In this document: in pieces, positions 1 through 64,000 of the stretch
Layout of the letters: the number at the start of each line of letters is the position of its first letter
Numbering within the stretch: the stretch's first letter is position 1
Sequence record: NC_052655.1
DNA length: 64,000 bases
Reading direction: 5' to 3' (one strand)
Source: Escherichia phage alia
The notes under the pieces: model-generated
Seen by the model: only the letters and a program-made list of their open reading frames with translations
What the model was told of the DNA's origin: nothing
Database searches by the model: none
Position numbers and translations under genes: made by a program

Positions 1-1
1 T

Positions 2-2566
2 AATTTAGGTGCTGTCTTAACTGATCAATCTGGTGGTTATGCTTCAGAATTAAGTGTGTACACTGAAAGTCTATCGGCTATGGATGTAGGCACTACTCAA
101 CAGTTGGTTGCTACAATCAGTCCAGAAGGTGCTAAAGACCTTCCAGATATGGTAATTACATACACCACAACAGATCCAGAAGTAGCTACTGTAAGCCCTA
201 CAGGGTTAATAACTGCTCTTAAAGATGGCGGTTGCCGTATAGGTTGTACTGCAACGTATCAAGGAACAGTTGTGGCCTCTGATAGTTCTTATTTAGGTGT
301 TAATGCTATTCCTGTTATTTCTAATGTAACAGCCGTGGCAAACAGCTATGGAGACGTTCGTGTTGCTTGGGATGTAGCTGATCCGCTAGACGGTGATACT
401 TATACTGTAGAAGTATTAGATTTAAGTGATAATAGTGTCCAGTGGACTACAACAACCACGAATACTTACGCCTATTTTGATATCTCTGACTCTATTCCTC
501 TTTATGGGTTTGCTCCAACATACCTTAAAATTAATGTTAAGAGCACCAAAGCAGCAGCCGTTATCTTTAATAACTCAATAGCTACAGATGATTCATTCAT
601 TAAAGAAGTTATTGTCTTTGCTGGACAAGATAACGTAAATGCACACTTTACAGAACTATCTGGTGCAAATAAAGCAGCAATGGGTAGCACAACAGCCCGT
701 AATGCATATGCTACGCAACGTGGTTTAGCAAATGCTGAAGTTCTTCCGTTAAATACAGCTTCTGGATCATCAGCAGCAGATAAATATGCTGACGATAAAG
801 CTGGAACAGGTACACCAGATAACTACTGGTATGATCTGGATAACACAGCAGATGGGCCATGCTTAACTAACTTTATCACTAAAGTCACACCTTATGCAAG
901 TAAGGTTAAAGCGATTATTTGGGGACAAGGTGAAAATGATGCTGTATCAGCATCTTCTACTGTTGCAGGTAGGTACAGTAACACTACACGTTACCATGAT
1001 GCTACGATAGCCATCTTTGATAAGATGCGTACAATAGTTCCTGCTTCTCAAGCAAAAATTGTTTGGCAGATCCTAGGACGTTCTTATTTATATGGTGTAG
1101 AAGTTAATGGTGTGGATTGGCAGAAGTACAGAAATGTACAAAGAACCATCTCTACAGCACGTGATGATGTTATCATTGGTTCTTGGGTAGATGGTGCTGA
1201 ACGTTACAGTGGTTATGTTTATGAAGAAGGTATTGATGGTCGTATCCATTATGTTTCTTCTGTATACCAAACAGCAGCTACAAAACTTGCTAAATCAGCA
1301 GCAGACGGTACAGACTTAACATCAACGTCACCTGTTTGGGTTGATATGGCTGTTCCAACTGGAGCAACAGCTACTTCCCAACCTAATCAAGATACAATTT
1401 TAGCATGGGATGCTCAAGGCTATAGTAAACACTACTTCCGTAATATTAACGTCTTAACTGCATCTGTATTAACTGAACAAACGCTTAATACGAACAGTTA
1501 TACGTTTACCTATGCAGATCAAGTAGAACAATATGGTTTTGCAGCAGGAACTACTATATTTGATGTTGCATATTATGACGAAGCAAATGATGTGTTATCT
1601 CCTTTAGTACGTTTTAATGTTAACGTTACAGCAGGAACCGTAGAAGATAAACCTGTCGTGATGGACTATGATTTGACGCAAGAAACTCTTCCATCAGATG
1701 TTAAGGTTAATGGTGGGAACTCTTTTGCTCGTGCTTCTGGAGATAAACTTGTAGCCACTAACACCTTGGTTGCTCCGTTGGAGTATGTTGGTACTACCCC
1801 TGTAGGTAGACGTGTAACAGCTAACACAGCTACACAAATTTTTGTCAACAACGCCTTAACAAGCGCAAGCCCGTGGATAAAGACCAAATTAACTGTTGCA
1901 GCTTCATCTGATAACTCTCCGGCTGGAACTACTGCTAATGTATTCAAATTAACTCCGACTACAACCTCTGGTAGTCATATCTTAACTGCAACATATACTA
2001 ACGCGTACAACATATCTGCCGGACGTAACTGGTCTGCCTCTGTTTTCTTGAAAGCGAACGGGATTACTAAGGCCAAACTAAGATTAAAAGCAGGAACTGA
2101 AGTTAATGAGGGTACTTTTGATTTAGCAGCAGGTACATTCACAGGAAGTGAAGCTAATATTATATCTATGGGCAACGGTTGGTATCGTGCTATTCTGCAT
2201 AAAACAGGGATAGCCAAACAGTCCTCCATAAGTTTTGAAATAATTGCCTTGGATGCAACTGGTGCGGAGATTTTCGCTGGAGATGGTACTAGTAACCTTG
2301 CAGTTTGGTTGCCACAGCTTGAAGGTGCTTCTACAGGAGAAACATCAAAAGCTGGATCGCCTTATGTCTGCATATATCCTGGAAATTTAGGAGGAGTATC
2401 CTTCACTATACCAAGGAACGGACATACTGGTGTGGATGTTTACTATTCCAACGGAGACGTTGTTCGTGACGTATTCTCTGGTACGGCATCTACTTGGACA
2501 ATAAACTACTCCAGCTTGTACGATTGGGGATCAGTCTTTATTACAGGTTTGAAATATTACGACTAA
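2..2566 (+). CDS. tail fiber / receptor-binding protein, 5' end outside window; N-terminal Ig-like (Big_2-type) segment, possible carbohydrate esterase-like segment
   Basis: Frame is open from the window edge; track start 56 is an internal GTG. 'TTTDPEVATVSPTGLITALKDGGCRIGCTATYQG' resembles a bacterial Ig-like domain; 'VIVFAGQDN' and 'IIWGQGENDA' resemble SASA/SGNH esterase motifs; Thr/Ser/Asn-rich C-terminus typical of fibers. Confidence 0.55.
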   Translation, partial: NLGAVLTDQSGGYASELSVYTESLSAMDVGTTQQLVATISPEGAKDLPDMVITYTTTDPEVATVSPTGLITALKDGGCRIGCTATYQGTVVASDSSYLGVNAIPVISNVTAVANSYGDVRVAWDVADPLDGDTYTVEVLDLSDNSVQWTTTTTNTYAYFDISDSIPLYGFAPTYLKINVKSTKAAAVIFNNSIATDDSFIKEVIVFAGQDNVNAHFTELSGANKAAMGSTTARNAYATQRGLANAEVLPLNTASGSSAADKYADDKAGTGTPDNYWYDLDNTADGPCLTNFITKVTPYASKVKAIIWGQGENDAVSASSTVAGRYSNTTRYHDATIAIFDKMRTIVPASQAKIVWQILGRSYLYGVEVNGVDWQKYRNVQRTISTARDDVIIGSWVDGAERYSGYVYEEGIDGRIHYVSSVYQTAATKLAKSAADGTDLTSTSPVWVDMAVPTGATATSQPNQDTILAWDAQGYSKHYFRNINVLTASVLTEQTLNTNSYTFTYADQVEQYGFAAGTTIFDVAYYDEANDVLSPLVRFNVNVTAGTVEDKPVVMDYDLTQETLPSDVKVNGGNSFARASGDKLVATNTLVAPLEYVGTTPVGRRVTANTATQIFVNNALTSASPWIKTKLTVAASSDNSPAGTTANVFKLTPTTTSGSHILTATYTNAYNISAGRNWSASVFLKANGITKAKLRLKAGTEVNEGTFDLAAGTFTGSEANIISMGNGWYRAILHKTGIAKQSSISFEIIALDATGAEIFAGDGTSNLAVWLPQLEGASTGETSKAGSPYVCIYPGNLGGVSFTIPRNGHTGVDVYYSNGDVVRDVFSGTASTWTINYSSLYDWGSVFITGLKYYD

Positions 2567-2573
2567 TAAAAAA

Positions 2574-2598
2574 GGAGCCATTAGGCTCCTTTTCTTTT
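2574..2598. terminator. bidirectional intrinsic terminator hairpin (GGAGCC-atta-GGCTCC) between convergent genes
   Basis: Perfect 6-bp GC stem flanked by an A-run upstream and T-run downstream, 8 nt after the fiber stop codon. Confidence 0.6.
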
Positions 2599-2601
2599 AT
2601 C

Positions 2602-3033
2602 TTAGTCAGTGAAAATTACGCTTACATCTTCTTTAGAAAAGAGTTTATGATCTTCACCTTTTGTCTCAAGAGTTTCATACAGGTTAAGAAGTTCTGAAAC
2701 ATCTTTCTCTACCAGTTTCTTCAATGTTGCAATTTTCTGTTTGCGACTCTTAATACGTTCAGCTACAACCTTACGCTGGTATCCGGCAGTACGATAACCT
2801 GAGAAAGTTACACCAGTGAGACTTGCAGTTACAGGATCGTAGTGACGTTCAATCTGAAATTTATTAAAAGGTACAGCGTCATCACGAATAATCTTACCGC
2901 CATTACTTACTTGACGAAGACCAGTAACTTGTTCCAGTCGTGCCATAGAAATCTTTGGAGACAGACCAGAGTCCAGGTTCATACCGTTGTTAATCAGTGC
3001 TTTCAGGGTGATTTTGCTGTTCAGTGTACTCAT
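2602..3033 (-). CDS. hypothetical protein
   Basis: 143-aa ORF with a GGAGG Shine-Dalgarno site upstream of the ATG; no motif recognised. Confidence 0.5.
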   Translation of the reverse strand: MSTLNSKITLKALINNGMNLDSGLSPKISMARLEQVTGLRQVSNGGKIIRDDAVPFNKFQIERHYDPVTASLTGVTFSGYRTAGYQRKVVAERIKSRKQKIATLKKLVEKDVSELLNLYETLETKGEDHKLFSKEDVSVIFTD

Positions 3034-3721
3034 TTAGTCGTTCCTCCGCTTGCTTAAAAATATTTACATCGGCTTCACAGCCTAAGTATTCTCTACCTGT
3101 TAAAAGTGCCGCAACTTGTGTTGTTGCACTTCCAGAGAAGAAGTCTAAGACTACATCTCCTTCGTTGGTGTGTATATTAATAAGGTCACAAAACAAAGTC
3201 AAGTGTTTTTGTGTTGGATGAAAACGATCTGCTCCTTGATAGATAGGATACTCAAACACACCCTTATGGTAGGAAGCATTGAAGGTTGGCTTCGAACCTT
3301 TAACACAAACAATAGCCATCTCTTTAGCGTTACTAAGATAGTTAACACCACTGTTGATGGGTACAGGGTTTGTTTTAATCCATTCGATAGTACGGAACAT
3401 ACGAAAACCAAGTGGTTCAAGGATTTCACGTAGTTCTTGGATCTTCCAGATATCATACCAAACGATGCAAGTACCACCTTTTCTAAGCACCCTGTAGGCT
3501 TCTTTGAATACTTCTTTAAAGTAAGGAATATCTACAACATCCCAATCACCAAAGTTGTAAGATACACGGAATCTATCCGTATCTTTTCCAGTCGGCTCTC
3601 CAGATTGAAAATTTGTGTCACGAGAAATAGCATATGGTGGGTCAGTAAGAATCAAATCTACACTATTGCTTTCGAGGGTTTGCAGGTAGTTTAATGCGGT
3701 GTTGTTTACAAATTCGCTCAT
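2990..3721 (-). CDS. DNA methyltransferase, beta-class (N6-adenine or N4-cytosine)
   Basis: 'TDPPYA' (motif IV) near the N-terminus and 'DFFSGSATT' (FxGxG-like motif I) near the C-terminus give the IV-TRD-I order of beta-class amino-MTases; strong RBS. Confidence 0.8.
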   Translation of the reverse strand: MSEFVNNTALNYLQTLESNSVDLILTDPPYAISRDTNFQSGEPTGKDTDRFRVSYNFGDWDVVDIPYFKEVFKEAYRVLRKGGTCIVWYDIWKIQELREILEPLGFRMFRTIEWIKTNPVPINSGVNYLSNAKEMAIVCVKGSKPTFNASYHKGVFEYPIYQGADRFHPTQKHLTLFCDLINIHTNEGDVVLDFFSGSATTQVAALLTGREYLGCEADVNIFKQAEERLNEYTEQQNHPESTD

Positions 3722-3741
3722 TATATCTCCTTCAAAGAAAA

Positions 3742-3766
3742 GGAGCCGTTAGGCTCCTTATATTCA
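3742..3766 (-). terminator. intrinsic terminator hairpin (GGAGCC-gtta-GGCTCC) downstream of the SSB-like gene
   Basis: Same stem sequence as the hairpin at 2574; T-run follows on the minus strand. Confidence 0.5.
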
Positions 3767-3781
3767 CACAATATTTAACTA

Positions 3782-4729
3782 TTAGAAACAGTGCAGGAAG
3801 TTTCGACCATACTGCAAACCAATAGGAGCAAATGGGATATCATCATCGAAATCTTGAACAACAGGTTCTGGTTCTTTCGGTGCTGGCTCTTTCTTCTCTA
3901 CTTTTTTAGTTTCTTTCTTAACTTCTTGTACCGGGGTAGACATTCCACGGATAGCAGCAGCTACTTTATCAGACAAAGCAAGAACTTCACGAGCAGCTTC
4001 AATAATCTCTTCTGCCGTTACAGTTTTACCTGTATGATCACGACAAGCGTTAAGAATTGCGTGTCCAACTGAAGCACCAAGATCATAGTCAGTCACATCA
4101 ACGCCACGATCTTTAGCAATTTCTGCTTTCAGAGTAACAGTTGCAGATTGTACCACACCAGCCAAGTCGAAAGCATCACCTTTCACACCAGCACGTAGAA
4201 GCTCCAGAGCGCCGTTTACAGCGTGTCCTGTTTCAATCCCTACGGTATCACGTTTTTTGTAGTTAGGCTTGCTACCTTCGTTATTAGATGGCTTATTTCC
4301 ACCTTTTGAAGAAGATTGTGCTTGCTGAACACCTTCTGTTGAAAGAATAGTGATTTTACCTTTAGAGGAATTGTAGTATGTTTTGCCATTCCATTCAGAA
4401 GGTTTAACATCCATAGTTAGTTCTACACCTTTTTCGATAGTAACCCACTTATCACCATCTTTAACTTGCAGGTTTTCATGTTCTGGGTGCAGTTTAACTT
4501 CACCTAGGCTAACCCAAACACCTTTATCATCAGCACCAGCACCTTTCTCTTTAATAAGCAGGGATGCTTTGTGAGTTGATTCAATTTTCTTATCTGGCTG
4601 ACCTGCAACCTTAATATAAGAGACTTTCATTTCATCAAACTTATCCAGTTTGACATATTCAACGATACCTTCAGCCCAGAATGCTTCTTTTTTAGTACGA
4701 CGGTCGATTTCAGAATTAATTACTGGCAT
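3782..4729 (-). CDS. SSB-like protein with acidic 'DFDDDIPF' motif
   Basis: 'QDFDDDIPF' matches the E. coli SSB C-terminal tail, but here it is followed by 15 more residues; the N-terminal region is not obviously an OB fold. Confidence 0.45.
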   Translation of the reverse strand: MPVINSEIDRRTKKEAFWAEGIVEYVKLDKFDEMKVSYIKVAGQPDKKIESTHKASLLIKEKGAGADDKGVWVSLGEVKLHPEHENLQVKDGDKWVTIEKGVELTMDVKPSEWNGKTYYNSSKGKITILSTEGVQQAQSSSKGGNKPSNNEGSKPNYKKRDTVGIETGHAVNGALELLRAGVKGDAFDLAGVVQSATVTLKAEIAKDRGVDVTDYDLGASVGHAILNACRDHTGKTVTAEEIIEAAREVLALSDKVAAAIRGMSTPVQEVKKETKKVEKKEPAPKEPEPVVQDFDDDIPFAPIGLQYGRNFLHCF

Positions 4730-4745
4730 AAATTCTCCTCTATAA

Positions 4746-5144
4746 TTACATTACTTTAACACAAAACTCTCGTAAAAGAGTAGCGTCAGTTTCTTCCAAC
4801 AGGTATTTACCAAGACCAATACCAAATCCTATTTCACCACTTTCGAAATGGAGGATTTGTATCTTTTCTCCACCAAGGTTAATTACTTTTGCTTTTCCAG
4901 GATTATCCAAAACATCTCGTATTGTATCCTGTAGTAGCATTAGTTCACGCTTTGTGATAGTGGTTTCAGATATCTCTTTGTTTTCTACCCTCACTGTTAA
5001 ACGATTGTATCCACCAAAGAGACATAGTATTTGAATAAAAAAGGTATTATCTTGAGGTTCAACATCTTTTTTAGTTAGCTCAAGACGATTAGTTTCTCTA
5101 CTGTAGAACGTCTCGACTAAGATTTTAGAACGATTATCTGTCAT
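4746..5144 (-). CDS. hypothetical protein
   Basis: 132-aa ORF, same strand, tight spacing. Confidence 0.5.
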   Translation of the reverse strand: MTDNRSKILVETFYSRETNRLELTKKDVEPQDNTFFIQILCLFGGYNRLTVRVENKEISETTITKRELMLLQDTIRDVLDNPGKAKVINLGGEKIQILHFESGEIGFGIGLGKYLLEETDATLLREFCVKVM

Positions 5145-5187
5145 TCAAGTCCTCATAATAACACATAATTATAATGTTTGTCAACAC

Positions 5188-5802
5188 TTAAATCTTAAAT
5201 TCTTCGTTGTTAAATGAATCCAGTGTACGTACTTCTGGTTCTTTGGGAATGAAAACGTCTTTTACAAAGCGGAACATAGGGAAACGTTCTGCCATTTTAC
5301 GGACGTGTGCTTCTTTACCTGTGTATCGGTGATTAATAGTGCAAATATTAGTTTTCAATGCAAAGTCAAAATCTGGATGATATACATAATTTTGACCATC
5401 CCAGTAACACAAGCAAATAGCTACATCAAAGTTCCATACGATTTCACTGCGTACACCTTCTTCCATGATCATAAAGTTAAACTTAAGATCTTTATAGTAT
5501 GCTTCAAATACCCATTTCAAATGTGGTAGTTCGGCATAAGTGTGTTCTGTTTGCTTAGTAAGTTGTTTAACATTACGTGCACCAACACCCAACATCAAAA
5601 ATTTCTCTACTAGTACGAGTGTATTGTGGTTAGGCATACGCAAGTAAATGTCAATATCTTGCGCAGGTTTCTCTAATCGCCAGTCACGTACAGCGCCGCC
5701 AGCTACAATTGCAAACGGATCTACCAGTTGGCACATACGTAATACTTCTAAAGCTCGTACTTTTTGATCTTCAATATTCATATTTTCTCCTATCGTGTCC
5801 AC
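5188..5802 (-). CDS. putative Pol-beta-type nucleotidyltransferase (CCA-adding/poly(A) polymerase head-like)
   Basis: 'VAGGAVRDWRL...DIDIY' resembles the GGxVRD...DxD head motif of the tRNA nucleotidyltransferase family; only 204 aa. Confidence 0.4.
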   Translation of the reverse strand: MDTIGENMNIEDQKVRALEVLRMCQLVDPFAIVAGGAVRDWRLEKPAQDIDIYLRMPNHNTLVLVEKFLMLGVGARNVKQLTKQTEHTYAELPHLKWVFEAYYKDLKFNFMIMEEGVRSEIVWNFDVAICLCYWDGQNYVYHPDFDFALKTNICTINHRYTGKEAHVRKMAERFPMFRFVKDVFIPKEPEVRTLDSFNNEEFKI

Positions 5803-6386
5803 TCTTTATGTTGTTCTACATGCTCAAGCATTTCATTATACAGTGCTTTAAGATGTGGAACAACTCTTTCATCTTCAGTTTCAAAGAATTTTGTAAGCTG
5901 TTCTGCCTTAGCTTTCAACCAGCAAAGATGCGCTTCAATTTCAGTATTAAAACGTCCCAGTGTTATAACACGTCCATCACGTTGAATATGGGCTTTATAC
6001 TTTTTACGATCTTTTTCGTAACTACATCCTACCATAGTCCCATGAGATCTTTTACTTACTCTATAAGCTAAGAACTTGTTAAGATCTCCTGTTACTAAAA
6101 GACAGGTATCGGGAGAGTAAACTCTCCCTCCTATAATATCTTTATCAAGTTCTAAGTTTTCCCAGTTATCCCAAGTTTGCAACCAGGAGTAGAAATTGGA
6201 GAACAGTTTCCATTCTTCACAAACCGTCACCCCATTATAACAAGGATCACGTTCTTGTTGACAAGGGGAGTAACACCTCCCCAACATAGCCATCCATTTC
6301 ATATAATGCGGCGTTAGTTTCTTACTACCAGGTAGCGTACTCTCGCCTTCCAAATCATTAATACCTTCACCATATACGGTAAGCAT
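5790..6386 (-). CDS. AP2-domain protein, homing-endonuclease-like
   Basis: 'YKAHIQRDGRVITLGRFNTEIEAHLCW' resembles the AP2 DNA-binding domain common in phage HNH homing endonucleases; sits directly upstream of the DNA polymerase gene. Confidence 0.5.
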   Translation of the reverse strand: MLTVYGEGINDLEGESTLPGSKKLTPHYMKWMAMLGRCYSPCQQERDPCYNGVTVCEEWKLFSNFYSWLQTWDNWENLELDKDIIGGRVYSPDTCLLVTGDLNKFLAYRVSKRSHGTMVGCSYEKDRKKYKAHIQRDGRVITLGRFNTEIEAHLCWLKAKAEQLTKFFETEDERVVPHLKALYNEMLEHVEQHKEWTR

Positions 6387-6413
6387 AAAAACTCCTTTAA
6401 AATCAAAGAGATG

Positions 6414-8993
6414 TCAGTGACAAGACGCCCATGAGTTACCAACATCGTAACCAGCAGTGAGAGGTACATTAAGATTGTAATACTCACCAGCTTTATTAAC
6501 AGCGATAGATGCTAATTCTCCAGCACGACTGTAGGCTGTAAACCAACCACCTTTCGGAGATTCATGTACGTTAGCCCAAATCTTGCCAGTACGTTTCTCT
6601 TCCTCTTCTTTCCAGGCATTAACTTTATCCAAACATTCTTTATCAATTTTCTTTTGTTCTTCTGGATCATCAACTTGAGTCCAACCTAAAGATTCTTTAG
6701 AGAACCATTTAAAATGCACTAGATCACGAGTAACTTCAAGCTGTGCTTCATCGTGATATGCAATCATTTGTTGAACGAATGACTTATTTTTCCAGTCATC
6801 AACAAAAAAGTCAACAGCTAATCCTTCTTCTTCGATAAGATCGTCGTAGATAACCATTGCTCTTTTTGCACAAATAACACCACCACTCTGGAACAGAGAG
6901 TTAAGTATTGCGTGTGCAGATCGTGTAGGTACTTTCCTACCATCAATACCAAGAATGTATTTCTTACCTGTTTTAACCCAAAAGTCATGCAGACGTTCTT
7001 TAAGAAGCGCAAGAGGTTTTGCAGCTTCCCAGAAAGCATCGTATACAAGCTGTCCTGTATACATATCACTACCTATAGTTTTTGCTACTTTTGCAGCTTG
7101 AGCACCATAAGTAATACCATACTTAACAGATTTAGCAGGGCTTCGTTCAAACTTACGACCAATAGTGTCAGAAATACGTCGAGCCATCATTGTATGAACA
7201 TCATTAGGTTTTTCCAATAATAGAGCATTACAATATTCGTGTGGTTCCTGCTCGTACCGCCAACAGTAGTGCGATTCTATTTTTGCCTCAAGAGAATCAA
7301 AGTCATAACCAATTTGGAAGTATTTTGGAACTTCTACACCAAATAAGTTACGCATTTCATATCCGTACAGAGATGTTACACGTGGGATATTTGCTACTAA
7401 CCTATGTTTCATACGAGACGTAGCTGCATCACACGTTGCAGCAGGAGTTGGTATACGACCATCAGCCCTTACTGCTGCCAGATAACCTTTATCGTAATCT
7501 TCTTCATCTTCTTCCCAATCAGCACCACCCCCTAGAATAGAGTTCCTACGGTGTTTATACGTAAGATACTGCACAATCTGCGTAGCATAAGGAAACTTTT
7601 CACCTAGTGCTTCCAAGTTAGGACAAATATCTTTCTCTTGCCCTTTTGTAAAGGAAGGGTTAGTAAGCACTTTAACACCACGACCTTTAGCTTTAGCAAT
7701 ACGATCTCTTAGTTTCCATTCCAAAGTTTCTGGTGTGCACTCCAGATGATCACATCTGTCCTGGCAAAAGTTAGATGCTAACGTTTGATCAACATAATCA
7801 CGAATAGCTTTCTCCATTTGTGCTTCATCTTTCTTAATCTTAGTGCCAGATTTAAGAGTGATATCTTTATCTTTATATTCAGATGGACTCCAACCTAAAC
7901 CAACTAACCAGTTTTTAATATGTGTAGTGTCGTCTAAAGTAGCAGGTACTGTAGGATCACAAATAGGTTCTTCTGCTGGAATAGGTAGTTTAAACTCTTT
8001 ACCTAGTGCAAATAACCACCAACCATCTTCTTTTTGTACAAGTTCACCAGAATGTTTCTCTGCAAACTTTATCATGTTACTTGAAGGTTCACCATTCTTT
8101 TTAAACTGTAGTTTAGGTGGAATGAATGATTTCAAATAACCTTTAGTAGCAGGTTTAGGAGGTAGCACAGGTTCTGCCTCTAAACGACATGCTTCCATTC
8201 GAGCATCCAGATCACGAATATTATCTTCTGCTTGTTTCATGTTGAAAGCAAAGCCACGGTGCTCTTGACGTGTAATAATATCAGCTACACGTTGTTCTAA
8301 GTTAAATGGTTCAGACCACTTATTATAATCACCCCACTCTTCCATCAAATAACGGAACACTGCGGTGTTAGCTTTGTTATCGTAAATACAGTAATACAGC
8401 ATATCTGCTGCAAATGTTTTAAATCTTTCAGTTTCAGGAATGTTTTTTCTAAAATCAATTTTAACATCCCCTCCAGCTTTCTTAGATAACTCTGCCAGAC
8501 TATGACCACCGAAGCGATCAGGGTTTAGTGTCTTACTTAAGATCATAGTATCACAAATTTCAATGTTACTATTACCCCAAGTATTGTACTTAATACTGTA
8601 GTTGAGTTTAAAAAATAATTTAATTGCCAGTAAGTCAAAGTTAATGATGTTATGTCCAACTACTTTGGTAATTTTATAGTTTGAATTACCTTTAAATTTA
8701 CCTGTTCCATTTACAAAATCAGGAAAATCTTTAAGAGGGAAATGGGTATATTCTAAATGCTCATATTCCTCCAGTCGGTATTCATACTTTCCGTCAGTCT
8801 CAACATACGGACGACCATCGAAAAGATATTTATCACCATCATGGAAAGCAATAATCTCTCCAGTATCATGACTTTCGCACACAATACAGTGCATTGCAAA
8901 ACTATCTTTTAAACGATATGGACTTGCCAAGTAATCTACACTTTCGTCATTAAGCAAGTTGTTACTTTCAATGTCGAAAGTAAAAGCTCCCAT
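6414..8993 (-). CDS. DNA polymerase, family A, with N-terminal 3'-5' exonuclease
   Basis: 'FDIES' (exo I), 'DFDSLEAKI' (motif A-like), 'KSVKYGITYGAQ' (motif B) and 'YHDEAQ' (motif C); 859 aa; AAGGAGGG RBS. Confidence 0.9.
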   Translation of the reverse strand: MGAFTFDIESNNLLNDESVDYLASPYRLKDSFAMHCIVCESHDTGEIIAFHDGDKYLFDGRPYVETDGKYEYRLEEYEHLEYTHFPLKDFPDFVNGTGKFKGNSNYKITKVVGHNIINFDLLAIKLFFKLNYSIKYNTWGNSNIEICDTMILSKTLNPDRFGGHSLAELSKKAGGDVKIDFRKNIPETERFKTFAADMLYYCIYDNKANTAVFRYLMEEWGDYNKWSEPFNLEQRVADIITRQEHRGFAFNMKQAEDNIRDLDARMEACRLEAEPVLPPKPATKGYLKSFIPPKLQFKKNGEPSSNMIKFAEKHSGELVQKEDGWWLFALGKEFKLPIPAEEPICDPTVPATLDDTTHIKNWLVGLGWSPSEYKDKDITLKSGTKIKKDEAQMEKAIRDYVDQTLASNFCQDRCDHLECTPETLEWKLRDRIAKAKGRGVKVLTNPSFTKGQEKDICPNLEALGEKFPYATQIVQYLTYKHRRNSILGGGADWEEDEEDYDKGYLAAVRADGRIPTPAATCDAATSRMKHRLVANIPRVTSLYGYEMRNLFGVEVPKYFQIGYDFDSLEAKIESHYCWRYEQEPHEYCNALLLEKPNDVHTMMARRISDTIGRKFERSPAKSVKYGITYGAQAAKVAKTIGSDMYTGQLVYDAFWEAAKPLALLKERLHDFWVKTGKKYILGIDGRKVPTRSAHAILNSLFQSGGVICAKRAMVIYDDLIEEEGLAVDFFVDDWKNKSFVQQMIAYHDEAQLEVTRDLVHFKWFSKESLGWTQVDDPEEQKKIDKECLDKVNAWKEEEEKRTGKIWANVHESPKGGWFTAYSRAGELASIAVNKAGEYYNLNVPLTAGYDVGNSWASCH

Positions 8994-9083
8994 TCTCCCT
9001 CCTTAAAATATTTCTAAAGTCTTAATTTGTTAATACTGTACCACAAATTAATTGTTTTGTAAAGGGGCTTTCGCCCCTTCTTG

Positions 9084-9479
9084 TTATTTATTGTCAGCAC
9101 TTAGTTGTACTTTAATAAGGCAATTAGGGACACCATTGGTATTTCTCAAGCCTACACGTTCAATTTTAACAGTGCCTGTCAAACCATTAAAAGTGGAAAC
9201 AATGTTATTAATGTTTTCATCCTTACTAGTGATATCAAGAATAACTTTATCACTGACATTTTTCAACATACGATCTACAAGCTCTCCCACAAAACCACTG
9301 GTAGTTTGAATGAGAAGGTATAGACAACCATCCTCAAACCACAAATGTTCACCATAAGCATAACCGTATGGTTCTAATTCCGATCCATCTTGAAATTTAA
9401 ACTTAGCAATAGTTTTCGTATAATCATACGCTAAAGCAGAAGGGCATACCCCATAGAGGATATTTTCGTTGTCTTTCAT
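9084..9479 (-). CDS. hypothetical protein
   Basis: Track ORF 9084-9608 overlaps the primase-helicase; start moved to internal Met 'MKDNEN' at 9479. Confidence 0.4.
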   Translation of the reverse strand: MKDNENILYGVCPSALAYDYTKTIAKFKFQDGSELEPYGYAYGEHLWFEDGCLYLLIQTTSGFVGELVDRMLKNVSDKVILDITSKDENINNIVSTFNGLTGTVKIERVGLRNTNGVPNCLIKVQLSADNK

Positions 9480-9489
9480 ATTTTTCTCC

Positions 9490-11262
9490 TTAATAAGAAC
9501 CAGCAGAAATATTTTCTGGGTTACTCGTGTATTGATCGTAATCGTGAAGTGTAGCTGTTTTAATCTCATAGAAGAAACTACCTGCTGCACCAGTCTCTGA
9601 GAACTCACGGTTCTTTAGAATGTAGCAATATGTGCGGTTACGTTCCATAGGATCTTCAGCTTGTTTATCACGCTCCAGCGCAATTGTGATACCAGCACCT
9701 TTAGCAAGGAAGCTACTACCCATTGCATCATCTTCTACAATATGTTCATTACTATTGTTAGAAGACTTTTTAACGTGTGAAATTACAACAATGGTTATTG
9801 CATACTCTTTCATAATGCGTTTGAGCCACGTCGCAAGTTCCTCTTGTTGTGACACGTCCATACCAGAAAGCAAGTCAGAATAAGGGTCGATAACAAGAAT
9901 GGTTACTCCGAAATAAATAATCATTTCCAGAACCTTCTCTTTAATCACATCTACGTTAGCTCCACGATCATCACAAACATAGAAACGTGGTGTTCCATCT
10001 TCTCGTTCGTAAAAATCACGAATCTTTTCTTCATTATCTTTTAAAATCTTTTCCTTCTCTTCTTTTGTTTTACGGTGAAGAGGGATGTGCAAGAATGAAG
10101 ACAGTAAGTTACGAGAATACTTCTTATACGTTGCCTCCAAAGATAAAATACCAAGAGTATGTTCTGGGTGTGCAAGAATAATGTGCTTCGTAATCTCGTT
10201 AACCAACAGTGTCTTACCAATACTTGTTTTTGCAAGTATAACAGTAATTTCTTCTTCTACCAAGCCTCCACCTAACATATTAGAAGCAACACGCATGAAT
10301 GGAGGAAGGGTGATCATTTTAGCTTCCAGGCATTCCAAGGCTGCTTCATACAGTACGTTAGAAGCGTAAACACCAGCAGGTGTGTACAGTTTAGCTTTGA
10401 AAAAGCGATCAATAAAATGATCAATTTTTCCTTCTACTAGTGCCTGGTTAGGATCTTTAACATCCGTTAGTTCCATCACGTAAACTTTATTACGTGGTAA
10501 GATTTTAACACATTTCTCAACTGCTGCACGTCCAGCTTCATCATTATCCATACATAGAACAATCTTTTTAAATTGATCTAAGAATTTATAACGATGTTGA
10601 AGCTGCTTATGCAGAGATGTTTCGCCACAAGTACCAGATACTACAGCAGGAACAGGATATTTACCACCCTTGTTATAATCTTTTAGCATCTGTGTTGCAG
10701 CCAGCATATCGTGTTCACCACCAACGATTAGAATAGTACCGCTGTGGTTACGATATTTAAACTCCCCAAAAAGATCACAATCCTTTCCTGTTTCACCGAT
10801 AGGATGTGAGAAATCTTTTGGATCGATACGTTGTTTATACCCAGCAATATTGTAATCTTTAGTTGTAGGGTATAGTGTTGAAATTACTTCGCCAGTAGCT
10901 TCATCGTACATATAACGTACACCGAAAGGCTTAGAGATATCTTCACGAATACCGCGATAACCTTTTGGATTAGTTCCAGTGCTGGCTTTTAGTTTATCAT
11001 GTACTTCTGGATTAAACTCACTACCCAAGATATCCTCCTCTTCAATTTCTTCGCCGTGTGCATTTAACCATTTTTGATCAGGGATAGTAAAGCCACAAGA
11101 AAAACAATGTGCGCCTCGATGGTCTTCATCGGCATCTAAGCCATATACCATCAAATTGTTTTGTGATCGATCACGCCCTCCTTTCATACAACGAGGACAC
11201 CCAGTATGTCCTTCTTGACTTAGATCAATGTTATACCCATATTTATTTACAACATAAGACAC
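9490..11262 (-). CDS. primase-helicase (T7 gp4-like: zinc ribbon, TOPRIM, DnaB-like helicase)
   Basis: Cys4 element 'CPRCMKGG...CFSCG', TOPRIM-like 'IVLCMDNDEAGRAA', Walker A 'LAKTSIGKT'; 590 aa. Confidence 0.85.
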   Translation of the reverse strand: MSYVVNKYGYNIDLSQEGHTGCPRCMKGGRDRSQNNLMVYGLDADEDHRGAHCFSCGFTIPDQKWLNAHGEEIEEEDILGSEFNPEVHDKLKASTGTNPKGYRGIREDISKPFGVRYMYDEATGEVISTLYPTTKDYNIAGYKQRIDPKDFSHPIGETGKDCDLFGEFKYRNHSGTILIVGGEHDMLAATQMLKDYNKGGKYPVPAVVSGTCGETSLHKQLQHRYKFLDQFKKIVLCMDNDEAGRAAVEKCVKILPRNKVYVMELTDVKDPNQALVEGKIDHFIDRFFKAKLYTPAGVYASNVLYEAALECLEAKMITLPPFMRVASNMLGGGLVEEEITVILAKTSIGKTLLVNEITKHIILAHPEHTLGILSLEATYKKYSRNLLSSFLHIPLHRKTKEEKEKILKDNEEKIRDFYEREDGTPRFYVCDDRGANVDVIKEKVLEMIIYFGVTILVIDPYSDLLSGMDVSQQEELATWLKRIMKEYAITIVVISHVKKSSNNSNEHIVEDDAMGSSFLAKGAGITIALERDKQAEDPMERNRTYCYILKNREFSETGAAGSFFYEIKTATLHDYDQYTSNPENISAGSY

Positions 11263-11274
11263 ATGATTCTCCTA

Positions 11275-11544
11275 CTAAAATGATTCGTTTGTCTCCATAA
11301 TATATTGCATTTCCAAATCTTCCATATGTTTCTTAAATTGGTAAACAATTTCCGATGGGGAAATATCTATATCAAAAAGTTCTTTTGTACCAGAATAAAA
11401 CCTAATACCATCAACAATAAGACCACCATAATAATCCCAATCACTTTCTCGTGAGAAAGGATTAGGTTCTTCATAATAGTAATCTACTTCAACAATAATA
11501 GGTTCTTTATTATCTTGTTTATACTCAAAATCAAAAGTGTTCAT
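11275..11544 (-). CDS. hypothetical protein
   Basis: 89-aa acidic ORF. Confidence 0.4.
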   Translation of the reverse strand: MNTFDFEYKQDNKEPIIVEVDYYYEEPNPFSRESDWDYYGGLIVDGIRFYSGTKELFDIDISPSEIVYQFKKHMEDLEMQYIMETNESF

Positions 11545-12488
11545 TATAAATCCTCGATAAGCAGTCTGCGGGTTTCATTTAAATCATCAATATTGTAGTT
11601 ATCTCTTACATACTTAGCAAGAGCCAATCCTTTCTCAATACAAACATCAGGAGATTCGATTAAGTATTCTACAATATCTTTCCACTCTTTAACTGAATCA
11701 GCAAAGAAGATTAGATCTTTAAATTCTTCAGTATAATAGTTCTCTCGTGGCGAACAAACGAGTGGCAAACCTTTAGCACCAGCTTCAAGAATTTTTAAAT
11801 TACTTTTGGCATTATTAAAATGATTATTTACTAATGGAGCTATGGAGATTTGATGACCATCGTATGCTTCCATATAACACTCATAAGGACGAATACCTTC
11901 ATAAACACAATCTGGTTGAATATTTTCTTTAATTTGCAACCATTGAGCACTACTTAACTCTTCATGATCTCTACGAAATCCACATAAAGTTAAATCTTTA
12001 CCAAAATCAGGAAGAATTGCTAAATCATGTTTATGTGTTTCACTTCCCGCCCAAACCAGTGGACTTTTAGAATAACGGTCTTTCGTAAGAACAAACTGTC
12101 CTTCATCAAAAGGTAATCCGTTAGGCACAATATGTACATTATCATTGTATTGGCTTAATTCAACCTTTAATGCTGGAGTTGTTGTAGTTACAAGATCGCT
12201 TCTTTCAAGGAACCATTTTAGATCATCTCGGATTTGATTTTCAAATAATCCTTCAAGCATATGCCCTTCAGGAATAATTAAAGAATCATCCAGATCCATT
12301 ACCAATTTAAACCCAAGTTGTTTAAGAGCCAGGAAACCTGGCTTTCCACGTGTTGGTACTCCATTGAACACAAAAATATTATGCTTAGGATTAATGGTCA
12401 GTTTGCGTTTATATGGCAAAATGATCCTATGAAAATCACATACACTATACTTTTCATTTCCGCGTGTGTCAAGAATAATATTAGGCAT
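11544..12488 (-). CDS. putative glycosyltransferase, GT-B-like (paralog 1)
   Basis: 'KSNLKILEAGAKGLPLVCSP' resembles the GT1/GT4 C-terminal motif; clear paralog of the next gene. Confidence 0.5.
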   Translation of the reverse strand: MPNIILDTRGNEKYSVCDFHRIILPYKRKLTINPKHNIFVFNGVPTRGKPGFLALKQLGFKLVMDLDDSLIIPEGHMLEGLFENQIRDDLKWFLERSDLVTTTTPALKVELSQYNDNVHIVPNGLPFDEGQFVLTKDRYSKSPLVWAGSETHKHDLAILPDFGKDLTLCGFRRDHEELSSAQWLQIKENIQPDCVYEGIRPYECYMEAYDGHQISIAPLVNNHFNNAKSNLKILEAGAKGLPLVCSPRENYYTEEFKDLIFFADSVKEWKDIVEYLIESPDVCIEKGLALAKYVRDNYNIDDLNETRRLLIEDL

Positions 12489-12499
12489 ATAACTCCTTG

Positions 12500-13474
12500 T
12501 TAAAGACTTTCAATAACTTGACGACGCAGTTCATTGGCATCTGCAAGATTATAATTAAGACGAACGTGTTCTGCAAGCATCATACCACGATCTTCTGTGT
12601 ATCTAGGGTTCCTCATTAGCTTGACAACTTCATAATGCCAAGATGCTTTAGAGTCTGCATAGATAACAGCCTTTGCATCTACCGGATTGAAGTACGGCAG
12701 CACAGGAGAACAGATAATAGGAAGACCCTTTGCACCTGCTTCCAAAATCTTCAAATTGCTTTTACAGTTGTTGAAGTCATTATCTACCAGGGGAGCAATT
12801 GCAATACTGTGACCGTCATACACAGACATATACTCACCTAAATTTTTAATAGCTGGTTTATACTGTGCATTTGGAATTTTACGTTTTATTTTAACCCACT
12901 CCGCAGTAGTTAGATACTGACTATTATTTCCAACAGGTGCAGAAGGATACACTTCATACCCTGCAATTGTCAATAGTGTATCATCAAATGTATTAGCTAC
13001 AAGAGATAAATCAGGCTCATGGCTTGCTCCTCCAGCCCAGATAATAGGTGTGTCAGAACTACGGTCTTTTGTCAAAGTAAATTGACCTTCGTCGTAAGGT
13101 AGTGCGTTTCTAATTACGACAACATTACGATTTAAATGACGAATTTTGTAAGCTAGGTATTCTGTTGTTACAGTAACAACATCTGCTAACTTAACCATCT
13201 CTACAATAGTCTTTGAATGATTAGTAAATACGCCAGCCATATAATGTTCAGGATTAAGTGAATAAAAATCATCTAAATCAACAATAATCTTAACACCTTG
13301 TGCCTTCAGGCGTTTAACCTCGTCTGCTCCACGAGAATACACTCTATTAAAAACTAAAACGTCTTTCTTAGGTTTAAACGTATTTCCAGCAAATGGCATT
13401 ACAATACGATGGTAATCACAACCACTGCCTAACTTATTATCACACTTAAGTACAGGAGTATTAGGATTTACCAT
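12500..13474 (-). CDS. putative glycosyltransferase, GT-B-like (paralog 2)
   Basis: 'KSNLKILEAGAKGLPIICSP'; start set at 'MVNPNTPV', which aligns with the paralog start and has a GAGGAGG RBS. Confidence 0.5.
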   Translation of the reverse strand: MVNPNTPVLKCDNKLGSGCDYHRIVMPFAGNTFKPKKDVLVFNRVYSRGADEVKRLKAQGVKIIVDLDDFYSLNPEHYMAGVFTNHSKTIVEMVKLADVVTVTTEYLAYKIRHLNRNVVVIRNALPYDEGQFTLTKDRSSDTPIIWAGGASHEPDLSLVANTFDDTLLTIAGYEVYPSAPVGNNSQYLTTAEWVKIKRKIPNAQYKPAIKNLGEYMSVYDGHSIAIAPLVDNDFNNCKSNLKILEAGAKGLPIICSPVLPYFNPVDAKAVIYADSKASWHYEVVKLMRNPRYTEDRGMMLAEHVRLNYNLADANELRRQVIESL

Positions 13475-14147
13475 ATTTTTGAGCCTCCTCATAAGAGATA
13501 AAAGTTTTACCATTGCGAAGATCCTCCAGGGATTGTTTATATTGTTCCCAGTTTACACCAATCCCCTGTTCTTTCTCTTCTTTTGACAGATTCGCAAAAG
13601 GTAAAGGATTGTCTCCAAATACATCATCAGGATGGATAAACGCCATAATTCGAATAGGACATGGCACGCCTTGAATACCTCGGTTCAAACCTGCCAGTGG
13701 AACGCGATGAATCCACTCTGCATCTTCATATCCATAACCGTGGGTGTATGAGCGGAAATAGCCAGCTTTCTCAATAACTGCACGGGAATACATACCAAAC
13801 TGGCACATACCTAGTTCCCAAATAACCACTTCCCCTTCAATACCTTTTACTTTATCTTTAAAGTATTCAGGCATACCAAAGAAATCCCAACCATTTTCCT
13901 TCGCCTGTTTTACAAAATATGTTTCCCAACCTTGAACAACAGGATAGCAATCATCATCAAAAATAAACCAGTAATCATACCCTTCATCATAAAACTTTTT
14001 CATCAGTTCATTACGAGCATATGCAACACCTTTTCGCTCCCGATCATACTGCACAACAAAAGTAGCATTAGGATCAGTCACAAGATAATCTTTAAGAGGA
14101 CGCTTACCTACAGTAATAACACCAACACCAATTTTTGTATTTTCCAA
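13461..14147 (-). CDS. putative glycosyltransferase, GT-A-like
   Basis: Possible DxD motif in 'WFIFDDDCYP'; 228 aa. Confidence 0.4.
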   Translation of the reverse strand: MENTKIGVGVITVGKRPLKDYLVTDPNATFVVQYDRERKGVAYARNELMKKFYDEGYDYWFIFDDDCYPVVQGWETYFVKQAKENGWDFFGMPEYFKDKVKGIEGEVVIWELGMCQFGMYSRAVIEKAGYFRSYTHGYGYEDAEWIHRVPLAGLNRGIQGVPCPIRIMAFIHPDDVFGDNPLPFANLSKEEKEQGIGVNWEQYKQSLEDLRNGKTFISYEEAQKYGKS

Positions 14148-14156
14148 AATAACTCC

Positions 14157-14720
14157 TTAAATAATTTTATTCATGTCTTGACAATGTAAAAGGTGTGAAA
14201 TAGCTTTTCTAGGATCATCATTACCTAAACGGTATGTGTGAAATAAATATAACCCACGTAGTAAACCTAGCCTTTTATTGTTAGCGTGCAATGCTTTAGA
14301 GAAAATTATATCAAACTGTATTGATCTTTCCTCAAAAGGGATTTCATTCCACAGACTCTTACGAAAGAGAAGAAAGAATCCTGCTAAGATAGCATCTGTA
14401 GGTACTTCCTCTATTGAGTTTCCCCATTCTAGATGTGCTCTTTTTGCAATCTCAATGTGGTGTAATATATTTGGATCTTCACTTCTTTCATTATTAAATA
14501 ATTGATATGTTGATCCCAATCTATTACAAGATGCACCAAGAACATCAAAATCAGGATTTGAACGGACTATTGATTCCAGCCAAGCAGGTTGTTCTGGAAG
14601 AAGAAACATTGTATCAATGTCTCTTAGGCAAATCCAACTATCTTCTGGTAAAACACTTATTGTGTCATTGATACCTTTTCCAATATCTCCAGAAAGATAG
14701 GGAGTTATGTGAAATATCAT
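14157..14720 (-). CDS. hypothetical protein, possible small glycosyltransferase
   Basis: 'RDIDTMF' could be a DxD-like motif; weak. Confidence 0.35.
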   Translation of the reverse strand: MIFHITPYLSGDIGKGINDTISVLPEDSWICLRDIDTMFLLPEQPAWLESIVRSNPDFDVLGASCNRLGSTYQLFNNERSEDPNILHHIEIAKRAHLEWGNSIEEVPTDAILAGFFLLFRKSLWNEIPFEERSIQFDIIFSKALHANNKRLGLLRGLYLFHTYRLGNDDPRKAISHLLHCQDMNKII

Positions 14721-14777
14721 ACTCCCTCCGTATTATTACTTTAGCATTTTTAGACTAAAAAGTCCAAATGGTTTTAC

Positions 14778-14972
14778 CTATTGATTACGTTTTGCGAGTT
14801 CCATTTGGATAGCTAAACTGTGATCTCGTGCTTCCATATACTCTTTATATGTTTCATTAAGATGATCACGACAAACATCACGCAGTTTAATCAGTTTATC
14901 TGTAGGGATACCACTAAGATCATCCCAAGATTTTACAACTTCACCAGTATCATTGATCCCAATGGTTTTCAT
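14778..14972 (-). CDS. hypothetical protein
   Basis: 64-aa ORF. Confidence 0.35.
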   Translation of the reverse strand: MKTIGINDTGEVVKSWDDLSGIPTDKLIKLRDVCRDHLNETYKEYMEARDHSLAIQMELAKRNQ

Positions 14973-15228
14973 CTACAACCTCCTTAATTGCTACAGCACA
15001 GTTTTTGCAGATACACTGCCCTTTACCTTTAGAAATCTGGATGTAAGGTTCATTTTCATTTTCGCCCTTACGTGAGTCATATATTACAGAATTGAAGCAC
15101 ACAACGCAAATATTTTTTAAGATTGTATACTTATCAACTTTCTTTTTTGTTTTAAAGTTAACTTCAATAACATCAGCCATCAGTGTAACACTCCCAGTAT
15201 GTTGCTTTGTGACATAACCATAGAACAT
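14950..15228 (-). CDS. hypothetical Cys-rich protein
   Basis: 'CVVCFN...CICKNC' suggests a zinc-binding motif. Confidence 0.35.
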   Translation of the reverse strand: MFYGYVTKQHTGSVTLMADVIEVNFKTKKKVDKYTILKNICVVCFNSVIYDSRKGENENEPYIQISKGKGQCICKNCAVAIKEVVDENHWDQ

Positions 15229-15458
15229 TCAACATTATCGTGACTACGTGAAAAACGTTCCCAAACATCTTCATCGACTCGTAAAGCTATACAAGGATAG
15301 ACGTTATCATTGATCATTTCAATTGAATAAACATCCACATTGTCTTCGTCTTCGATGAACATCATTGCAAACTGTTCTAAATGTTTCCTAATGTAATGTA
15401 CATCCTCTTCTGTAAGACCAATAACAAGATAACTTGCAACGATAACGCCATCTTTCAT
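15180..15458 (-). CDS. hypothetical protein
   Basis: 92-aa ORF. Confidence 0.35.
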   Translation of the reverse strand: MKDGVIVASYLVIGLTEEDVHYIRKHLEQFAMMFIEDEDNVDVYSIEMINDNVYPCIALRVDEDVWERFSRSHDNVECSMVMSQSNILGVLH

Positions 15459-15468
15459 CTATATCTCC

Positions 15469-15978
15469 TTAGCGATAGAATTGATGTTCTTTGTAGCGGT
15501 ACACTAGAACCATATCTTTTTCCCAGTGTGCTCTTATTGTAGATTTTTTAAAGTATAATGCTCCTTTTGTAATATCTAATGCAATTCGTAATTCTGGAAA
15601 ATGCGTATCGAGATAAAGTAGACGTTCTGCTATAGCCTTAGCTTCCTTCCACTTATCACGTTCCATAACGTTGAATGTCTTTGTGTAAGAGAATTGTCCT
15701 TTTTGAAACAAAACTTCTTTTATAGTATCAGGGAAATATGAATCTCTAGCCCTATTCAATACTACATTACCAACAGCAGACATACCGCGCTTTCCTTGAT
15801 TACGACTTTCTGCATAGATTGCACAAGCTAATAGATTTTCTTTACTATCACGCTTTGTACACTTGTGAACTACTTTAGCAGTTTTTACGTTTGCAGCTTC
15901 GGCTTGCGCCACGACAGGTGTAAATGTAAAAGCAGTTAAGGATAGTAACGCAATTGCGACAAAGGTTTTTATTGACAA
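15469..15978 (-). CDS. secreted SleB-type cell wall hydrolase
   Basis: N-terminal signal peptide 'IKTFVAIALLSLTAFTFTPVVAQA'; 'CAIYAESRNQGKRGMSAVGNVVLNRARDSYFPDTIKEVLFQKGQFS' matches the SleB/Hydrolase_2 core; TTG start with AGGAGG RBS. Confidence 0.65.
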   Translation of the reverse strand: MSIKTFVAIALLSLTAFTFTPVVAQAEAANVKTAKVVHKCTKRDSKENLLACAIYAESRNQGKRGMSAVGNVVLNRARDSYFPDTIKEVLFQKGQFSYTKTFNVMERDKWKEAKAIAERLLYLDTHFPELRIALDITKGALYFKKSTIRAHWEKDMVLVYRYKEHQFYR

Positions 15979-16071
15979 ACTTGCCTCCTATTTTGTTAAA
16001 CGAACTTTTATTGTAACACAGAAGAGGCTGTTTTGCAAGTGGAGGGGGGATAATCCCCCTCTTACACCCTG

Positions 16072-16674
16072 TTAGATGTTGTAAACCTTCGTATGAGTTA
16101 CTACACCATCTTCTACAAAATCAATACGTTCTTGATCCGTAACTAGTGCAGACAACACTTTAAATTTAATTGTTACACGTTCAAAAGCTGGTTGACCATC
16201 TTTAAGATAATTATGTTCAGTTGTTACTGTCTTGTTTACAAAATCAACTTTCGCTTTACCGTTTTCGCGCAAGTGGAATGTTTTTCCTGCTTTATACACA
16301 ATTTCAACATTACCTTCGAGAGTAATTCCTTCAAAAAGTTCGCCCTCTTCTTCATTTTCTTCACTTTTGAACAGACGACGAAACTCTTCCATATCAAGAT
16401 AAACAACATCTTCAGAATAACTATCAGTAAGGTATGTCTTACCATCCATTAACCCGAAATATTGCCAGATCGCAGAATAAACATCACTAGTTGATCCAAG
16501 GGTATCTCTGAGTTTAGTTCCACGGATTACTTCATAAACTTCAAAATTGAAACCAGACTGCAAAGCATTAAACAGTACATCACTAACTTCTAAAGCATAA
16601 TCTTCATTGTTGTCAATATCCACAAGAAAATTGCCGCTACGAATAAGTTTTTGACCTTCTAAAGTAATACTCAT
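16072..16674 (-). CDS. hypothetical protein
   Basis: 200-aa ORF immediately upstream of the TerD-like gene. Confidence 0.5.
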   Translation of the reverse strand: MSITLEGQKLIRSGNFLVDIDNNEDYALEVSDVLFNALQSGFNFEVYEVIRGTKLRDTLGSTSDVYSAIWQYFGLMDGKTYLTDSYSEDVVYLDMEEFRRLFKSEENEEEGELFEGITLEGNVEIVYKAGKTFHLRENGKAKVDFVNKTVTTEHNYLKDGQPAFERVTIKFKVLSALVTDQERIDFVEDGVVTHTKVYNI

Positions 16675-16701
16675 TGTTTTCTCCTCTTCTATTTAAAATA
16701 T

Positions 16702-16726
16702 GCGCCCCGAAGGGCGCTATGATTTA
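16702..16726 (-). terminator. intrinsic terminator hairpin (GCGCCC-cgaa-GGGCGC)
   Basis: GC hairpin just downstream of the TerD-like stop codon. Confidence 0.4.
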
Positions 16727-17323
16727 TTACTCGAACCAATCGTCGCCAGCGCCAAACGCTTTAACTACATCATAAATGTCAAGTCCAGCTTTACCTACAC
16801 CATATGCTTTCAGTTTCCATTCGTTATCTTCCCGCACCAGGGAGGCAACGTGGCAAATGGTATTACCTGCAAGTTCTGGAGCCAAGAAGTCAAAGTCCAG
16901 CAGTTCAACGTTACGTTCATCATCGAAGATTTTAAGGAAACCTTCGGTAGCGTGACCAAGGCGTTTCTTACCCGTTTCGTCATCAATAGTAATTACGAAT
17001 GCAATTTCCTGTGCTTCAGCAGAGATATTATCCAGTGTAACATCAATCTGCTCCATTTGCCCTACACCGTCACGAACATCTTCACCTGCAAAAGTAGAAC
17101 GTTCAGGATCAAATTTCTGTGCGTAGCATACCAGGTGGCGAGGAGACAACAGTTCCGGCAGACCAGATGCATTGTGTCGGCAAATCAGAGCACTAACATC
17201 CAGATCCAGTTTTTCGTTAGATTTCCAAGAGAATTCCAGACGAATGCGTTTCAGTGCTGGTGCAATCTTTTTCAGAGAAACTTTTTCGCTAGAACCTTTT
17301 TTCAGGGAAATTTTCTGAGTCAT
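16727..17323 (-). CDS. TerD-family protein
   Basis: 'ISLKKGSSEKVSLKKIAPAL', 'DLDVSALI', 'FVITI' and 'NEWKLKAYGVG' align with E. coli TerD; AGGAGG RBS. Confidence 0.85.
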   Translation of the reverse strand: MTQKISLKKGSSEKVSLKKIAPALKRIRLEFSWKSNEKLDLDVSALICRHNASGLPELLSPRHLVCYAQKFDPERSTFAGEDVRDGVGQMEQIDVTLDNISAEAQEIAFVITIDDETGKKRLGHATEGFLKIFDDERNVELLDFDFLAPELAGNTICHVASLVREDNEWKLKAYGVGKAGLDIYDVVKAFGAGDDWFE

Positions 17324-17395
17324 AATTTATTACCTCCTTTGTTGTTAATTTACGTTGTCTATTTTACTAATCTTTTCTACAAAGTCAAGCGTTTT

Positions 17396-18190
17396 TTACG
17401 CTTTTGCTCCAAATTTTTTAACCCACTCGCCAAACTCTTCAGATAGCAGTTTATCGTAAAGTTCTTCGTCAGACAAGGACAAATCTGCAATACCGATAAA
17501 ATCAACATTATCGTATTCTTTTGCCAAGTCTTTCAGGAATTTAAAGTTTGCATTACCTACACCGACCATAAACCAGTAAACAGGAGTGTTGCGGTGTTTG
17601 TTCAGCAAACTACGTACTGCTGAAGTATCCATGTTCTCCCCGTCAGTTTGGAAGAAAATCATTGCAGGAGTACGATCAACTTGTGCATCAGTATCTACAA
17701 CCTGTTCTATAACAGTACGTGTAACTTCTACAAGTTCTTTTTTACCAGTTAGTTTAGCAAGGAAACCCTTAGCCGGAACTTCTTCATACTCAACGACTTG
17801 GCGTGTAATATTTTTCATAGGTACACTACCGAAGTATGTATCATAGATCTCTTGCATTACTGGAGCATAAGCAGTACCACCATTGATGCAAACATTAGAC
17901 ATACAAGAGCCGACATAATCATCATATACATCAGCCGTTGCAGGAGGCAGTTCAAAAGAAGAACTATTGAAAGCCCACATGTCAATCTGTGCATTATCAT
18001 CAAACTTCATACCAAACGGCAGCAGCTTACCTACAAAATCACTAACAGTGCCATCACGATACAGCTCACACATACTACCCGAAATATCTAAGGCGCTTCC
18101 GACACGAAGAACAACATCGTTAATCTTTTTCTTACGCAGAGATACGGTAAGAGTTTCTTGACGTTTTTTAAGACTGATTTTATTGGACAT
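17396..18190 (-). CDS. von Willebrand factor A domain protein (TerY-like)
   Basis: MIDAS motif 'DISGSM'; N-terminus 'ISLKKRQETLTVSLRKK' echoes the TerD N-terminus. Confidence 0.65.
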   Translation of the reverse strand: MSNKISLKKRQETLTVSLRKKKINDVVLRVGSALDISGSMCELYRDGTVSDFVGKLLPFGMKFDDNAQIDMWAFNSSSFELPPATADVYDDYVGSCMSNVCINGGTAYAPVMQEIYDTYFGSVPMKNITRQVVEYEEVPAKGFLAKLTGKKELVEVTRTVIEQVVDTDAQVDRTPAMIFFQTDGENMDTSAVRSLLNKHRNTPVYWFMVGVGNANFKFLKDLAKEYDNVDFIGIADLSLSDEELYDKLLSEEFGEWVKKFGAKA

Positions 18191-18191
18191 A

Positions 18192-18461
18192 TTATTTCTC
18201 CTTTCTGAGTGTAATGTTAGTAACTTCTAAATCCACTTCTACCATTTCTGTATCATATGAAATACAGCTAAGTTGACCTCTTTGTGAACCGTTCAGACAC
18301 ATTGCTTGGTTTGTATTAACTTTAATAAACACTAAGTTTCTGAACGTATCTAAACCAGAATCTTGATACGCAACATAATATACAAATGTATCACCTGCAT
18401 CAAGTTCTCCAAAACATTTAGGTTCATCTGATTCGTCGTCTTTGATATTAAATTTAAGCAC
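18192..18461 (-). CDS. hypothetical protein
   Basis: 89-aa ORF. Confidence 0.4.
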   Translation of the reverse strand: MLKFNIKDDESDEPKCFGELDAGDTFVYYVAYQDSGLDTFRNLVFIKVNTNQAMCLNGSQRGQLSCISYDTEMVEVDLEVTNITLRKEK

Positions 18462-19017
18462 TATCTTCTCCTTTACCTGCTCTCAAGCCTAAATAGAAAG
18501 CCTCTCTGGTGATCTTTTGCAACTCGTTTAAAGAGATAGTTACAACTAAATCATCTTCAATTTCTAGCTTTGAGTCTTCTTCTGTCTCAATGCAAGTATT
18601 ATGCACTTTGTGGTAAGGATTGTCAACACGTTTAAATTTATTATTTTCAGTGCTGAAGAAGCAATCTGGATCTTCTTCCCCATCACCCCAACCCTGGTTA
18701 GGATCTTCTTCAGATCTTTCTGTTGGGATCTCGCCTGTAAAGTGCTCTTCTAATACCAGAGCAATCCCATCTCCAAGATCGGAAGAGAACATCAAATTAC
18801 AAACTTCTTCCCAAGGCATAGACCACTTAAATCTTTTACGATTGCCATGTTTATCTTCTTCGTTAGAGAAAACACTACCATAGCTATCATAATTCCCATA
18901 CATCTCTTCGATAACCTTACCACCTTTCAAAAGAAATAGGTAGCAAGGAGAGCCATCGAAAGAGGTAGAAAGAGCAGCATTACCAGACTCTTTGCACAAG
19001 AAACTAAAACATCCCAT
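18454..19017 (-). CDS. hypothetical protein
   Basis: 187-aa acidic ORF. Confidence 0.45.
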   Translation of the reverse strand: MGCFSFLCKESGNAALSTSFDGSPCYLFLLKGGKVIEEMYGNYDSYGSVFSNEEDKHGNRKRFKWSMPWEEVCNLMFSSDLGDGIALVLEEHFTGEIPTERSEEDPNQGWGDGEEDPDCFFSTENNKFKRVDNPYHKVHNTCIETEEDSKLEIEDDLVVTISLNELQKITREAFYLGLRAGKGEDSA

Positions 19018-19217
19018 TATACACCAGCCTTAAGATCAATTATAGCCAAAGTTGTTTCAGAGTGTGTTTGCTCGTCTACAGGTGCAGTCATATGATAATA
19101 CAAAAAGTCTTCGGCATCATACCAATCTGACTCTTGACCTTGTTTCCAACCATCAATGAAAGCATCTTCCATAATGGTTTGTAACTCTTCACGAGTTAAG
19201 TGAATATCTTTACTCAT
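19017..19217 (-). CDS. hypothetical protein
   Basis: 66-aa ORF; start overlaps the upstream stop. Confidence 0.4.
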   Translation of the reverse strand: MSKDIHLTREELQTIMEDAFIDGWKQGQESDWYDAEDFLYYHMTAPVDEQTHSETTLAIIDLKAGV

Positions 19218-19450
19218 TACACATTCTCCTCTTTTACCAATTCCATCGTTGAACTATCAAAACCATCTTTAGAAGAATAGGTATAGACAGAACGTAGTTC
19301 TCGCAGGACAGTGAATACATTAGGATCATCTAACCAAGCATCCTGGAGGAGAACATAACGATCTTCATTGTCGTACTGGACGGCAATCATAGAACCAGAC
19401 AGTTTGTAAATTTTAATATTCATAATATATTTCTCCTTAAAGTAGACCAC
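19217..19450 (-). CDS. hypothetical protein
   Basis: 77-aa ORF. Confidence 0.4.
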   Translation of the reverse strand: MVYFKEKYIMNIKIYKLSGSMIAVQYDNEDRYVLLQDAWLDDPNVFTVLRELRSVYTYSSKDGFDSSTMELVKEENV

Positions 19451-20540
19451 GTTTAACAGTTTGAATCATACCATCTTCAAGAGATTGTACTTCTTGGATG
19501 TAATCAATACGAGCAGCACGGGCTTCAGTATTGATTCGGTTAGTTTCTTCTAACATTTTAACTAAGTTTTCTTGATCGCGACGTAATGTTTCAATATCCA
19601 ATACTTGACGATTAGCAAGTTGTGTAGCTTCAATTTGGTTTTGTGCAGCCAGATCACTACCCATTGCAATAGCAGCATTAAATTCGTTCAGTACATTGTT
19701 CTGTGTATCTGCTGCTTTCTTCTGGCGTAGACTTTCAATATACATAGAAAAGTTTGCAGAGTAAGCAGGGATAACATTATTCACAATATTACGGGCTGAT
19801 CGCATCAAACTTGCAGATACTTTCTGCATACTTTGTACACGTGGCCCCATCTGAACACACAGTAAACGCAAGGCTTTCAGGTCTGCAATACGAATTTCAA
19901 GCAGATCCATAGTATCACGAGTACGTTGACGCTCTTCTACTTCATTTTCAGGTAGTGTATTAAGGCGAACTTCTTCTTTTTCATAAGTAGCTGTTAGAAG
20001 CTCTATATCCCTGTTTAAGCTAAGAGCATATTTTGCAATAGCCTCTTCTAAACGTTGCAGATATCGTAAAGAATCTTCTTCTTTTTTCAAGTCTGTTTGG
20101 AGTGTCTTTACCAAACCTTCAATACGATTATTGATGGTGTCAAATTCTCCAAACAAATCTTCTTTCATACCTAAAACTTTCTTAAATAGTTTACCTAAAC
20201 CTTTAGATTGTTTAATAGAATTAGGATCAAGTTGCTTTGCTTGCTTAATAAGTGCGGTTAAACGTTCACTCATTTCATCTCCCTGGGATGAACGCTGGTG
20301 TTTAAGCACTTCGGCATTAAGGTTACGAAGAGTAAGTCCTGCATCAGCACCAACTTGTTCAATCTCTTCACGAGACATTGGAGGCAGCATTTGTACAGGT
20401 CGTGCAACAGCAGGGGCATATACAGGGCTTGCATCCATAGCACTTGGAGCAAACAAAGACTTACTTTTTTCTGTTGTTGCCGTGAATACACTCATTTCAG
20501 ACGGTTTGCTTTTTACGGCACTGATAAAAGGACTGGACAT
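19437..20540 (-). CDS. TelA-like protein (toxic anion resistance family), tentative
   Basis: 367-aa helical protein of TelA size sitting between the TerD/vWA and TerC genes; GGAGG RBS. Family call is by context and composition only. Confidence 0.45.
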   Translation of the reverse strand: MSSPFISAVKSKPSEMSVFTATTEKSKSLFAPSAMDASPVYAPAVARPVQMLPPMSREEIEQVGADAGLTLRNLNAEVLKHQRSSQGDEMSERLTALIKQAKQLDPNSIKQSKGLGKLFKKVLGMKEDLFGEFDTINNRIEGLVKTLQTDLKKEEDSLRYLQRLEEAIAKYALSLNRDIELLTATYEKEEVRLNTLPENEVEERQRTRDTMDLLEIRIADLKALRLLCVQMGPRVQSMQKVSASLMRSARNIVNNVIPAYSANFSMYIESLRQKKAADTQNNVLNEFNAAIAMGSDLAAQNQIEATQLANRQVLDIETLRRDQENLVKMLEETNRINTEARAARIDYIQEVQSLEDGMIQTVKRGLL

Positions 20541-20608
20541 TCAATTTCCTCCATATTCTTTAGTAGATGGTGATACCTCTGTACCACCATCATAACACAA
20601 ATTAAGTA

Positions 20609-21460
20609 TTAAACAAACATATCTAAATAATTTGTAGTAATAAATGCTCCATCTGCTTCCAGATTAACATAACCAGTAGCATTAGTGGTTAAGAAATCCA
20701 GATCGAAGGACTCTTTAACACCCCGTACCTCAACACGAGAGATATCGAATACAGGTAGTGTAACAGCCTCTTCGTGCAATACCGTACCTTTGTAGGTTGC
20801 CTTAATGATAAACTTGATATTACCCGTTCCAGCATCATACAAAACACTTTCAAACCCTTTGAGAGTATACTTATCACCAGAAGTGAAGTGCAAAGTTGCT
20901 TTGTTTACAGTACGTTTCTTACGAGGAGTTCCTTTCACACGTTTATGATCACTACGTTTTTTGTACTTAGGAATGAATACAAACGATACACTATCAAGAA
21001 AGGTATCAACATCAAGGATTTTAATATCCTCTGTTGCAGCAAATTTTGAAGTCGTTGCATCAAAATGCTTTTCCCTGCGATCATACATAAAGATATCAAA
21101 ACGATCTTCTAAATCAAACAAATTATGTATCTTAATTTCAGAATGCTTGCACATTGCAGCAACCTTAAACTCTTCAAAACGTGGGTGTTCTACCAGTTCT
21201 TCAAGTTTTACACCAAAGACAGTATATGGCTTCGAAGTTTTTTCTGGCGTTGGCATTACAGAAGCATAATCACCGATTGCGCTTTTAAAGCAAAATTGTT
21301 CTTGACCTGTATTTTTACCAACGAATTTACAATATTCGTCATCGTGCATACTTTCTTTGGTAGTACCAACAAACTCAAAACCATCTTTATTCTTCTCAAG
21401 AATTTCTTGATTAAAGATCCAACCTTCCAGGCGATACACTTTACCAACTTCTAGTTTCAT
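20609..21460 (-). CDS. hypothetical protein
   Basis: 283-aa ORF. Confidence 0.5.
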   Translation of the reverse strand: MKLEVGKVYRLEGWIFNQEILEKNKDGFEFVGTTKESMHDDEYCKFVGKNTGQEQFCFKSAIGDYASVMPTPEKTSKPYTVFGVKLEELVEHPRFEEFKVAAMCKHSEIKIHNLFDLEDRFDIFMYDRREKHFDATTSKFAATEDIKILDVDTFLDSVSFVFIPKYKKRSDHKRVKGTPRKKRTVNKATLHFTSGDKYTLKGFESVLYDAGTGNIKFIIKATYKGTVLHEEAVTLPVFDISRVEVRGVKESFDLDFLTTNATGYVNLEADGAFITTNYLDMFV

Positions 21461-21495
21461 CTGTTTCTCCTTCTTATTTAATCTGTATTAAATTA

Positions 21496-22086
21496 TTAAC
21501 GACGACGTGAGCTACTAAAACTACGTTTCGACGAAGAATAACTTTTCGAAGACTTACTATAAGAGCTAATAGGACTTGAGTAAGACTTACGAGCAGAGTA
21601 ATCACTATTCACTTTTGTTGTTGATGGGCGTGAATACGTTTGTACACTTTGCTGCTTAATTGTGTTTTGTTTAGTGGTTGTATATGTATTTACAGGTTTA
21701 TCATAAAAACTACGCTTTTGTGTTGTATATGATTTACTGTTAGTTGTAGGAGCAGCATTGTTATTAATAATGGTTGTGTTGCTACCACCATCTCTATAAC
21801 CACCACCGCCACTATTACCACTCAACATATGACCAAGAAGCATACCTGTAGCAAAGTCACCTACACCAGAAGAACCACTACCACCTCCTTGCACAACAAC
21901 TGTGGAAGGTTGTGCAGGTGCTGCTTGAACAACTTGAGGTGCAGGTTGATTTACATATTGTTCATCTACCATCTGATTTGGTGTTTGTTGGTAACGTTGA
22001 TTTTGTACATTTTCAGAATCATCACAACCTACCAGCAATGCACTACCTAAAACAACTGCAACAATAAAAGATTTAATGTTTTTCAT
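21496..22086 (-). CDS. putative lipoprotein, low-complexity Gly/Ser/Thr/Tyr-rich
   Basis: 'MKNIKSFIVAVVLGSALLVGC' is a signal peptide with lipobox LVGC; start moved to the internal Met with a GAGAGG RBS. Confidence 0.55.
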   Translation of the reverse strand: MKNIKSFIVAVVLGSALLVGCDDSENVQNQRYQQTPNQMVDEQYVNQPAPQVVQAAPAQPSTVVVQGGGSGSSGVGDFATGMLLGHMLSGNSGGGGYRDGGSNTTIINNNAAPTTNSKSYTTQKRSFYDKPVNTYTTTKQNTIKQQSVQTYSRPSTTKVNSDYSARKSYSSPISSYSKSSKSYSSSKRSFSSSRRR

Positions 22087-22279
22087 TTGTAACCCTCTCA
22101 TTTAAAGTCTCAACACAATTTTTAAAATCCCTAGAGAAACAATACATCTGTTCTCCGTTCCTGTTGATAGTAATTGTATGGTTATCAATATATGTTGTCA
22201 AGATAAAAATCAAACAAAATAACCCTAAAGCAAAACAAATATTTTCAAACAGAATCCAAAGAACACGTAAAACCACCAT
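22073..22279 (-). CDS. hypothetical small membrane protein
   Basis: 68-aa hydrophobic ORF. Confidence 0.35.
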   Translation of the reverse strand: MVVLRVLWILFENICFALGLFCLIFILTTYIDNHTITINRNGEQMYCFSRDFKNCVETLNERVTNEKH

Positions 22280-22289
22280 CAGATCACCT

Positions 22290-22310
22290 CAACAAAGCCC
22301 CCGAAGGGGC
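22290..22310 (-). terminator. intrinsic terminator hairpin (GCCCC-cgaa-GGGGC)
   Basis: GC hairpin 8 nt downstream of the TerC-like stop. Confidence 0.45.
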
Positions 22311-22318
22311 TTAATGAA

Positions 22319-23296
22319 TTAAGCAACAGTCTGGTCTTCTTTTTCAGGGAAGATTAAACTTGCAACAACACCCAACCCAAGAGTACCTAACACAATATAC
22401 ATACTGATCGTCGGATCAATGTGTGCTGGCAGGAAACTCATTTTTGCGTGCAGAGTTTCTGCAAACGGGTGATACATCAGTTTTACACCCACAAATACCA
22501 GGACTACGATAACTGCTTTCTCCAGATGAACCAAATACTTCAGTGCAACACTAAGAACAAAGAACAGAGCACGTAAACCTAAGATTGCACAGAGCATCGA
22601 AGAGAACACCAGCAGAGGTTCTTGTGTCACTGCAATTACTGCTGGAACAGAGTCTACTGCAAAGATTACGTCAACCATTTCCATTACAAACACACAAACC
22701 AGAGCCGGAGTTGCTACACGAACACCATTCTTGATTGTGAAGAACTTCTCACCATCCATCTGATCAGATACAGGGAACAGCTTACGAACAATGCGAGTAG
22801 CCCAGTGTTTAGAGTAATCAACTTCTGCATCATTATCTCCAGCGAATACCATTTTAGCCGCACAGAAAAGGATGACAGCACCGAAGAAGATATTAACATA
22901 CCAGCCCAAACTCAACAAGTAAGTGCCTACTGCTACAAACACACCTCGGAAGACAATCGCACCTGCAATACCCCAAAGTAGAATTTTGTGCTGCAAGTGT
23001 GTGCTTTTAATACCAAAACTTGCGAAGACTGCCACAAATACTACTAAGTTATCTACAGAAAGAGATTTCTCCAACACATACCCACTCAAGAACAAGCTCG
23101 CAAAATCAGCACCGTGTTGGAAGTATACAAAACCATAGTAGGCTAATGATACCCCAATCCAGAAAATTGACCAACCAACTGCCGATTTAAATGAAATCTC
23201 TTTGTTTTCTCTGTGTCCAAAGAAATCAATACAAATCGACAAGACTAAAATACCCACTAAAACAACCACATCAATAATTGGGAAACCCAGTTGCAT
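22319..23296 (-). CDS. TerC-family integral membrane protein
   Basis: Multi-pass hydrophobic protein with 'LSVDNLVVFVAVF' and 'DVIFAVDSVPAVIAVT', the two signature motifs of TerC; AGGAGA RBS. Confidence 0.8.
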   Translation of the reverse strand: MQLGFPIIDVVVLVGILVLSICIDFFGHRENKEISFKSAVGWSIFWIGVSLAYYGFVYFQHGADFASLFLSGYVLEKSLSVDNLVVFVAVFASFGIKSTHLQHKILLWGIAGAIVFRGVFVAVGTYLLSLGWYVNIFFGAVILFCAAKMVFAGDNDAEVDYSKHWATRIVRKLFPVSDQMDGEKFFTIKNGVRVATPALVCVFVMEMVDVIFAVDSVPAVIAVTQEPLLVFSSMLCAILGLRALFFVLSVALKYLVHLEKAVIVVLVFVGVKLMYHPFAETLHAKMSFLPAHIDPTISMYIVLGTLGLGVVASLIFPEKEDQTVA

Positions 23297-23373
23297 TCTT
23301 TTCTCCTCTTTAATGCGGAGGACAATCCTCCGCTCTATGTCGTATACTATAAACTGTTTTTAAAGAAAGTCAA

Positions 23374-23622
23374 CTAGTTCAGTTCTGTAATTTTAAGTTT
23401 ATCTTCTTTGTTAATGATAGGGAAAGCTACAGCATCACCTACATCATCAATAAAGCAAATAGCAAGACCACCTTCCACTTTGCTAACCTGACCATTAAAG
23501 GCGTGATACGGGGCAGGAACAATATCTCCATCTTCAAGGAGAATAGCCTCATAAACCTTACCAATAGTACAATCACGAGTGTTTTTAAATTTTTCAAGCA
23601 CTTCAACATTTACTTTACGCAT
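23374..23622 (-). CDS. hypothetical protein
   Basis: 82-aa ORF. Confidence 0.4.
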   Translation of the reverse strand: MRKVNVEVLEKFKNTRDCTIGKVYEAILLEDGDIVPAPYHAFNGQVSKVEGGLAICFIDDVGDAVAFPIINKEDKLKITELN

Positions 23623-23636
23623 ATAAAGATCCTCTC

Positions 23637-23843
23637 TTATTTGTTAGATTGAAAGATACCACGAAGTACCGCAAGAATGAACGTCACACAGACTACACTC
23701 CAAAACGTTACAGGAACATGATGCCAGTCTAAACCGATAATGTCAATCATATAGTTGTATGCTAAAAGCAGTAGCCAACTAGGGATTAACACAATCAAGA
23801 ACACAACAATAAAACAACCTAATACTGCTAAAACACCTGCCAT
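23637..23843 (-). CDS. hypothetical small membrane protein
   Basis: 68 aa, two hydrophobic helices. Confidence 0.4.
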   Translation of the reverse strand: MAGVLAVLGCFIVVFLIVLIPSWLLLLAYNYMIDIIGLDWHHVPVTFWSVVCVTFILAVLRGIFQSNK

Positions 23844-23852
23844 ACTTTCTCC

Positions 23853-24569
23853 TTATTTCAGTTTGTAAACAATTACATTTAAACCTTTGTTCACTAGAGT
23901 TTCTTCGATCATAAGTTTTACAATATTCCAAGAACCTCCAGCCAAACCACAACCAAGCATTGGTAAACCTACAATTTTACCGCCTGAAGATACAACATCG
24001 TCTCCCATACTATCTAACGCATTGTAGATAGCTTCATAATTCAGGTCACGCTTACCTTCCTCACGACGACTATAACCATATTGTCCATATAAATTATAAA
24101 TTGTCAAATTGTTTTCTGTATATTTGGTAAACGTACCTAATTTTTTATAATCACCACGTTTAGTGGCACAATCTGCTTTAAACGCACCAGGCCACTTGCT
24201 TTTAATTTTTGGTGCAATACCACTACCCATAGTGCAAAAACAGTTACAGCAGTGTGCTATAGCGTCTATATCGCCTCTCTCGGCTGCTGCTAAAAGATCA
24301 CCGTATACCTCAATGATACCTGCCGGATAACTTGTTACAATTTCATCTTCCCAATACATTTTCTCTACACCACCGATCAGTGCAAAGTTTTGTGTAATGC
24401 GATCATCAATATAGTTAAGACCTGAAACATACACAGCGTATTCATCCTGTGCTGTAATACCTTGCACACGAATTCTTAAGACACCATCTTTATCTGTTGC
24501 TACACGCCCAAAATCTTTTTCTGTAATATTGGTGATAGGATCTCCGAAAGTCATTACTTTATTAGACAT
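23853..24569 (-). CDS. macro-domain protein (putative ADP-ribose binding/processing)
   Basis: 'DAIAHCCNCFCTMGSGIAPKI' and 'GKIVGLPMLGCGLAGGSW' resemble macro-domain motifs; start set at 'MSNKVMTF', just past the upstream stop. Confidence 0.55.
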   Translation of the reverse strand: MSNKVMTFGDPITNITEKDFGRVATDKDGVLRIRVQGITAQDEYAVYVSGLNYIDDRITQNFALIGGVEKMYWEDEIVTSYPAGIIEVYGDLLAAAERGDIDAIAHCCNCFCTMGSGIAPKIKSKWPGAFKADCATKRGDYKKLGTFTKYTENNLTIYNLYGQYGYSRREEGKRDLNYEAIYNALDSMGDDVVSSGGKIVGLPMLGCGLAGGSWNIVKLMIEETLVNKGLNVIVYKLK

Positions 24570-25419
24570 AATAATCCCCTTTAACATTAGGTTTGTTGAT
24601 AATGTTGCTTTCAAAAAATTGACGTAGGAAATCAAAGTTCTCTTTGTATTTTTCAATGTTATTGTAACCTTCTGCAAGGCAACCAAAGAACAGTTGTTCT
24701 ACATAATACAAAGGAAGTTGTGAAAGTGCAATTTTAAAATCAACTTCGCTTTGACTCATTAGATACTTAATAGGACGAACCAAACATTTAGCATCAGCTT
24801 CTTGCTTAATCATTTTAATAAAAGCTGCCAGATTATTGATATAGTTGAAGTTAAGTGCAGCTTCGGTGTTGGCTTCTGTACCTTCATACTTTGCAAAGTA
24901 CAGGAAAAACGTATCGTTTTCAACACCTTCTTTGTCTAAAATTTCAATAAGTTTTTCTTCGTGTGTTCCTGTAATATTAACATCATCAATGAAAATCAGA
25001 GTTTTATTACCCCAGAAATCACGATTGATAGAGAAAGTGTCACCATCGATCAAAGCCTTACGATCTTCTTTGCTAAGAAATCCATAATCATTGATATAGC
25101 TCACTTTACGATGAACGATATCCCACTCCACTGCTTTACCCCCTTTGATAGAGATTAGGTAGTTGAGGTGATCTACAAAATGTTCAGATAACACTGTAGC
25201 TGCATTTTTCACATAGTTATATGGAGATGGAATAACAACAAAACTTTCATTTACCAGTCGTTCTTCATACTTAGAAAAGAAACTTTCAGCCAGAATGCGT
25301 CCCATTCTTTTTGCTGCCTGGTTACTACCAAACTTCAGTTTGGAATAATCTGCAATGTTAAATTTTGCTTCCTTCAGGTTAGTAAAAGTATTAGCAAAAT
25401 GTTGAATTTGATTACGCAT
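24562..25419 (-). CDS. type I phosphoribosyltransferase-like protein
   Basis: PRPP-binding-like motif 'TLIFIDDVNITGTH'. Confidence 0.6.
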   Translation of the reverse strand: MRNQIQHFANTFTNLKEAKFNIADYSKLKFGSNQAAKRMGRILAESFFSKYEERLVNESFVVIPSPYNYVKNAATVLSEHFVDHLNYLISIKGGKAVEWDIVHRKVSYINDYGFLSKEDRKALIDGDTFSINRDFWGNKTLIFIDDVNITGTHEEKLIEILDKEGVENDTFFLYFAKYEGTEANTEAALNFNYINNLAAFIKMIKQEADAKCLVRPIKYLMSQSEVDFKIALSQLPLYYVEQLFFGCLAEGYNNIEKYKENFDFLRQFFESNIINKPNVKGDYYV

Positions 25420-26068
25420 TAATAAGTTCCTCTTTTTTAAGTTTAGCCAACAAGTCTTCTGGATTAATAATATGACAGAACTTCATCCCTATGTCAACAG
25501 CTTTCCCATCATAGATCAAACTATCTCCAACGTGTAAAATCTCCTCTGGTGCGAGATCAAACGTTACCATTTCATCAAAAGAGAGTTTAAAAAACCTGGG
25601 ATCTGGTTTACACAAGCAAAACTCATCAGAAAAATGCATAAAATCGAATGGTAATTTTGTCAAGCCAGAATATACAGCTAAGAAACTACCAGGTACAAAA
25701 TTGGTATTGCTTTTAATACTCAAAGAATAGGTTGAACTTAGCTCTTCCAACTTCTTGCAAAGTTCAGGGTTTAATATTGGAGGATGTTTTATAAACATTG
25801 CTAAACAGTCTCTTTTTAACCCATCTACTTTATCAAGATCAATGTTCAAATGAGCAGAAAGTGTTTCCCAAGCATTTCTAGATGTTCCACAAATGCCTTT
25901 TTCTGCTTTTAAATCCAGGAGAGTTTTTACCTCTTTATATACGGTAGCTGCTTCTGCCTCAGAACAAGAGGCATACTCGGCAATAACCTTGTTGCGCTCT
26001 TCTGCATACAAAGGATTAGCAGTAATAAGAGTATTCCATACATCAAAAGAAATATGCTTAACAGTCAT
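25412..26068 (-). CDS. HAD-superfamily hydrolase
   Basis: 'FDVWNTLI' (motif I-like) and 'VGDSLIYDG' (motif IV-like); start moved to 'MTVKHISFD' with a GGAGG RBS. Confidence 0.5.
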   Translation of the reverse strand: MTVKHISFDVWNTLITANPLYAEERNKVIAEYASCSEAEAATVYKEVKTLLDLKAEKGICGTSRNAWETLSAHLNIDLDKVDGLKRDCLAMFIKHPPILNPELCKKLEELSSTYSLSIKSNTNFVPGSFLAVYSGLTKLPFDFMHFSDEFCLCKPDPRFFKLSFDEMVTFDLAPEEILHVGDSLIYDGKAVDIGMKFCHIINPEDLLAKLKKEELINA

Positions 26069-26237
26069 TTTTAATCCTCCGTCCAAAAGAATATCATCTG
26101 CTTAATTTTATTGATTTCTTGATGTAGTAACTTTCCAGCATGTGATTGATCTTTAATATTGACAGCAAGAATTTCAAGTTCCGTTAGTTTTTCTTGGATA
26201 GCTTTATATTCATCATCTGTAAGCATTTTCTTCCCCT

Positions 26238-26441
26238 TTAGAATGGTAATCTTTGTATGTCACTTATCCCCACACCCAGAAGTCTAGCAATATCCTTATC
26301 TAAAAGCAACTCTTTTTGTTCTAAAATGTTAATCAAATCTCCTAATACTTCTTTAATGTCACGATCATTTTTAGCAACGTGACCACCTGCGGTATCAACT
26401 TTATCTTTAAAAACAAAATAATGATCCATAATACCCTCCAT
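26238..26441 (-). CDS. hypothetical protein
   Basis: 67-aa ORF; no clear RBS. Confidence 0.3.
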   Translation of the reverse strand: MEGIMDHYFVFKDKVDTAGGHVAKNDRDIKEVLGDLINILEQKELLLDKDIARLLGVGISDIQRLPF

Positions 26442-26450
26442 ATAAATAAA

Positions 26451-26475
26451 GGAGGCTTTCGCCTCCTTTTATCAC
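26451..26475 (-). terminator. intrinsic terminator hairpin (GGAGGC-tttc-GCCTCC)
   Basis: Perfect 6-bp stem with flanking T-run, directly downstream of the ATPase stop. Confidence 0.5.
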
Positions 26476-27636
26476 TTAGTAAGAACGACCACCAAACACA
26501 TACTCTGTGTAGTTTTTACGTTCTTTGTTTTTAATAACAACTTCAATGTTGTTACCTTTATCATCGGTGAACATAAAGTGATAACCGTCACCACCCATTG
26601 TACGGATGTGTTTTTCATCATACGTCAGCAAGATACGGTCTACACCCCAGTAGTAGTCACCTTCTTCATCTTTATCTTCTACGGTAACAATCCCTTCCAT
26701 TTCAGGAAGATGCTCTTCACCTAGTTTATGGTCTACAGCTACAACATAACGATTACCGCTAAACAAACCTTGTGCTGTCATACCGTCAATATCGGTATCT
26801 GCCGAAACATCTCCTGTACGATCTACACCGTTAACTTTCAGAAGTTTAACCTCTTTTGCAGCATAGCGGTGTTCAGTAATACTGATACCCATTAATGCAA
26901 GTGCATCAGAGAATTTGTCATTAGGATAACGGTTAAGTTCTTCTACTAATGACTGAACAATATCAAAGTTCAAGTCCACGGACAGATTATAAAGCGTTTC
27001 AAAATCTGGTAAAAAGGCTTTGTTCTCCAGATTTTTAGCCAGATAATCATCCATAGTAGCTTTAGGTAGTTTCTTATAGCTAAAGCTGTAGAAAATACGG
27101 CTAGGGCGATTACGCAAAAATTCTGATACATAACCATCATTTTTAGTCAATACAAACAGCTTGTCATAGCCACCAACACCATCCAGCAGGGTAAGCAAAC
27201 CATCCTGTGCATCTTTTTCAGCATACAGTTTATCAAATTCATCGATCATAATCATCACAGGTTGTGTGATTTTAGACATAAAATTGATAAAGCCTTCACC
27301 ATTAAAAGCACTACCGATAGAAATAGTAGGAATACCCATTTCACGAAGAGCAGAAGACAGCATTTTAGCTTGCAAAGTTTTACCGCTACCCTTCGTACCC
27401 TCAAGGAGAACACCTGTGTTTTTACCTTTGCGGCTAAGGAACGTCTTGATAATACGTTCTGATTTATCATCAGTATCACCGTATGTTACTGAAGGGACTT
27501 CCATATCGTTTTTAGGATACAGGAAGAACTCACCACTTTGAGTAACACCTACACCAAAAGTTCCTGCTGGAATTTCTTCGATATCTGTACCAGACTTCTG
27601 ACGCAGGAAGATTTGATTGCCGAATACTGTAAACAT
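26476..27636 (-). CDS. P-loop NTPase (AAA-like), paralog A
   Basis: Walker A 'GTKGSGKT', Walker B 'MIMIDEFD'; about 50% identical by eye to the plus-strand ORF at 41617-42744. Confidence 0.7.
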   Translation of the reverse strand: MFTVFGNQIFLRQKSGTDIEEIPAGTFGVGVTQSGEFFLYPKNDMEVPSVTYGDTDDKSERIIKTFLSRKGKNTGVLLEGTKGSGKTLQAKMLSSALREMGIPTISIGSAFNGEGFINFMSKITQPVMIMIDEFDKLYAEKDAQDGLLTLLDGVGGYDKLFVLTKNDGYVSEFLRNRPSRIFYSFSYKKLPKATMDDYLAKNLENKAFLPDFETLYNLSVDLNFDIVQSLVEELNRYPNDKFSDALALMGISITEHRYAAKEVKLLKVNGVDRTGDVSADTDIDGMTAQGLFSGNRYVVAVDHKLGEEHLPEMEGIVTVEDKDEEGDYYWGVDRILLTYDEKHIRTMGGDGYHFMFTDDKGNNIEVVIKNKERKNYTEYVFGGRSY

Positions 27637-27656
27637 AGTTTTCTCCTCTATTTAAT

Positions 27657-28127
27657 TTAGTCAGATTCCCAAATGTTGTCTTTCTTAATCCACATTCGTT
27701 GATTATCTGAACCTCTATAACGTTTCGTTGTTGGTTGATTCATATCATACTTACCATCTATCACTATGTCAACCAGTTTTTTAATTTTTTCTGGAATTTC
27801 TTCAAAAAGATATCCTGTATATAAGACAATATCTTTTTTGTTTCCAAAACAATCTCTTACCTTCTCAAGAACATACTCTACAGTGTCAATGTTCTCTTTG
27901 TCAAGAGGTTCACCACCTAAAACTGTTAATCCTTTAATGAAAGGTCGAGATAAATCTTTCAAGATAAGATCTAATGTTTCAGTAGTGAACTCTTGTCCGT
28001 AGTTATACGACCAGGCTTTCTGGTTGAAGCAGCCACGGCAACCGTGGCTACAACCGCTCACCCACAAAGAGCATCTTACACCGTCACCGTTGAGCATGTC
28101 AACAGGTTCATATCCGGCATAATTCAA
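27657..28127 (-). CDS. nrdG: anaerobic ribonucleotide reductase activating protein (radical SAM)
   Basis: 'CSHGCRGC' radical-SAM CxxxCxxC cluster; 156 aa; immediately downstream of NrdD. Confidence 0.8.
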   Translation of the reverse strand: MNYAGYEPVDMLNGDGVRCSLWVSGCSHGCRGCFNQKAWSYNYGQEFTTETLDLILKDLSRPFIKGLTVLGGEPLDKENIDTVEYVLEKVRDCFGNKKDIVLYTGYLFEEIPEKIKKLVDIVIDGKYDMNQPTTKRYRGSDNQRMWIKKDNIWESD

Positions 28128-29923
28128 AAATGTTTCTCCCTTTCCAGTACCTCTTGCATTTTACCTTTATTATAAGGGCGAGAGTTAGGGGCAGACAGGT
28201 ATCCTGACACTCTTCTGATTACAGATATAGATTCTTCCTCATGATTGCCACAACTTGGACACTCGAAGCCTTTAGCTGTTGCCTTAAATTCACCATGAAA
28301 ACCACATTTGAAACACTGATCTACAGGTTGGTTCACGCCAAAATAAGGAATTTTGTTGTAGGCATAATCTACAAGAGTTTCCAGTGCTTGCAAGTTATTT
28401 TTAAGGTTTGGTGTTTCTACATAACCTATGTTCCCACCATTACTGATTTGTGCAAAACCTTCCTCATAATCCCACTTTTGGAACGGGGTAGTGTGCATCC
28501 ACACAGGTTGATGGAAAGAGTTTGTCAAGTAGTCACGATCAATAGAACCAGGATAGCGATCATTTAATGCTTTGGCAAATTTATAGCACAAGGATTCTGC
28601 TGGTGTTCCATACAAACTAAAAGCTAAACCAGAACGTTCTTTAAATGTGCCACAGATATCCTTCATATATTGAAGGATGTTTTTACCCATTGCTTTTGGA
28701 TTGGTGTTACCTGGGTATAAAATCTCCATAGCTTCTGCTAAACCTACATAACCGATACTAATAGAGGCATAACCACCTTCGAATAGTTTACCAATCTCTT
28801 CATTAGCTTCTAGTCGAGCTAAAGCCCCTTCCATAAACAATGTAGGGTTTTGGGATGCTTTGGTATGTCTAATACGGTTAACACGTAGTATATGTGCCTT
28901 ATACGCCATCTCCATATGTTGTTCCAACAGTTCAGTAAATAAGATGCCCTTTTCACGGGACTCTGCTGCAATGATAGGTAAGTTTAAAGAAACTACACCT
29001 AAGTTGAAACGACCATCATATTTTTCACCTTGCTCTGTTGCATAGTATGACAAGAAGCTACGGCAACCCATGCTTGTGACGCGACCATCTGAAGATCCTG
29101 TAACTTCTTTGTTTAAAGGTACAGAGATAAAATCAGGATAAATGCGTTCAGCACAACACTCCATTGCCAGTTGCTTCAAATCATAGTTTGGATCGCCAGC
29201 TTTCATGTTAACACCATCTTCCAAGAAGAAGATAACTTTAGGAAACACAGGAGTTACCCTATCTTTTCCTAATCCTTGTTTGTGCACCATTAGGTAGTTT
29301 TTAGTGATCATTCTACCAAAAGCAGAGGTATCCAAACCTAAACTAATTGTTATAAAAGGTGACTGACCATTTACACTCATTAGGGTGTTCACCTGGTAGA
29401 TTAAAGTTTGCATTGCATCATAGACCTGTTTATCTACCATACGCATAGCAATATCATAATCGCCAACATCGGCATATATTTTGTTAAAACTTGCTTTAAC
29501 GTATTGACTAAGCCCAGTATCAATATGTGCACAAGTTTGTCCACCATATTGGCTAGAAGCTACTGCTTGAATAATTTGAGTTAGGACAGTAGTTGCTACA
29601 CCTATAGACTTTGGTTTTTCAATATGTGCATTACCAATACGGAAACCGTTCTCAAGCATATCTTGGTAATTTACCAGGCAACAATTAGTTAGAGGTGAGA
29701 GTAAATAATCTAAATCGTGAATGTGACCATACCCACTTTTGTGCCATTCTGCCAGATCATCCGGTAAAATATGGGTCATTGCCATGTGCTTGCTTAGGAT
29801 ACCTGCTAGTAAGTCTCGGTGAGTATTAACAATCATTGCAGGTTTGTTTGCATTTTCACGAGTAAATTCTTCGGATGTTTGTTCGAGGAATCCGATTACA
29901 TCCTCATATAGTTTTTGGGTCAT
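28124..29923 (-). CDS. nrdD: anaerobic ribonucleoside-triphosphate reductase
   Basis: C-terminal glycyl-radical motif 'RVSGY' preceded by the Cys cluster 'CFKCG...CPSCG'; start moved to the Met with a GGAGGA RBS (track start 29953). Confidence 0.9.
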   Translation of the reverse strand: MTQKLYEDVIGFLEQTSEEFTRENANKPAMIVNTHRDLLAGILSKHMAMTHILPDDLAEWHKSGYGHIHDLDYLLSPLTNCCLVNYQDMLENGFRIGNAHIEKPKSIGVATTVLTQIIQAVASSQYGGQTCAHIDTGLSQYVKASFNKIYADVGDYDIAMRMVDKQVYDAMQTLIYQVNTLMSVNGQSPFITISLGLDTSAFGRMITKNYLMVHKQGLGKDRVTPVFPKVIFFLEDGVNMKAGDPNYDLKQLAMECCAERIYPDFISVPLNKEVTGSSDGRVTSMGCRSFLSYYATEQGEKYDGRFNLGVVSLNLPIIAAESREKGILFTELLEQHMEMAYKAHILRVNRIRHTKASQNPTLFMEGALARLEANEEIGKLFEGGYASISIGYVGLAEAMEILYPGNTNPKAMGKNILQYMKDICGTFKERSGLAFSLYGTPAESLCYKFAKALNDRYPGSIDRDYLTNSFHQPVWMHTTPFQKWDYEEGFAQISNGGNIGYVETPNLKNNLQALETLVDYAYNKIPYFGVNQPVDQCFKCGFHGEFKATAKGFECPSCGNHEEESISVIRRVSGYLSAPNSRPYNKGKMQEVLEREKHF

Positions 29924-29934
29924 TAATCCTCCGT

Positions 29935-29964
29935 GGAAAATAAAAGCCAGCATTAAGCTGGCTT
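29935..29964 (-). terminator. intrinsic terminator hairpin (AAGCCAGC-attaa-GCTGGCTT)
   Basis: 8-bp stem followed by a T-run on the minus strand, downstream of gene 30013-30963. Confidence 0.5.
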
Positions 29965-30012
29965 TAGGGTGGATCTTTATTTTAAATCTTTTTCGTAAGA
30001 TTGTCCTTGATC

Positions 30013-30963
30013 TTAGTCAAGGTTTTTGGTAATACGTGTACAACCGTCAGAAGTCAAACCGTCAACTTGAGTTTCCCAAGTGCCATGAATATTTCGGAAC
30101 AATGTTGTTACACCTTTTGGTTCATTAATAATGATTGCCATAACAAGTTTAGGATCGATAACAGACATAATCTTTTCCTCAATACCCTCTGTAATAACAT
30201 TATTACGCACAATATTAATTACATCTTCTTGTACAGTAAGGGTACTTACGTTCTTAAGAGTATATACCTGCTGCGTAGTGTAAATGATACGAACATAGCT
30301 TACAGAACGAGTAGGCACAGGTTTACGCGGTCGGCGAAAACGTGGTTTTGGTGAAGATTCAGTCTTACTTTCATTTTTTGAATAATACTCCTCAAACAGT
30401 TTAGTAAATGTTTTTACATCAACTACAAACCGATCTTTCCTATATGGAGAATTCTTATGTGCACCATTAATACCACTGTTTTCATCGAAGAAAGTAATGT
30501 TTTCTTCAGTTGAATACATTAGATAATGATCTGCATTTTTCCAATGTGGTTGTGGACAATGAGGATTACAAACGGAAAGCAAATAACTAATATTTTCTTC
30601 CGTGGCCTCAGTATCCAGGAAACACGTATTATGCACAGTCAGTTGTACTTTTTCAGCCATATCTTTTTCTTTATCCTCTTTAGTAAGATATTCAGTACGA
30701 ATAATCTCCAGAAAACCTTCAGGTGTTACTTCCATAAATTTATATTCAGGATGAAGCTCCATATATTCAAACCCACAACCATCTAACTGCTGTAGGAAGT
30801 TAGGGTAGAAGAACAAATCATTAACACTGTGAATCAGATCATTGATTTCTGCTTCAGTTGTGTAACCAAAACTCTTGTGAATTGCTTCGTTAAGAATATG
30901 CAGGATACCCATCTCTTCTGCTGCTTTTTTAACTTCCAGTTTATTAGCGTAAAATGCAATCAT
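30013..30963 (-). CDS. hypothetical protein
   Basis: 316-aa ORF. Confidence 0.5.
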   Translation of the reverse strand: MIAFYANKLEVKKAAEEMGILHILNEAIHKSFGYTTEAEINDLIHSVNDLFFYPNFLQQLDGCGFEYMELHPEYKFMEVTPEGFLEIIRTEYLTKEDKEKDMAEKVQLTVHNTCFLDTEATEENISYLLSVCNPHCPQPHWKNADHYLMYSTEENITFFDENSGINGAHKNSPYRKDRFVVDVKTFTKLFEEYYSKNESKTESSPKPRFRRPRKPVPTRSVSYVRIIYTTQQVYTLKNVSTLTVQEDVINIVRNNVITEGIEEKIMSVIDPKLVMAIIINEPKGVTTLFRNIHGTWETQVDGLTSDGCTRITKNLD

Positions 30964-30980
30964 TATGTTCTCCTTCTAAA

Positions 30981-31415
30981 TTAGTTTAAAATTTCTTTTG
31001 CAATGGTAGAAGCAAGTTTTCCATCATATTGATTCGGATACTCTGCTTTAAGGTGTTTCATCATATCTGGCATTTTCTTGCCTGTCAAGGCAAATTCTTC
31101 AGCAATAGCTCGAAGATCATCTTCAGATAGCATTTCTGGCAAATATTTTTCCAGAGTGGTGATATCACGCATAGCTCGCTCACACTTGCTAATGGAGGCA
31201 TTAACTTTCTTAAGCGAGTCTAGTTCCTCTTTAGCGTGTGCAATACCAATCTTAACAATGTTAATCATAATATCGTCTTCTGATTTATTTAGATTTGCCT
31301 TTTGAGTACGAGCAAGGTCAAACTCACCAATAATATTAGTTAACAAAGCAAAAGCACCCTTATCGGTTGTACGTGCTAAAATACGATCTGCTTTCATTTG
31401 TGTCACAATAGACAT
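30981..31415 (-). CDS. GatB/YqeY-domain protein
   Basis: 'LEKYLPEMLSEDDLRAIAEE' matches the YqeY consensus ('LE.YLPEQLSEEEL'). Confidence 0.6.
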   Translation of the reverse strand: MSIVTQMKADRILARTTDKGAFALLTNIIGEFDLARTQKANLNKSEDDIMINIVKIGIAHAKEELDSLKKVNASISKCERAMRDITTLEKYLPEMLSEDDLRAIAEEFALTGKKMPDMMKHLKAEYPNQYDGKLASTIAKEILN

Positions 31416-31427
31416 TCTATTCTCCTC

Positions 31428-32000
31428 TTATTTGCTAATGCTTTGAGTCTTGTTTACAACACGGTTTATTGCCAGTGAAGCCCTAGGCTCTGCAATACCT
31501 GTTGCATAGATATAAGGATGACCTTTTGGAGACTCCCTCATACCGAATGAACCTAATTCTAAACCATATTCATCCTCTACGTCAACCCCAATATTAGTGG
31601 GTACTAAATATGTTTTAACTCCGTAATAAGTAGAGAAGAAACAGCGCATAGCGTTAGCATACTCTTCAATTGTAGCATCAGGGTAGAACTCAATCAACTC
31701 CAATTTCAAGAAAATATTAAAATGGGTATCATCTAAATTTTCTTCTGTGCGGTAACATGGTGTTAGTGCCATATACGGATTACCTACTGCAAATTCAAAA
31801 CCATCCTTCTCCATTTGCAGGAAAGATTGTTCTGCACTAGCTACATAGTATTTACCGTTAGGATGCCCTAATGGGCGATCCTCTTTATTTTCTGGTAGTG
31901 TATACGCCAGTATATCAGCATCCACGAGATATGGAACTTCTAACATTTGTGCAAATCGACCATAGTAATCAATAGCTTGAGCTATTACTGCAACATTCAT
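31428..32000 (-). CDS. hypothetical protein
   Basis: 190 aa; 'PCYRTEE' is reminiscent of class II aaRS motif 2 but the match is weak. Confidence 0.45.
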   Translation of the reverse strand: MNVAVIAQAIDYYGRFAQMLEVPYLVDADILAYTLPENKEDRPLGHPNGKYYVASAEQSFLQMEKDGFEFAVGNPYMALTPCYRTEENLDDTHFNIFLKLELIEFYPDATIEEYANAMRCFFSTYYGVKTYLVPTNIGVDVEDEYGLELGSFGMRESPKGHPYIYATGIAEPRASLAINRVVNKTQSISK

Positions 32001-32248
32001 GATCGACCTCCATTGCGGAATGCACGTTTAGTAATGTTTGACATAGTGATCAAATCTTGAAGCGTCATACCAGGAAAATGCTGTTCAAGAACACCTTCAA
32101 CAGCACCTACAATATCTGATAACTCAATAAGTTGCATCAGCTTGCAATCTTGATCAATAGCATCTTGAAGTTCATAAAGCTCTTCTTGAATCTTAGCAAC
32201 AGAACCATATTTCTCTTTGCTAATCTCCTTCAGATGATACCCTGCCAC
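31997..32248 (-). CDS. hypothetical protein
   Basis: 83-aa ORF. Confidence 0.4.
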   Translation of the reverse strand: MAGYHLKEISKEKYGSVAKIQEELYELQDAIDQDCKLMQLIELSDIVGAVEGVLEQHFPGMTLQDLITMSNITKRAFRNGGRS

Positions 32249-32258
32249 TTTAACCCCC

Positions 32259-33995
32259 TTAGTTTACCAGTTTATTTATGTCTGGTAAAAGATTTATTTC
32301 ACCTAAGAAATCACCTTCACCTTCCTCTAGCCAACTCTCATATGCTTGTGCATGATTATAGTTACCATCAAAAGAATCTGCAACAAATTTTTCTACAGTT
32401 TTTCGAGATGTGCCAGCGCCAAATACACCAAGTTTAATACCATTGATCGGTAAAGTGGTACTTGTGGGTACTTTCTCTGTTGCAACACGGTTGATATCTA
32501 TAATCTCCTGTACGGTTGTGTTCCATTGTAAGCATTTAACACAACGGGTATGCGCTACATACAGTAGGTTTCGCTCTGCCTCTTCTAGTCCTACCCATTC
32601 ACCAGTCTTTTTATCATAGTTGGAAGGAAAATCATTAGCAACAATAACCTGATCCCACTCCAAACCTTTAGACTTATGTGCTGTAGTCAGTGTGACTTTT
32701 GCTGTAGGAGAATTTCTATGCGTTCTAAGTGTATGTGCTATAGTGTTTGCCTTACCAGAAACTACGATGTTTAACAAGCGTTTAGCATCTGGATCAGCCT
32801 CTGCACACTCAACAAATTCATTCCAGTCTGCGTAAGGTAATACAGTTTCATGTTTTACTTTCTCAATATCTCCTCTCCGAAGAGCATTAACACTATCTAC
32901 CATAGAGATAAAATCCCTGGTATCTACGTTAATAATAATTTCTTCCCCATCTGCAATACGATCCATTGCCTCCATAAGCAAGGTTAAATTCTTGCGAAAG
33001 ATGATAGTGTAAGGTTTTGTATAGTCTACAACATCTGATTTGTAGCTACCTACTACAGTATCAAAGCCTTTACCAACCAAAGGGTGACGCAAAGGTTCTT
33101 TATCGCTTAAAATCATATTGGCAATGTTTGCCACTTTGGGGCCAAAACGGAAGCAAGCAGTTAATGGAAGCTCTGCCCCATATGTAGATGTTTCCTTCAT
33201 CATATTTTGGCTTCCACGGAACTGGTAGATGCTCTGATATTCGTCACCCACCACTACTACTTGTTTTGCAGATTTAGCATTTCGCAGAATAGACAAAAAT
33301 GCAGGGTTAACATCCTGGAATTCATCACCAAAAATAATATCATAACCAAGATCAGCACCAGACAATTCAAATAATTTTACATAGGTGTCATGCGTCATCA
33401 AAGTATCTGTGTTAGGATCGATGCGCTCTCGCCACAATTGTTTTGCATACTTAACTACTTCTGTAATTAGTTTGTGTTCGTTAATACCTTTTCTTTTAAT
33501 ATCTGCAAGATGTACACTAGGAAAATGTTTACGGCTGATAAAAGGATCATCCGAAAATTCAAACTTACCTACGGTTTGTTTGATCATTAAACCAATCATA
33601 GCACGAGTTAAAAGTGTTTTCCCTCGTTTATCAATAAGATTATTAATCTTAAATTTCTTTGCTATCTCACTACCTGTACCTGCAACGTTAACATACTGTC
33701 CTTCTGGTCGTGATAGTTTTGCACGTAAACGATGATCCAGGAATTGATAGCAAATAGAATGCAATGTACGGCATTCTACATTTAGTGGCATCTTACGTCG
33801 TGCTTCTTCTGCCATGCTTTTATTGAAAGCTAAGTAAAGAATGCGATCTTCTGTACTGTTAGCCAGCAAATAAAGTGTTGACGTTTTGCCTGATCCAGAT
33901 TTAGCTTGGATAGTTAAAAAGCGATGGTCTGGAAAAGCCTCCTTAATAGCTGTTTGCTCTTCTGTTGGAGTGAAGCTCAACTCTTTCTTAGCCAT
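32259..33995 (-). CDS. UvrD/PcrA-like superfamily 1 helicase
   Basis: Walker A 'AKSGSGKTSTL', 'VVVVGDEYQSIYQFRGS' (motifs II/III); start moved to 'MAKKELSF'. Confidence 0.8.
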   Translation of the reverse strand: MAKKELSFTPTEEQTAIKEAFPDHRFLTIQAKSGSGKTSTLYLLANSTEDRILYLAFNKSMAEEARRKMPLNVECRTLHSICYQFLDHRLRAKLSRPEGQYVNVAGTGSEIAKKFKINNLIDKRGKTLLTRAMIGLMIKQTVGKFEFSDDPFISRKHFPSVHLADIKRKGINEHKLITEVVKYAKQLWRERIDPNTDTLMTHDTYVKLFELSGADLGYDIIFGDEFQDVNPAFLSILRNAKSAKQVVVVGDEYQSIYQFRGSQNMMKETSTYGAELPLTACFRFGPKVANIANMILSDKEPLRHPLVGKGFDTVVGSYKSDVVDYTKPYTIIFRKNLTLLMEAMDRIADGEEIIINVDTRDFISMVDSVNALRRGDIEKVKHETVLPYADWNEFVECAEADPDAKRLLNIVVSGKANTIAHTLRTHRNSPTAKVTLTTAHKSKGLEWDQVIVANDFPSNYDKKTGEWVGLEEAERNLLYVAHTRCVKCLQWNTTVQEIIDINRVATEKVPTSTTLPINGIKLGVFGAGTSRKTVEKFVADSFDGNYNHAQAYESWLEEGEGDFLGEINLLPDINKLVN

Positions 33996-33996
33996 T

Positions 33997-34473
33997 TCAA
34001 CCTCTCTTAATTTGTTTAACAAGCATAGGAACAAAATCTCGTTTTAAAATTTGTTCAATAATATGATCAGGTAGCTGTTGGAAATTATAATTAAAAGCTA
34101 CTGTCTCACCTTTAGGTGTTTCTACCCGCACATATAACATGTTACGAAGTTTATCCACTTGTGCTGTGTATTCTAAACCATGTAATTGATGCATTGCAAA
34201 CATCAAATCATCAGTTTCAGTTTGGAATCTATCCCTTCCCTGCATCAAGGACAAGGAAAAAGGTAGATTTTCTCTAAGAGCCACCTTCTTAGGCACTAGT
34301 GAAGGGAAATATTCCCCAATAACTGCCTGTGTAAGCTGAATACACTCTTTTTCAAGCTGGTTTTGTTCCTTGAGTTCACAAACACTCTTTTGTAAAGTGT
34401 TAACCTCTTTTTGCAAAGCTGCTAGTTGAGCACTTAACTTTCTTTTTTGATTACGACCAAAACGTTTAGACAT
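33997..34473 (-). CDS. hypothetical protein
   Basis: 158-aa ORF with a coiled-coil-like N-terminus. Confidence 0.45.
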   Translation of the reverse strand: MSKRFGRNQKRKLSAQLAALQKEVNTLQKSVCELKEQNQLEKECIQLTQAVIGEYFPSLVPKKVALRENLPFSLSLMQGRDRFQTETDDLMFAMHQLHGLEYTAQVDKLRNMLYVRVETPKGETVAFNYNFQQLPDHIIEQILKRDFVPMLVKQIKRG

Positions 34474-34482
34474 ATTTTCCCC

Positions 34483-34998
34483 CTAGTAAAACCCTTTAAC
34501 AATCTGTATTAACTCGGCACAACGGTTGACCAACTTTTCCTCATACAATACACGTTGTGGCATATGTTGTATAATATACTCCATTTGCTCATGCCATGTC
34601 CACTTTTCTTTTTTGTCTGGGATAACATCACTAGCACGAGAATTATCTTTTAATGTTTGTATAATCCAATTGCTTGGAAAGTGCTCTCCACCTTTCTTAA
34701 ATGGTTTATAGTGGCCTAGAGTGAATTGAGAATCCCCTGTTAGAGCACCCAATTTATTTAGATGGATAATCAAACTACGAAACACATAATATTCATAAAT
34801 GTTATCCACCGTATAGCAAGCATAATATTTCAAGATGCCCTTATCTCGCGGATACTTACCAACATCCAGATTGCACCAGTTGACATTTTCTGGATCATAG
34901 TGGTGTTCCTTAAGCCATATTTCTCTTTCATCAAAGTCTGGATATATTACCGCTCTGCTTACAGAGTCAACAAGTGGGGATTGAGCATCAAAAAACAT
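34483..34998 (-). CDS. hypothetical protein
   Basis: 171-aa ORF. Confidence 0.45.
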   Translation of the reverse strand: MFFDAQSPLVDSVSRAVIYPDFDEREIWLKEHHYDPENVNWCNLDVGKYPRDKGILKYYACYTVDNIYEYYVFRSLIIHLNKLGALTGDSQFTLGHYKPFKKGGEHFPSNWIIQTLKDNSRASDVIPDKKEKWTWHEQMEYIIQHMPQRVLYEEKLVNRCAELIQIVKGFY

Positions 34999-35019
34999 TA
35001 TATTTTCCTTATTGGTTTG

Positions 35020-35385
35020 TTAAACGTTTTCTAAATCTTTTAAGGCATTACCCAACGTTAGAACAATAACATCGTTTGCTGCCTCTTCCCCGTTGATATT
35101 GGTGAAATTTGGTGTGACAAAAGTAACCATATAAAACTCGTCCACCTGGAAGACAGCAATAACACCATCCATCTTAACATCTTGACGAAAGGAAAAACCA
35201 ATCATCTTCTCTTGCAAAGGCATATCCCCTTCCTTCATTACCGCTAGGGAGTTTTCAGGAATGTTATATTTATCTGCTCCGATGTAGATGTACGTAATGT
35301 TATCTTTATCGTGATGATACAGGGTTGCTTTTTCCATATCTAAACCTGACAGATCAAATACGTTAATTTCTTGTGTAGTCTTCAT
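35020..35385 (-). CDS. hypothetical protein
   Basis: Start moved to internal 'MKTTQEINVF' with a GGGAGGA RBS. Confidence 0.4.
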   Translation of the reverse strand: MKTTQEINVFDLSGLDMEKATLYHHDKDNITYIYIGADKYNIPENSLAVMKEGDMPLQEKMIGFSFRQDVKMDGVIAVFQVDEFYMVTFVTPNFTNINGEEAANDVIVLTLGNALKDLENV

Positions 35386-35773
35386 AAATATCCTCCCAAA
35401 TCCAATAATCATCTGTGTAAGTAGGATGCCTTTTATCCCACTCTGCTCTAGCCCAAGCAACCGCTGCTACCAACACATCACCATGACAAGGTTGAGGTGC
35501 GCAGAAGCAAACTAAGTCTTTCCCTTCTAATTCTAACAAATCATCAAGAGTGATTTTACCACAACGAATTTGTTTCCACAACCACTCTTTATATCTTTGT
35601 ATAGTTGACCCTCGTGGTTCATCATCCTTTAACTTAAAAGGATTTGCAAACTTTGAGGCTTTTAACCCCATAAGAGGCATAGCTCTGCCAATGTAAACTG
35701 CACCTTCAGGTATTACTTTACCTAAGTGGTAAAAATTTAATACTTTCATATTAACCCAAACACATCTGTGCAA
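35363..35773 (-). CDS. DUF4326-like protein
   Basis: 'GRAMPLMGLKASKFANPF...DLVCFCAPQPCHGDVL' resembles the DUF4326 family. Confidence 0.4.
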   Translation of the reverse strand: MHRCVWVNMKVLNFYHLGKVIPEGAVYIGRAMPLMGLKASKFANPFKLKDDEPRGSTIQRYKEWLWKQIRCGKITLDDLLELEGKDLVCFCAPQPCHGDVLVAAVAWARAEWDKRHPTYTDDYWIWEDIYEDYTRN

Positions 35774-36101
35774 TCAAGCCCTGTATAAATTTATTAGCTT
35801 CTTTACTGTCGTAGTCAGTCTCTTCTGGATATCCATCTTCATCGTACACAACTGTACCTTCAATATACCCTGCCTCAATTAAGGCGCGGATCATATCAAA
35901 TTGCCAGCATGAGTTACCAAATGGACGTTTACCATTAAAACACTCTTCTTCTCTCCATAACGTAGAGAGTAGTTGTCGGAAATATTCCCGTACAGTGACA
36001 GTACCAAGATCTGAATCCTCAAACATAACATCCAGGGCATCAGGATTGCTTTTCTCTACATAAGGAATGTATTTAACACCATTAATAGTTACATCAAGCA
36101 T
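35751..36101 (-). CDS. hypothetical protein
   Basis: 116-aa ORF. Confidence 0.4.
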   Translation of the reverse strand: MLDVTINGVKYIPYVEKSNPDALDVMFEDSDLGTVTVREYFRQLLSTLWREEECFNGKRPFGNSCWQFDMIRALIEAGYIEGTVVYDEDGYPEETDYDSKEANKFIQGLIAQMCLG

Positions 36102-36464
36102 TTATTTCTCCTTATCATCATATTCTAGGAACATGTCTGCACGATATGCTTTACGCTCTTCAAACTTAGCAGGATTTACAACAATAAGCAATACAAGGTT
36201 AACATCTAAATACTTCTTAACAAATAGAAATAAATCTTTTCCACAGTTAAAACCTACACCAGTATAGGCATCCCCATATTGATCTACTGATTTAATCTTC
36301 TTACTAACCGTACATTCTATGCTATTCTTTTCTTCTTGGTATAAGGCTTTCCCACCCCAATATGTAAAGAATTTAGTACCGTCAGCACCAAGTTTAAAAC
36401 CTTCTGTTGCATGTCCAGCAAATGAAAGTAAACATAACCAAGTGATCATCAGGTACTTTAGCAT
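36102..36464 (-). CDS. hypothetical secreted protein
   Basis: Signal peptide 'MLKYLMITWLCLLSFAGHA' at the internal Met. Confidence 0.45.
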   Translation of the reverse strand: MLKYLMITWLCLLSFAGHATEGFKLGADGTKFFTYWGGKALYQEEKNSIECTVSKKIKSVDQYGDAYTGVGFNCGKDLFLFVKKYLDVNLVLLIVVNPAKFEERKAYRADMFLEYDDKEK

Positions 36465-36465
36465 T

Positions 36466-36948
36466 TTAACCACCCAATTGCAAATGTTTAGAAAGAACAA
36501 TATCCCATTGATCACCACAACCGTTATCTATGCGGAACATAATGTACGTATCATCTTCTTCTACAATATACCGTACCTCATAGGAATTACAACAGCCTTC
36601 CCAATTTTTAACGGCTTCTGGTGTATGATGTGTAAGAATTTCATTACCATCATATGACCAAAACAAAGGAGTAAGGTTTTCGAAGGTCAGTGAAGTAGGG
36701 TTTACTTCATCTTTAACTGCTTCCTCATATTCTTTATGCGTTTGTACTGCTTTAGTTAGTGTACTCATGTCTATCTCCTTTTCTCCTTCTTGACTATGGA
36801 GGATAGCAAACTCTCTAAACTCCACTTCACGCCATGTTTTCAGGTAGTGCTTTATAATTTTATCAACATCTGCCTGTTCAACATTACTTTTCAAGCAATA
36901 GTAATCATGGTCTTCGCCCATTCTACCCCATATGCTATACATTGTCAT
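36466..36948 (-). CDS. hypothetical protein
   Basis: 160-aa ORF. Confidence 0.45.
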   Translation of the reverse strand: MTMYSIWGRMGEDHDYYCLKSNVEQADVDKIIKHYLKTWREVEFREFAILHSQEGEKEIDMSTLTKAVQTHKEYEEAVKDEVNPTSLTFENLTPLFWSYDGNEILTHHTPEAVKNWEGCCNSYEVRYIVEEDDTYIMFRIDNGCGDQWDIVLSKHLQLGG

Positions 36949-37216
36949 CTGATTGATCCTTTACATTGTCCTTGGCATACACAGGAATAACATCATCATG
37001 ATCTTTATTACTTTCATCTGTTAAAGCCCAAAACAACTTACCTGCTGGATGTTTAAAGATGTAAGCAATAGGTTCCTCTTCCTGTGCTTCTTTGCTACGG
37101 ATGCCATCCCGCCAGGCAAGCCAAGTGTAGATCATCATCTCTTGACGTTCTTCTTCATTAGGCCACAGATGTGGTAGAAAGTTTTTATCAAACCATTGCT
37201 TAAACTCTTCAGTCAT
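36935..37216 (-). CDS. hypothetical protein
   Basis: 93-aa ORF. Confidence 0.4.
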   Translation of the reverse strand: MTEEFKQWFDKNFLPHLWPNEEERQEMMIYTWLAWRDGIRSKEAQEEEPIAYIFKHPAGKLFWALTDESNKDHDDVIPVYAKDNVKDQSDDNV

Positions 37217-37451
37217 AATCTACTCCTTAGCGTACAAAGTTAACTTCTGCTTCTTTCAGCTTTGACACTTCTACATAACCACCATGATCATCTTTAATCC
37301 ATTCTTTTCCTTTACGGATGATAACAGGGTAGGTAGAGTGAGTAAGTTTAGGTACAGATCTTTTTGTTTTAGTAATAGAAATGTTTTGCATAGTAGTCTC
37401 CTTAGTAAATTTTACATAGAGTCTAGCTTATTTAGTAGATAGAGTCAATAA

Positions 37452-37718
37452 CTAATTACTGTTAGATCTGTACTCTGTCTTCCATTCACAATGGTAAACT
37501 TCAACAGGTTCTAACTTCCAATGTTCAGGAACTAATTCAGGACAATATCTACAAAAGAGAAATAGATAGATAACTAAGACAGGTATTAAATAGTAAAATG
37601 GTATACGATCATAACCATACTTACGAGATAACATGTAGACATATAGATAGGGTATAACAATTAATCCTATAACTATAAGTAAGAAGAGAAGTATAAACCT
37701 TAGTGTAGTAACATCCAT
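37452..37718 (-). CDS. hypothetical membrane protein
   Basis: Two hydrophobic helices. Confidence 0.4.
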   Translation of the reverse strand: MDVTTLRFILLFLLIVIGLIVIPYLYVYMLSRKYGYDRIPFYYLIPVLVIYLFLFCRYCPELVPEHWKLEPVEVYHCEWKTEYRSNSN

Positions 37719-37882
37719 AGTATTCTCCTATACAGTAATATACTCTGTTCCTGCCCCTCCATGAGTGACAGGAACAATATCTATAGAGAATACTAACTCG
37801 CTTCGCTCGTCACCTTTCAGGTTTAGGGTAGCATGTTTTTCTGAAAAAGTCAATACTCTCCACAAAACTTTACAAAATACTT

Positions 37883-38155
37883 TTACATAGGTACAACAGA
37901 GTCTGTTTTGAAGTCGTACATATGATTTACACCTGTGATTTTTGACATAGAGATTGCACGTTTAACACCTGCAATTACCTGGTCTGTCTTCTTAATCTCT
38001 TCACGGAACTTACGTACAGTTAGAGAGAAGAAACGATGATCCATCCATTGACGATTCACACGATCACGCTTGAAGTGACGGAAATCTTCAATCTGCTTAT
38101 TGCGCAATCGGCGCAGTACATGCAATAGTTGATAGTAAGGGTGTTTATTTTTCAT
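37883..38155 (-). CDS. hypothetical protein
   Basis: 90-aa basic ORF. Confidence 0.4.
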   Translation of the reverse strand: MKNKHPYYQLLHVLRRLRNKQIEDFRHFKRDRVNRQWMDHRFFSLTVRKFREEIKKTDQVIAGVKRAISMSKITGVNHMYDFKTDSVVPM

Positions 38156-38158
38156 AAA

Positions 38159-38587
38159 TTATTCTCCAAATCGAAAGTCGTCAATATCATCAAACCATAC
38201 ACAATGGCGAGTCCTTTCTTTTTCTGTTGCAGACATTGTTTCAACAGCTTTAGGACTAAGCACAACAGGAATGTAACGAACAGGTCGTTCATAATAGTAG
38301 CCATACTTTTCTGTATTAGCTGCCTCAAAGACTTTACGGCGTTCTTCAAGATCTTCTATGGTGAATCCTACCATATAACCATCATGTTTGCTACCCCATC
38401 CTTCCTCACTTTCAACAATCGGGATATAAAAGCCGTTACGCGTCCCTGACGCTGGTTCTTCTTGAGCCTGAAGGCAAGCCTCCCATCCTGCTTTAAAGAT
38501 GTTATAGAGCGATTTACGCACGTTATGAGTGCCGCTTTCGCTTGCTGGATAGAGTTCATTAAATTTGTCTTGGATTTGTTGCGTCAT
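38159..38587 (-). CDS. hypothetical protein
   Basis: 142-aa ORF. Confidence 0.45.
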   Translation of the reverse strand: MTQQIQDKFNELYPASESGTHNVRKSLYNIFKAGWEACLQAQEEPASGTRNGFYIPIVESEEGWGSKHDGYMVGFTIEDLEERRKVFEAANTEKYGYYYERPVRYIPVVLSPKAVETMSATEKERTRHCVWFDDIDDFRFGE

Positions 38588-38730
38588 ACTCGCCCCTTAG
38601 TGATTATTTGACCAGCTAAACAAATAGCTTGCAGTACAGTAAAGAAATAGCCTAATTTTACACCACCCAATACCCAGAATGCAATGTTTGCAAACAAACA
38701 AAAAGCAATATTAAGTCTAAAGAATAACAT

Positions 38731-38997
38731 TTAATCCCCTTCATATTTAGGTAAAGGCATATATGCCACAATGGGAGGGTAATCAAAGTGAAAATGATGG
38801 TTCACCACAATAATCTTACCAGACATACTTTTATGCACTTCACAATACCCTTTTTCACCATCTTCCATTACCACCACATACTCACCTAGTGGAATATCGT
38901 ATGGATCTTCTACTTTTACCCATTCTGTCATTTTGTAAACTCCTCGTAGTAAGGTAAAGCCTTGATTAGTTGTTCTGAAGTGCCATTTTGCACCCAC
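38731..38997 (-). CDS. hypothetical protein
   Basis: 88-aa ORF. Confidence 0.4.
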   Translation of the reverse strand: MGAKWHFRTTNQGFTLLRGVYKMTEWVKVEDPYDIPLGEYVVVMEDGEKGYCEVHKSMSGKIIVVNHHFHFDYPPIVAYMPLPKYEGD

Positions 38998-39095
38998 GTA
39001 ACACCATTGTCAACAGAAACATACCCTTTTTTGTCAATAAATTTACGCAGACAGCCAGTGAACTTATTTTTGTAGATAGCCATGTTTACTCCTTG

Positions 39096-39452
39096 TTACA
39101 TCCACAGATTATGAAAATACTTAGCAAACAAAATGCGACCTTCTAAACGATCTTGCCGCTGTTTTTCATTAACCTCTTCTGGTGGAGTTGAGTCCTTAAA
39201 AGAAGACTCCATTTTTTCAAGAATTTCTAACCAGTGTTCTGTTGCTCGTTCTTCCATGTAAGGTAGATAGTCACCTTTAGCGTGTGGGTACATCCGACGA
39301 AGTAACCCACTAGGAATTTTAACATTGTTTGTGGCTATCACTTTTGCACGATATGTAGAAAGTGCATTGTAGATCAGTTTACTTAGTGTCACATCTAAGT
39401 CAAGAAGATCACTCTCTTCAAATTGAATTTCATCGTGTACAATTTTCATCAT
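39096..39452 (-). CDS. hypothetical protein
   Basis: 118-aa ORF. Confidence 0.4.
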   Translation of the reverse strand: MMKIVHDEIQFEESDLLDLDVTLSKLIYNALSTYRAKVIATNNVKIPSGLLRRMYPHAKGDYLPYMEERATEHWLEILEKMESSFKDSTPPEEVNEKQRQDRLEGRILFAKYFHNLWM

Positions 39453-39733
39453 GCTTTCTCCCGATCTGCCTCTAATTTCAATAAGAAAGCTGTATACTCT
39501 TCCGAGCCTTGATGTAAAAACATGCGATAAGAGCTTACTAGTTTCTTCGTTGTCGTATAACGTTCCATTTCCCCAACAACACCTCCACCCAAGGTGTAGA
39601 GCACAACACCCTCAAAACCAACATGAGTTACTACTTCAATCAAATCTGTGTTATCCCAATGGTAGTTAGGTGACACAATAAGATCGCCAACTGCCAATTT
39701 AATGTTTGCTGCTTCGTTTTGTGAATAATACAC
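39449..39733 (-). CDS. hypothetical protein
   Basis: 94 aa; start/stop overlap with neighbour. Confidence 0.4.
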   Translation of the reverse strand: MYYSQNEAANIKLAVGDLIVSPNYHWDNTDLIEVVTHVGFEGVVLYTLGGGVVGEMERYTTTKKLVSSYRMFLHQGSEEYTAFLLKLEADREKA

Positions 39734-39745
39734 TTGGTTCTCCTC

Positions 39746-40036
39746 TCACATTAAAACACGTTTTGCATTGCTTGGTGCATTGTCGAACATGTTTATCACT
39801 TTGTCAAGTTTGTGTATTAACTCGTTCGTAATGTTCCACTCTTTGTATGATCTCCATTGTTTCTTATTCTCACCTACCTGGTGTAAAACTTTGATGGGTG
39901 CATTCAAACGTACATTGCGTTCTTTGTCCTCTTCAAAAGAGGCTAACCATTTTTCGTTATGCCCATGAACAGCAATAATAATGCCAAAACCATCAAAAGT
40001 TTCTGTAATATTCTTAGTTGCTAGTGTGATGTTCAT
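39746..40036 (-). CDS. hypothetical protein (first gene of the minus-strand block)
   Basis: 96-aa ORF at the strand-switch point. Confidence 0.4.
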   Translation of the reverse strand: MNITLATKNITETFDGFGIIIAVHGHNEKWLASFEEDKERNVRLNAPIKVLHQVGENKKQWRSYKEWNITNELIHKLDKVINMFDNAPSNAKRVLM

Positions 40037-40155
40037 ATCTAACCTCTTTTGTTACGATGCACACAGAGTACCAGAAATTAATTTCAGATCAAGTATTGAC
40101 ATACTGTTTTATTGTGCTAATCTTAATGTATACACAAATGAGAGGAGATAAACGA
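40037..40155. promoter_or_regulatory. divergent intergenic region (strand switch)
   Basis: About 120 bp separating the divergent gene blocks; contains TTGACA near 40095 and a GAGGAG RBS before the plus-strand ATG. Confidence 0.4.
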
Positions 40156-40707
40156 ATGCAAAACATCGATCTTACTTGGATAGAAGCCAAAGAAGCAATG
40201 TTAAAAGGCAAACGCGTTAAACATAAATACTTTTGCGAAGGAGAATGGTTTGAAATGCGTAACCGATCCATTGTAGATGAAAAAGGGAATGACATGCAAC
40301 AATGGTTCAAAAATGAAATTTGGCAGGGAACAGGTTGGTCTGTAGTTGAAGAGCAGCCTAGCTCAAGCGCACTGTTTAGCCCTATTATGTATCGCGTTAT
40401 CGGTGCTTTAGTTGTTGATCACGGGATTGCAGTGGAAAAAGAATGCTGGGAAGAGGTATCTTTTTTCAACCTGGCTTCTTATGCAAAAAGCCATATGCAC
40501 TTGTTTGAAGAAGGGGATGAATTTGTTCTTCGTATGCGATATGGCAAAGAATTCAGATTACCACTTGATAATGATGTAGACACTGTTGTAAAATGGTTAG
40601 CAGAGCATTACGCTTACGATGCAATTTGTGGTCGCAGCTTCGGCAACGAACGCTGGGACATGATTTGTGAAAAATATGATTTTGAGCCGGAGTACGGAGT
40701 TTTATAA
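40156..40707 (+). CDS. hypothetical protein
   Basis: Start set at 'MQNIDL' with a GAGGAG RBS (track start 40057 is in the same frame). Confidence 0.45.
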   Translation: MQNIDLTWIEAKEAMLKGKRVKHKYFCEGEWFEMRNRSIVDEKGNDMQQWFKNEIWQGTGWSVVEEQPSSSALFSPIMYRVIGALVVDHGIAVEKECWEEVSFFNLASYAKSHMHLFEEGDEFVLRMRYGKEFRLPLDNDVDTVVKWLAEHYAYDAICGRSFGNERWDMICEKYDFEPEYGVL

Positions 40708-40958
40708 TGTTAAGTATCAAACCTAAAATGATAACAGAAGACGAAGCAGACTTTATTTTCAAATGTGGACGTGTATGGAGAGAATTCACAAAAGGGAATG
40801 AAGTGGTTGTTGTTGTCGAACACAAGATATCTATCCAGGATCTGTTTGGACAATATGTTGATGTTATTAAATTAGGTATTGACAAGGGTTTAGTTGAGGT
40901 GTTAACATTAGATCAAGTTGAAGCAGAGCACCTCGATAAAGTGGTGGTTGAATTTTAA
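40707..40958 (+). CDS. hypothetical protein
   Basis: 83 aa; ATG overlaps the upstream stop. Confidence 0.45.
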   Translation: MLSIKPKMITEDEADFIFKCGRVWREFTKGNEVVVVVEHKISIQDLFGQYVDVIKLGIDKGLVEVLTLDQVEAEHLDKVVVEF

Positions 40959-40978
40959 AATACAGACGGGAGAAAGGT

Positions 40979-41152
40979 ATGAGTTTCTTTGTTACAGTAT
41001 TTATGGCTATCTGGATTGTAGTCTCACTCGTTCTTTTCCTGGTGGGTTGTCTGGAAGAGATTAAGAAAGCGGTTATTTGCGGTTTCTTTGGCTTTATTAT
41101 CTCTCCTGCCTGGATGTGGTTCTTCATTATGATTGGTTTCCTTAAAAGGTAA
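40979..41152 (+). CDS. hypothetical small membrane protein
   Basis: 57-aa hydrophobic ORF (below track cutoff) with RBS GGGAGAAAGG. Confidence 0.35.
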   Translation: MSFFVTVFMAIWIVVSLVLFLVGCLEEIKKAVICGFFGFIISPAWMWFFIMIGFLKR

Positions 41153-41166
41153 GTGAGGAATAAAGA

Positions 41167-41604
41167 ATGAGTAAAACAAACGCAATTACAGATAAAGCAA
41201 CTGATGTACTTCTGAACATGGTTAACGTCACTATTCAAACAATGAGTGATGTTGTAGAGTTTGGAAAACAACAAATTCCAGAAGTAATTCATCAATTATT
41301 AATGTGGAAAGCAGTATCCGCAGGTTTATGGCAATTTTTTGGTATTTGCTTTATGTTTATTGCTTTTATTGCTGTGCGGAACCTCATAAAAGCAATTAAA
41401 GATAAAGAATGCCTGTGGTCACGAGATCGCTATGGTGGAGTATCTGCTTTGCCTATTGTTGGTCTTGTTGTCTCTGCTTTCTTTTTCCTTTTAGGATTTA
41501 TTATTTTCTTTTCGAATTTCGATTGGCTAAAAATTATTATTGCACCAAAAGTGTATCTGATTGAATTTGCTGCTGATTTAATTCGTTCATCTCAACAAAG
41601 ATAA
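41167..41604 (+). CDS. hypothetical membrane protein
   Basis: 145 aa with hydrophobic helices. Confidence 0.45.
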   Translation: MSKTNAITDKATDVLLNMVNVTIQTMSDVVEFGKQQIPEVIHQLLMWKAVSAGLWQFFGICFMFIAFIAVRNLIKAIKDKECLWSRDRYGGVSALPIVGLVVSAFFFLLGFIIFFSNFDWLKIIIAPKVYLIEFAADLIRSSQQR

Positions 41605-41616
41605 AAAGGGGTTAAA

Positions 41617-42744
41617 ATGAAATACACTATTTATGGTGATATTGTAAGTGTAAATAAAGATATGGGCGTGGAATCTAACTATCTTCCACCTGGATTCTAT
41701 ACTGTTAGTCGTGATCCCCTTGGCAATTACTTTTTAAGCCGTGGTAATCTAACAGGTGTACCGGATGTTCTGTATGGTGAAACAGAAAAACGAGCAAATC
41801 ACGTTATTCGTACATTCCATCGCCGGAGTGCACAAGGTAAAAATACAGGTTTGCTCCTGACAGGAACTAAGGGCAGTGGTAAAACTATGTTAGCCAAACT
41901 CATTAGTCGTGACCTTGTAGAAGAAGGTATTCCAACTATTATGGTTACTCAAGCCTACAGTGATGCTAATTTCATTGAACTTATTAGCAAGATCACCGAC
42001 AAAGCAGTGATTATTTTTGACGAATTTGATAAAGTATATGAGAAGAAACAAGATCAAGAAGCACTTCTCACTTTGTTAGATGGTACTGGCAGTGGTAATA
42101 AACTGTTTATTCTAACTAAAAACAGTGGCTTTATCTCTGAATTCTTTCTAAATCGTCCTAGTCGTGTGTTTTATAATTTTAATTATGATAAAATCTCACT
42201 AGAAACTATGATTGACTATTTAGATAAAAACCTGGATAACAAAGCACACTTTGATAATTTCCAAAGACTTTGGGATGTAAGTTTAGAGTTGTCCTTTGAT
42301 GTGATCCAAGGTATAGTAGAAGAACTTAATTTCTACCCTGATTTATCCTTTAAAGAATGCATCTCTATGATGGGCGTTTCTTTAGGTGGTGGTAATAAAT
42401 GGGATATTAGCAGTGTTGTTATTAATGGAAAACTTCAGAAAGTTAGCTGGGTATCTAGTTGGCATAACTTCACACCTGCAATCTTTTTAGGTGGTTCGTG
42501 CACACTGGACGTGTACTTGTCATCTCCAAGTGATGCAGACTCTAAAGAAGCCCTTGCTAATAGCTCTTACGTGGTTTTTGATGATGAAGGCGATGCTCGA
42601 ATTCCATTGAATGCGACAAAAATGAAAGCAGATCTTATTACAGGCGGTAAAATCGTTGTGTTTAGTGATGATCCAGAAGATTCTTTCCGTATTGTTCTGG
42701 AACCAACTATCACCAATGGTGCAACTTTGGCAAGTGTGTTTTAA
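41617..42744 (+). CDS. P-loop NTPase (AAA-like), paralog B
   Basis: Walker A 'GTKGSGKT', Walker B 'VIIFDEFD'; collinear similarity to 26476-27636 ('LLTLLDG', 'NRPSR.FY', 'DVIQ.IVEELN'). Confidence 0.7.
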   Translation: MKYTIYGDIVSVNKDMGVESNYLPPGFYTVSRDPLGNYFLSRGNLTGVPDVLYGETEKRANHVIRTFHRRSAQGKNTGLLLTGTKGSGKTMLAKLISRDLVEEGIPTIMVTQAYSDANFIELISKITDKAVIIFDEFDKVYEKKQDQEALLTLLDGTGSGNKLFILTKNSGFISEFFLNRPSRVFYNFNYDKISLETMIDYLDKNLDNKAHFDNFQRLWDVSLELSFDVIQGIVEELNFYPDLSFKECISMMGVSLGGGNKWDISSVVINGKLQKVSWVSSWHNFTPAIFLGGSCTLDVYLSSPSDADSKEALANSSYVVFDDEGDARIPLNATKMKADLITGGKIVVFSDDPEDSFRIVLEPTITNGATLASVF

Positions 42745-42763
42745 GTAAGCCAGCAAATAAAAA

Positions 42764-42783
42764 CCCGCTCCGGCGGGTTTTCT
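42764..42783 (+). terminator. intrinsic terminator hairpin (CCCGC-tccg-GCGGG-TTTTC)
   Basis: GC stem plus T-run 20 nt after the ATPase stop. Confidence 0.55.
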
Positions 42784-42818
42784 TGTATTGATGCCAGATT
42801 TAATAAGAGGAGTAATAG

Positions 42819-44216
42819 ATGACAGCACCAAAATCATGGGAACAATATAAAGAAGAATTAACACCCCTTGCTAAAAATCACAATATTCAAATCCTGGGTT
42901 ATGTTGGGGAATGGAAAGGGAGCAAGACTAAACTTAAACTATCTTGCCCTGATCATGGAGAGTGGGAAAGTACCGTAATCACTAACTTTAAAACTAGAGG
43001 CGGTAAATGTTGCCCCGATTGCAATGGTCATAGAAAAGTAACAGAAGAAAAGGAATGTATTTCCCTTGTTGATGTTGCTAAAGAAAGAGGGTTTACTTTT
43101 ATAGGTCTTGCCGAGGAGTGGCGAGGTGTACGAACAAAAATTCGCATAATTTGCCCTAAACATGGAGAGTGGAACACCACAAATATTATTAGTTTTAGGA
43201 ATGGACATGGTTGTCCGACATGTGCAAGTAATAAGCCGTTAACATGGGAAACAGAATTACCGATCTTGGAAGAGATAGCACAGAAGAAGGGGTATCAAGT
43301 GTTAGGGTACGTTGGAGAATGGAAAAGAAATAAAACAAAACTTGATTTGTTGTGTCATTGTGGTTATAAATGGGATACTACAAGTATTAACAGTTTTAAA
43401 CGTGGTAGTGGTTGTCCTTTATGTGGGTATAAGAATACAGGTAAGTCACAAACAATATCCGACGATCAACATATTGCAGATTTCTTTTCTACTGGTGTCT
43501 TCCCTGAAGGCACTATCTTCACTAACACAGGAGCACGGGGGAAAGGATGTGGGCATATTATCTGGATGGTTGAATGTCCTGTTTGCTCTCATGATGAATA
43601 TGTTCAAGCAGGTGTTTGCGATGGTAAATTTTACTCTAAAGGATATAACCTTAAACGAGGACACATGCCGTGTCGTTGTGGAAACTATCATTATACAGAA
43701 GACCAGATCACCTACAAAGTGAGAAAGGAAGTAGAGAGTAAAGGGTATATTTGGGTAGGATGGATCAGTAAACCTAGTGCAAAAGGCAAGTTTAAATATT
43801 GGTGCAATAAACACGGGGAGCAAATTGGAAATGCTGATAGTTTGATACATAGGGGAGCTGGGTGTCCACAGTGTGCTGGTCATAGTCAACAGCAATTATA
43901 TATTAATATTGTTAAAGATAATGATATTATAGTTGCTCTTAAGTTTGGTATAGCTAAAGATAGCGATAGACGATTAAACCGTCAAAATAACCATAATATG
44001 TTTTTTATGGAGCGTATTTGTTTATATGATTTTAGTACAACGAAACAGTGTAAGGCTGCTGAAAGAGCTATAAAGAAAAAATTAAAAACTGGTATCTTAA
44101 CAGCAAGAGAGTTGAAAGACGGTTATACAGAAACAGTAAGTGTTTCTGATTTGGAAAATCTTCAAAAAATTATTACACAATATGGTGGCAAATTAGTATA
44201 TAGTAAGGAGGTGTAA
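42819..44216 (+). CDS. Zn-ribbon repeat protein, possible GIY-YIG/T5orf172-like C-terminal domain
   Basis: Four to five tandem ~45-aa repeats of the form 'GYVGEWKG.KTKL.L.CP.HGEW......F..G.GCP.C'; C-terminus 'ALKFGIAKDSDRRLNRQ'; GAGGAG RBS. Confidence 0.45.
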   Translation: MTAPKSWEQYKEELTPLAKNHNIQILGYVGEWKGSKTKLKLSCPDHGEWESTVITNFKTRGGKCCPDCNGHRKVTEEKECISLVDVAKERGFTFIGLAEEWRGVRTKIRIICPKHGEWNTTNIISFRNGHGCPTCASNKPLTWETELPILEEIAQKKGYQVLGYVGEWKRNKTKLDLLCHCGYKWDTTSINSFKRGSGCPLCGYKNTGKSQTISDDQHIADFFSTGVFPEGTIFTNTGARGKGCGHIIWMVECPVCSHDEYVQAGVCDGKFYSKGYNLKRGHMPCRCGNYHYTEDQITYKVRKEVESKGYIWVGWISKPSAKGKFKYWCNKHGEQIGNADSLIHRGAGCPQCAGHSQQQLYINIVKDNDIIVALKFGIAKDSDRRLNRQNNHNMFFMERICLYDFSTTKQCKAAERAIKKKLKTGILTARELKDGYTETVSVSDLENLQKIITQYGGKLVYSKEV

Positions 44217-44768
44217 ATGCGGATTACTGACAAGTATGTATTCTTCTTCTCAGCAAAAGATGAATTTAGCAACTGGTATCTATCATCTTTTATTGAACCT
44301 TTAGCACCCAAGTATAATAATTCTATTACAAATTCTGTTGAATTTACTTGTGTGGAACAATATATGATGTGGAGAAAAGCATGTTTATTTTATGATTACA
44401 ACATTGCATCCTCTATTTTAACCGGAGATCTAAGATATACAGGAGAAAAAGAACAAGCATATTATAAACGACTAGGCAGATTAGTTAAAGATTATGATGA
44501 AGATACCTGGACTTCTTTACGGGAGAAGATTGTCAAGCGTGGTTTGTATCTTAAATACACACAAAATGAAGATCTCAAAAATAAACTTATCGCTTACGCA
44601 GATAAGGAGTTTGTAGAAGCAAGCCCTTATGATTCTATTTATGGTATCAAAATGGGGATGTGGGATCGGGACGTGGAAAATAAGGATTGTTGGAAAGGAC
44701 AAAATCTTTTAGGAAAATGGCATACAGACCTTGCTGTTTATCTAAAAGCACAATCTGATATTTCCTGA
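44217..44768 (+). CDS. NADAR/YbiA-family protein
   Basis: 'FFFSAKDEFSNWYLS', 'EQYMMWRKACLF', 'LGRLVKDYDEDTW', 'KYTQNEDLKNKLI', 'FVEASPYDSIYGIKMG' follow the YbiA/DUF1768 pattern. Confidence 0.65.
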   Translation: MRITDKYVFFFSAKDEFSNWYLSSFIEPLAPKYNNSITNSVEFTCVEQYMMWRKACLFYDYNIASSILTGDLRYTGEKEQAYYKRLGRLVKDYDEDTWTSLREKIVKRGLYLKYTQNEDLKNKLIAYADKEFVEASPYDSIYGIKMGMWDRDVENKDCWKGQNLLGKWHTDLAVYLKAQSDIS

Positions 44769-44983
44769 TATTTTGAAAATTTTTATTTCTATAAAAAGGG
44801 GTGTGGGTTTCATGTACGGAAATTCACCCTCTGCACAGTATATCCAGAGTAAGTAGTATTCTGTACTCTGTTAATAAAGTATTTAATTTGTTTGTTGGAT
44901 TATGGTAGCTGATCTTTAAAAGGCATACTATCTCTTAACTACTACTTATAACAGAACAGTAAAATCGTTTTTATAAAAAGGAC

Positions 44984-45191
44984 AAAATTATTTAAAGTTT
45001 TTACAGATTTTTGGATACAAATTTTGAAAATGAAAAGTTCAAGTTTGGTCAAAATTATTTAAAGTTTTTGTACGTATTTCTATCCAGATTTTGAAAATGA
45101 AAACTTCAATTTTTTAAAAATTCCCCAGTTTATTTAAAGTTTTTTTGCCTTTTTCCGTAGAAAAATCAAAAATGAAAAGTTCAATTTCGTG
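44984..45191. repeat. three tandem ~67-bp direct repeats
   Basis: Units starting near 44984, 45051 and 45129, each '(A)AAATTATTTAAAGTTTTT-(N20-30)-GAAAATGAAAA(G/C)TTCAA'; AT-rich, non-coding. Confidence 0.7.
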
Positions 45192-45208
45192 TTTTTATAG
45201 GTATGCGT

Positions 45209-45319
45209 ATGATAATCATTCTCATTTGTAAATGAGAATCATTATCATTTAATTATGTAAGTGATAATCATTCTCAGTAAGAGAATGAGAATCATTAGCA
45301 AATGAGAATTTTCTCATTT
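45209..45319. promoter_or_regulatory. cluster of three Fur-box-like palindromes
   Basis: 'TGATAATCATTCTCATTTG-TA-AATGAGAATCATTATCA', 'GATAATCATTCTCA...GAGAATGAGAATCATTA' and 'AATGAGAA-TT-TTCTCATT'; core GATAATCATT matches the Fur-box half-site. Confidence 0.45.
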
Positions 45320-45580
45320 AGAGAATAACGCGCAGGGGCGGTGTTTGTCTCGCGCTCCCGTGTCCCCTCGCCATACAATAAGAATAGCATAACCAACAAC
45401 AAAAGCAAGCGATTATTTTTATCTTTACATTTCTTTACAAATTTATTTTAGACGAGCTACCGGCGATCAACCTTCCAACCAGTGCCCCCTGGTATGTTAG
45501 CCCCGCCTTTACGCCGTGGGGGTGGCGCTTCCTCTTCTGTATGTAAAACAGTATAAGCCCGATCCCTGGGCTTGTCAAGA

Positions 45581-45847
45581 TTATTTTTTGTTTTCTTGCC
45601 AGGATAGGACACCTAACCAAAAATACATGTCGCCCCGCGCCCCTGGCGGGATCTTGCTTTCCCCGCCGCCACTGCAAGCCCATAGATAACCATTAGCGAA
45701 CGGATCAAAATGATCTATTTCTTCCACCTTATAATCGCCCAGGTTGAGAACGGTTTCAACCTTTAAGCCCGTTGCGCTTGCTACCTGGTGCACCGTGCCG
45801 CCTTGCCAGCCCAATGAGTGCATGAGATGTAAAGGAGTATTTGTCAT
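45581..45847 (-). CDS. candidate small ORF inside a GC-rich island
   Basis: 88-aa ORF ('MTNTPLHLMHSLGWQGGTVHQV...') in a clearly more GC-rich stretch (about 45330-46100); several overlapping minus-strand ORFs make the coding call uncertain. Confidence 0.3.
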   Translation of the reverse strand: MTNTPLHLMHSLGWQGGTVHQVASATGLKVETVLNLGDYKVEEIDHFDPFANGYLWACSGGGESKIPPGARGDMYFWLGVLSWQENKK

Positions 45848-46217
45848 GGTATCGCCCTTTCTTTGATGTGCGCCCTGGTTGGCGCGGTAGAAAGATAATA
45901 GCCGTTTCCTTTATAGATAGCAAGCAAAAAAGAAATGAAAAAAGATTAAAAAAATGGTTGACGTTCCTCACCTGGTAGCGTAGTATTCATCTTGTCGAGG
46001 GGGGCGAGGCACAACGACAATAAACAAAAGGAGGGCGCAATGTAGGACGGGCAAAGGTGAGGATCTCCACAATCCACCGTCACAATAACATTACTTATAA
46101 AAGGTTGATAACGATGATCAAGAAAGAAAACAGCTTGACGGTTGGAACGATTAACGCTATCATTCTTGCCGTTCCATTTTGGGTTGTAGTAGCGGTTATT
46201 ATTTTTAAAAAATATTC

Positions 46218-46275
46218 TTGACAACGTTTTTTAATCTGATAAGATGTATCACATAGGGCGGCAATAGTGCCGCTC
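46218..46275 (+). promoter_or_regulatory. promoter + 5' stem-loop module
   Basis: TTGACA-N16-TAAGAT followed by 'CACATAGGGCGGCAATAGTGCCGCTC' (stem GCGGCA/TGCCGC), 22 nt upstream of the ATG. Confidence 0.6.
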
Positions 46276-46297
46276 ATAACAGAAGAGAGAAATAATC

Positions 46298-46570
46298 ATG
46301 GCATCATATAGCGCATCAATGATTGTAATGGGTATCACTGGTAAACCTATGCGCGGTGGCGGATCTTTCGCTAATATTAATATTGATGGACGTTTATCCC
46401 TGGACGCAGCGATCACAGTGGCACGGGAAACGTTTAAAAAAGAATGTAATTTCAATAAACAAGATTATCTCGGCTTCGTTATTGAAAAAACCGCGCGCTT
46501 TGTTGATTATAAAAGCCCGAAAATGATCGACACTACACTAAAGGCGCAAGATGTAGCTTTTTTGCTTTAA
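46298..46570 (+). CDS. hypothetical small protein (cassette gene)
   Basis: 90 aa; RBS GAGAGA. Confidence 0.5.
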   Translation: MASYSASMIVMGITGKPMRGGGSFANINIDGRLSLDAAITVARETFKKECNFNKQDYLGFVIEKTARFVDYKSPKMIDTTLKAQDVAFLL

Positions 46571-46573
46571 GGC

Positions 46574-46633
46574 TTGACACTGAAAAATAATTTGGTAATA
46601 TATACCACATAAGGCGGGAAATGGTTTCCCGCC
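46574..46633 (+). promoter_or_regulatory. promoter + 5' stem-loop module
   Basis: TTGACA-N17-AATATA followed by 'GGCGGGAAATGGTTTCCCGCC' (9-bp stem). Confidence 0.6.
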
Positions 46634-46658
46634 AGGCCATCAAAGAAAGGGTAACACA

Positions 46659-47021
46659 ATGAGCAAGCAAATCAATACTATCATGTTAAACCTGGTATCT
46701 TTCCGCGACGACGTGAAAAATCTTCCACGTGATGCAGTGGATGCACGGATCGAAAGCTATCGCTCACAGATCGCAACGCTACCGCTAAAACGTGATCAAC
46801 ATGCCGCTAATATGATGCTTAATGCTATGCTTAAAAAGATGATTCAATGTGATCTTACTCTGGCTTATGAATATGCTGGCGATCTTTTTGTAACATATAA
46901 CAAGCCCGTTCCAGGTATGAGCACCACGGAAGAATTGCATGCCTTAAATCTGCGACAAGATGCATGGGATAACATGCGCCGTGTTATGGTATGGGTAGAA
47001 AGCGGTAAAATTTACGAATAA
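46659..47021 (+). CDS. hypothetical small protein (cassette gene)
   Basis: 120 aa; RBS AAAGGG. Confidence 0.5.
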   Translation: MSKQINTIMLNLVSFRDDVKNLPRDAVDARIESYRSQIATLPLKRDQHAANMMLNAMLKKMIQCDLTLAYEYAGDLFVTYNKPVPGMSTTEELHALNLRQDAWDNMRRVMVWVESGKIYE

Positions 47022-47027
47022 AAACGG

Positions 47028-47080
47028 TTGACATTGCACTAAAACCTGATAAGCTATCTTAAAGCGGGAATAGTTCCCGC
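47028..47080 (+). promoter_or_regulatory. promoter + 5' stem-loop module
   Basis: TTGACA-N16-TAAGCT followed by 'GCGGGAATAGTTCCCGC'. Confidence 0.55.
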
Positions 47081-47099
47081 TTACATAGGATAAAACTTT

Positions 47100-47246
47100 A
47101 TGAAACAATATGTAATGAGTATTCACACCAAAAACGGCGCTACTGTTACGACTCCGGCACGGTTTGCACTTGTAAACCGTTGCAAGAGACTAAAACGAGA
47201 GCTAAAAAACAACCGTGCAACGGGCTTTAAACGCTGGGGAGGATAA
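47100..47246 (+). CDS. hypothetical small basic protein
   Basis: 48-aa ORF (below track cutoff) directly after the module. Confidence 0.35.
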   Translation: MKQYVMSIHTKNGATVTTPARFALVNRCKRLKRELKNNRATGFKRWGG

Positions 47247-47248
47247 TC

Positions 47249-47521
47249 TTGTTTTTTCTAAAAGTTTTTGATAATGTGATCGCTTTTGAACATGCTGCAA
47301 CGTTCAACCTGGCGAGATACGCTATCAGGTTTAAAGATAATGTTTATCCCCGTGCTGGTGGCGGTTACACTATCTTTAATCATCGTAACGCTCAATTAAC
47401 GGATATAACGAATCCAGATCCTGGAGTGTATCGCATAGGTTGGCTACCGTCAAAAGACGCGGCAAGCATGTTTAAGGTGTGTAAACTACTAACAGAAGAG
47501 GCGAACGAACATGGGGCGTGA
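47249..47521 (+). CDS. hypothetical small protein
   Basis: 90 aa, TTG start, GGAGGA RBS 8 nt upstream. Confidence 0.45.
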   Translation: MFFLKVFDNVIAFEHAATFNLARYAIRFKDNVYPRAGGGYTIFNHRNAQLTDITNPDPGVYRIGWLPSKDAASMFKVCKLLTEEANEHGA

Positions 47522-48065
47522 ATATGTGATCCAGTCCTGGGTAAAGCATGATGCTGATGATCCGCGCATAATACCAGATGACATGATCGATCACATGGTA
47601 GGGTATAGCGGGGAGCAGATAGGAAATCGAGCGGCAAAGAGCAACGGCAACACAAAGGCGCGATCCGTTCGCCCTGGTTGGCTGGCAAATGGTAACGCTG
47701 ACATTGCAAGCGCCGCAGATCCAAGCGATGACGCTAAAACTAATCCCTTATACAGCATTGATCCGGCTTTTAAGGTGTTAGAAGAGTATCCCGCTAAATT
47801 AGCCGCACTAGATAAGGCATACGAAGAAAAGCGCATGGCATGGACTGTATACAACACCGCTAAAATGGTGCTAGATGCAAAATTGATTAAAGCCCAGGAG
47901 AAGATCAATAAACTTGTTACCATAGTGCAAGAGGAAGACCAGGACGACCAGGAGGAAGAGGAAGAAATCATGCCTAACCTGGAAGAGGAAGAGATCCAGC
48001 CATACATGCCGACGGAAGAGGAAAAAAGACAAGCCCTAAAAAATTATGAAAATTGTCTTGTGTAA
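47511..48065 (+). CDS. hypothetical protein with acidic low-complexity tail
   Basis: 184 aa; 'QEEDQDDQEEEEEIMPNLEEEEIQ'. Confidence 0.5.
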   Translation: MGREYVIQSWVKHDADDPRIIPDDMIDHMVGYSGEQIGNRAAKSNGNTKARSVRPGWLANGNADIASAADPSDDAKTNPLYSIDPAFKVLEEYPAKLAALDKAYEEKRMAWTVYNTAKMVLDAKLIKAQEKINKLVTIVQEEDQDDQEEEEEIMPNLEEEEIQPYMPTEEEKRQALKNYENCLV

Positions 48066-48068
48066 GGC

Positions 48069-48125
48069 TTGACATATGCAAACAAGCCCCGTAATATGTA
48101 CCACATAAAGCGGGGCAACGCCCCA
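48069..48125 (+). promoter_or_regulatory. promoter + 5' stem-loop module
   Basis: TTGACA-N17-TAATAT followed by hairpin 'GCGGGGCAACGCCCC'. Confidence 0.55.
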
Positions 48126-48147
48126 TAAGGTGAAATAAAAAAATCAC

Positions 48148-48175
48148 TTGACACCTGAAATCAGTAAGCTATAAT
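48148..48175 (+). promoter_or_regulatory. consensus sigma70 promoter (tandem, second)
   Basis: Perfect TTGACA-N16-TATAAT; no stem-loop. Confidence 0.6.
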
Positions 48176-48212
48176 GCTTATATAGATTGAAACATTACTA
48201 AGGAATAAAAGC

Positions 48213-48392
48213 ATGGCTATTATTGCAAAGACTGAGATCGTAGGTTTAGATTCTATCATCCTGGCATATGAGGAAGCTATAGAAATGTATGTGGTTTCCT
48301 ATGGTGATTATATCCGTGAATATAAATCTATTGATCTAGCTTTTGAATGTTATATTCGCCAGGTCAATAAAGCCTATGATGATTATCGTTAA
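48213..48392 (+). CDS. hypothetical small protein
   Basis: 59-aa ORF (just below track cutoff) downstream of the tandem promoters. Confidence 0.35.
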   Translation: MAIIAKTEIVGLDSIILAYEEAIEMYVVSYGDYIREYKSIDLAFECYIRQVNKAYDDYR

Positions 48393-48411
48393 AAGTTTTA
48401 GTCTTGTGCTA

Positions 48412-48440
48412 TTGACAACGAACGATAGTACAAGCATAAT
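48412..48440 (+). promoter_or_regulatory. sigma70-like promoter
   Basis: TTGACA-N17-CATAAT; no stem-loop. Confidence 0.5.
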
Positions 48441-48487
48441 AACTTTTATCGGGAATACTCCTAACTAATCAAAAGAGATTAAAGACT

Positions 48488-48853
48488 ATGGCTAAAAATA
48501 TCAATGTTTCTGCTTATGCTACCCTGGCTAACACTGCTAAAATTGAACTATCCAGCATTGAAGCGGTACATATTAGCGCCCGTCGCTGGTTTCAAAAGTC
48601 TTATGGTAATACTTATTTCTCTTTGATGGTTGACGTTGAGATCGGCGGTAAACTGATTGAAGTCGTTAACGTTCCGTTTCAATATGGTTATGGTGATCAT
48701 TTTGATACCGTTGCCCTAGAAGAGTTTAGCAAGGTTATCAACCTGGAAGGTAAAGACTTTTCAAATTATGCTTACCTTTCCCGTTTTTGCCGTGACAATG
48801 GGATCGCTGTATACAGTCATGCAAGCGATGTTAAACGTAAAAAAGATTTATAA
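48488..48853 (+). CDS. hypothetical small protein (cassette gene)
   Basis: 121 aa. Confidence 0.5.
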   Translation: MAKNINVSAYATLANTAKIELSSIEAVHISARRWFQKSYGNTYFSLMVDVEIGGKLIEVVNVPFQYGYGDHFDTVALEEFSKVINLEGKDFSNYAYLSRFCRDNGIAVYSHASDVKRKKDL

Positions 48854-48859
48854 AAAGCA

Positions 48860-48917
48860 TTGACAGCACGAATAAAAAGCATATAATACTTATATCGAGA
48901 GCGGGAATAGTTCCCGC
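48860..48917 (+). promoter_or_regulatory. promoter + 5' stem-loop module
   Basis: TTGACA-N16-TATAAT followed by 'GCGGGAATAGTTCCCGC'. Confidence 0.65.
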
Positions 48918-48941
48918 CTCACTGAAAAAGAGATTAACATC

Positions 48942-49181
48942 ATGGCTAAATCTAAAATGTACAACGGTCACAAAAATAAAACTCATTGGAATGTAAGCCT
49001 TTGGATCAACAACGATGAAGGTTTTTATAATCTTGCGCGTGAATTTATCGCAGCTAACACCAATAAGAATGACGCAGCGCGTGATATGATGTTATTTCTT
49101 GAAAGTATGGATCAAGATAAAACGCCAGACGGATTCAAGTTCAGTAAAACTGCAATCCGTGCCGCTATGGTTGGAATGTAA
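48942..49181 (+). CDS. hypothetical small protein (cassette gene)
   Basis: 79 aa. Confidence 0.5.
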   Translation: MAKSKMYNGHKNKTHWNVSLWINNDEGFYNLAREFIAANTNKNDAARDMMLFLESMDQDKTPDGFKFSKTAIRAAMVGM

Positions 49182-49194
49182 AGGAGACATAAAA

Positions 49195-49275
49195 ATGAAA
49201 CATCGTTCGACCTATCTGACAAAACGTTTTAGCTTAGATCATAAATTAGGCTATTACGGAAGAAATAGAAAATAA
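49195..49275 (+). CDS. hypothetical micro-ORF
   Basis: 26-aa ORF with a GGAGA RBS; may be non-coding. Confidence 0.2.
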   Translation: MKHRSTYLTKRFSLDHKLGYYGRNRK

Positions 49276-49276
49276 T

Positions 49277-49336
49277 TTGACAACGTTTAAAATTAGTGTA
49301 AGATGTATCACATAGGGCGGGAAATGGTTTCCCGCC
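49277..49336 (+). promoter_or_regulatory. promoter + 5' stem-loop module
   Basis: TTGACA-N16-TAAGAT followed by 'CACATAGGGCGGGAAATGGTTTCCCGCC'. Confidence 0.6.
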
Positions 49337-49358
49337 AAATCAAAGAAAGGTTATCATT

Positions 49359-49586
49359 ATGGCTATCGTTATTGTTCGCGTATCCGGTACGGTTGGGATC
49401 TCCCAGGTAGTAGCAGTTATCACCGAGAAGAAAGGAGATGATCTTCACTCCTCCTTGAATAGCTGGGCGGTCGCTAACTTTGGGCAATGGTCGAGCGTTG
49501 AGTACATCGAATCCTACCAGGTGCCAACGATTAGCCTAACCGATCTAAATGTTGATCGCTTGTTGTGCCTGGATCAATTAAACTAA
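49359..49586 (+). CDS. hypothetical small protein (cassette gene)
   Basis: 75 aa. Confidence 0.5.
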   Translation: MAIVIVRVSGTVGISQVVAVITEKKGDDLHSSLNSWAVANFGQWSSVEYIESYQVPTISLTDLNVDRLLCLDQLN

Positions 49587-49594
49587 AAATAATA

Positions 49595-49652
49595 TTGACA
49601 AGATAACTAAAATCAGTAAAATGTAATGCATAGGGCGGCAATAGTGCCGCTC
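49595..49652 (+). promoter_or_regulatory. promoter + 5' stem-loop module
   Basis: TTGACA-N16-TAAAAT followed by 'GCATAGGGCGGCAATAGTGCCGCTC'. Confidence 0.6.
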
Positions 49653-49673
49653 CTAGTGAGAGAGATTATCAAG

Positions 49674-49889
49674 ATGGCTAATATCCGCACACTGTTAAAA
49701 AATGCAAGTCAAGTTTTATTTTCAGATGACGAGTATTTCAACAAAGACATTACAGGCGTGAAAAATTTAAAAGACGTGAAGGATGTTATCGGTATCCGTG
49801 GATCTTTACGTAAAGGTGACATATACGGTAACAAGGTGCAATATAAACTGTCAAAAGATTATGATTTTACTTTGACATTTATTTCATAA
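49674..49889 (+). CDS. hypothetical small protein (cassette gene)
   Basis: Start at 'MANIRT' (track start 49626 lies inside the stem-loop). Confidence 0.5.
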   Translation: MANIRTLLKNASQVLFSDDEYFNKDITGVKNLKDVKDVIGIRGSLRKGDIYGNKVQYKLSKDYDFTLTFIS

Positions 49890-49895
49890 AACCGC

Positions 49896-49956
49896 TTGCA
49901 ATACTGCAAAAATAAAGTAAACTGTATTCATCAAGGCGGTGGAATAGCCCACCGCC
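49896..49956 (+). promoter_or_regulatory. promoter + 5' stem-loop module
   Basis: TTGCAA-N16-TAAACT followed by 'GGCGGTGGAATAGCCCACCGCC' (8-bp stem). Confidence 0.5.
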
Positions 49957-49979
49957 TAACAAAGAGAAGAGGAAACATC

Positions 49980-50150
49980 ATGATCACTTTCGCTACCCGT
50001 GAAGCCGCTCGCAACGTTGCACGTAAAGTTAACGCCGCCAACCTGGGCGCTACGCTTAAAGCCCCGGTAAAAGATGAATCAGGTAAATGGATCTTCCCTG
50101 GTCTGCGTCACGCTGATAAGCTGGGAACGTTAACGCTAAAAAATAAATAA
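49980..50150 (+). CDS. hypothetical small protein (cassette gene)
   Basis: 56 aa, start at 'MITFATRE' with a GAGGAAA RBS. Confidence 0.45.
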   Translation: MITFATREAARNVARKVNAANLGATLKAPVKDESGKWIFPGLRHADKLGTLTLKNK

Positions 50151-50157
50151 AATCCGC

Positions 50158-50216
50158 TTGACAGTAGCATCATTTATAAGTAAAGTAACAACAACGGCGG
50201 GAAATGGTTTCCCGCC
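50158..50216 (+). promoter_or_regulatory. promoter + 5' stem-loop module
   Basis: TTGACA-N17-TAAAGT followed by 'GGCGGGAAATGGTTTCCCGCC'. Confidence 0.6.
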
Positions 50217-50236
50217 ATCAATAAAGAGATAAGATC

Positions 50237-50596
50237 ATGAAATCAGTAAAAGCAATTAAAACTTACATTGTGTCGGCTATTTCTTTTGATGGTACTACAA
50301 CCGAAAAAGAAAAGATCACCGAACTGATGCGCCGTTTTAACTCTGAATACTGGTATCCCGATAATCAAAAACGTTACAATTATAACGTGATCAAGGCGAT
50401 AGCCTCATGGTTACAAGGTTTACCGTCAGAAATCAATATTGCTTTTGATTATAACGAGATCGATCACTTGTTAATTGAATGGAAGTACATAAAAGAAACA
50501 AGCAAAGAAACAACCGTTACCCGTGAGCGGGAAAATTATTGGTTATATATTGCAAGCATGATCGTAATCCTGGCAAAACAGCATAACGTGGCGTAA
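50237..50596 (+). CDS. hypothetical small protein (cassette gene)
   Basis: 119 aa. Confidence 0.5.
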   Translation: MKSVKAIKTYIVSAISFDGTTTEKEKITELMRRFNSEYWYPDNQKRYNYNVIKAIASWLQGLPSEINIAFDYNEIDHLLIEWKYIKETSKETTVTRERENYWLYIASMIVILAKQHNVA

Positions 50597-50611
50597 TTAA
50601 GAGGAAGAAAC

Positions 50612-50749
50612 ATGAACGCATCACAGCAGATCGAAAAATTCAACCGCAGCAAGGCGCGTAAAGATTGGAACGAAGAGATCACCAAAAAAGGCGACAAGCG
50701 GAACAAAACAAAGAGAGATCGCAGCACAAAAAGATACTGGAACGAATAA
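50612..50749 (+). CDS. hypothetical small Lys/Arg-rich protein
   Basis: 45-aa ORF with a GAGGAAGAAA RBS. Confidence 0.35.
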   Translation: MNASQQIEKFNRSKARKDWNEEITKKGDKRNKTKRDRSTKRYWNE

Positions 50750-50756
50750 CAAAAAA

Positions 50757-50777
50757 GGGCGCAATAAGCGCCCTTTT
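50757..50777 (+). terminator. intrinsic terminator (GGGCGC-aataa-GCGCCC-TTTT)
   Basis: Perfect 6-bp GC stem plus T-run. Confidence 0.6.
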
Positions 50778-50867
50778 AGCTTATATAGAGGCTTGTTACC
50801 CATAGGCAATGGTAACGCCAGGATAAGCCTATAAACCACGTTAGACAGCTTTACAGGAGCTTTAAAA

Positions 50868-51050
50868 ATGAAATTAGAAGAAATAAGCAAGGCACTAGCC
50901 CAGGGGCAAAGGTTAAACGCCCGTTATCGTGATCAATATGGCTTCATAACCAGCGGCGTGATCCTGGGGATTGAAGGCAATAAGATTTTTATTGACACGT
51001 TGAAAAACGTTGTATATAGTGACAATATAATCTCAATAAAACATATATGA
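50868..51050 (+). CDS. hypothetical small protein
   Basis: 60 aa; upstream hairpin 'GTTACC-cataggcaat-GGTAAC' near 50797. Confidence 0.45.
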   Translation: MKLEEISKALAQGQRLNARYRDQYGFITSGVILGIEGNKIFIDTLKNVVYSDNIISIKHI

Positions 51051-51058
51051 GGCAAGAA

Positions 51059-51460
51059 ATGAAAAAATTATTGATCGCTGGTTTAATCTCTTTTGGCATG
51101 GTTGGAACATCTAGCGCGGCGATATCCTCCACAGTAGCAGAATTAAGCGCCGTTGATGCAATGGAAAACGTCATGCTTATTAATAATGCGATCCCCGATG
51201 AAATCATGGAGGATTCACACATGATCGCTTATGGTGCTGTTACACAACTAACGGCAAAAATAGATAAATCTATTGCTAATGGCTTAAATGAAGATGTACC
51301 ATGTGAAATTATTACCAGTGTGCTAACGACTCAAAATTTTACGCCGTGGTTAAAAAGTATTCAAAAGGTACACAGCACCGCCGCAGATCGTAGCAATGAA
51401 AAACTGGTGTCAGCACTTGCAACGTATACCCTAGCAAAATGCACCGAAATAAAAGATTGA
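51059..51460 (+). CDS. hypothetical secreted protein
   Basis: Signal peptide 'MKKLLIAGLISFGMVGTSSAA'; start moved from 51047. Confidence 0.5.
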   Translation: MKKLLIAGLISFGMVGTSSAAISSTVAELSAVDAMENVMLINNAIPDEIMEDSHMIAYGAVTQLTAKIDKSIANGLNEDVPCEIITSVLTTQNFTPWLKSIQKVHSTAADRSNEKLVSALATYTLAKCTEIKD

Positions 51461-51484
51461 CAACATAGAAAGCACGTTATAAGA
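51458..51484 (+). promoter_or_regulatory. sigma70-like promoter
   Basis: TTGACA (overlapping the upstream stop)-N15-TATAAG; GGAGAA RBS follows. Confidence 0.35.
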
Positions 51485-51507
51485 TACACACAACAAAGGA
51501 GAACTAC

Positions 51508-51810
51508 ATGAACGGCATAGCTAAAACGTTTTTTCTTTTTTCTGGTGTAAATAATCCATCAATAAAAGTCGATAGTGTAAAAGAAAACAATACTATCACC
51601 GCTAAATTGTTTCAAGATGAAACAAATAACGTGCTAATCATTAATCTTAAAGAAATAACGAAAGGTTATTATACTATTGCTTACCATGCGATCTATCATG
51701 CGGGTACTAGTGAGGAAGTGCAAACAAGCAACAACGAAAGCGCGGCGCTACCTGGTGATCTGGTGCTGGGTGTTATCAGTTTAATTGTCAATGATTTTTT
51801 TAAGGAGTAA
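51508..51810 (+). CDS. hypothetical protein
   Basis: 100 aa. Confidence 0.45.
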   Translation: MNGIAKTFFLFSGVNNPSIKVDSVKENNTITAKLFQDETNNVLIINLKEITKGYYTIAYHAIYHAGTSEEVQTSNNESAALPGDLVLGVISLIVNDFFKE

Positions 51811-52068
51811 AACCATGCCCTATTTACATTTATTTTTCGGGATCTTATTGTCAGGATCTTTTTTCTTCTGTATACTTGTTTCTATTGTAAACCACGTTTT
51901 AAGACATTAAGGAAACAGCATGAAAATTATTCCCGTACAATATAGCGTAATAAATCCAGCATACGAGGAAGGAAGGAAAACAAGCATGGCTTTATGTTGT
52001 ATTGCTACTATAGCCATGTTGTTATGCATTGTGTTTTAATAGGTTTTATAGTTGTACGCTTTAAAGGC

Positions 52069-52097
52069 TTGACAATTTTTTGTTATGCTTTAAACTA
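52069..52097 (+). promoter_or_regulatory. sigma70-like promoter
   Basis: TTGACA-N17-AAACTA; weak -10. Confidence 0.35.
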
Positions 52098-52139
52098 TAT
52101 CTTGAAAACGGCAAAGGCCGCAAACAAAAGGGTAAAATT

Positions 52140-52463
52140 ATGAAATCTGTGATCGGTGTTTATTTGGATAACTCTGATTTTTTCTATCATCGTGCTCGTT
52201 TCCTTGATGCGATTGAAATGATAGAATCAGGCTTTAAAGAGTATCGCCTTGCACATGATGACCTGGAAGCATTACAGGGCAATAGTGTTTTTACATTGCA
52301 AGCTAAAGCACTATGCAAAAGCCGGATCGACATTGCGAGCAAAAAGATAGAACGCGGCATGTCCTGGTTACGCACCGCAGAAATCAACATGGGGCAATGG
52401 TACGGCGAAAACTTAGAAAATAAACATGCTTTTGTCAATGTAGAAAATATTGAAGATTATTGA
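52140..52463 (+). CDS. hypothetical small protein (cassette gene)
   Basis: Start at 'MKSVIGVY' (track start 52080). Confidence 0.45.
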   Translation: MKSVIGVYLDNSDFFYHRARFLDAIEMIESGFKEYRLAHDDLEALQGNSVFTLQAKALCKSRIDIASKKIERGMSWLRTAEINMGQWYGENLENKHAFVNVENIEDY

Positions 52464-52525
52464 TTGACAGCACACCTGATAAGGAGTATATTGTATCTCA
52501 TAGAGCGGGGAAATGGTTTCCCCGC
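52464..52525 (+). promoter_or_regulatory. promoter + 5' stem-loop module
   Basis: TTGACA-N17-TATATT followed by 'GCGGGGAAATGGTTTCCCCGC'. Confidence 0.6.
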
Positions 52526-52545
52526 CTTAACAGAAGAGATAAGAT

Positions 52546-52830
52546 ATGAAGATCACAAAAGCACTTTCCAACTATGCAGCACGTCGCGGATTATGCTTAT
52601 CCGTTGAAAACTTAGGGAAAGAAGATTTTTTGTGCTTTTGGGAGCTTGAGAATGATAATGAGTGGATCTTCTCTTATTCTATCTGCGAAGATCAAAACGG
52701 TTGTTTATTAACCTGGCGCGGTAATATCTATCTACCGGAAGAAATCAAAGAAGAATTGCCAGGCACGATCATGACTGAGAAACAGCTTAAGGAAGTGATT
52801 AATTTTGTAGGGCAAAACATTAAAAAATAA
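52546..52830 (+). CDS. hypothetical small protein (cassette gene)
   Basis: 94 aa. Confidence 0.5.
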   Translation: MKITKALSNYAARRGLCLSVENLGKEDFLCFWELENDNEWIFSYSICEDQNGCLLTWRGNIYLPEEIKEELPGTIMTEKQLKEVINFVGQNIKK

Positions 52831-52831
52831 T

Positions 52832-52891
52832 TTGACACTAGGCAAACAACGTAGTAAAGTTTATCACATAGGGCGGGAAATGGTTTCCCGC
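52832..52891 (+). promoter_or_regulatory. promoter + 5' stem-loop module
   Basis: TTGACA-N17-TAAAGT followed by 'CACATAGGGCGGGAAATGGTTTCCCGC'. Confidence 0.6.
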
Positions 52892-52914
52892 TCACAACAG
52901 AAGAGAAACACATC

Positions 52915-53085
52915 ATGATCCCGACTATGTTTTACGTATCGCGCAAAGGTCACAATATTTTTTGGTCTGAAGATTTAAATGAAGCCATGACGTTTGCCCG
53001 TGATCGTGTTGCTATCGGTGGCGTTAACATTACCGTAACCGATGAAAACGGCATTGAATACTATAACGGCGACGATGAAGAGTAA
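52915..53085 (+). CDS. hypothetical small protein
   Basis: 56-aa ORF (below track cutoff). Confidence 0.4.
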   Translation: MIPTMFYVSRKGHNIFWSEDLNEAMTFARDRVAIGGVNITVTDENGIEYYNGDDEE

Positions 53086-53092
53086 TTAATAA

Positions 53093-53113
53093 GGCGGGGG
53101 AGTATTCCCCGCC
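53093..53113 (+). promoter_or_regulatory. 5' stem-loop without an obvious -35/-10
   Basis: 'GGCGGGGGAGTATTCCCCGCC' 20 nt upstream of the next ATG. Confidence 0.4.
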
Positions 53114-53132
53114 GTCAATAAAGAGGTAAATC

Positions 53133-53402
53133 ATGAAAATATCTTTGGACGTTGCAATCAAGGCCATCGAATCCGGTTACACCCTGGTAAAAGATGATAA
53201 GGCTAAAACCGTGCACCACGTTAACAAGGAAACAGGCGAAAGCATGATCACATATAAAGCCGCCTACTTTCTCCAATCAGTAGCAGATCCGCGCGTACAA
53301 CGCCAGGTTACAGCGGCTATTGCTAAAAAATTATGTGCTTTACAGGGCACAAGTTTTAACGAGATCGCCCCGTGTTTTGACTGGTCGAGCTTGAAAAAAT
53401 AG
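53133..53402 (+). CDS. hypothetical small protein (cassette gene)
   Basis: 89 aa. Confidence 0.5.
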   Translation: MKISLDVAIKAIESGYTLVKDDKAKTVHHVNKETGESMITYKAAYFLQSVADPRVQRQVTAAIAKKLCALQGTSFNEIAPCFDWSSLKK

Positions 53403-53403
53403 T

Positions 53404-53461
53404 TTGACAACAATTATAAATCGGGTAGAATGTATTTCGTAGGGCGGCAATAGTGCCGCTC
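53404..53461 (+). promoter_or_regulatory. promoter + 5' stem-loop module
   Basis: TTGACA-N16-TAGAAT followed by 'GGGCGGCAATAGTGCCGCTC'. Confidence 0.6.
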
Positions 53462-53482
53462 ACAACTAAAAGAGAAATCAGC

Positions 53483-53677
53483 ATGGCGCTTAAAAAACTA
53501 ACAAGCAATACTCGTTGGGATGAAATCGACGGAGAAGTTTACATTTTCGCCCGTAAACCAGGTGATCAAAAATGGTCAAAGGCTTTTACTTGCCACCCTG
53601 CAACAATAGATCTAATAAAAAGTAAAGGTTTACGTGAAGCAGTAGCGAGAAGTTTACTGATCCCTTATAAAAAATAG
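53483..53677 (+). CDS. hypothetical small protein (cassette gene)
   Basis: Start at 'MALKKLTS' (track start 53453). Confidence 0.45.
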   Translation: MALKKLTSNTRWDEIDGEVYIFARKPGDQKWSKAFTCHPATIDLIKSKGLREAVARSLLIPYKK

Positions 53678-53678
53678 T

Positions 53679-53740
53679 TTGACAATATGCTGTTATCTGG
53701 TAAAGTGTACGACATAGGGCGGGGCAATAAGGCAACGCCC
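53679..53740 (+). promoter_or_regulatory. promoter + 5' stem-loop module (variant loop)
   Basis: TTGACA-N16-TAAAGT followed by 'GGGCG-gggcaataaggcaa-CGCCC'. Confidence 0.5.
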
Positions 53741-53758
53741 ATTAATGAGGGTAGAATC

Positions 53759-53863
53759 ATGTTAGAGAAAATTTTCACGGTTGTAATAGTGGGCCTGGCG
53801 TTATCGGTTGGATTGGTTGCAACTATGGCTAACATGATCCTATCTTCCCACGGTATTGGATAA
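53759..53863 (+). CDS. hypothetical hydrophobic micro-protein
   Basis: 34-aa ORF 'MLEKIFTVVIVGLALSVGLVATMANMILSSHGIG'. Confidence 0.3.
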   Translation: MLEKIFTVVIVGLALSVGLVATMANMILSSHGIG

Positions 53864-53873
53864 GGTGAATCAA

Positions 53874-54089
53874 ATGATCACGAATAAGACAGGTAAAACA
53901 GAATTTTTACGCGGCTTGCAAATAGGTAAACCTGAGATCTGGCATTGCACTAAATCCGCGCATAATGAAATGAAAGATTTTACCGCTACTTTACAACGTG
54001 TTAAAATATCTATCACACAGAAAAAAGCCTTGTTAGTAGTAGAAAACGAGATCCCGCAAACCATTATTATTGTCGAGCGTACAGCATGA
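53874..54089 (+). CDS. hypothetical small protein
   Basis: Start at 'MITNKTG' (track start 53856). Confidence 0.45.
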   Translation: MITNKTGKTEFLRGLQIGKPEIWHCTKSAHNEMKDFTATLQRVKISITQKKALLVVENEIPQTIIIVERTA

Positions 54090-54472
54090 AAACTGAAATC
54101 ATTAACGAAATGATCAACGGCTATAAAGAAGCCTTTATTTTTGCCGAACCAGCGACGGATCACAATGGGGAATATATTGAGAATCTAGACGATTATGATT
54201 TTTCTCCTAGCGCCCTGAAACGTATTACCAGCGATGTGACCGCCTTTTGTAGTGCCAATGTTGCCGCTATCTCTGAGGCAATGAGCGACGGCGCAACAGC
54301 AAACCAGATCGGGAATGACTTACATTTCACCCGTAACGGTCACGGCGTAGGCTTTTGGGATCGCCCTGAAATATACACTACTAACACCGCCAACCGCCTA
54401 ACAAATGCAGCTAAATTAATGCCATCGGTGCATGCTTACATTGGTGAAGATAATTTGATTTATATTGAATAA
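54086..54472 (+). CDS. hypothetical protein
   Basis: 128 aa; ATGA start/stop overlap. Confidence 0.5.
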   Translation: MKTEIINEMINGYKEAFIFAEPATDHNGEYIENLDDYDFSPSALKRITSDVTAFCSANVAAISEAMSDGATANQIGNDLHFTRNGHGVGFWDRPEIYTTNTANRLTNAAKLMPSVHAYIGEDNLIYIE

Positions 54473-54478
54473 AAAGTA

Positions 54479-54537
54479 TTGACACCGATCCCCAATATGG
54501 TATTATTTACCACGTAGGCGGGAAATGGTTTCCCGCC
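54479..54537 (+). promoter_or_regulatory. promoter + 5' stem-loop module
   Basis: TTGACA-N16-TATTAT followed by 'GGCGGGAAATGGTTTCCCGCC'. Confidence 0.6.
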
Positions 54538-54560
54538 AGGTAATCAAAAAGGTAAATACT

Positions 54561-54950
54561 ATGCGCAACCTGGTTTCTGTTTCTAACGTTGAAAAATTCC
54601 AATCTTTACAGGGTATCGTTAACAACGTAGCGCCTTTTTTAGTAAACGGCTTGATTGCAAAGATGAAAAATAAACATCATGCGGCATGGTCTGCTTATTG
54701 CTTTGATAATGATGAAAAAGCGGCTGAAATGATGTTAGATATGCTGTTAGATAGTGTAGAAACATCTTTACCGGAAAACATCGCAGAAGAGATCACCTAT
54801 CGTTATAATATGGCGATCACTTACCAGGAGGTTGCGCAATTCAACATGATGGATGATGACGAACAACAGGATCAAGAAATGTTTTGGGAGTATGCAGATC
54901 GTCAATCGGCTTTTGATGAAAAGTTAGCGATGTATTATAACGAATATTAA
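54561..54950 (+). CDS. hypothetical small acidic protein (cassette gene)
   Basis: Start at 'MRNLVSVS' (track start 54525). Confidence 0.5.
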   Translation: MRNLVSVSNVEKFQSLQGIVNNVAPFLVNGLIAKMKNKHHAAWSAYCFDNDEKAAEMMLDMLLDSVETSLPENIAEEITYRYNMAITYQEVAQFNMMDDDEQQDQEMFWEYADRQSAFDEKLAMYYNEY

Positions 54951-54967
54951 TACACGGTAAAAGAAAG

Positions 54968-54990
54968 GGGCGCACTAAGCGCCCTTTTTT
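54968..54990 (+). terminator. intrinsic terminator (GGGCGC-actaa-GCGCCC-TTTTTT)
   Basis: Same stem as the terminators at 50757 and 56137. Confidence 0.65.
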
Positions 54991-55335
54991 GTATTCTTTT
55001 TTCACGATGGAAACAACACGTAAAGAATAGGCGTAAAGGTGGCGTAAAACAGTCTAAAACCGATTATAACCGCTTAAACAAGGTAACAATGACTAATCAC
55101 CTTGCCAGGATGAAAAAGCTGTTAGAAAGCTGTTTAGAGCGTTTAAAGCACATAGGAAATAACTTGCTTTTTATCTTGCCTTTTATCCTGCTTTTGATTA
55201 TTATTATGGAACGGGCGGCACCTGGGGACAGGGGAAGATAATCACCGGAAGATCTTATCATATATTGATAGCTTCCCCCTATCAAACAACAAAACATTAA
55301 AGAGATAAACTATCAAATCTTTACAATCCTACCTA

Positions 55336-55364
55336 TTGACCGATAAATCACAACAGTTTAATAT
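55336..55364 (+). promoter_or_regulatory. sigma70-like promoter
   Basis: TTGACC-N17-TAATAT, about 48 nt upstream of the ATG at 55413. Confidence 0.4.
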
Positions 55365-55412
55365 TGTTTTTAGAGGTTAGAATATTCCCCAAACGAAAAC
55401 AGGAAAAAGAAA

Positions 55413-55649
55413 ATGAAAGAAGTCATGATCCTCAAAAAATCACCTATTTTACGTGGCGGTTTTATCGCTTACTCTGATGATCTGTTAATTGCAACAGTTG
55501 CAAAAATACTAAAATCAGAAGAGGATAGTAAAAACGGCGTTTATCGTATCTGTTTCACCCGTGGAAAATTACAAGGCAAGATCGCCTATGCCTTTGATTT
55601 ACAAGATGTAAATGATAAAATCTGCGCTGTTATTGATTATGCAAAATAA
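55413..55649 (+). CDS. hypothetical small protein
   Basis: 78 aa. Confidence 0.45.
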   Translation: MKEVMILKKSPILRGGFIAYSDDLLIATVAKILKSEEDSKNGVYRICFTRGKLQGKIAYAFDLQDVNDKICAVIDYAK

Positions 55650-55661
55650 TTAACTTTCTTA

Positions 55662-55690
55662 TTGACACCGGATCACGCTTACATTATTAT
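55662..55690 (+). promoter_or_regulatory. sigma70-like promoter
   Basis: TTGACA-N17-TATTAT; downstream 'CACGTAGGGCAAATC' looks like a degenerate copy of the stem-loop. Confidence 0.5.
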
Positions 55691-55736
55691 TTATCACGTA
55701 GGGCAAATCATTTTAAACGGTAAACGAGGAAACACC

Positions 55737-56120
55737 ATGAGCAATATCATCAACCTGGCGGCTACTGTAAACGGTAAAGATTTTAACGGCGCTGTAGATC
55801 GTGATCCTATGTGGTGCTTATCAGTGTTTAAAGGCGATCTGGTTGAAGTTAGAACAACCGAAGGGTATAGCGATGATTATAAATGCGAGATCCATTTACA
55901 TAACTGGTACACGGGTAAAACTTATGCGCTGAATCATGCGTTTATCGGGAAAATTGAATATCGCGAGATGATCGACGAAGAAACGGGGCAAGATTTTAGC
56001 GAGCATGTTTATATTCGTTCAGAAACATTAGCCGAACGTTTGATCGAGAAAATGAAAGCAAAAAATAAAATTAATTTATCTCATTGGATTGATATAACAA
56101 ACGATCCGGCTTATCAGTAA
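55737..56120 (+). CDS. hypothetical small protein (cassette gene)
   Basis: Start at 'MSNIINLA' (track start 55662) with a GAGGAAA RBS. Confidence 0.5.
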   Translation: MSNIINLAATVNGKDFNGAVDRDPMWCLSVFKGDLVEVRTTEGYSDDYKCEIHLHNWYTGKTYALNHAFIGKIEYREMIDEETGQDFSEHVYIRSETLAERLIEKMKAKNKINLSHWIDITNDPAYQ

Positions 56121-56136
56121 ATAACATTTCATACAA

Positions 56137-56162
56137 GGGCGCTTATTGCGCCCTTTCTTTTT
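56137..56162 (+). terminator. intrinsic terminator (GGGCGC-ttatt-GCGCCC-TTTCTTTTT)
   Basis: Third copy of the GGGCGC/GCGCCC stem; closes the cassette region. Confidence 0.65.
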
Positions 56163-56364
56163 ACCTAAATAAAGATGATAGCTTTTACCTATCAAAAACG
56201 TTCACCGAAAAAAGTGAATAGATCGCGGTATCGAGCTAATCAAGGAGCAGATGAACAACCATACCATGAAGATCATAAGGCGCTTACAGCGTGTTTTAGA
56301 CCGCTTATTTTTAATTTCTTCATGTAACTATCTGGCAAAAACAGCCTTTTTCTTGTCTTTCCTC

Positions 56365-56445
56365 TTAAATGATAATCATTCTTATTTATAGCTGATTATT
56401 TATGCAATAAACTGCATAATGCAATAATGATAATCATTCTTAACT
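56365..56445. promoter_or_regulatory. Fur-box-like repeats
   Basis: Two copies of 'AATGATAATCATTCTTA' separated by about 40 nt. Confidence 0.4.
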
Positions 56446-56819
56446 TAAGACCATCTAACTTATAAAATAATAAGTTATCTAACTAAATTAAAGCTAATTA
56501 TCTTACTTTTATTTATAACATACTGTTACTATCTTATTGATAACCTTATATTAAACAACAATAATCAATGTAAATCATTACTAAGCTAACTATAATCTAT
56601 CTAACCCTTAAAACTACAATTATAATCTATCAAATTGTTGCACAAAGTAACTATTAAATTGTTAGTAACATTGCTAAATAATTAATATCCTATCTATTTA
56701 TGATCTAATCTTTACCTCCCTATCTATTACCTAAATAACCATTTCATGTGGTAATCATTTCATACAATAACTATAACAAGAAATATAATTCGCAAGCGTA
56801 TCATTAGCAGCCTATGCCG

Positions 56820-56985
56820 GACACATAGGCGGCTAATAATAACGCAACTACACACCCCACATAATAACCATCACCGATAGTTATTATTTGTGCTTATGTA
56901 GCTTGCAACAATTGCAAGCGCAACAATATACATGGTATATTGTATCCCTTACATTGTTGCGGTGCGTTATTATTAGCTAATGTTT
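56820..56985. repeat. inverted repeats around a TTGCAA-caa-TTGCAA palindrome
   Basis: 'GCTAATAATAACGCA' with its reverse complement 'GCGTTATTATTAGC' about 130 nt away; central 'GCTTGCAA-caa-TTGCAAGC'; hairpin 'GCCTATG-ccggaca-CATAGGC'. Confidence 0.5.
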
Positions 56986-57282
56986 AGAACATTGGCTATA
57001 ATATAAGCTAAGTAATAAGCTAGTCAATAATAAACATAATGAATAATGACATTAATGATCATAATGCGCCACCCTCCAGGGGGCGCTATGTGAACACAAA
57101 GAAATCATTCTTGTCAAGAAAAATATCACCCTATTGCGCAAAATTATTTATATCTGAATAGATGATTTTTCATACTATTGCCCCCTATAACATACCTCAT
57201 TTGTTGAGCCTACTTTCTTAAAAGCGCAATAAAGTAGAATTATCTTGATTTTTAGTCGGTTTTATAGTACAGAAAGTATGCA

Positions 57283-57298
57283 AATGATAATCATTATC
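57283..57298. promoter_or_regulatory. near-consensus Fur box
   Basis: 'AATGATAATCATTATC' matches 16 of 19 positions of GATAATGATAATCATTATC. Confidence 0.45.
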
Positions 57299-57462
57299 AG
57301 CTATCCTCCAGGGTGGCACTATTTCACGCCAGATCATTTCATTTGGCAAGGTGTATATAGATGTTTAGAAATGCCAAGCCATTGATTTACTTAGAATTTA
57401 TCTGTTTTGTTGTGAGTAGTACCTTTCTTGCTTAGAAAATAATCAAAAGTCTTATAAGTCAT

Positions 57463-57498
57463 TGAATGATAATGCAAATGATAATTATTCTCATTGAT
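57463..57498. promoter_or_regulatory. Fur-box-like hexamer array
   Basis: 'TGAATGATAATGCAAATGATAATTATTCTCATTGAT'. Confidence 0.4.
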
Positions 57499-57940
57499 AT
57501 TTGAGGGGGACGGTCGGCAGAAATCGGGGGGCGCTGAAAATCGCGTTAAGCACCTCTCGCAAGCGAGCAGTATTTTGCGGCAAGTTATTGATATTATTGA
57601 CTTTACGCTTATGAAAAGGGGTGTGTCGAAATAAATCGGGTATACCGGAAAATTTTTTGTGGCATAGATATTTATTTGTCTATATTATGTACAAAGGGGT
57701 GTGTTAAAAATAATAGGTATATATAGAATAATTGATAGGGAAATCCTATACTAAATCCTTCATTAATGATGTTCCTATGTTGCTGTTCTTGTAACAGATG
57801 AAAAGACGCTGTATGATGTGTAGCATGAGACGTAAATTTATAAGATGCAAATAATGCTTGCATTGAATAGAAATGTCTGTACACTGTGTTCCATAAGATA
57901 TGCAATATCGCGCATAACAAACTACTAATGAGAGGTGTAA

Positions 57941-58258
57941 ATGAGAACCTTAGCTTTGTATATTGATCCTCACTCCATTCGAGAAATGCGAGATGTACAA
58001 CAGGATTATGAATTCTACCCAGAAATTTGTGAACGCTATGAAACTATTCTTAGTTCTGTAGAAGATCCAGATACTAGTGAAACAGGTGCTTCCCACTTAC
58101 TGTGGATGTTGAATGAAATTCAGGATGGGTGTAATGATATGTCTGAAACCAAACGCCATCGTTGGCTAGGCTATATTCAGGGTGTTATGGTTATGAAAAA
58201 CCTTATTACAGTGAACGATGAACGTAACGCTACACGCCCCGTCTTTAATGGAGCATAA
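57941..58258 (+). CDS. hypothetical protein (first gene of a coupled operon)
   Basis: 105 aa; GAGAGG RBS. Confidence 0.5.
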   Translation: MRTLALYIDPHSIREMRDVQQDYEFYPEICERYETILSSVEDPDTSETGASHLLWMLNEIQDGCNDMSETKRHRWLGYIQGVMVMKNLITVNDERNATRPVFNGA

Positions 58259-58259
58259 C

Positions 58260-58475
58260 ATGAAAAGCATTCAGGTGTGTATTGAAAATAATTGTGGTTA
58301 TCTGGGATTGACACACGTTGCTTTCCCTCTTATGTTAAATGCCGATATCGCTTACAGCGGAGTTGCTTATGTGTCATTCAAGACAATGAGCCAAGTACCT
58401 GGCTGGAAGTGGGAAGTAGTTGATGTTGTTGAAGGAGAAGACTATGTTTTCCTTCCACACGAATATACTGTTTAA
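58260..58475 (+). CDS. hypothetical protein
   Basis: Start 'MKSIQVC' two nt after the upstream stop (track start 58218). Confidence 0.45.
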   Translation: MKSIQVCIENNCGYLGLTHVAFPLMLNADIAYSGVAYVSFKTMSQVPGWKWEVVDVVEGEDYVFLPHEYTV

Positions 58476-58490
58476 AGAGAGGAAAAGCAG

Positions 58491-58673
58491 ATGGATAAAC
58501 AAACTACTGTGTACTTAGTAACAAAGAATACCCTAGACTGGAACCAATGCAGCACTGTCCCTTACAAGATCTGTGCAACATTAGAACTAGCACAACGCGC
58601 AGAAGCAGAAGTGGATGCCATGCAAATGCAACACAGCTATGGTGAGATCATTCCTCTTACTCTTGAACAATAA
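58491..58673 (+). CDS. hypothetical protein
   Basis: 60 aa. Confidence 0.45.
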   Translation: MDKQTTVYLVTKNTLDWNQCSTVPYKICATLELAQRAEAEVDAMQMQHSYGEIIPLTLEQ

Positions 58674-58684
58674 GGATTTGTGTA

Positions 58685-59137
58685 ATGTTTGAAATTGGTA
58701 AAGTGTATCGTTTTAAGAACCCATCTTATATCCGTAAGTTTGCTAACATGTCTGAGTGCAATAGCAGGATTGCTTCTTTTTTAGGTGATTCCTATTTTCG
58801 TGTATTAGATGTGGATGATTGGTATGGTGTCACTGCTTTGCAATCCTTAGCAGGAGAACAAGAAATTATCGCTCAAAATGAAGGAGACTTTCTTCAGTGT
58901 TACACGTTGCTTGCAAAAAGTGAGTTTGAGTATTTTGTAGAAGTCTTAGAGGAAGCACCAAAAAGTAAACACGAAGAGAAATACCTGCTTGTAGTGGATG
59001 GAGTTCCGATCATGGAAACCATCTCCCGTGAGGAAGTTGAAAAAGAGGCGAAACGTTACAAGCTGGATCGTACACAGAGTGTAGTTGAAATCTATTCTCT
59101 TATTGGTGTTGCAGATATTAGTGTGAACATCGTATAA
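58685..59137 (+). CDS. hypothetical protein
   Basis: 150 aa. Confidence 0.5.
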   Translation: MFEIGKVYRFKNPSYIRKFANMSECNSRIASFLGDSYFRVLDVDDWYGVTALQSLAGEQEIIAQNEGDFLQCYTLLAKSEFEYFVEVLEEAPKSKHEEKYLLVVDGVPIMETISREEVEKEAKRYKLDRTQSVVEIYSLIGVADISVNIV

Positions 59138-59140
59138 TAT

Positions 59141-59353
59141 ATGTGTAATGACAGATACATTCTTCGTGTATCTGATAAGTCTCCTATGTTTGACTGGCGG
59201 GGCTGGTGGCTACTAGCTCCGATGCAAGGTCTGACAGACGTGGAAAAGGAGGCTTATGTGTATACAAAAGAAGAGATAGAAGATAGTCTTTATTTGACAG
59301 ATAACATTAAGAATGGTATCTTTGAGTGTAAATTGAAAGGAGAGGAAGAATGA
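59141..59353 (+). CDS. hypothetical protein
   Basis: 70 aa. Confidence 0.45.
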   Translation: MCNDRYILRVSDKSPMFDWRGWWLLAPMQGLTDVEKEAYVYTKEEIEDSLYLTDNIKNGIFECKLKGEEE

Positions 59354-59649
59354 CTGTTACAGAAAAACTGCGTTGTATTGCAAAGCAAAGTGGAGAAGGC
59401 TTATGGTTTCCTATTGATGAAGTTATTCAGGACTGTTATGATCAGGCTAAGACTGGCAAATATTCCAAAGCATTTAAACCATCTGTTTTCGGTTTGGATG
59501 ACTATCCGACAAATGAACAAGCAAAGAAACGCCAAGTTGATTTGATTGATCTTGCTATGGAAGCACTACGAGAGCGTGGACTTAGTAAGGTGTATGCTTT
59601 AAACACCAAAGAGGGTTTTGTAGATTCAGTGATCGTAGACTGGTATTAA
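59350..59649 (+). CDS. hypothetical protein
   Basis: 99 aa; ATGA overlap. Confidence 0.5.
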   Translation: MTVTEKLRCIAKQSGEGLWFPIDEVIQDCYDQAKTGKYSKAFKPSVFGLDDYPTNEQAKKRQVDLIDLAMEALRERGLSKVYALNTKEGFVDSVIVDWY

Positions 59650-59658
59650 GGAGAAGTC

Positions 59659-60027
59659 ATGCAAGAAAATAATAAAGTGTGTAACATGAAAAGCAGCCCC
59701 TATTTGCTACAATTTTATGAGTGGTGGTTAGAACAAGAAGATACAAACTTTAGCAAAAAGCATTATGGTCTTTGCACGTGTCTTGTAGACTTCTTATACA
59801 ATATTGCTTGGATAAAAGATGTTGAGAGTGTATCAAAGCTCCAATCCTCTGTACGAGAGGAAATGAAGGAACAATTTAAGAAAGCGGGTTTGAACCATTT
59901 ACATCCGTTTAATACGGATTTCTCGCACTACTTTACGGAAACAGAGCTAGGCATTGCACACCTTAATAAAGAACGTGTACAATGGGTGATTGATCGTATT
60001 CGTGATATGGAGGAATACAATGGTTAA
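59659..60027 (+). CDS. hypothetical protein, paralog of 60937-61521
   Basis: Shares 'LLQFYEWWL', 'HPFN' and 'HLNKERVQWV' with the later ORF. Confidence 0.5.
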   Translation: MQENNKVCNMKSSPYLLQFYEWWLEQEDTNFSKKHYGLCTCLVDFLYNIAWIKDVESVSKLQSSVREEMKEQFKKAGLNHLHPFNTDFSHYFTETELGIAHLNKERVQWVIDRIRDMEEYNG

Positions 60028-60229
60028 GTTTAAAACTTTCTGTGCAATCACTGTTTGTCTTATTCTTGCATACGTGTTATTCTCTGGTATCGTTCGTTTA
60101 GGTGAGTATATGGCAAGAGAAGCTCGTGAAAGTGCAGCTAAAAAAGAACAGTGTATTGTGTTCAAGCATCAAAGAGATGCTGAAAAATTTCTTGAACAGG
60201 ATTGTGGGCGCTATGTGAATTATAATTAG
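60020..60229 (+). CDS. hypothetical membrane-anchored protein
   Basis: Start 'MVKFKTFCAITVCLILAYVLF' (track start 59990). Confidence 0.45.
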   Translation: MVKFKTFCAITVCLILAYVLFSGIVRLGEYMAREARESAAKKEQCIVFKHQRDAEKFLEQDCGRYVNYN

Positions 60230-60238
60230 GAGGGAGAT

Positions 60239-60487
60239 ATGTTAGATATTTTTACCTTTGATCGTGTTGGTACACCGATTACCGAAGAAGAACGTACCAA
60301 AATTGAACAAGAATTGGATGCTTTACGTGCGTCTCTTACAGACACAGCCTCACTACAACGTGAAGCTGCACATCTCACAGAGATCACTGGTATTCAGTGG
60401 AGCACGGAGTGGGTTGTAATTACAATTGAAGCGGATATTTGGGGACATGAAGAGACGCTACGTACCGGAGTAGTAACGATTTGGTGA
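60239..60487 (+). CDS. hypothetical protein
   Basis: 82 aa; GGAGGGAG RBS. Confidence 0.5.
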   Translation: MLDIFTFDRVGTPITEEERTKIEQELDALRASLTDTASLQREAAHLTEITGIQWSTEWVVITIEADIWGHEETLRTGVVTIW

Positions 60488-60533
60488 TAGATGTTATTCT
60501 TTTGTGTTTCTTGATATATAAATAGGAGGACTT

Positions 60534-60758
60534 ATGGTAAAACGTTTGGAATGGGATGCGTGTACTGCTCACGCTTGTCACTGCGATATTGTTGAAGATC
60601 CTAATGGAGAGATGGTGTATTATGAGGATTACGAAGCATTGCACAATGCTGTGATTGCTTTACTGGATGACATTAGCTCACGCTATCCAGGACAACAGTT
60701 TACGTGTCCACATATCCAACTATTAGCCAAACTTACGGAGTATCCAAGTGTTCCATAA
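60534..60758 (+). CDS. hypothetical protein
   Basis: 74 aa; GGAGGA RBS. Confidence 0.5.
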   Translation: MVKRLEWDACTAHACHCDIVEDPNGEMVYYEDYEALHNAVIALLDDISSRYPGQQFTCPHIQLLAKLTEYPSVP

Positions 60759-60759
60759 T

Positions 60760-60927
60760 ATGGGTGTCCCTGAACAACTGCTCTTTATTGTAGGATTAGT
60801 AGGCTTATTGGCGGCTGGCGCTAAAGCCGCTTCTCACACGCATCACATAATGTTAAGATTTCTATTCCTGCTCCCTTCTATCCTCGTACTACTAGTCATA
60901 CTGATCGATAACATTTTTCACAATTAA
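60760..60927 (+). CDS. hypothetical small membrane protein
   Basis: 55-aa hydrophobic ORF between track ORFs. Confidence 0.35.
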   Translation: MGVPEQLLFIVGLVGLLAAGAKAASHTHHIMLRFLFLLPSILVLLVILIDNIFHN

Positions 60928-60936
60928 GGAGAGGCT

Positions 60937-61521
60937 ATGAGTAAAATTATACCAAGCAGTTATGAATTATTGCAGTTTTATGTATATTACTTAGACTGGG
61001 TTAATAGATCGAATGTTAAAGACAATGCGATGTTTAGTAAAAACATCTGTTTAACAGAAAGTATCTTCCGTTATTGGCACACAGGCAGAAAGTGTACACA
61101 CAGTGAAGCTATGCGTATTGTAGGTGAATACCTGGAGCAATTGCAAAAAGCAGAACTTCCTGTCCTTCACCCATTCAATGAATCTAAAGAAGAATTAGAA
61201 CAAGAGTGTAGAGAAGGTAAGTGCCATTTGAATGAAAAACGTATCGAATGGGTGAGGCAACGTTTAGCCGATGCAGGAAAGACTCCTAGTGACTCTGACT
61301 ATACGTGGTATGATGTAGAGGGTTTAGTTCAAGGTTTTGAGGCTTGTGCTATAGATAATACAAACTTTGCCAAAGTTTTATGCGAGGCGTATGACCTGGC
61401 AGATAAAATCCGAAATCACGGATGGAAACAAGAGCATAAAGAATCATATGAACGCCTTGACAAGATTTTCAAACAGATCTATTCTAACCACAAGAAGATG
61501 TTCCAAATGGAGGATGTGTAA
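60937..61521 (+). CDS. hypothetical protein, paralog of 59659-60027
   Basis: 'LLQFYVYYL', 'HPFN', 'HLNEKRIEWV'; 194 aa. Confidence 0.5.
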   Translation: MSKIIPSSYELLQFYVYYLDWVNRSNVKDNAMFSKNICLTESIFRYWHTGRKCTHSEAMRIVGEYLEQLQKAELPVLHPFNESKEELEQECREGKCHLNEKRIEWVRQRLADAGKTPSDSDYTWYDVEGLVQGFEACAIDNTNFAKVLCEAYDLADKIRNHGWKQEHKESYERLDKIFKQIYSNHKKMFQMEDV

Positions 61522-61587
61522 TGAAAGAGATTATGTTTGAAGGGCATCGCATTGAATTGCTAAAACACGTTAAATAAGGAGAGTAAT

Positions 61588-61992
61588 ATGTGGTCTGTTA
61601 AAATCAAATATAATGCGCAGTATTATGGTGGAAAGCCTTACGAAGTTGTTATTTGTGACTGTATCTCTAAAGAAGTTGCACAGCTTTGTGGTGCTGGTGT
61701 TAGTGAAGCTATGAACAAAATGCATAACTCGACTGTGCGTTACCTGGATCAAGATATTCCAGAAGATGTAAATGACTATGCTTACGAAGTTATTTACAGT
61801 GAAGGTAAGAAGCTCTCTATTGAAGATGCACTTAAAGCACTACCTGTTATGTGCAGCCCAACACCAGAAGCAGTTAAAGAGATTTTACCAGAATCCAACC
61901 CCGATGAATATGCTTCTATGGTTGCTTCAGATATGTGGAATCTCTGTCGAGAAACTATGATTAAAAATCTTGTGGAAATGGCGCATGAGTAA
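61588..61992 (+). CDS. hypothetical protein
   Basis: 134 aa; GGAGAG RBS. Confidence 0.5.
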   Translation: MWSVKIKYNAQYYGGKPYEVVICDCISKEVAQLCGAGVSEAMNKMHNSTVRYLDQDIPEDVNDYAYEVIYSEGKKLSIEDALKALPVMCSPTPEAVKEILPESNPDEYASMVASDMWNLCRETMIKNLVEMAHE

Positions 61993-62203
61993 AACACACT
62001 TTATACATCCGTTTGATCCAAAGAACAAGGCGGTTATACACCGCCGTTGGACTGAAACGCGCATTACAAAATGTCCTGTGCCAGCAGCACAGGAATATAA
62101 CAAAACATATAAAGCAGAATTTGTGGAGTACACCTTTGTAAATAACAAAGGGAAGGAGGTTTATGTTCCAGAATACTGCCTTTGGATAAAATGGGAGGAA
62201 TAA
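61985..62203 (+). CDS. hypothetical protein
   Basis: Start 'MSKTHFIHPF' overlapping the upstream stop. Confidence 0.45.
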   Translation: MSKTHFIHPFDPKNKAVIHRRWTETRITKCPVPAAQEYNKTYKAEFVEYTFVNNKGKEVYVPEYCLWIKWEE

Positions 62204-62370
62204 TGCAAACATTTTTTATCGACAAGTTCAATAAAAGTATGAACACGTGGATGGCAACATTCACTATGCAATTTGCGTCATTTAAAGAAGCTCAAGAATG
62301 GTGCGATCAACACAAGGATTTTGATTTTTACTATCAAGTTAATGCAAACCTTTCTCCAGAGGAGAAATAA
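62203..62370 (+). CDS. hypothetical protein
   Basis: Start 'MQTFFIDK' with a GGGAGGAA RBS. Confidence 0.45.
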   Translation: MQTFFIDKFNKSMNTWMATFTMQFASFKEAQEWCDQHKDFDFYYQVNANLSPEEK

Positions 62371-62371
62371 T

Positions 62372-62716
62372 ATGTTAGCTGATATTGAAATCCTTATGTA
62401 CCGACAAGGTATGATCAAAATGTGGCTAGATTCTTTTAGCAACATATACTGCACAGTACGATCAGCAGACGAGCGTAAAACGCTTATTTTATCTGCTATT
62501 GTTGATAAACAACGTTTCTTCAAAGAAATTTTGCAAACAGGCTTCTCCGATGCAGGAGTAGAGATTGCAACGCTTAGTCTTGGAGTGCTGTCTTACTTGG
62601 AATCCGTTGTTTTATATGTCTTCTCTTTAGAAGAACACTTGCAATTTGAAGCATTAAAACTTATCTTAGATGCTGCAATTGACATAGAACAAAATCGAAT
62701 TGATTCTTTTGAATAA
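62372..62716 (+). CDS. hypothetical protein
   Basis: Start 'MLADIEIL' with a GGAGAGGAGAAA RBS. Confidence 0.45.
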   Translation: MLADIEILMYRQGMIKMWLDSFSNIYCTVRSADERKTLILSAIVDKQRFFKEILQTGFSDAGVEIATLSLGVLSYLESVVLYVFSLEEHLQFEALKLILDAAIDIEQNRIDSFE

Positions 62717-62732
62717 AAATAAGGAGGAAACT

Positions 62733-63191
62733 ATGCAAGAGGTTAAACATTATCCACATGGTCGTAGTTTTGTAGCTGTATGGCATGTTCCTGCTCGTAA
62801 TGAACTATTTTGTGCATCTTTTCATTACAAAGATGGACAATATTTCACCTATGACGAAACGATGGATGATTTTATCCCAGAGTGCGATCATGGGTATACA
62901 CCAATGTTCTTTAAACGTATGAAAGCTCGTTTCTTCGTTACAGATGTTGATGGTGAACCTACTTGGCACATCGAAGAAGATTGGCAAGATTCTGTGGATA
63001 TTAAAGAAGCCCCAGAATGGGCTACATTACTGGTACACGTCAAAACCCCTACTCTTGACGTTATGGCGTGGGTTAATCATGATGATACCCATTACCAATA
63101 CATAAATGGTAGCACAGAGATTTCTGGTGAGATTATTGGTCGTTGGAAGCCTACGAATCAGGTTGCTATTGTCGGGTATAAGACAGTATAA
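62733..63191 (+). CDS. hypothetical protein
   Basis: Start 'MQEVKHYP' with an AAGGAGGAAA RBS. Confidence 0.5.
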   Translation: MQEVKHYPHGRSFVAVWHVPARNELFCASFHYKDGQYFTYDETMDDFIPECDHGYTPMFFKRMKARFFVTDVDGEPTWHIEEDWQDSVDIKEAPEWATLLVHVKTPTLDVMAWVNHDDTHYQYINGSTEISGEIIGRWKPTNQVAIVGYKTV

Positions 63192-63192
63192 T

Positions 63193-63387
63193 ATGAAAAA
63201 TAATGTAGATTGGGATGATTTATCCGATTTTGAAAAATGGTTCTTAGGTAGTGGTTGTTATGCAGACGGGGATCTCGAAAGAGATCCTTCTGGAAACTAC
63301 ACTATGCCATTAACCCAAGGTTTTTATGAGTGCTGGTGCGCAGCACAAAACAACGTACTGAATAAGGAGACAACACAATGCAATTAA
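63193..63387 (+). CDS. hypothetical protein
   Basis: Start 'MKNNVDWDD' (track start 63106). Confidence 0.45.
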   Translation: MKNNVDWDDLSDFEKWFLGSGCYADGDLERDPSGNYTMPLTQGFYECWCAAQNNVLNKETTQCN

Positions 63388-63617
63388 ACATCGGACAACC
63401 AATTTTTGATGCAGATACTGGTCAATATGCAGTGATTGTTGCTCGTATGAGCGGTGATGACCTTATTGTTTCAGAACTACTCGGATCAGATCCGCAACTG
63501 CGCGTAGTATGTGACCTATATCTTCGAGACGAAAGTGATCGCATTGCACTGAAAGAAGATGGTATGCTCTACTACACCTGGACTAGAGATCCTGGAGTAA
63601 CGGAGGTAGAGGTATAA
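63378..63617 (+). CDS. hypothetical protein
   Basis: 79 aa; AAGGAGA RBS. Confidence 0.5.
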   Translation: MQLNIGQPIFDADTGQYAVIVARMSGDDLIVSELLGSDPQLRVVCDLYLRDESDRIALKEDGMLYYTWTRDPGVTEVEV

Positions 63618-63916
63618 TGGTAAGGAATAGGGGTTTACATAAAAGAAGACACCTTACTTACTGGCATCGTAAAGTACATGAACCTGTATCAAAGAAAGAA
63701 TGGCAATATCTGCCTTATGGGAAGGAGCGAAGAAAGTATTTGTTAGCTCATTTAAGGGTACATGGTTCTCTTCCTGTTAACAGTAAGTGGCAATTGCAAA
63801 CAGCTTATGACGAAGATATGAAATATCTGTTAAAGAGAGGCATTATTTGCCTTGTTAAGATCGGACGATGGAAATCTCGTCAATCTTATATCGTACTTAA
63901 ACAGGAGAAACGATGA
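63617..63916 (+). CDS. hypothetical basic protein
   Basis: 99 aa; start overlaps the upstream stop. Confidence 0.5.
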   Translation: MVRNRGLHKRRHLTYWHRKVHEPVSKKEWQYLPYGKERRKYLLAHLRVHGSLPVNSKWQLQTAYDEDMKYLLKRGIICLVKIGRWKSRQSYIVLKQEKR

Positions 63917-64000
63917 ATATCAAAGATGTTGTAGCATACGTAGAAGATGAAGTTAAAAACCATACAAGTTTACTGAAAGTAATGGTTGTGGTTAAAGATG
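63913..64000 (+). CDS. hypothetical protein, 3' end outside window
   Basis: ATG overlaps the preceding stop; frame stays open to the window edge. Confidence 0.35.
   Translation, partial: MNIKDVVAYVEDEVKNHTSLLKVMVVVKD

Follow-up and report, generated by a model that had tools for sequence, protein, structure and literature searches.

Why should a lytic phage carry, amid its replication genes, a cluster from gene families named after tellurite resistance, and what would such a cluster do during infection? The question is raised by a locus in the window (the whole stretch of 64,000 nucleotides of Escherichia phage alia, NC_052655.1, that was analysed), which a first-pass annotation had described as a Ter-like module inside an ordinary replication and nucleotide-metabolism region. 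The DNA is indeed that of a phage rather than of a bacterium: it matches Justusliebigvirus (phi92-like) genomes with 98.5% identity across 10.5 kb, at least 80% of the block is covered in 52 records, and the GC content of the block is in line with that of the remaining window. The setting is also borne out, the block being flanked by DNA polymerase and primase/helicase at one end and by NrdD, NrdG and UvrD at the other. The implied novelty is not; GenBank records of the phi92 family already name the genes, those of phi92 having done so since 2012, and attention was drawn to them in 2015 (PMC4690881), while the same set of terC, terF-vWA, terD and telA has been described for the virulent phages PhiPsa374 (PMC9796965) and phiKp34 and, together with PRTase/HAD, for jumbo phages (PMC7824862).

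Four Ter genes were found where they had been placed, all on the minus strand:

22319–23296, minus strand: inner-membrane protein of the TerC/Alx subfamily (Pfam PF03741 and TIGR03718)
19437–20540, minus strand: TelA, toxic-anion-resistance family, all-helical (Pfam PF05816)
17396–18190, minus strand: stand-alone vWA protein of the TerF C-terminal type with intact MIDAS (Pfam PF10138)
16727–17323, minus strand: protein of a single TerD domain, the acidic Ca2+ loop of which is degenerate (Pfam PF02342; PDB 2kxt)

Profile searches confirm the predicted family of each, all four scoring above the curated Pfam gathering cut-offs. TerC (1.2e-38, 133.1 bits, cut-off 27.8) and TerD (4.1e-28, 98.6 bits, cut-off 25.3) are the strong calls they were held to be. 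TerC further matches the NCBIfam TerC/Alx model TIGR03718 (323.6 bits, cut-off 246.4), retains both TerC half-motifs (SLSVDN and AVDSVPA) and is 47% identical to the TerC of IncHI2 plasmids; TerD matches PDB 2kxt (8e-15) and contains LDLDVSAL, IAFVITIDD and NEWKLKAYGVG. All motifs originally quoted for TerD, vWA and TerC are present. TelA had been named by context; the family stands, but that grading was too cautious, as the profile match is strong (5e-35, 121.6 bits, cut-off 30). It has relatives in 243 phage records and just 21–27% identity to the nearest bacterial TelA; the quality of its predicted structure model is too poor for any structural claim. The remaining protein is a vWA protein as proposed, with an intact MIDAS in the motif alignment (DISGS...GGT...TDG, including DISGSM), but it is not TerY-like: it matches PF10138, vWA-TerF-like (5.1e-39, 134.9 bits, cut-off 29.4), and scores under the cut-off of the generic PF00092, whereas a genuine TerY of an IncHI2 plasmid matches PF00092 and not PF10138.

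TerC-family proteins are involved in Mn2+ export and exoenzyme metalation in Bacillus subtilis and E. coli. The locus might serve metal or ion housekeeping for phage metabolism, TerC exporting or redistributing Mn2+/Ca2+ under regulation by TerD, vWA and TelA, with no competitor targeted; the purpose would be cytoplasmic metal levels suited to phage enzymes, or metalation of periplasmic proteins. The position of TerC in the Alx/TerC “metal homeostasis” subfamily, the intact MIDAS, the surrounding nucleotide-metabolism genes and the pairing of terD with a Ca2+ P-type ATPase in Jug phages (PMC12880540) are consistent with this. However, half of the canonical acidic Ca2+ loop is gone from TerD of Stephanstirmvirinae (GEDVR-DGVG-QME versus GDNRTGEGDGDDE), so that the protein may bind Ca2+ weakly or not at all, a search for a metal-sensing riboswitch found none, and housekeeping leaves the constant retention of TelA and vWA with the transporter unexplained; we consider it unlikely.

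When homologous loci of related phages were compared, the Ter core proved syntenic in three lineages of Stephanstirmvirinae, Justusliebigvirus, Phapecoctavirus and the divergent phage 05F01, where the paralogue DUF475 occupies the TerC slot. Purifying selection is strong (pN/pS 0.08 for the block, 0.014 for TelA). The TelA and PRTase of the window have relatives of at least 60% identity in about 130 phage records each, while no copy from bacteria or plasmids exceeds 27–37% identity to TelA, TerD and vWA. These findings and the matching GC content refute the idea that the locus was captured recently from bacteria, or stems from contamination of the assembly, and does nothing for the phage; the 47% identity of TerC to its enterobacterial plasmid counterpart and its location in a promoter-gene-terminator cassette might have spoken for it, but its probability is practically nil. 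TelA, vWA-TerF, DUF475 and TerD also form clusters in Otagovirus phiPsa267, an unrelated phage, and on a Burkholderia plasmid, a recurrence that speaks for joint action of the four families.

The extent of the block was only partly recognised: the four genes stand, but the actual block spans 9.7 kb between strong terminators and includes an operon (23853–26068, minus strand) directly upstream, in which 8-nt overlaps couple the genes translationally:

25412–26068, minus strand: hydrolase of the HAD superfamily, its motif I atypical, FDVWNTL (PF00702)
24562–25419, minus strand: PRTase_3, a ComF-like, Ter-associated phosphoribosyltransferase (PF15610), overlapping the HAD gene by 8 nt
23853–24569, minus strand: Macro-domain protein of the TARG1/DarG/SCO6735 class (Pfam Macro), overlapping the PRTase gene by 8 nt

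The HAD protein falls marginally under the PF00702 cut-off (1.2e-5, 26.2 bits versus 26.4) and under those of several HAD NCBIfam models (E 4e-9 to 4e-4). In its motif I, Asp+2 is replaced by Trp, leaving it without this general acid/base; FDVWNTL is kept in the phage orthologues and also occurs in PDB 2om6. PRTase_3 (9.1e-42) has an invariant PRPP loop, DDVxITGxHE, and its AF2 model (pLDDT 91.6) has the fold of a type I PRTase, closest to HGPRT, ComF and PyrR. The Macro protein (Pfam Macro 3.1e-7; PADLOC DarG 1.5e-13) matches PDB 5e3b, 2fg1, TARG1 and DarG, and carries an N-terminal extension of 85–90 aa which the Phapecoctavirus copy lacks. HAD lies directly upstream of PRTase_3 in all seven contexts inspected, and the pair adjoins TerC/TerD/vWA again in an independent contig (L012). 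Since it often occurs without Ter genes (XaC1, Rhizobium and Caulobacter phages, contigs L013 and L014) and is unlinked to them in 05F01, its tie to the Ter genes is optional.

Interspersed are smaller genes, named here after their phage counterparts:

26238–26429, minus strand: gp189-like small ORF, 63 aa, the first gene past the terminator
26071–26226, minus strand: gp188-like small ORF, 51 aa
23637–23843, minus strand: gp184-like small protein with two TM segments, 60% identity in Phapecoctavirus
23374–23622, minus strand: gp183-like small ORF, 82 aa
22073–22279, minus strand: gp181-like single-TM protein, 68 aa, conserved in Phapecoctavirus
21496–22086, minus strand: gp180-like lipoprotein, lipobox LLVG/C with Asp-Asp after the Cys
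20609–21460, minus strand: gp179-like protein, 283 aa, conserved only in its C-terminal part
19217–19423, minus strand: gp177-like small ORF
19017–19217, minus strand: gp176-like small acidic protein
18454–19017, minus strand: gp175-like protein, N-terminal domain of a widespread phage family
18192–18461, minus strand: gp174-like small beta-rich protein, always immediately 5′ of the vWA gene

The lipoprotein noticed earlier is real; it has a conserved glycine-zipper-like patch and a disordered S/T/Q-rich tail, and lies beside TerC/DUF475 in three lineages. A homologue of 51% identity occupies the place of the gp189-like ORF in Phapecoctavirus, and the gp176-like gene directly follows TelA in 05F01, while in nepoznato two small ORFs come between them. 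The gp175-like protein, with 297 homologues and no Ter genes near the distant ones in three of three contexts, is by this distribution a passenger and no Ter component.

The following signals delimit and subdivide the block:

26448–26469, minus strand: intrinsic-terminator hairpin, AAAGGAGGC-GAAA-GCCTCCTTT with a T-rich tail
23315–23373, minus strand: early-type promoter cassette for TerC, TTGACT-16-TATAGT followed by a 5′-UTR hairpin
22295–22312, minus strand: terminator-like hairpin after TerC, AAGCCCC-TTCG-GGGGCTT with TGTT, read from the sequence
17361–17388, minus strand: sigma70-like promoter ahead of TerD, TTGACT-16-TAAAAT
16702–16717, minus strand: intrinsic terminator, GCGCCC-TTCG-GGGCGC, the downstream boundary

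The upstream boundary hairpin lies 3′ of an AAA ATPase gene, and a terminator is annotated at its counterpart in the record of phage Paula; in nepoznato and 05F01, too, a hairpin follows the TerC slot. The 5′-UTR hairpin of TerC is GCGGAGGA-ttg-TCCTCCGC (23333–23315); cassettes of its type recur at at least 12 early promoters between 46 and 55 kb, and two other genera share the layout ahead of TerC/DUF475. The TerD promoter is specific to Justusliebigvirus, none of its type being present at the nepoznato and 05F01 loci. The 35-kb minus-strand block contains five intergenic sigma70-like, that is host-type, promoters, two of which precede TerC and TerD. Promoter type, the basis for timing here, suggests that the Ter block is expressed early.

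These signals also bear on lysis timing, that is, on whether the Ter proteins might keep the membrane energised and a SleB-like cell-wall hydrolase inactive until the holin fires, preventing premature lysis. The hydrolase (15469–15978) has a predicted cleavable Sec-type signal peptide and directly follows TerD in nepoznato and 05F01, with one extra gene (gp171) between them in the window; but this adjacency is lineage-specific (neither Otagovirus nor L012 nor the Burkholderia plasmid has it), a terminator lies between TerD and the hydrolase, and the spanins of phi92 lie some 55 kb away. Such a role is quite improbable.

We tentatively favour early-expressed protection of the envelope and cation balance of the infected cell, a reading that is plausible, if somewhat short of probable. 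The block would be a long-resident phage copy of a minimal Ter “hub” (TerC/Alx, one TerD, a stand-alone TerF-type vWA and TelA), joined to the separable HAD-PRTase_3(-Macro) operon. Soon after infection, the hub proteins would come together on the cytoplasmic side of the inner membrane, where TerC, as cation transporter, would shift divalent cations (Mn2+/Ca2+) and TerD, vWA and the long-helical TelA would form a membrane-proximal complex. Until the phage lyses the cell by its own programme, the envelope and the ion balance would thereby be stabilised against external attack, for instance by superinfecting phages or pore-forming colicins. Plasmid ter loci confer these same protections as their Phi and PacB phenotypes, phage inhibition and colicin resistance (Whelan 1995, as cited in the papers on PhiPsa374 and phiKp34). 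The PRTase/HAD pair might synthesise or process a small molecule of nucleoside type which, in the Anantharaman-Aravind model, would signal to or feed the complex. Against the hub reading stand the absence from the phage of TerB, thought to link the complex to membrane and ligands, the degenerate TerD loop, the HAD without Asp+2 and the optional HAD-PRTase_3 tie. Host manipulation or competition by means of Ter genes is a reasonable idea for a lytic phage; action against superinfecting phages has been proposed before (PMC7824862), and phage terD genes, one beside a pspA-like gene, are highly transcribed in situ (PMC12880540), while a literature search for experiments on any phage Ter gene found none.

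The same stabilisation of the inner membrane could instead be directed against pore-forming or depolarising abortive-infection effectors, so that the cycle is completed, the DarG-like Macro protein separately undoing ADP-ribosylation-based defence. The guarding effect of plasmid ter against pore-forming colicins, the host-type or early promoters, the DarG/TARG1-class macrodomain co-operonic with PRTase/HAD and the very broad lysis host range of phi92-like phages (PMC8594841) agree with counter-defence. Yet a PADLOC scan of ten block and neighbouring proteins, the vWA among them, returned no defence model besides DarG for Macro, hence none for the hub, the BASEL data show high RM sensitivity and no unusual immunity evasion in these phages (PMC8594841), and the mechanism overlaps with envelope protection. 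We regard counter-defence as possible but rather unlikely. The block is no tellurite-resistance determinant in any practical sense. Literal tellurite or xenobiotic resistance given to the host, for which the family names and the mention by Iyer et al. of possible xenobiotic tolerance in pseudolysogeny could be cited, is very improbable, as the phage, a lytic one, lacks TerB and the TerZ/A/E paralogues that belong to the resistance operon; PMC9796965 comes to the same negative conclusion for its own phage.

How, then, does the block relate to known Ter systems? By gene content it is something other than the classical terZABCDEF operon (with terWXY and a biosynthetic arm) of the IncHI2 R478 type, compared here through pSE12-01738-1 (NZ_CP027678). 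The two share TerC, a TerD-domain protein, a TerF-type vWA domain and a linked pair of PRTase and HAD-like proteins, but TerB, the TerZ/A/E paralogues, TerW/X/Y, ATP-grasp, the HpcH lyase and StiP are missing from the phage. Its vWA stands alone whereas that of IncHI2 forms a fusion with a TerD domain, its PRTase belongs to PRTase_3 instead of PRTase_2+TRSP or StiP+PELOTA, and it has TelA, which the IncHI2 locus lacks. The TerY-P triad (TerY vWA, Ser/Thr kinase, PP2C phosphatase) has in common a vWA named “Ter”, but of a different family; kinase and phosphatase are missing from the phage, and, as its vWA has no PADLOC match, this is no TerY-P. In the yceCDEFGH operon of Bacillus subtilis, which is controlled by envelope stress, TerD paralogues occur together with a TelA-like protein and an Mn exporter of the TerC family; unlike the phage block, the operon is chromosomal, is controlled by ECF sigma factors, contains several paralogues of TerD and lacks a TerF-type vWA. 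On plasmid byi_2p of Burkholderia sp. YI23 (CP003091, 148.8–151.7 kb), the four Pfam families are clustered and co-directional, with TelA, vWA and TerD in the order of the phage and DUF475 as membrane component, as in 05F01. Identity of the proteins is just 26–37%, however, the TerD loop is canonical on the plasmid, and the phage block differs in its interleaved phage-only small ORFs, lipoprotein and passenger genes, and in its several transcription units with early-type phage promoters. The set of terC, terF-vWA, terD and telA is found as here in PhiPsa374/Otagovirus, phiKp34, Acinetobacter phage ME3 and Caulobacter jumbo phages, ME3 reportedly with PRTase and HAD as well; Otagovirus differs in its short YjbE-like TerC, its canonical TerD loop and its confinement to 4 kb, with HAD/PRTase not nearby. 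As sequence identity to the window is just 20–30%, the reported clusters are separate lineages of the same kind.

The four genes that the first-pass annotation had assigned to Ter families lie on the minus strand exactly where it had placed them, and every motif quoted for them was found. Profile searches placed all four proteins above the curated (gathering) cut-offs of Pfam:

16727-17323, minus strand, TerD (PF02342, 4.1e-28; PDB entry 2kxt, 8e-15)
17396-18190, minus strand, TerF-like vWA protein (PF10138, 5.1e-39)
19437-20540, minus strand, TelA (PF05816, 5e-35, profile positions 13-330 of 332)
22319-23296, minus strand, TerC (PF03741, 1.2e-38)

The family assignments stand, except for the label "TerY-like" of the vWA protein, which matches PF10138 and not the generic VWA model PF00092, the reverse being true for TerY of the classical plasmid locus of IncHI2; by these profiles it is of the TerF C-terminal type. 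Its MIDAS (DISGS...GGT...TDG) is intact and kept in four phage orthologues. TelA, which had been named by context, is actually a strong profile match; no PDB relative was found for it by sequence, and a fold search was abandoned because the AF2 model (pLDDT 56.5) was too poor. TerC also exceeds the cut-off of the TerC/Alx subfamily model TIGR03718 of NCBIfam (323.6 versus 246.4 bits), and both of its half-motifs, SLSVDN and AVDSVPA, are intact. The acidic loop of TerD reads GEDVR-DGVG-QME, with the first DLD site retained and three acidic positions missing; the canonical loop, GDN(R/L)TGxGxG-DDE, is found in TerZ/D/E and in the TerD of Burkholderia, of the contig L012 and of Otagovirus. Binding of Ca2+ by the phage TerD may be reduced. 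Metal housekeeping as the role of the block appears rather improbable.

The block is larger than had been stated, as three further genes adjoin it upstream:

23853-24569, minus strand, Macro-domain protein of the TARG1/DarG/SCO6735 class (PADLOC DarG, 1.5e-13; PDB matches 5e3b, 2fg1, TARG1 and DarG)
24562-25419, minus strand, PRTase_3 of the ComF-like, Ter-associated family PF15610 (9.1e-42)
25412-26068, minus strand, HAD hydrolase, directly upstream of PRTase_3

Since the genes overlap by 8 nt at each junction (HAD/PRTase_3 and PRTase_3/Macro), the three are probably translationally coupled. The PRPP loop of PRTase_3 (DDVxITGxHE) is intact and invariant across 31 sequences; the model of the protein (pLDDT 91.6) combines a type I PRTase core, closest in a structure search to HGPRT, ComF and PyrR, with a family-specific C-terminal helical domain. 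An attempt to read the substrate from the fold was given up because the search returned just a generic type I core (TM 0.35-0.41). The HAD protein has its nucleophile Asp, and position Asp+2 is Trp in every orthologue (FDVWNTL), as it is in PDB entry 2om6; naming the protein a "phosphatase" is therefore not safe. In each of 7 contexts its gene immediately precedes that of PRTase_3. The two are often found without Ter genes (XaC1, a Rhizobium phage, a Caulobacter phage and the loci L013 and L014) and adjoin TerC, TerD and vWA genes in the independent contig L012; they form a separable sub-module whose link to the hub recurs without being constant. Helical ORFs of L012 were considered as TelA, which was not established (Pfam negative, hhalign probability <10%).

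The Macro protein has an N-terminal extension of 85-90 aa that is specific to Justusliebigvirus. Against the NCBIfam model of DarG it scores 48.4 bits (cut-off 250) with the macro domain alone aligned, and no DarT partner is present; it is related to DarTG by fold class without belonging to that system, and could reverse ADP-ribosylation-based (DarT-like) defence. For the block as a whole, counter-defence against membrane-acting abortive infection was weighed and is held to be unlikely. Genes for NamPT and PRPP synthetase are found at a distance of a few kb from the Ter cluster of the Pseudomonas Otagovirus phiPsa267 (L010, 1-3672), and an NMNAT/NUDIX gene adjoins the HAD-PRTase_3 pair of the Rhizobium phage; Ter/PRTase_3 genes thus recur near genes of NAD/ADP-ribose metabolism.

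To follow conservation, each protein of the block was compared by tblastn with related loci. In Phapecoctavirus the full order is kept: HAD, PRTase, a shorter Macro, gp184, TerC, gp181, the lipoprotein gp180, TelA, gp176, gp175, gp174, vWA, TerD and a cell-wall hydrolase (gp designations are phi92-like names). The divergent Klebsiella phage 05F01 retains a gp180-like lipoprotein, the C-terminus of gp179, TelA (39.5%), gp176, gp174, vWA (63%), TerD (48%) and the hydrolase; its TerC slot is taken by DUF475, a TerC-superfamily paralogue (5e-93), and its PRTase_3 (69% identity) is encoded elsewhere, beyond the 25 kb that surround its Ter core. The unrelated phiPsa267 carries TelA, vWA-TerF, TerC and TerD within 4 kb. 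The four hub genes are, then, clustered in 3 Stephanstirmvirinae lineages, in Otagovirus and on a Burkholderia plasmid; this recurrence in independent lineages, together with the paralogue swap in the membrane slot, is good comparative evidence that the four families act together.

Interleaving with these genes does not imply membership in the module, as gp175 (18454-19017, minus strand) illustrates: its N-terminal ~140 aa belong to a widespread phage family which has no Pfam model (297 homologues, 45-65% identity, mostly metagenomic) and which occurs among early/replication genes of unrelated phages, and Ter genes are missing from the neighbourhood in all 3 distant contexts, so that gp175 was set aside as a passenger. 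For gp174, gp176, gp180 and the C-terminus of gp179 a role as Ter components is unproven, because their co-conservation is limited to Stephanstirmvirinae. The lipoprotein that had been noted among the Ter genes is real:

21496-22086, minus strand, lipoprotein gp180 (lipobox LLVG/C), always near the TerC/DUF475 gene

Acidic residues follow its lipidated Cys in three lineages (C-DD, C-ED, C-DE), and Asp at +2 of an E. coli lipoprotein predicts retention at the inner membrane. Beyond a conserved glycine-zipper-like patch (GVGxFAxGxLLGHxLSG) gp180 is disordered and S/T/Q-rich. The idea that gp181 and gp180 form the spanin pair was dropped: other proteins serve as spanins in phi92 and phAPEC8, those of phi92 being encoded at 55.7-56.3 kb of its genome, ~55 kb from TelA, and gp180 has Asp at +2.

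The gene at 15469-15978 (minus strand), downstream of TerD, encodes a cell-wall hydrolase of the SleB type (PF07486, 6.5e-20), annotated in some records as endolysin; its signal peptide is of the Sec type and cleavable (…VVAQA/EA). The hydrolase gene follows TerD directly in the Phapecoctavirus nepoznato and in 05F01; in the window, gp171 intervenes. A control of lysis timing tied to this adjacent hydrolase seems quite improbable as the role of the block. Two probable glycosyltransferase genes lie at 13461-14720 (minus strand), where relatives annotate four adjacent ones; one of the two has a weak match, below cut-off, to the TET-associated glycosyltransferases (TAGT, 3.9e-5). A putative dTDP glycosylation machinery of phi92-like phages is mentioned in the BASEL paper (PMC8594841).

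Strong terminator hairpins delimit the stretch of 9.7 kb and 18 genes at both ends:

26469-26448, minus strand, terminator hairpin after the AAA ATPase gene
16717-16702, minus strand, terminator hairpin after TerD

Two genes within it, TerC and TerD, are each preceded by a separate sigma70-like promoter and followed by a hairpin. The promoter pattern TTGAC-N-TAnnnT has 53 matches in the window, 26 of them within the 18% that is non-coding; the replication block on the minus strand (35 kb) holds just five of these 26, of which two precede TerD and TerC. The leader of TerC, made up of promoter, "CATAG", GC hairpin and SD, reproduces a cassette found at no fewer than 12 early promoters of the plus strand:

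46574-54506, plus strand, with one copy at 23373-23315, minus strand: early-promoter cassette, at least 12 copies before small early ORFs

Its layout is TTGACA-N16/17-TAnnnT, ~6 nt, "CAYATAG", a GC hairpin (GGCGGGAAATGGTTTCCCGCC and variants) and SD plus ATG; the plus-strand copies lie in the early region (46-55 kb), and the promoter-hairpin-SD leader is kept in three phage genera with differing stem sequences. The cassette resembles the promoter/stem-loop cassettes of T4-type phages. As the leader is a recurrent early element, a regulatory hairpin specific to TerC is excluded. Bacterial Alx/TerC genes often carry a riboswitch; such control was rejected here, an Rfam search (E<=1) of 14-28 kb having found nothing relevant. 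The leader points to transcription of TerC together with the early genes. In 05F01 the DUF475 gene likewise has a promoter, a hairpin and a terminator, and the arrangement looks like an exchange of cassettes at the TerC/DUF475 position.

Bacterial DNA is not the source of this stretch: the 10.5 kb around the cluster are 98.5% identical to genomes of Justusliebigvirus (phi92-like, Stephanstirmvirinae), the flanking genes are those of phage replication and nucleotide metabolism (DNA polymerase, primase/helicase, NrdD, NrdG and UvrD), and the GC content is uniform. At least 80% of the 10.5 kb is covered in 52 phage records. Five records bear odd host names, being labelled Campylobacter, Acinetobacter, Pseudomonas or Serratia phages (MG065639, MG065650, OP562383, OR584014 and OK210077). 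The TelA or PRTase loci of all five match E. coli Stephanstirmvirinae groups, with 99% identity to the window in MG065639 and OK210077 and 65-78%, as in E. coli Phapecoctaviruses, in the other three; their host labels may be unreliable. NrdD is one intact gene of 609 aa in the window (28124-29953); in nepoznato (L002, 1-2239) it is annotated as two pieces with a 510-bp ORF between them, which could reflect an intron or the insertion of a mobile element.

Selection was gauged as pN/pS by the Nei-Gojobori method against phage Paula, a close relative (~98% nucleotide identity). The value for the block is 0.079; by gene it is 0.014 for TelA, 0.037 for PRTase, 0.049 for TerD, 0.070 for TerC and 0.089 for vWA. 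By this measure the genes are functional, and functionless cargo, the reading that carries least weight of all, is refuted. Nor is the block a recent capture, to judge from the divergence of its proteins: the phage TelA proteins share at least 39% identity across phage contigs of ~150 kb and only 21-27% with any bacterial TelA, no plasmid TerD exceeds 32% identity to that of the phage, and plasmid copies of vWA reach at most 36.5%, the best being that of the Burkholderia plasmid. TerC is the exception, with 47% identity to TerC of IncHI2.

As the best reading of the whole, which we favour tentatively and at less than even odds, the block would be an early-expressed protection module at the inner membrane. 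The TerC-type protein would carry a cation flux, a TerD/vWA/TelA complex would be located near the membrane, and the PRTase/HAD pair would provide a nucleoside-type effector; together they would shield the envelope and ion balance of the infected cell against pore-forming toxins and superinfecting phages, an effect that would parallel the Phi and PacB phenotypes known from plasmid ter. The phages that served for the Phi phenotype of IncHI2 are T1, T5, T7 and lambda. A more specific version, in which a sub-membrane TelA/vWA/TerD assembly and TerC-type cation flux, tuned by a nucleoside from PRTase_3/HAD, form an early shield that blocks superinfecting phages and membrane-depolarising abortive-infection effectors, is speculative and on balance improbable. 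If it were true, the phage would offer the first clean genetic system for the mechanism of Ter proteins, since it infects E. coli K-12, which to our knowledge itself has no ter operon.

Ter loci have been tied to tellurite, colicin and phage resistance for some 30 years without a mechanism, a question that dates from the 1990s. Here a minimal Ter set of four genes, strongly constrained by purifying selection, is carried by lytic phages able to plate on K-12, with relatives such as PaulScherrer present in the BASEL collection. This makes a simple, tractable test bed for Ter function, and therein lies the main value of the block.

Its gene content is already known, and the novelty implied by the first-pass annotation was overstated. 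Records of phi92 relatives in GenBank carry the labels "stress protein", "toxic anion resistance" and "membrane bound tellurium resistance", as well as "orotate PRTase", "phosphatase" and "hydrolase"; gp172, gp173 and gp178 of phi92 were flagged as Ter proteins in a cocktail metagenome of 2015 (PMC4690881). Phage Ter systems with PRTase and HAD, with mention of "related smaller tailed phages" and with competition against superinfecting phages as the proposed role, were described by Iyer et al. in 2021 (PMC7824862), and a paper of 2026 found phage terD highly transcribed in the gut, one terD being located beside a pspA-like gene (PMC12880540). Papers at the genus level leave the block undiscussed, and the literature search turned up no experiment that tests a phage Ter gene. 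The block is, in short, a known kind of phage accessory module.

How it compares with other Ter systems is best seen against the IncHI2 locus, which comprises terZ, A, B, C, D, E and F with terW, X and Y, and an arm of ATP-grasp, PRTase_2+TRSP, HAD-like protein, StiP+PELOTA and HpcH lyase. With the IncHI2 proteins as queries, only TerC and the vWA domain of TerF were recovered in the 64-kb window. No ORF of the block matches TerB (best E in tblastn of the whole window 0.087), a single gene with a TerD domain is present in the window in place of the several paralogues of the classical operon (TerZ, A, D, E, F-N), and the same queries gave no match there for ATP-grasp, StiP or TerW and a best E of 0.11 for the HpcH lyase. 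A Ter-linked arm for the biosynthesis of a "nucleoside-like metabolite" was reportedly outlined by Anantharaman, Iyer and Aravind in 2012; of that arm the PRTase with its PRPP loop is present here, the HAD-fold protein paired with it is a candidate for the phosphoesterase partner, and the ATP-grasp amidoligase and the TIM-barrel C-C lyase are absent. The TerY-P triad (TerY-type vWA, protein kinase and PP2C phosphatase) is lacking in all three parts: Pfam detects no kinase or PP2C domain in the block, and PADLOC, run on vWA and nine other proteins of the block and its neighbourhood, matched no defence model except that of DarG, by Macro. Literal tellurite resistance is very improbable, and phage-therapy dossiers should note that labels of "tellurite resistance" in these genomes are no sign of a transferable resistance operon. 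Having neither TerB nor extra TerD, ATP-grasp, lyase, StiP or TerW, the block, as judged from its gene content, belongs to the minimal "TelA-type hub" and is not a tellurite-resistance operon; among plasmid proteins, the one closest to the phage vWA is from Burkholderia and lies in a cluster of TelA, vWA-TerF, DUF475 and TerD.

Follow-up and report, generated by a model that had tools for sequence, protein, structure and literature searches.

A HAD-phosphoribosyltransferase pair of the Ter-associated type, a Tk.4-family macrodomain and an AAA+ ATPase in a phi92-like coliphage: a probable composite region

The region upstream of the Ter genes in Escherichia phage alia (NC_052655.1; the window is the whole 64,000-nucleotide stretch that was analysed) is probably, from sequence comparison, a composite of three functionally separate units, namely a HAD-PRTase_3 gene pair, a macrodomain gene and an AAA+ ATPase gene; all substrates, products and phenotypes named below are predictions. 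The genome is that of a phi92-like coliphage, a myophage (Justusliebigvirus, 98% identity) of a non-jumbo lineage with genomes of 146-150 kb. The initial annotation had described four same-strand ORFs forming one module, and all four were found at the positions given there, on the minus strand and with their catalytic motifs intact (Table 1). More than 50 phage genomes carry them at about 98% DNA identity and, therefore, they are not chance ORFs. The single four-gene module did not hold, as adjacency of the macro gene is limited to one phage subfamily and the ATPase is a lineage-specific paralogue.

Table 1. Features of the region in the order of the minus strand, in window coordinates.
Feature	Position	Strand	Basis
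AAA+ ATPase, 386 aa, judged outside the module	26476..27636	-	Pfam AAA 29.4 bits (cut-off 21.2); PHROG 2376
Terminator-like GC-rich hairpin, GAAA loop, U-rich tail	26448..26469	-	consensus scan and RNA fold
67-aa ORF, no assigned function, opens the tight array	26238..26441	-	PHROG 17780, E 3e-39
51-aa ORF, no assigned function	26071..26226	-	PHROG 24275, E 1e-39
HAD-superfamily (subfamily IA) enzyme, 218 aa	25412..26068	-	PHROG 14393, E 3e-119; PDB 2om6, E 1e-8
ComF-like type I phosphoribosyltransferase, PRTase_3 family, 285 aa	24562..25419	-	Pfam PF15610
Macrodomain protein, 238 aa, phage Tk.4/AdfM/Adpp family	23853..24569	-	Pfam Macro, E 2e-7; PHROG 335, E 7e-65
Predicted membrane protein, 68 aa	23637..23843	-	PHROG 16065, E 9e-42
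82-aa ORF, no assigned function	23374..23622	-	PHROG 17459, E 1.5e-41
Sigma-70-like promoter match, TTGACT-16-TATAGT	23346..23373	-	consensus match only, 10/12
TerC/Alx-family membrane protein, 325 aa	22319..23296	-	Pfam TerC, E 1e-38; NCBIfam TIGR03718, 323.6 bits (cut-off 246.4)
TelA-family protein, 367 aa	19437..20540	-	Pfam TelA, E 5e-35; PHROG 5890, E 1e-136
vWA domain, TerF C-terminal type, 264 aa	17396..18190	-	Pfam PF10138, E 5e-39
TerD-domain protein, 198 aa	16727..17323	-	Pfam TerD, E 4e-28

The HAD and PRTase_3 genes form a pair. They overlap by 8 nt (common sequence ATGCGTAA), an overlap of equal length joins the PRTase gene to the macro gene (common sequence ATGTCTAA), a Shine-Dalgarno sequence is present at both junctions, and the HAD gene has its ribosome-binding site, GGAGGA, in the end of the 51-aa ORF, as read from the junction sequence. 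The stop/start overlaps proposed for all four genes were thus confirmed for HAD/PRTase and PRTase/macro but not for the ATPase, which is separated from the HAD gene by a stable hairpin and by the small 67-aa and 51-aa ORFs. In a comparison of 47 loci representing about 25 independent lineages (phages, Rhizobiaceae replicons and Bacteroidota operons), the HAD gene was found directly upstream of the PRTase gene, on the same strand, in every one. Unbiased clustering of the genes within about 6 kb of 22 representative loci yielded only four recurrent neighbour families, namely TerC (10 loci), TerD (8), TelA (7) and vWA-TerF (5), and all four lie downstream of the pair on the same strand in this phage. 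Ter genes co-localise with the pair in about 15 of 25 lineages; TerC has a background of 175 of 50,697 phage records (~0.35%), and PRTase_3 is present in 155 of these records. Bacteroidota cellular operons display the order TerD-TerD-x-HAD-PRTase_3-OmpA-TerC, in which TerD and TerC flank the pair. In 10 of the approximately 25 lineages no Ter gene was present within 10 kb of the pair, which sits amid ordinary metabolic genes on Rhizobiaceae plasmids and chromosomes. Membership of PRTase_3, the invariant HAD-PRTase order and Ter genes as sole recurrent neighbours bear out the proposal that the PRTase and HAD form a Ter-associated pair.

The genes had also been placed immediately upstream of TerC; the shared strand is correct, but two small ORFs and a 77-nt gap stand between the macro gene and TerC. 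The promoter-like match sits in this gap, and an annotated promoter occupies the corresponding place in phAPEC8. Across the subfamily the macro gene is followed downstream by the gene of the 68-aa protein, with homologues in phAPEC8-like and L012/L013 loci, and homologues of the 67-aa ORF were found upstream of the HAD gene in phAPEC8-like and L012/L013 phages only.

The PRTase matches Pfam PF15610 with 143.7 bits (cut-off 28.7), and its C-terminal part (about residues 190-275) is a helical domain. Residues 141-154 read LIFIDDVNITGTHE; the PRPP-binding loop is complete (D145, D146, T150, G151) and invariant in sequences down to 36% identity, over which the flexible loop is also highly conserved. 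The initial annotation had proposed to test for PRPP-synthetase-like versus base-PRTase active-site residues; the enzyme is ComF-like type I, not PRPP-synthetase-like, nor NAPRTase/Nampt-like, and it matches no known base-PRTase family.

The HAD protein scores 26.3 bits against Pfam Hydrolase, slightly below the 26.4 cut-off, and shares the FDVWNTL motif with PDB 2om6. Its motif I is SFD9-V-W11-N-T13, and across copies this motif reads S-[FL]-D-x-[WY]-x-T, with Trp everywhere except in locus L022, which has Tyr. Motifs II (SN[TS]NF), III (KP) and IV (GD....D) are kept in 21 phage/viral copies; in cellular copies motifs I and IV were checked and both were found. Since the general-acid Asp (Asp+2) is replaced by Trp, the protein is unlikely to be a classical phosphatase. 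A weak resemblance to pyrimidine 5'-nucleotidase, and to nucleotidases including YjjG, was also noted.

The pair is the Ter-associated "nucleoside-like metabolite" pair whose prediction dates from 2012 and whose presence in phages was noted in 2021. The Ter-associated PRTase/HAD biosynthetic genes were reportedly predicted by Anantharaman, Iyer & Aravind in Mol Biosyst, and we take Pfam PF15610, "PRTase ComF-like", to be the family of these PRTase genes. To our knowledge, no study has yet identified the Ter "nucleoside-like metabolite", and the nucleoside-like product proposed for the present pair is hypothetical. The likeness to these genes extends to the Pfam family, the HAD partner, the TerD/TerC/TelA/vWA-TerF neighbours and the occurrence in phages and Bacteroidota, whereas the pair described here is a minimal two-gene version, with no ATP-grasp, TIM-barrel lyase or TerB seen among the scanned neighbours, a Trp at Asp+2 of the HAD and occurrences away from any nearby Ter gene. 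Phage Ter systems with PRTase and HAD are described for Acinetobacter phage vB_AbaM_ME3, Caulobacter jumbo phages and smaller related tailed phages (Iyer et al. 2021, PMC7824862, section 3.4.10). They share with this phage TerD, TerC, vWA-TerF and TelA together with a "signal biosynthesis" PRTase and HAD in a lytic phage, the present lineage being, in contrast, a non-jumbo coliphage one; the invariant HAD-PRTase order, the HAD motif and the neighbouring macrodomain are not analysed in that paper. The genes of the region are of known kinds, and the new details are modest.

The macro fold occupies roughly residues 85-238; the 84 residues before it form a lineage-specific N-terminal extension of unassigned fold (pLDDT <50). 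The protein is 41% identical to Adpp of Vibrio phage Gary (BLASTP, E 2e-36) and 34% identical to Tequatrovirus Tk.4 (E 4e-21). SCO6735, BT1257, DarG and TARG1 (ALC1-like macrodomain hydrolases) are its best matches of solved structure (PDB SCO6735, E 3e-15; Foldseek TM 0.90 for TARG1, 0.80 for DarG and 0.71-0.74 for Poa1p). Residues N109, Q163, G206, G208, L209 and G212 are invariant and A210 and G211 nearly so (loop 206-GCGLAGG-212), and the essential SCO6735 residues N27, Q85 and G87 correspond to N109, Q163 and G165. As in SCO6735, the catalytic Lys of TARG1/DarG and TARG1 Asp125 are absent. The phage protein also lacks the C-terminal DarT-binding domain of DarG (NCBIfam DarG, 48.9 bits against a cut-off of 250). 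The initial annotation had made its reading depend on catalytic residues in the PRTase and the macrodomain, and the motifs were found in both.

Adpp, from the NARP1-AP operon, is a macrodomain phosphatase acting on ADPR-1''-phosphate (Osterman et al. 2026 preprint, 10.64898/2026.01.28.702374), and AdfM (T4 Tk.4) is an anti-DarTG2 macrodomain (HIDEN-SEQ preprint, 10.1101/2025.11.20.689424). Adpp and the phage protein belong to the same family, with common AHxCNCF, YNLYGQY and GCGLAGG motifs, but Adpp is defined by its place inside the Adps-Namat operon, while the phage macro gene stands some 62 kb away from NARP1, coupled to an unrelated PRTase; its product has the additional 84 N-terminal residues and a putative activity. 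AdfM/Tk.4 is likewise a homologous stand-alone phage macrodomain, of lower identity than Adpp. Since Adpp and AdfM were inseparable in a rough tree, the substrate is left between the two activities: the enzyme could produce ADP-ribose by hydrolysis of ADP-ribose-1''-phosphate, as a supply for the NARP1 genes that rebuild NAD+ and lie elsewhere in the lineage's genome, strip DarT2-type ADP-ribose from thymidines in phage DNA, or do both. Homologues occur in 2,971 phage records, almost all without PRTase_3, and only three lineages, all Stephanstirmvirinae, have the macro gene within 1 kb of that for the PRTase (incomplete MAG contig L026 set aside); in KP13-16, also of this subfamily, it is absent beside the pair. 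These comparisons point to an independent, stand-alone phage counter-defence enzyme of the Tk.4 family, though the 8-nt PRTase/macro overlap and the adjacency in two genera could mean that the two genes are linked in function and not simply syntenic.

The ATPase is an unrelated, lineage-specific paralogue. It has intact Walker A (GTKGSGKT, 80-87) and Walker B (MIMIDE, 128-133) motifs and a paralogue at 41617-42744 on the plus strand (E 5e-77), and the hairpin directly after its stop codon is stable (-18.8 kcal/mol, z -5.25; none of 200 shuffles was as stable). The ATPase family has members in 302 phage records, Gram-positive and crAss-like phages among them; it is widespread in phages without Ter or PRTase genes, and adjoins the pair in only 2 of about 25 lineages.

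The idea of ADP-ribose/NAD counter-defence fits the macrodomain, given its identity to the validated Adpp and a lineage that encodes NARP1, but not by way of the adjacent PRTase. Adps and Namat (NARP1) are encoded about 62 kb from the macro gene in ALITA coordinates; NARP1 was not found within the 64-kb window, and its carriage by this phage is presumed from relatives 98% identical over the queried 5.4 kb. That HAD, PRTase_3 and the macrodomain form one ADP-ribose/NAD processing pathway, in which the macrodomain would act on an immune product to release ADP-ribose and PRTase and HAD would convert ribose-phosphate or nicotinamide-derived intermediates as a third NAD+ salvage route or to destroy an immune signal, is quite unlikely. 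It would account for the tight coupling of the 51-aa ORF-HAD-PRTase-macro array, for the macro gene following the PRTase in phi92-like, L012/13 and phAPEC8-like phages, for the Nudix genes in the vicinity of the pair (second gene downstream in Rhizobium phages, at a distance of 6 kb in L008), and for the service of the macro family in NAD+ reconstitution elsewhere. Yet no macro gene adjoins the pair in about 22 of 25 lineages, KP13-16 included, and the neighbour clustering yielded neither a Nudix nor a macro family. NARP1 (Adps + Namat) and NARP2 (Nampt + Nmnat), phage pathways of NAD+ reconstitution, also rely on chemistry of the PRTase type and on ADP-ribose metabolism and are found in this phage lineage, but PRTase_3 has no similarity to Adps or Namat, its type I ComF-like fold is not the type II Nampt fold, the lineage already has a complete NARP1, and no NMN adenylyltransferase gene was seen in a Pfam scan of the genes from the ATPase to TerD.

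An autonomous nucleotide-metabolism or salvage (auxiliary metabolic) role of the pair, which would make or recycle a nucleotide for replication or DNA modification, with Ter proximity as incidental co-transfer, is also unlikely. The pair comes directly downstream of NrdD/NrdG, the genes of an anaerobic ribonucleotide reductase, in this phage and stands alone in the 10 lineages mentioned above, and the nucleotidase similarity of the HAD is in keeping with such a role; against it, the Ter co-localisation far exceeds the TerC background, in unrelated phages and Bacteroidota operons alike, and PRTase_3 resembles no known base-PRTase family. It is highly improbable that PRTase_3 is a non-enzymatic, ComF-like nucleic-acid- or nucleotide-binding protein with the HAD as regulatory partner, the intact, invariant PRPP-binding loop and highly conserved flexible loop being a pattern typical of active enzymes.

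Taken together, in the preferred reading of the region as a composite, HAD and PRTase_3 would form a translationally coupled two-enzyme unit within the Ter gene network. The ComF-like type I PRTase would move 5-phosphoribose from PRPP to some base-like nucleophile, and the partner HAD would then work on a phosphate of the substrate or product. The outcome may be a nucleotide- or nucleoside-like small molecule that, in the infected cell, acts at the envelope together with the Ter proteins, possibly in membrane/ion stress control or in the exclusion of competitors.

The region is best read as a composite of three units, namely a HAD-PRTase_3 pair, a macrodomain and an AAA+ ATPase, in which the pair would be a Ter-associated small-molecule unit and the ATPase would be unrelated to both the pair and the macrodomain. 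The 5.4 kb around these genes are shared, at 98-98.6% identity, with over 50 Justusliebigvirus phages of Escherichia, phi92-like members of the subfamily Stephanstirmvirinae that include the BASEL phages PaulScherrer, EmilieFrey and JohannJBalmer. Profile and structure matches, together with motifs, bear out the identities given to the four proteins in the initial annotation (PRTase, macrodomain, HAD and ATPase), while the labels that the genes currently carry are "orotate phosphoribosyltransferase", "phosphatase" and "hydrolase". At both the HAD/PRTase and the PRTase/macro junction the genes overlap by 8 nt (ATGNNTAA) just after a Shine-Dalgarno sequence, and the HAD start lies 2 nt from the end of the 51-aa ORF.

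Genes of interest in order of transcription, all located on the minus strand
Feature	Coordinates or position	Strand	Match
NrdD, NrdG	first in transcription order, before ATPase	-	
AAA ATPase	27636-26476	-	Pfam AAA; Walker A and Walker B
67-aa ORF, then 51-aa ORF	between ATPase and HAD	-	
HAD	26068-25412	-	PHROG 14393; PDB 2om6
PRTase	25419-24562	-	Pfam PRTase_3
Macro	24569-23853	-	Pfam Macro, PHROG 335
68-aa membrane ORF, then 82-aa ORF	between macro and TerC	-	
TerC	23296-22319	-	Pfam match
TelA	20540-19437	-	Pfam match
TerF-type vWA protein	18190-17396	-	Pfam match
TerD	17323-16727	-	Pfam match

The initial annotation had also counted the ATPase among the genes whose overlaps suggest co-translation. 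It stands outside the tight array, and the 34-nt gap 3' of its stop codon holds a GC-rich hairpin (9 bp; GAAA loop, U-rich tail; -18.8 kcal/mol, z -5.25). The protein itself is an AAA+ ATPase with GTKGSGKT at residues 80-87, MIMIDE at 128-133 and a Pfam AAA score of 29.4 bits against 21.2, and among 47 loci from about 25 lineages it adjoins the pair in two lineages only. A total of 302 phage records contain its family, among them those of Lactococcus, Bacillus, Staphylococcus and crAss-like phages without Ter or PRTase genes, and a second copy is found in the window at 41617-42744 on the plus strand (phmmer E 5e-77; own Pfam AAA match E 1.5e-9). In phAPEC8-like phages there is a single ATPase match, about 15 kb from the PRTase. 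The copy beside NrdG was concluded to be a lineage-specific insertion.

The PRTase matches the Pfam family PRTase_3 (PF15610, "PRTase ComF-like") with 143.7 bits against a gathering threshold of 28.7, over profile positions 14-264 of 264, and no other Pfam family. Its PRPP-binding loop, 141-LIFIDDVNITGTHE-154, has the hydrophobic strand, two acidic residues and T-G-x-T of type I PRTases, and D145, D146, T150 and G151 do not vary among 38 sequences, so that the catalytic residues looked for in this protein are present. The flexible loop 104-RKVSYINDYGFL-115 is nearly invariant in homologues down to 36% identity. An AlphaFold model built with 38 homologues as input is confident (pLDDT 92) and has the type I PRTase fold; as modelled, the protein is a ComF-like type I PRTase with an extra C-terminal helical domain (residues ~190-275). 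Among its homologues are those of MG065639, MG065656 and MG065650, records named 'Campylobacter phage A150', 'C3' and 'B15'. The A150 and C3 proteins are 99% identical to those of E. coli phi92-like phages and that of B15 is 64.7% identical to the query, as in phAPEC8-like phages, which looks like wrong host labelling or contamination of the records.

For the HAD, the best match of solved structure is 2om6 (E 1e-8), and Pfam Hydrolase falls 0.1 bit under its cut-off. The HAD motifs are in place as D9, 120-SNTNF-124, K154 (in 153-CKPD-156) and 181-GDSLIYD-187. The 21 phage or viral copies, on which conservation of motifs II and III was scored, keep D9, motif II SN[TS]NF and motif III KP, with motif IV GD....D in most of them, and the cellular copies, scored for motifs I and IV, keep these in 14/15 and 13/15 cases respectively. 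In HAD phosphatases and mutases the general acid/base is the Asp two positions past the nucleophile (DxDxT), a position taken by Trp11 in the window HAD. Trp is likewise found there in 20 of the 21 phage or viral copies (the exception being a Tyr in one contig, L022) and in 14 of 15 cellular ones, the fifteenth being truncated. Only one solved relative, the uncharacterised 2om6, has the identical FDVWNTL motif. Since Trp replaces the general-acid Asp, the HAD is read as a putative enzyme of phosphoryl chemistry other than textbook hydrolysis.

The pair was followed through 47 loci with a PRTase relative, drawn from annotated phages, IMG/VR contigs, metagenome contigs and bacterial genomes, whose ORFs were scanned with the window proteins. 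In all 47, which represent about 25 independent lineages, the PRTase is directly preceded by a HAD homologue encoded on the same strand. The phage lineages include phi92-like and phAPEC8-like phages, Klebsiella phage KP13-16, Rhizobium phages and the Caulobacter jumbo phage CcrColossus, and the pair is also found on a variety of contigs, up to 500 kb long, from uncultured phages, on Rhizobiaceae chromosomes and plasmids (including pRL10) and in Bacteroidota. About 15 of the 25 lineages have Ter genes no more than 10 kb from the pair, and this, with the HAD adjoining in every locus, upholds the link to Ter put forward for the two enzymes in the initial annotation. Unbiased clustering, all against all, of the neighbouring genes up to ~6 kb away at 22 representative loci yielded only four recurrent families besides the HAD: TerC (10 loci), TerD (8), TelA (7) and vWA-TerF (5). 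The Bacteroidota operon reads TerD-TerD-x-HAD-PRTase_3-OmpA-TerC. Among 50,697 phage records, 175 have TerC homologues and 155 have PRTase_3, and since both are rare the association of the pair with Ter genes is far beyond chance. A Nudix association was considered and dropped, none being recurrent by Nudix-box regular expression and neighbour clustering. On replicons of Rhizobium, Sinorhizobium and Ensifer (L027-L038, of which L035 is the Rhizobium johnstonii 3841 plasmid pRL10) the pair, at ~40% identity, lies among genes of ordinary metabolism and beside one for a ParA-like protein, Ter and phage genes being absent nearby; Rhizobium phages carry the same pair. The occurrence of the pair in phages was noted by Iyer et al. 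2021 (PMC7824862), who suggested that it may serve to compete with superinfecting phages. Literature searches turned up no experiments on the PRTase_3/HAD pair of phages.

A 2012 comparative-genomics study reportedly predicted a Ter-associated small-molecule unit making a "nucleoside-like metabolite", which to our knowledge has never been found since. In the window, TerD, TerC, TelA and TerF-type vWA genes of the Ter network are all present by Pfam; the TerB, ATP-grasp and C-C lyase genes of the full biosynthetic module were not detected by Pfam in the 20 neighbouring ORFs, some of which are without any Pfam match. The phage TerC scores as a full member of the TerC/Alx metal-homeostasis family (TIGR03718, 323.6 bits against 246.4). 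Unlike bacterial alx, its 77-nt leader (TerC with leader, 22319-23373) has a promoter-like site without an Mn2+ riboswitch, and a search of 15000-30500 for the yybP-ykoY/Alx-type riboswitch or other Rfam families returned only a chance, sub-threshold mir-15 match. Among PADLOC defence models nothing matched the PRTase, the HAD or the Ter proteins, the sole match being DarG, to the macrodomain. Three conserved proteins without a Pfam family are interleaved with the Ter genes on the minus strand, one of 200 aa (16072-16674), one of 283 aa (20609-21460) and a Ser/Gly-rich putative lipoprotein of 201 aa (21496-22101). In an unrelated Ter-carrying phage contig (L018) the 201-aa protein recurs and the 200-aa protein matches weakly; the three may be undescribed Ter partners.

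It could also be supposed that the pair is a self-sufficient synthase of the Ter small molecule, that the Trp marks non-canonical HAD chemistry and that lytic phages deploy the pair with TerD, TerC, TelA and vWA proteins, which we consider rather improbable. The Trp would then point to phosphotransfer or a trapped intermediate as opposed to simple hydrolysis, and deployment would reprogram the infected cell's envelope or ion state, or keep competitors out. Under the preferred reading, a Ter-associated small-molecule unit beside two separate elements, substrates, product and phenotypes are all inferred.

The macrodomain was modelled confidently over residues ~85-238 and superposes best on TARG1 (TM 0.90), BT1257 and DarG, then on Poa1p. 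Among solved structures, the best sequence match is SCO6735 (E 3e-15), an enzyme that removes thymidine-linked ADP-ribose from DNA and relies on Asn27 and Gln85 (PMC9411070). SCO6735 Asn27, Gln85 and Gly87 correspond to N109, Q163 and G165 in the window protein, which has the phosphate loop 206-GCGLAGG-212 of the SCO6735 type. Across 37 family members N109 and Q163 do not vary, and the macrodomain thus passes the same catalytic-residue check as the PRTase. In contrast, the catalytic Lys of DarG and TARG1 (K80/K84) is replaced by Gln and TARG1 D125 by Ala, and the DarT-binding C-terminal domain of DarG is absent, the NCBIfam DarG score of 48.9 bits against 250 coming from the macro part only. 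The family has matches in 2,971 phage records and is a widespread stand-alone protein of ~150 aa. Two members are characterised: AdfM, the renamed T4 Tk.4, which is required against DarTG2 (10.1101/2025.11.20.689424), and the ADPR-1''-phosphate phosphatase Adpp, from Vibrio phage Gary, with which the NAD+ reconstitution pathway NARP1 can overcome the aRES defence (10.64898/2026.01.28.702374). The window protein has 41% identity to Adpp over 154 aa (E 2e-36) and 34% to a Tequatrovirus Tk.4 orthologue (E 4e-21). A rough neighbour-joining tree groups it with NARP1-associated macrodomains; AdfM nests among these, and therefore sequence does not tell which activity applies. A macro gene within 1 kb of the PRTase is found in three lineages only, all Stephanstirmvirinae (leaving aside L026, an incomplete phAPEC8-like MAG contig), and is absent beside the PRTase in Klebsiella phage KP13-16 of the same subfamily. 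The macrodomain would best be regarded as an independent ADP-ribose-processing counter-defence enzyme.

Its 84 N-terminal residues are confined to phi92-like phages and one other lineage, and their fold is not assignable (AF2 pLDDT <50). An ORF of 188 aa lies between the PRTase and macro genes in two related phage contigs, L012 (9505-10071) and L013 (4024-4590), and its N-terminus matches the macro N-terminal region (window 24569-24315) weakly (E 0.01), which suggests that the phi92-type macro gene arose by a deletion fusing this ORF and a macro gene. A MazG-like nature of the C-terminal half of the 188-aa ORF (EExxE-like motifs) was dropped for want of Pfam support.

An ADP-ribose or NAD-related route had been envisaged for the macrodomain together with the adjoining PRTase. 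Phage ALITA (Justusliebigvirus) carries Prs-like and NAPRTase-family genes, hence NARP1, at 94-2792, with the macro region at ~65 kb; in ALITA coordinates the two are ~62 kb apart, placing the NARP1 locus outside the window, and no Adps, Namat or other NARP1/NARP2 gene was found in the 64-kb window. The tables of the original NARP1 work name phi92 and PaulScherrer as well. The idea would apply to the macrodomain, an Adpp homologue, working with the distant NARP1 genes, and fails for the PRTase: Adps is PRPP synthetase-like and Namat NAPRTase/Nampt-like, whereas the window PRTase resembles neither (negative phmmer scores against ALITA Adps and Namat), which, with PRTase_3 as its sole Pfam match, also argues against a PRPP-synthetase-like enzyme. 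Adpp is operationally defined by a place within two genes of Adps/Namat, where the window macrodomain does not lie; the aRES study (10.64898/2026.01.28.702374) counted only such macrodomains, and phi92-like phages are not in its table. These phages may run a 'split' NARP1-AP, with an Adpp-type macrodomain ~62 kb from Adps and Namat.

Elsewhere in the window, also on the minus strand, a UvrD/Rep-family helicase of 591 aa is encoded at 32259-34034; its PaulScherrer orthologue is annotated as an intein-containing precursor of ~920 aa, an intein that the window phage appears to be without. A 136-aa protein at 35363-35773 has a clear DUF4326 domain (Pfam E 1.7e-21), its gene lying about 8-10 kb upstream of the four genes and ~10.8 kb from the macro gene. 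Four glycosyltransferase-like genes stand in a row at 11544-14720, adjoining the primase/helicase; one has a sub-threshold match to TET-associated glycosyltransferase (TAGT, 24.1 bits against 27.5), relatives are annotated there with 'disaccharide synthase' and 'glycosyltransferase', and DNA or surface glycosylation is a possibility.

Both the pair and the macrodomain are kinds of element already described. What is new is modest: the strict order of HAD then PRTase_3 in phages and cells, the near-invariant aromatic Trp at HAD Asp+2, the autonomy of the pair on Rhizobiaceae replicons, and the assignment to the Adpp/AdfM family of the phi92-type macrodomain, whose genome encodes NARP1 elsewhere. 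The macrodomain should be annotated under the Adpp/AdfM counter-defence family, and surveys limited to operon-adjacent macrodomains may have missed NARP1-AP-type capacity. Ter genes are widespread and clinically common, and their mechanism is obscure. The candidate Ter biosynthetic machinery is narrowed here to one invariant two-gene unit, present in culturable E. coli K-12 phages (among them PaulScherrer, EmilieFrey and JohannJBalmer of BASEL), and the question of the Ter metabolite is therefore directly testable by metabolomics and phage genetics.

Follow-up and report, generated by a model that had tools for sequence, protein, structure and literature searches.

Shared ancestry of two AAA+ ATPases on opposite strands

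Are the two P-loop ATPase genes that lie on opposite strands of an Escherichia phage alia genome related over their whole length, and, if so, do their products do the same work? The window (the whole stretch of 64,000 nucleotides analysed here, record NC_052655.1) comes from a phi92-like Justusliebigvirus, and both genes, referred to here as A and B, were found precisely at the coordinates and on the strands given in a preliminary description of the sequence, 13,980 bp apart (Table 1). Public records already name both products "ATPase": phi92-like phages carry a counterpart of A that is ~99% identical and annotated as an ATPase (e.g. phi92 gene_190 and bas60_0075), and the counterparts of B are phi92 gene_221 and bas60_0109, the latter labelled "FtsH-like protease". 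A literature search found no experiment or paper on these genes.

BLASTP aligned residues 2-253 of A with residues 3-256 of B (119/254 identities, 47%; 70% positives; 2 gaps; E = 1e-81), and this pairwise alignment bears out the collinear paralogy proposed in the preliminary description. The same source had spoken of conserved blocks throughout, which holds for the first ~254 residues, but the final ~120 residues of the two proteins were left unaligned by BLAST and their relationship emerged at the profile level. By domain, A and B share 28% identity in the N domain, 55% in the AAA alpha/beta subdomain, 47% in the lid and 14% in the C-terminal domain. Direct comparison of the A and B profiles for this last domain was collinear but reached only E = 0.004, and comparison through an intermediate "C clade" gave probabilities of 95.6% (A-C) and 92.2% (B-C). 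Together with full-length matches of both proteins to the family profile (see below) and an identical order of secondary-structure elements in their AlphaFold models, these links indicate that the C-terminal domains are still homologous. A and B are thus true paralogs, and a similarity confined to the P-loop is ruled out by the long BLASTP alignment and the profile-level homology of the C-terminal domains.

Table 1. Positions of the two genes, their motifs and end domains, and the nearby transcription signals in the window
Feature	Position	Strand	Details
A, AAA+ ATPase	26476..27636	minus	386 aa
Walker A of A	27376..27399	minus	GTKGSGKT, aa 80-87; G80, G83, G85 and K86 invariant in a 74-sequence family alignment
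C-terminal domain and flexible tail of A	26479..26880	minus	aa 253-386; beta-rich, fast-evolving
Terminator-like hairpin directly 3' of the A stop codon	26448..26469	minus	AAAGGAGGC-GAAA-GCCTCCTTT then ATTTAT
Sigma-70-like promoter match upstream of A	27744..27772	minus	TTGACA-17-TATGAT, 11/12; consensus match only
B, AAA+ ATPase	41617..42744	plus	375 aa
Walker A of B	41863..41886	plus	GTKGSGKT, aa 83-90; G83, G86, G88 and K89 invariant in a 70-sequence alignment
C-terminal domain and tail of B	42376..42741	plus	aa 254-375; beta-rich, fast-evolving
Terminator-like hairpin directly 3' of the B stop codon	42760..42781	plus	AAAACCCGC-TCCG-GCGGGTTTT then CTTGTATT
Sigma-70-like promoter match in the divergent intergenic region	40096..40124	plus	TTGACA, 16-17 nt spacer, TAATCT; consensus match only

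A conserved motor with divergent end domains

HMM classification assigned both proteins to phrog_2376 from end to end (A, residues 1-376 on profile positions 2-359 of 363, E = 5.7e-104; B, residues 1-367 on positions 1-357 of 363, E = 6.6e-108), and Pfam AAA (PF00004) matched A with 29.4 bits and B with 38.9 bits, above the gathering cutoff of 21.2. The AlphaFold models, which are confident, show three parts: a small beta domain at the N terminus, the AAA+ module, and a C-terminal domain rich in beta structure. The solved structures closest to them belong to classical AAA+ proteins (Bcs1, Trip13, NSF and Rix7), and protein remodellers head the list of structural neighbours. Sequence identity to such proteins (the Bcs1 AAA domain, PDB 6u1y; bacterial Trip13/Pch2 of CBASS operons, 6p8v; NSF-D2; NVL/Rix7; B. 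subtilis YjoB) is only 13-22%, and, unlike them, A and B combine a single AAA module with their own N-terminal (~55 aa) and C-terminal (~120 aa) beta domains, without a membrane anchor or a protease. Searches with defence-protein profiles (PADLOC) returned no significant match, the best being mad8 (E ~1e-3, 16-17 bits), a similarity at the level of the P-loop only.

The Walker motifs that the preliminary description had reported as shared are intact in both proteins, as are all the other catalytic motifs. Walker B reads MIMIDEFD in A and VIIFDEFD in B, and the Walker G, K, D and E positions are invariant across alignments of 70-146 sequences; in B the same is true of Walker B D135/E136, sensor-1 N169 and R180/R183 of the second region of homology (SRH). 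This last region reads LT-K-N ... N-R-P-S-R-[VI]-F-Y, with N169, R180 and R183 unchanged in 146/146 sequences, and the family arginine motif, N-R-P-[GS]-R, is that of the classical-clade SRH, which in FtsH reads ...RPGRFD. A PDB alignment had suggested that the pore loop was deleted, but the column statistics overturned this: across the 146 sequences an aromatic residue is conserved at the expected pore-loop-1 site (F in 55, Y in 43, W in 28), followed two positions on by G (95) or D (32), and the loop is F-N-G in A (F111) and Y-S-D in B (Y114). Judged by their motifs, A and B are classical-clade AAA+ ATPases with a full set of catalytic motifs.

It is in the N- and C-terminal domains, rather than in the motor, that A and B chiefly diverge, as would be expected of proteins that recognise different partners. 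In ortholog comparisons the C-terminal domain retains 48-61% identity against 84-93% for the core, and for A and its Klebsiella-phage ortholog the values are 48% and 93%; such rapid C-terminal evolution could also mean relaxed constraint rather than specificity. The last residues of the A model have low pLDDT. The tail of B ends in ...TLASVF, and the final residue is F, Y or W in 77/144 family members. When the N- and C-terminal domains were searched alone against Pfam and PDB sequences, nothing significant was retrieved (best E = 0.03, a YceI-like protein).

An old split maintained by purifying selection

A tblastn search recovered phrog_2376 from 301 phage records, with a spread that takes in Enterobacteria jumbo phages, Herelleviridae and crAss-like phages; its members include Phapecoctavirus, the jumbo phages GAP32, BF and fHe-Yen9, Aeromonas and Acinetobacter phages and Lactococcus phage 949. 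The three-part architecture is common to the family and to A and B, but most members are single-copy, whereas the present phage and its closest Klebsiella-phage and metagenomic relatives have two old, dispersed copies on opposite strands. Three lineages hold both genes in this opposed arrangement, 14-18 kb apart. The proteins of Klebsiella phage phi1_175008 are 75.5% (A) and 73.9% (B) identical to those studied here, and one metagenomic scaffold encodes an A-type (67%) and a B-type (65%) protein on opposite strands, ~15 kb apart and with matching neighbours, so that A and B diverge at matched rates across lineages. Phapecoctavirus has B only and its A slot is empty: in ESCO13, a 63-aa ORF and the HAD/PRTase/macro genes come straight after nrdG. 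Conservation of the A slot extends to a distant relative.

A neighbour-joining tree with 200 bootstraps recovered an A clade (100%) and a B clade (99-100%), and the Phapecoctavirus ortholog fell inside the latter. A, B, the C clade (from an uncultured 154-kb phage) and P0030 grouped together with 76% support, the jumbo-phage and Aeromonas-phage homologs falling outside, and A joined the C clade in 52-73% of bootstraps. On this tree the A/B split is older than the divergence of Justusliebigvirus and Phapecoctavirus; the duplication put forward in the preliminary description would thus be an ancient one, and A may also have come from a related phage (see below). Relative to phage PaulScherrer, A differs by 18 synonymous and 1 non-synonymous substitutions and B by 18 and 0 (pN/pS of 0.015 and 0, respectively). 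Both genes are under strong purifying selection, and these ratios, with the intact motifs, rule out decay of one copy.

Genomic setting and transcription signals

A is flanked by NrdG on one side and by a HAD/PRTase_3/Macro/TerC/TelA block on the other, and its placement at the edge of the Ter/PRTase module was confirmed both here and in three relatives. It is not an obligatory part of that module, since Phapecoctavirus ESCO13 keeps the whole of it without A. The DNA polymerase, primase/helicase and UvrD genes belong to the same strand block as A. B is on the plus-strand side of a divergent junction, 1.5 kb into that arm, among the neighbours previously described. Its designation as "early" would follow from the sigma-70-like promoter match at this junction, a predicted promoter that would drive a five-gene plus-strand unit ending with B; the same junction in the Klebsiella phage has a TTGACA-16-TAAGAT match. 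The match upstream of A is ~110 nt from the ATG, within the 3' end of nrdG. A orthologs of loci L014 and L015 and of the Klebsiella phage are preceded, at a distance of 37-38 nt, by weaker promoter-like pairs. The promoter matches are to a consensus, and their count in the region is not above that of shuffled sequence.

Terminator-like hairpins with differing stems stand 3' of every A and B ortholog examined (for A, Klebsiella phage phi1_175008 and locus L014; for B, the Klebsiella phage, ESCO13 and L016). Around seven homologs from other phages and from metagenomic contigs the flanking genes were heterogeneous (NAMPT, SprT-like, a faint VWA match, tRNAs and replication genes among them), and no constant, obligate partner gene was apparent. 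The 465-aa ORF that follows B was likewise rejected as a partner, being a CapR-repeat/T5orf172 homing-endonuclease-like gene that is absent from that place in two relatives. A tRNA annotated under phi92 gp190 was not found by ARAGORN or Rfam.

One proposed remodelling motor and its probable clients

The reading towards which we lean is that A and B are functional copies of one phage-specific family of classical-clade AAA+ ATPases, with the same remodelling motor and probably different clients. A duplication within phrog_2376 would have preceded the divergence of the Stephanstirmvirinae genera, and each protein most likely assembles into a ring, powered by ATP hydrolysis through Walker A/B, the sensor-1 Asn and the trans-acting SRH arginines. 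The aromatic pore-loop-1 residue would grip a client protein and lead to its remodelling or unfolding. Selection of the client or docking partner would fall to the end domains, the small beta domain at the N terminus and, at the C terminus, the beta-rich domain that carries a flexible aromatic tail. A conserved motor with diverged end domains suggests one mechanism that A and B probably direct at different clients. The two would act from separate, terminator-bounded transcription units, B as the last gene in the first operon of the plus-strand arm and A as a probable single-gene unit in the replication/nucleotide-metabolism arm, adjoining the NAD/ADP-ribose and Ter block. We infer ring formation, a protein rather than a DNA substrate, different clients and different timing, and the subfunctionalisation proposed in the preliminary description appears plausible.

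Other activities have been assigned to these proteins or could be proposed for them. Several GenBank records present them as FtsH-like or Zn-metalloproteases, a reading to which we give practically no credence and which the sequences themselves already refute: an HExxH motif is absent from both proteins, Pfam and NCBIfam contain no Peptidase_M41 or other protease match for them, and the AAA lid is followed by a beta domain of ~120 aa without detectable relatives, unmatched when the C-terminal domain is searched alone. Their likeness to FtsH is restricted to the generic AAA module, and, unlike FtsH, they show no evident transmembrane region or M41 peptidase domain. It is unlikely, though considerably less so, that the family acts on DNA as a replication accessory ATPase, for example a helicase loader or a factor akin to clamp loaders or initiators, with A as the replication-arm copy. 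Weak profile matches (PHROGs of DnaC-like loaders and of clamp loaders at 1e-5 to 1e-8, besides Hda and IstB) point in this direction, as do the strand block that A shares with replication genes and the names "DNA replication protein" or "DnaC" given to homologs in some sources. The single homologs placed within a replication module, in Acinetobacter phage YMC13/03/R2096 between DNA polymerase and exonuclease and in Staphylococcus Sextaecvirus after helicase, primase, RNase H and RecJ, would fit a DNA-related role too. However, the scores lie far under the curated cutoffs (Hda, 29.8 against 194.8 bits; IstB, 19.9 against 200; PRK08116, 27.5 against 189), and the SRC-type arginine finger of clamp loaders is absent, so that A and B do not classify with clamp loaders, DnaC or DnaA-Hda proteins; they have instead the NRPSR motif of the classical-clade SRH and an aromatic-x-Gly pore loop. 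The protein remodellers among the top structural neighbours and the heterogeneous gene contexts in other phages also speak against a DNA substrate.

The two proteins might instead co-assemble into one hetero-hexameric ring and so form one machine rather than two. Paralogous AAA+ proteins form mixed rings in Pex1/Pex6, Yta10/Yta12 and Rpt1-6, which, like A and B, are duplicated classical AAA+ motors, co-retained and with matched divergence. Consistent with such an assembly are the co-retention of A and B at matched identities in three lineages, their trans-acting arginines, which work across subunit interfaces, and the independent origin of a two-copy state in Lactobacillus phage LpeD, where the tandem orf98 and orf99 are reciprocal best hits with 38% identity. 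Nevertheless, Phapecoctavirus and most other phages have a single copy, so homo-oligomers must work, and A and B belong to different units, one on each strand, that both end in a terminator; unlike the pairs that form mixed rings, they are not co-transcribed and have single-copy relatives. We therefore judge a mixed ring to be quite improbable. A further alternative concerns origin only, and we allow it an appreciable but minor chance: A could be a xenolog, a self-contained promoter-gene-terminator cassette acquired from a related phage and inserted after nrdG, a history compatible with a shared motor acting on different clients. The clean presence or absence of A at the syntenic slot, its own promoter-like site and terminator-like hairpin, and its grouping with the C clade are in agreement with this, but A, B, C and P0030 form one clade apart from all other homologs, identity in the A clade goes down to 56-57%, a greater depth than that of the B orthologs of Phapecoctavirus (64-67%), and the slot is conserved in a distant relative. 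The depth of the A clade and the matched rates of A and B favour an old duplication, with A lost later from Phapecoctavirus.

Within the reading of one motor with different clients, a more specific and decidedly speculative version is that A and B may be client-specific phage unfoldases acting on host or defence proteins. Their fast-evolving N- and C-terminal domains would then be arms-race interfaces, and the conserved, flexible C-terminal tail with its terminal aromatic residue would be a docking peptide by which the ring attaches to a host machine. This machine could be a peptidase, if the tail works as HbYX or HslU-type tails do, or else the beta sliding clamp, given a loose likeness between the B-clade tail (xL[SA]x[VL][FY]) and QLxLF. 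If so, the recurrent independent duplications, dispersed here and in tandem in Lactobacillus phage LpeD, would represent repeated retargeting of one motor.

Meaning for the family

As it stands, the pair is an ordinary, ancient and retained AAA+ duplicate, only moderately surprising, and a new mechanism is not indicated. The analysis does correct misleading public labels ("FtsH-like protease", "Zn metalloprotease") and draws attention to phrog_2376 as a widespread, uncharacterised ATPase family of large lytic phages. Among E. coli phages open to genetic manipulation, the phi92-like group (BASEL Bas60-63) has two old copies with the same motor and different end domains, and this two-copy state offers a natural domain-swap and deletion system for finding the clients of the family.

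Two copies of one AAA+ ATPase

Over its whole length, the region 26000-43000 of the window is 97-98% identical to more than 50 phi92-like Escherichia phages of the genus Justusliebigvirus (subfamily Stephanstirmvirinae), including VivaForever, Paula, PaulScherrer (Bas60) and phi92. In these records the two ORFs, here called A (386 aa) and B (375 aa), are both labelled "ATPase", both "putative ATPase or Zn metalloprotease", or "hypothetical protein" and "FtsH-like protease", and our literature search found no paper discussing them. A "hypothetical tRNA" is annotated in phi92 under gene_190, the counterpart of A; ARAGORN and Rfam detected no RNA gene in positions 25500-45500 of the window (20 kb). 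Within these 98%-identical genomes, the UvrD/Rep helicase gene carries a 347-aa intein in PaulScherrer but none in the window, a presence/absence polymorphism.

Both ORFs lie exactly where the preliminary description placed them, and the paralogy proposed there is upheld by BLASTP (119/254 identities, 47%; 70% positives; E = 1e-81). The blocks described as conserved throughout can be followed in this alignment from residues 2 to 253 of A and 3 to 256 of B, but the last ~120 residues are left unaligned by BLAST. Identity is 28% in the N domain, 55% in the AAA alpha/beta domain, 47% in the lid and 14% in the C-terminal domain. The C-terminal domains are nevertheless homologous, since A and B match the phage ATPase family phrog_2376 across the whole profile (E = 5.7e-104 and 6.6e-108, respectively), several B orthologs align to residues 2-369 of A, and hhalign, run on profiles of the C-terminal domain only, connects them through the intermediate C clade (P0024-P0029) of an uncultured 154-kb phage (probability 95.6% for A-C and 92.2% for B-C; direct A-B collinear, E = 0.004). 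The AlphaFold2 models (pLDDT 88.5 for A, 90.2 for B) add to this a common order of elements: five short strands, AAA alpha/beta fold, four-helix lid, beta-rich domain and floppy tail. The two proteins therefore have far more than the P-loop in common. Across the alignment, 18 positions are fixed differently in the A and B clades, and the C-terminal domain evolves fast even between orthologs (48-61% identity where the ATPase core has 84-93%).

The Walker A and B motifs first noticed by eye are present in both proteins, with all catalytic residues intact. Both pass the Pfam AAA cutoff (PF00004; A 29.4 and B 38.9 bits, cutoff 21.2), although the sequence motifs are more telling of ATPase class than these scores: Walker A G/K, Walker B D-E, the sensor-1 Asn and both arginines of N-R-P-[GS]-R, a motif equivalent to the "second region of homology" of the classical clade, are invariant across 146 family members. 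An alignment with p97 suggested that the pore loop is absent, which we reject because 126 of the 146 members have an aromatic residue (F55, Y43, W28) in the expected beta2-alpha2 loop, with Gly or Asp two positions on; the site reads F111-N-G in A and Y114-S-D in B. Neither sequence contains HExxH or matches a protease family in profile searches, and the public FtsH-like protease and Zn metalloprotease labels are thus unsupported; as an explanation of the pair, a protease is refuted. The profiles of Hda, IstB, DnaC-like proteins and clamp loaders were matched weakly, with scores far below the curated cutoffs, and PADLOC returned nothing meaningful. Sequence searches with the N- and C-terminal domains detected no relatives, and the sole close matches in a viral structure library were unnamed phage AAA ATPases.

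Of 144 family members, 77 have an aromatic residue (F, Y or W) at the very end of the flexible C-terminal tail; in a jumbo-phage clade the tail finishes with ...MFDGK instead. The B-clade tails TLASVF, NLSLLY and SLSSVF may loosely resemble beta-clamp-binding motifs.

Coordinates of the features discussed
Feature	Sequence	Coordinates	Strand
Glycosyltransferase gene	window	11544-12488	-
Glycosyltransferase gene	window	12500-13513	-
Variable block: HAD, PRTase_3 (ComF-like), Macro	window	23853-26086	-
Macro-domain gene, ORF from TTG	window	23853-24686	-
A	window	26476-27636	-
A, C-terminal tail	window	26479-26500	-
UvrD/Rep helicase gene	window	32259-34034	-
Three small junction genes	window	39096-40036	-
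phrog_3054 gene	window	41167-41604	
B	window	41617-42744	+
B, C-terminal tail	window	42720-42741	+
465-aa ORF	window	42819-44216	+
NADAR gene	window	44217-44768	+
Three small junction genes	ESCO13 (L003)	2553-3490	+
phrog_3054 gene, two copies	uncultured 154-kb phage (L002)	15787-16670	
orf98 and orf99	LpeD (L008)	18775-21062	

Age and origin of the pair

Searches with B and A recovered an A clade, a B clade, the small C clade, a jumbo-phage clade (GAP32, Serratia BF, Yersinia fHe-Yen9, Xanthomonas XbC2), Aeromonas-phage homologs and a large metagenomic remainder. In a neighbour-joining tree (200 bootstraps), support was 100% for the A clade, 99-100% for the B clade, 76% for A+B+C plus the homolog P0030, and 100% for the larger clade adding the jumbo and Aeromonas phages. 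The Phapecoctavirus ortholog is nested inside the B clade, so with these supports the A/B split is older than the separation of Justusliebigvirus from Phapecoctavirus.

The two-copy layout is kept in three lineages: the window, Klebsiella phage phi1_175008 (A 75.5%, B 73.9% identity) and the metagenomic ERZ19034208 scaffold_69, in which the A type (67%) follows NrdD-NrdG and precedes PRTase_3, and the B type (65%) lies ~15 kb away on the opposite strand, past the divergent junction and before NADAR. A more distant relative has A-type genes (56-57%) in the same slot, in the order UvrD, YqeY, A, TerC, TelA. Phapecoctavirus genomes gave a single tblastn match each, of B type, and in ESCO13 the A slot is empty, nrdG being immediately followed by a 63-aa ORF and then the HAD, PRTase, macro, TerC and TelA genes. 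An old duplication with subsequent loss of A in Phapecoctavirus is favoured, as judged from the matched divergence of A and B and from the greater depth of the A clade relative to the B orthologs of Phapecoctavirus (64-67%). Horizontal acquisition of A from a related phage, in line with the grouping of A with the C clade in 52-73% of bootstraps, is possible and rather unlikely. Both copies are under purifying constraint relative to PaulScherrer, with 18 synonymous differences each and one non-synonymous difference in A (pN/pS 0.015) and none in B (pN/pS 0).

The phrog_3054 gene, single in the window just upstream of B, occurs in two adjacent copies in the phage with the C-clade ATPase.

Predicted transcription and gene context

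Promoter and terminator matches were no more numerous than in shuffled sequence, so only their positions and conservation carry weight. Of the terminator-like hairpins in 25.9-45 kb, the strongest three all sit immediately past a gene end, two of them after A and B. Every ortholog of either gene that was examined (Klebsiella phage, ESCO13, the distant relative L014, and L016) is also followed by a hairpin, with differing stems, a GNRA or UUCG-type loop and a T-rich tail. A sigma-70-like match (11/12) lies ~110 nt upstream of A, within nrdG; A orthologs elsewhere have weaker ones 37-38 nt upstream. B would close the first plus-strand unit as its fifth gene; this unit would begin at a TTGACA-containing promoter match within a 120-bp divergent region.

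Next to this junction, three small genes lie on the minus arm in the window and, at 54-94% identity, on the plus arm in Phapecoctavirus ESCO13, a strand switch that indicates a small inversion there. Just past the B terminator, the 465-aa ORF, with five CapR-homology repeats and a weak match to T5orf172 (phrog_681 "endonuclease"), has the look of a mobile gene of homing-endonuclease type; ESCO13 has a counterpart (35% identity), and phi1_175008 and scaffold_69 have none at this position. Compared with L012, L013 and L014, the block between A and TerC/TelA is variable and NAD/ADP-ribose-themed: two MazG-like genes are added to it in the Klebsiella phage, a PARP-domain gene is present in L014, and on the other arm B is followed by the NADAR gene. 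The true start of the Macro-domain gene is probably downstream of TTG, because the ORF from there overlaps the PRTase gene by 125 nt and PaulScherrer is annotated with a later start (735-nt CDS). The glycosyltransferase genes, full-length phrog_7162 matches (E about 1e-146 and 1e-149), are a second, tandem paralog pair; ESCO13 has four there.

No constant partner gene emerges across the homolog contexts examined in other phages and metagenomic contigs. Homologs in Aeromonas phage BUCT695 and Lactobacillus phage LpeD have TerD or TelA genes nearby, the one in Lactococcus phage 949 is surrounded by small ORFs and tRNA genes, and those in three metagenomic contigs lie beside NAMPT and SprT-like genes, one gene that matches VWA faintly, or PTPS and NUDIX genes. 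Others are within the replication module of an Acinetobacter phage and a Staphylococcus Sextaecvirus; a DNA-replication accessory role for the family strikes us as improbable. In LpeD (Herelleviridae), orf98 and orf99 form a tandem pair of phrog_2376-type ATPases (reciprocal best hits, 38% identity; Walker A/B and NRPGR intact in both) that looks like an independent duplication, with TelA 3 kb downstream.

A proposed pair of motors for different clients

The paralogy, antiquity, conserved layout and selection of the pair are demonstrated here. A and B appear to be functional duplicates of a single classical AAA+ motor, likely ring-forming protein remodellers, whose differing N- and C-terminal domains would direct them to different clients or partners, and which may act from separate transcription units with distinct timing. 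This two-motor reading is the best supported, and we lean towards it; co-assembly of A and B in a mixed ring we regard as decidedly improbable. The pair is genuine, if of an ordinary kind, and matters mainly as an entry point to a phage ATPase family that is widespread and uncharacterised.
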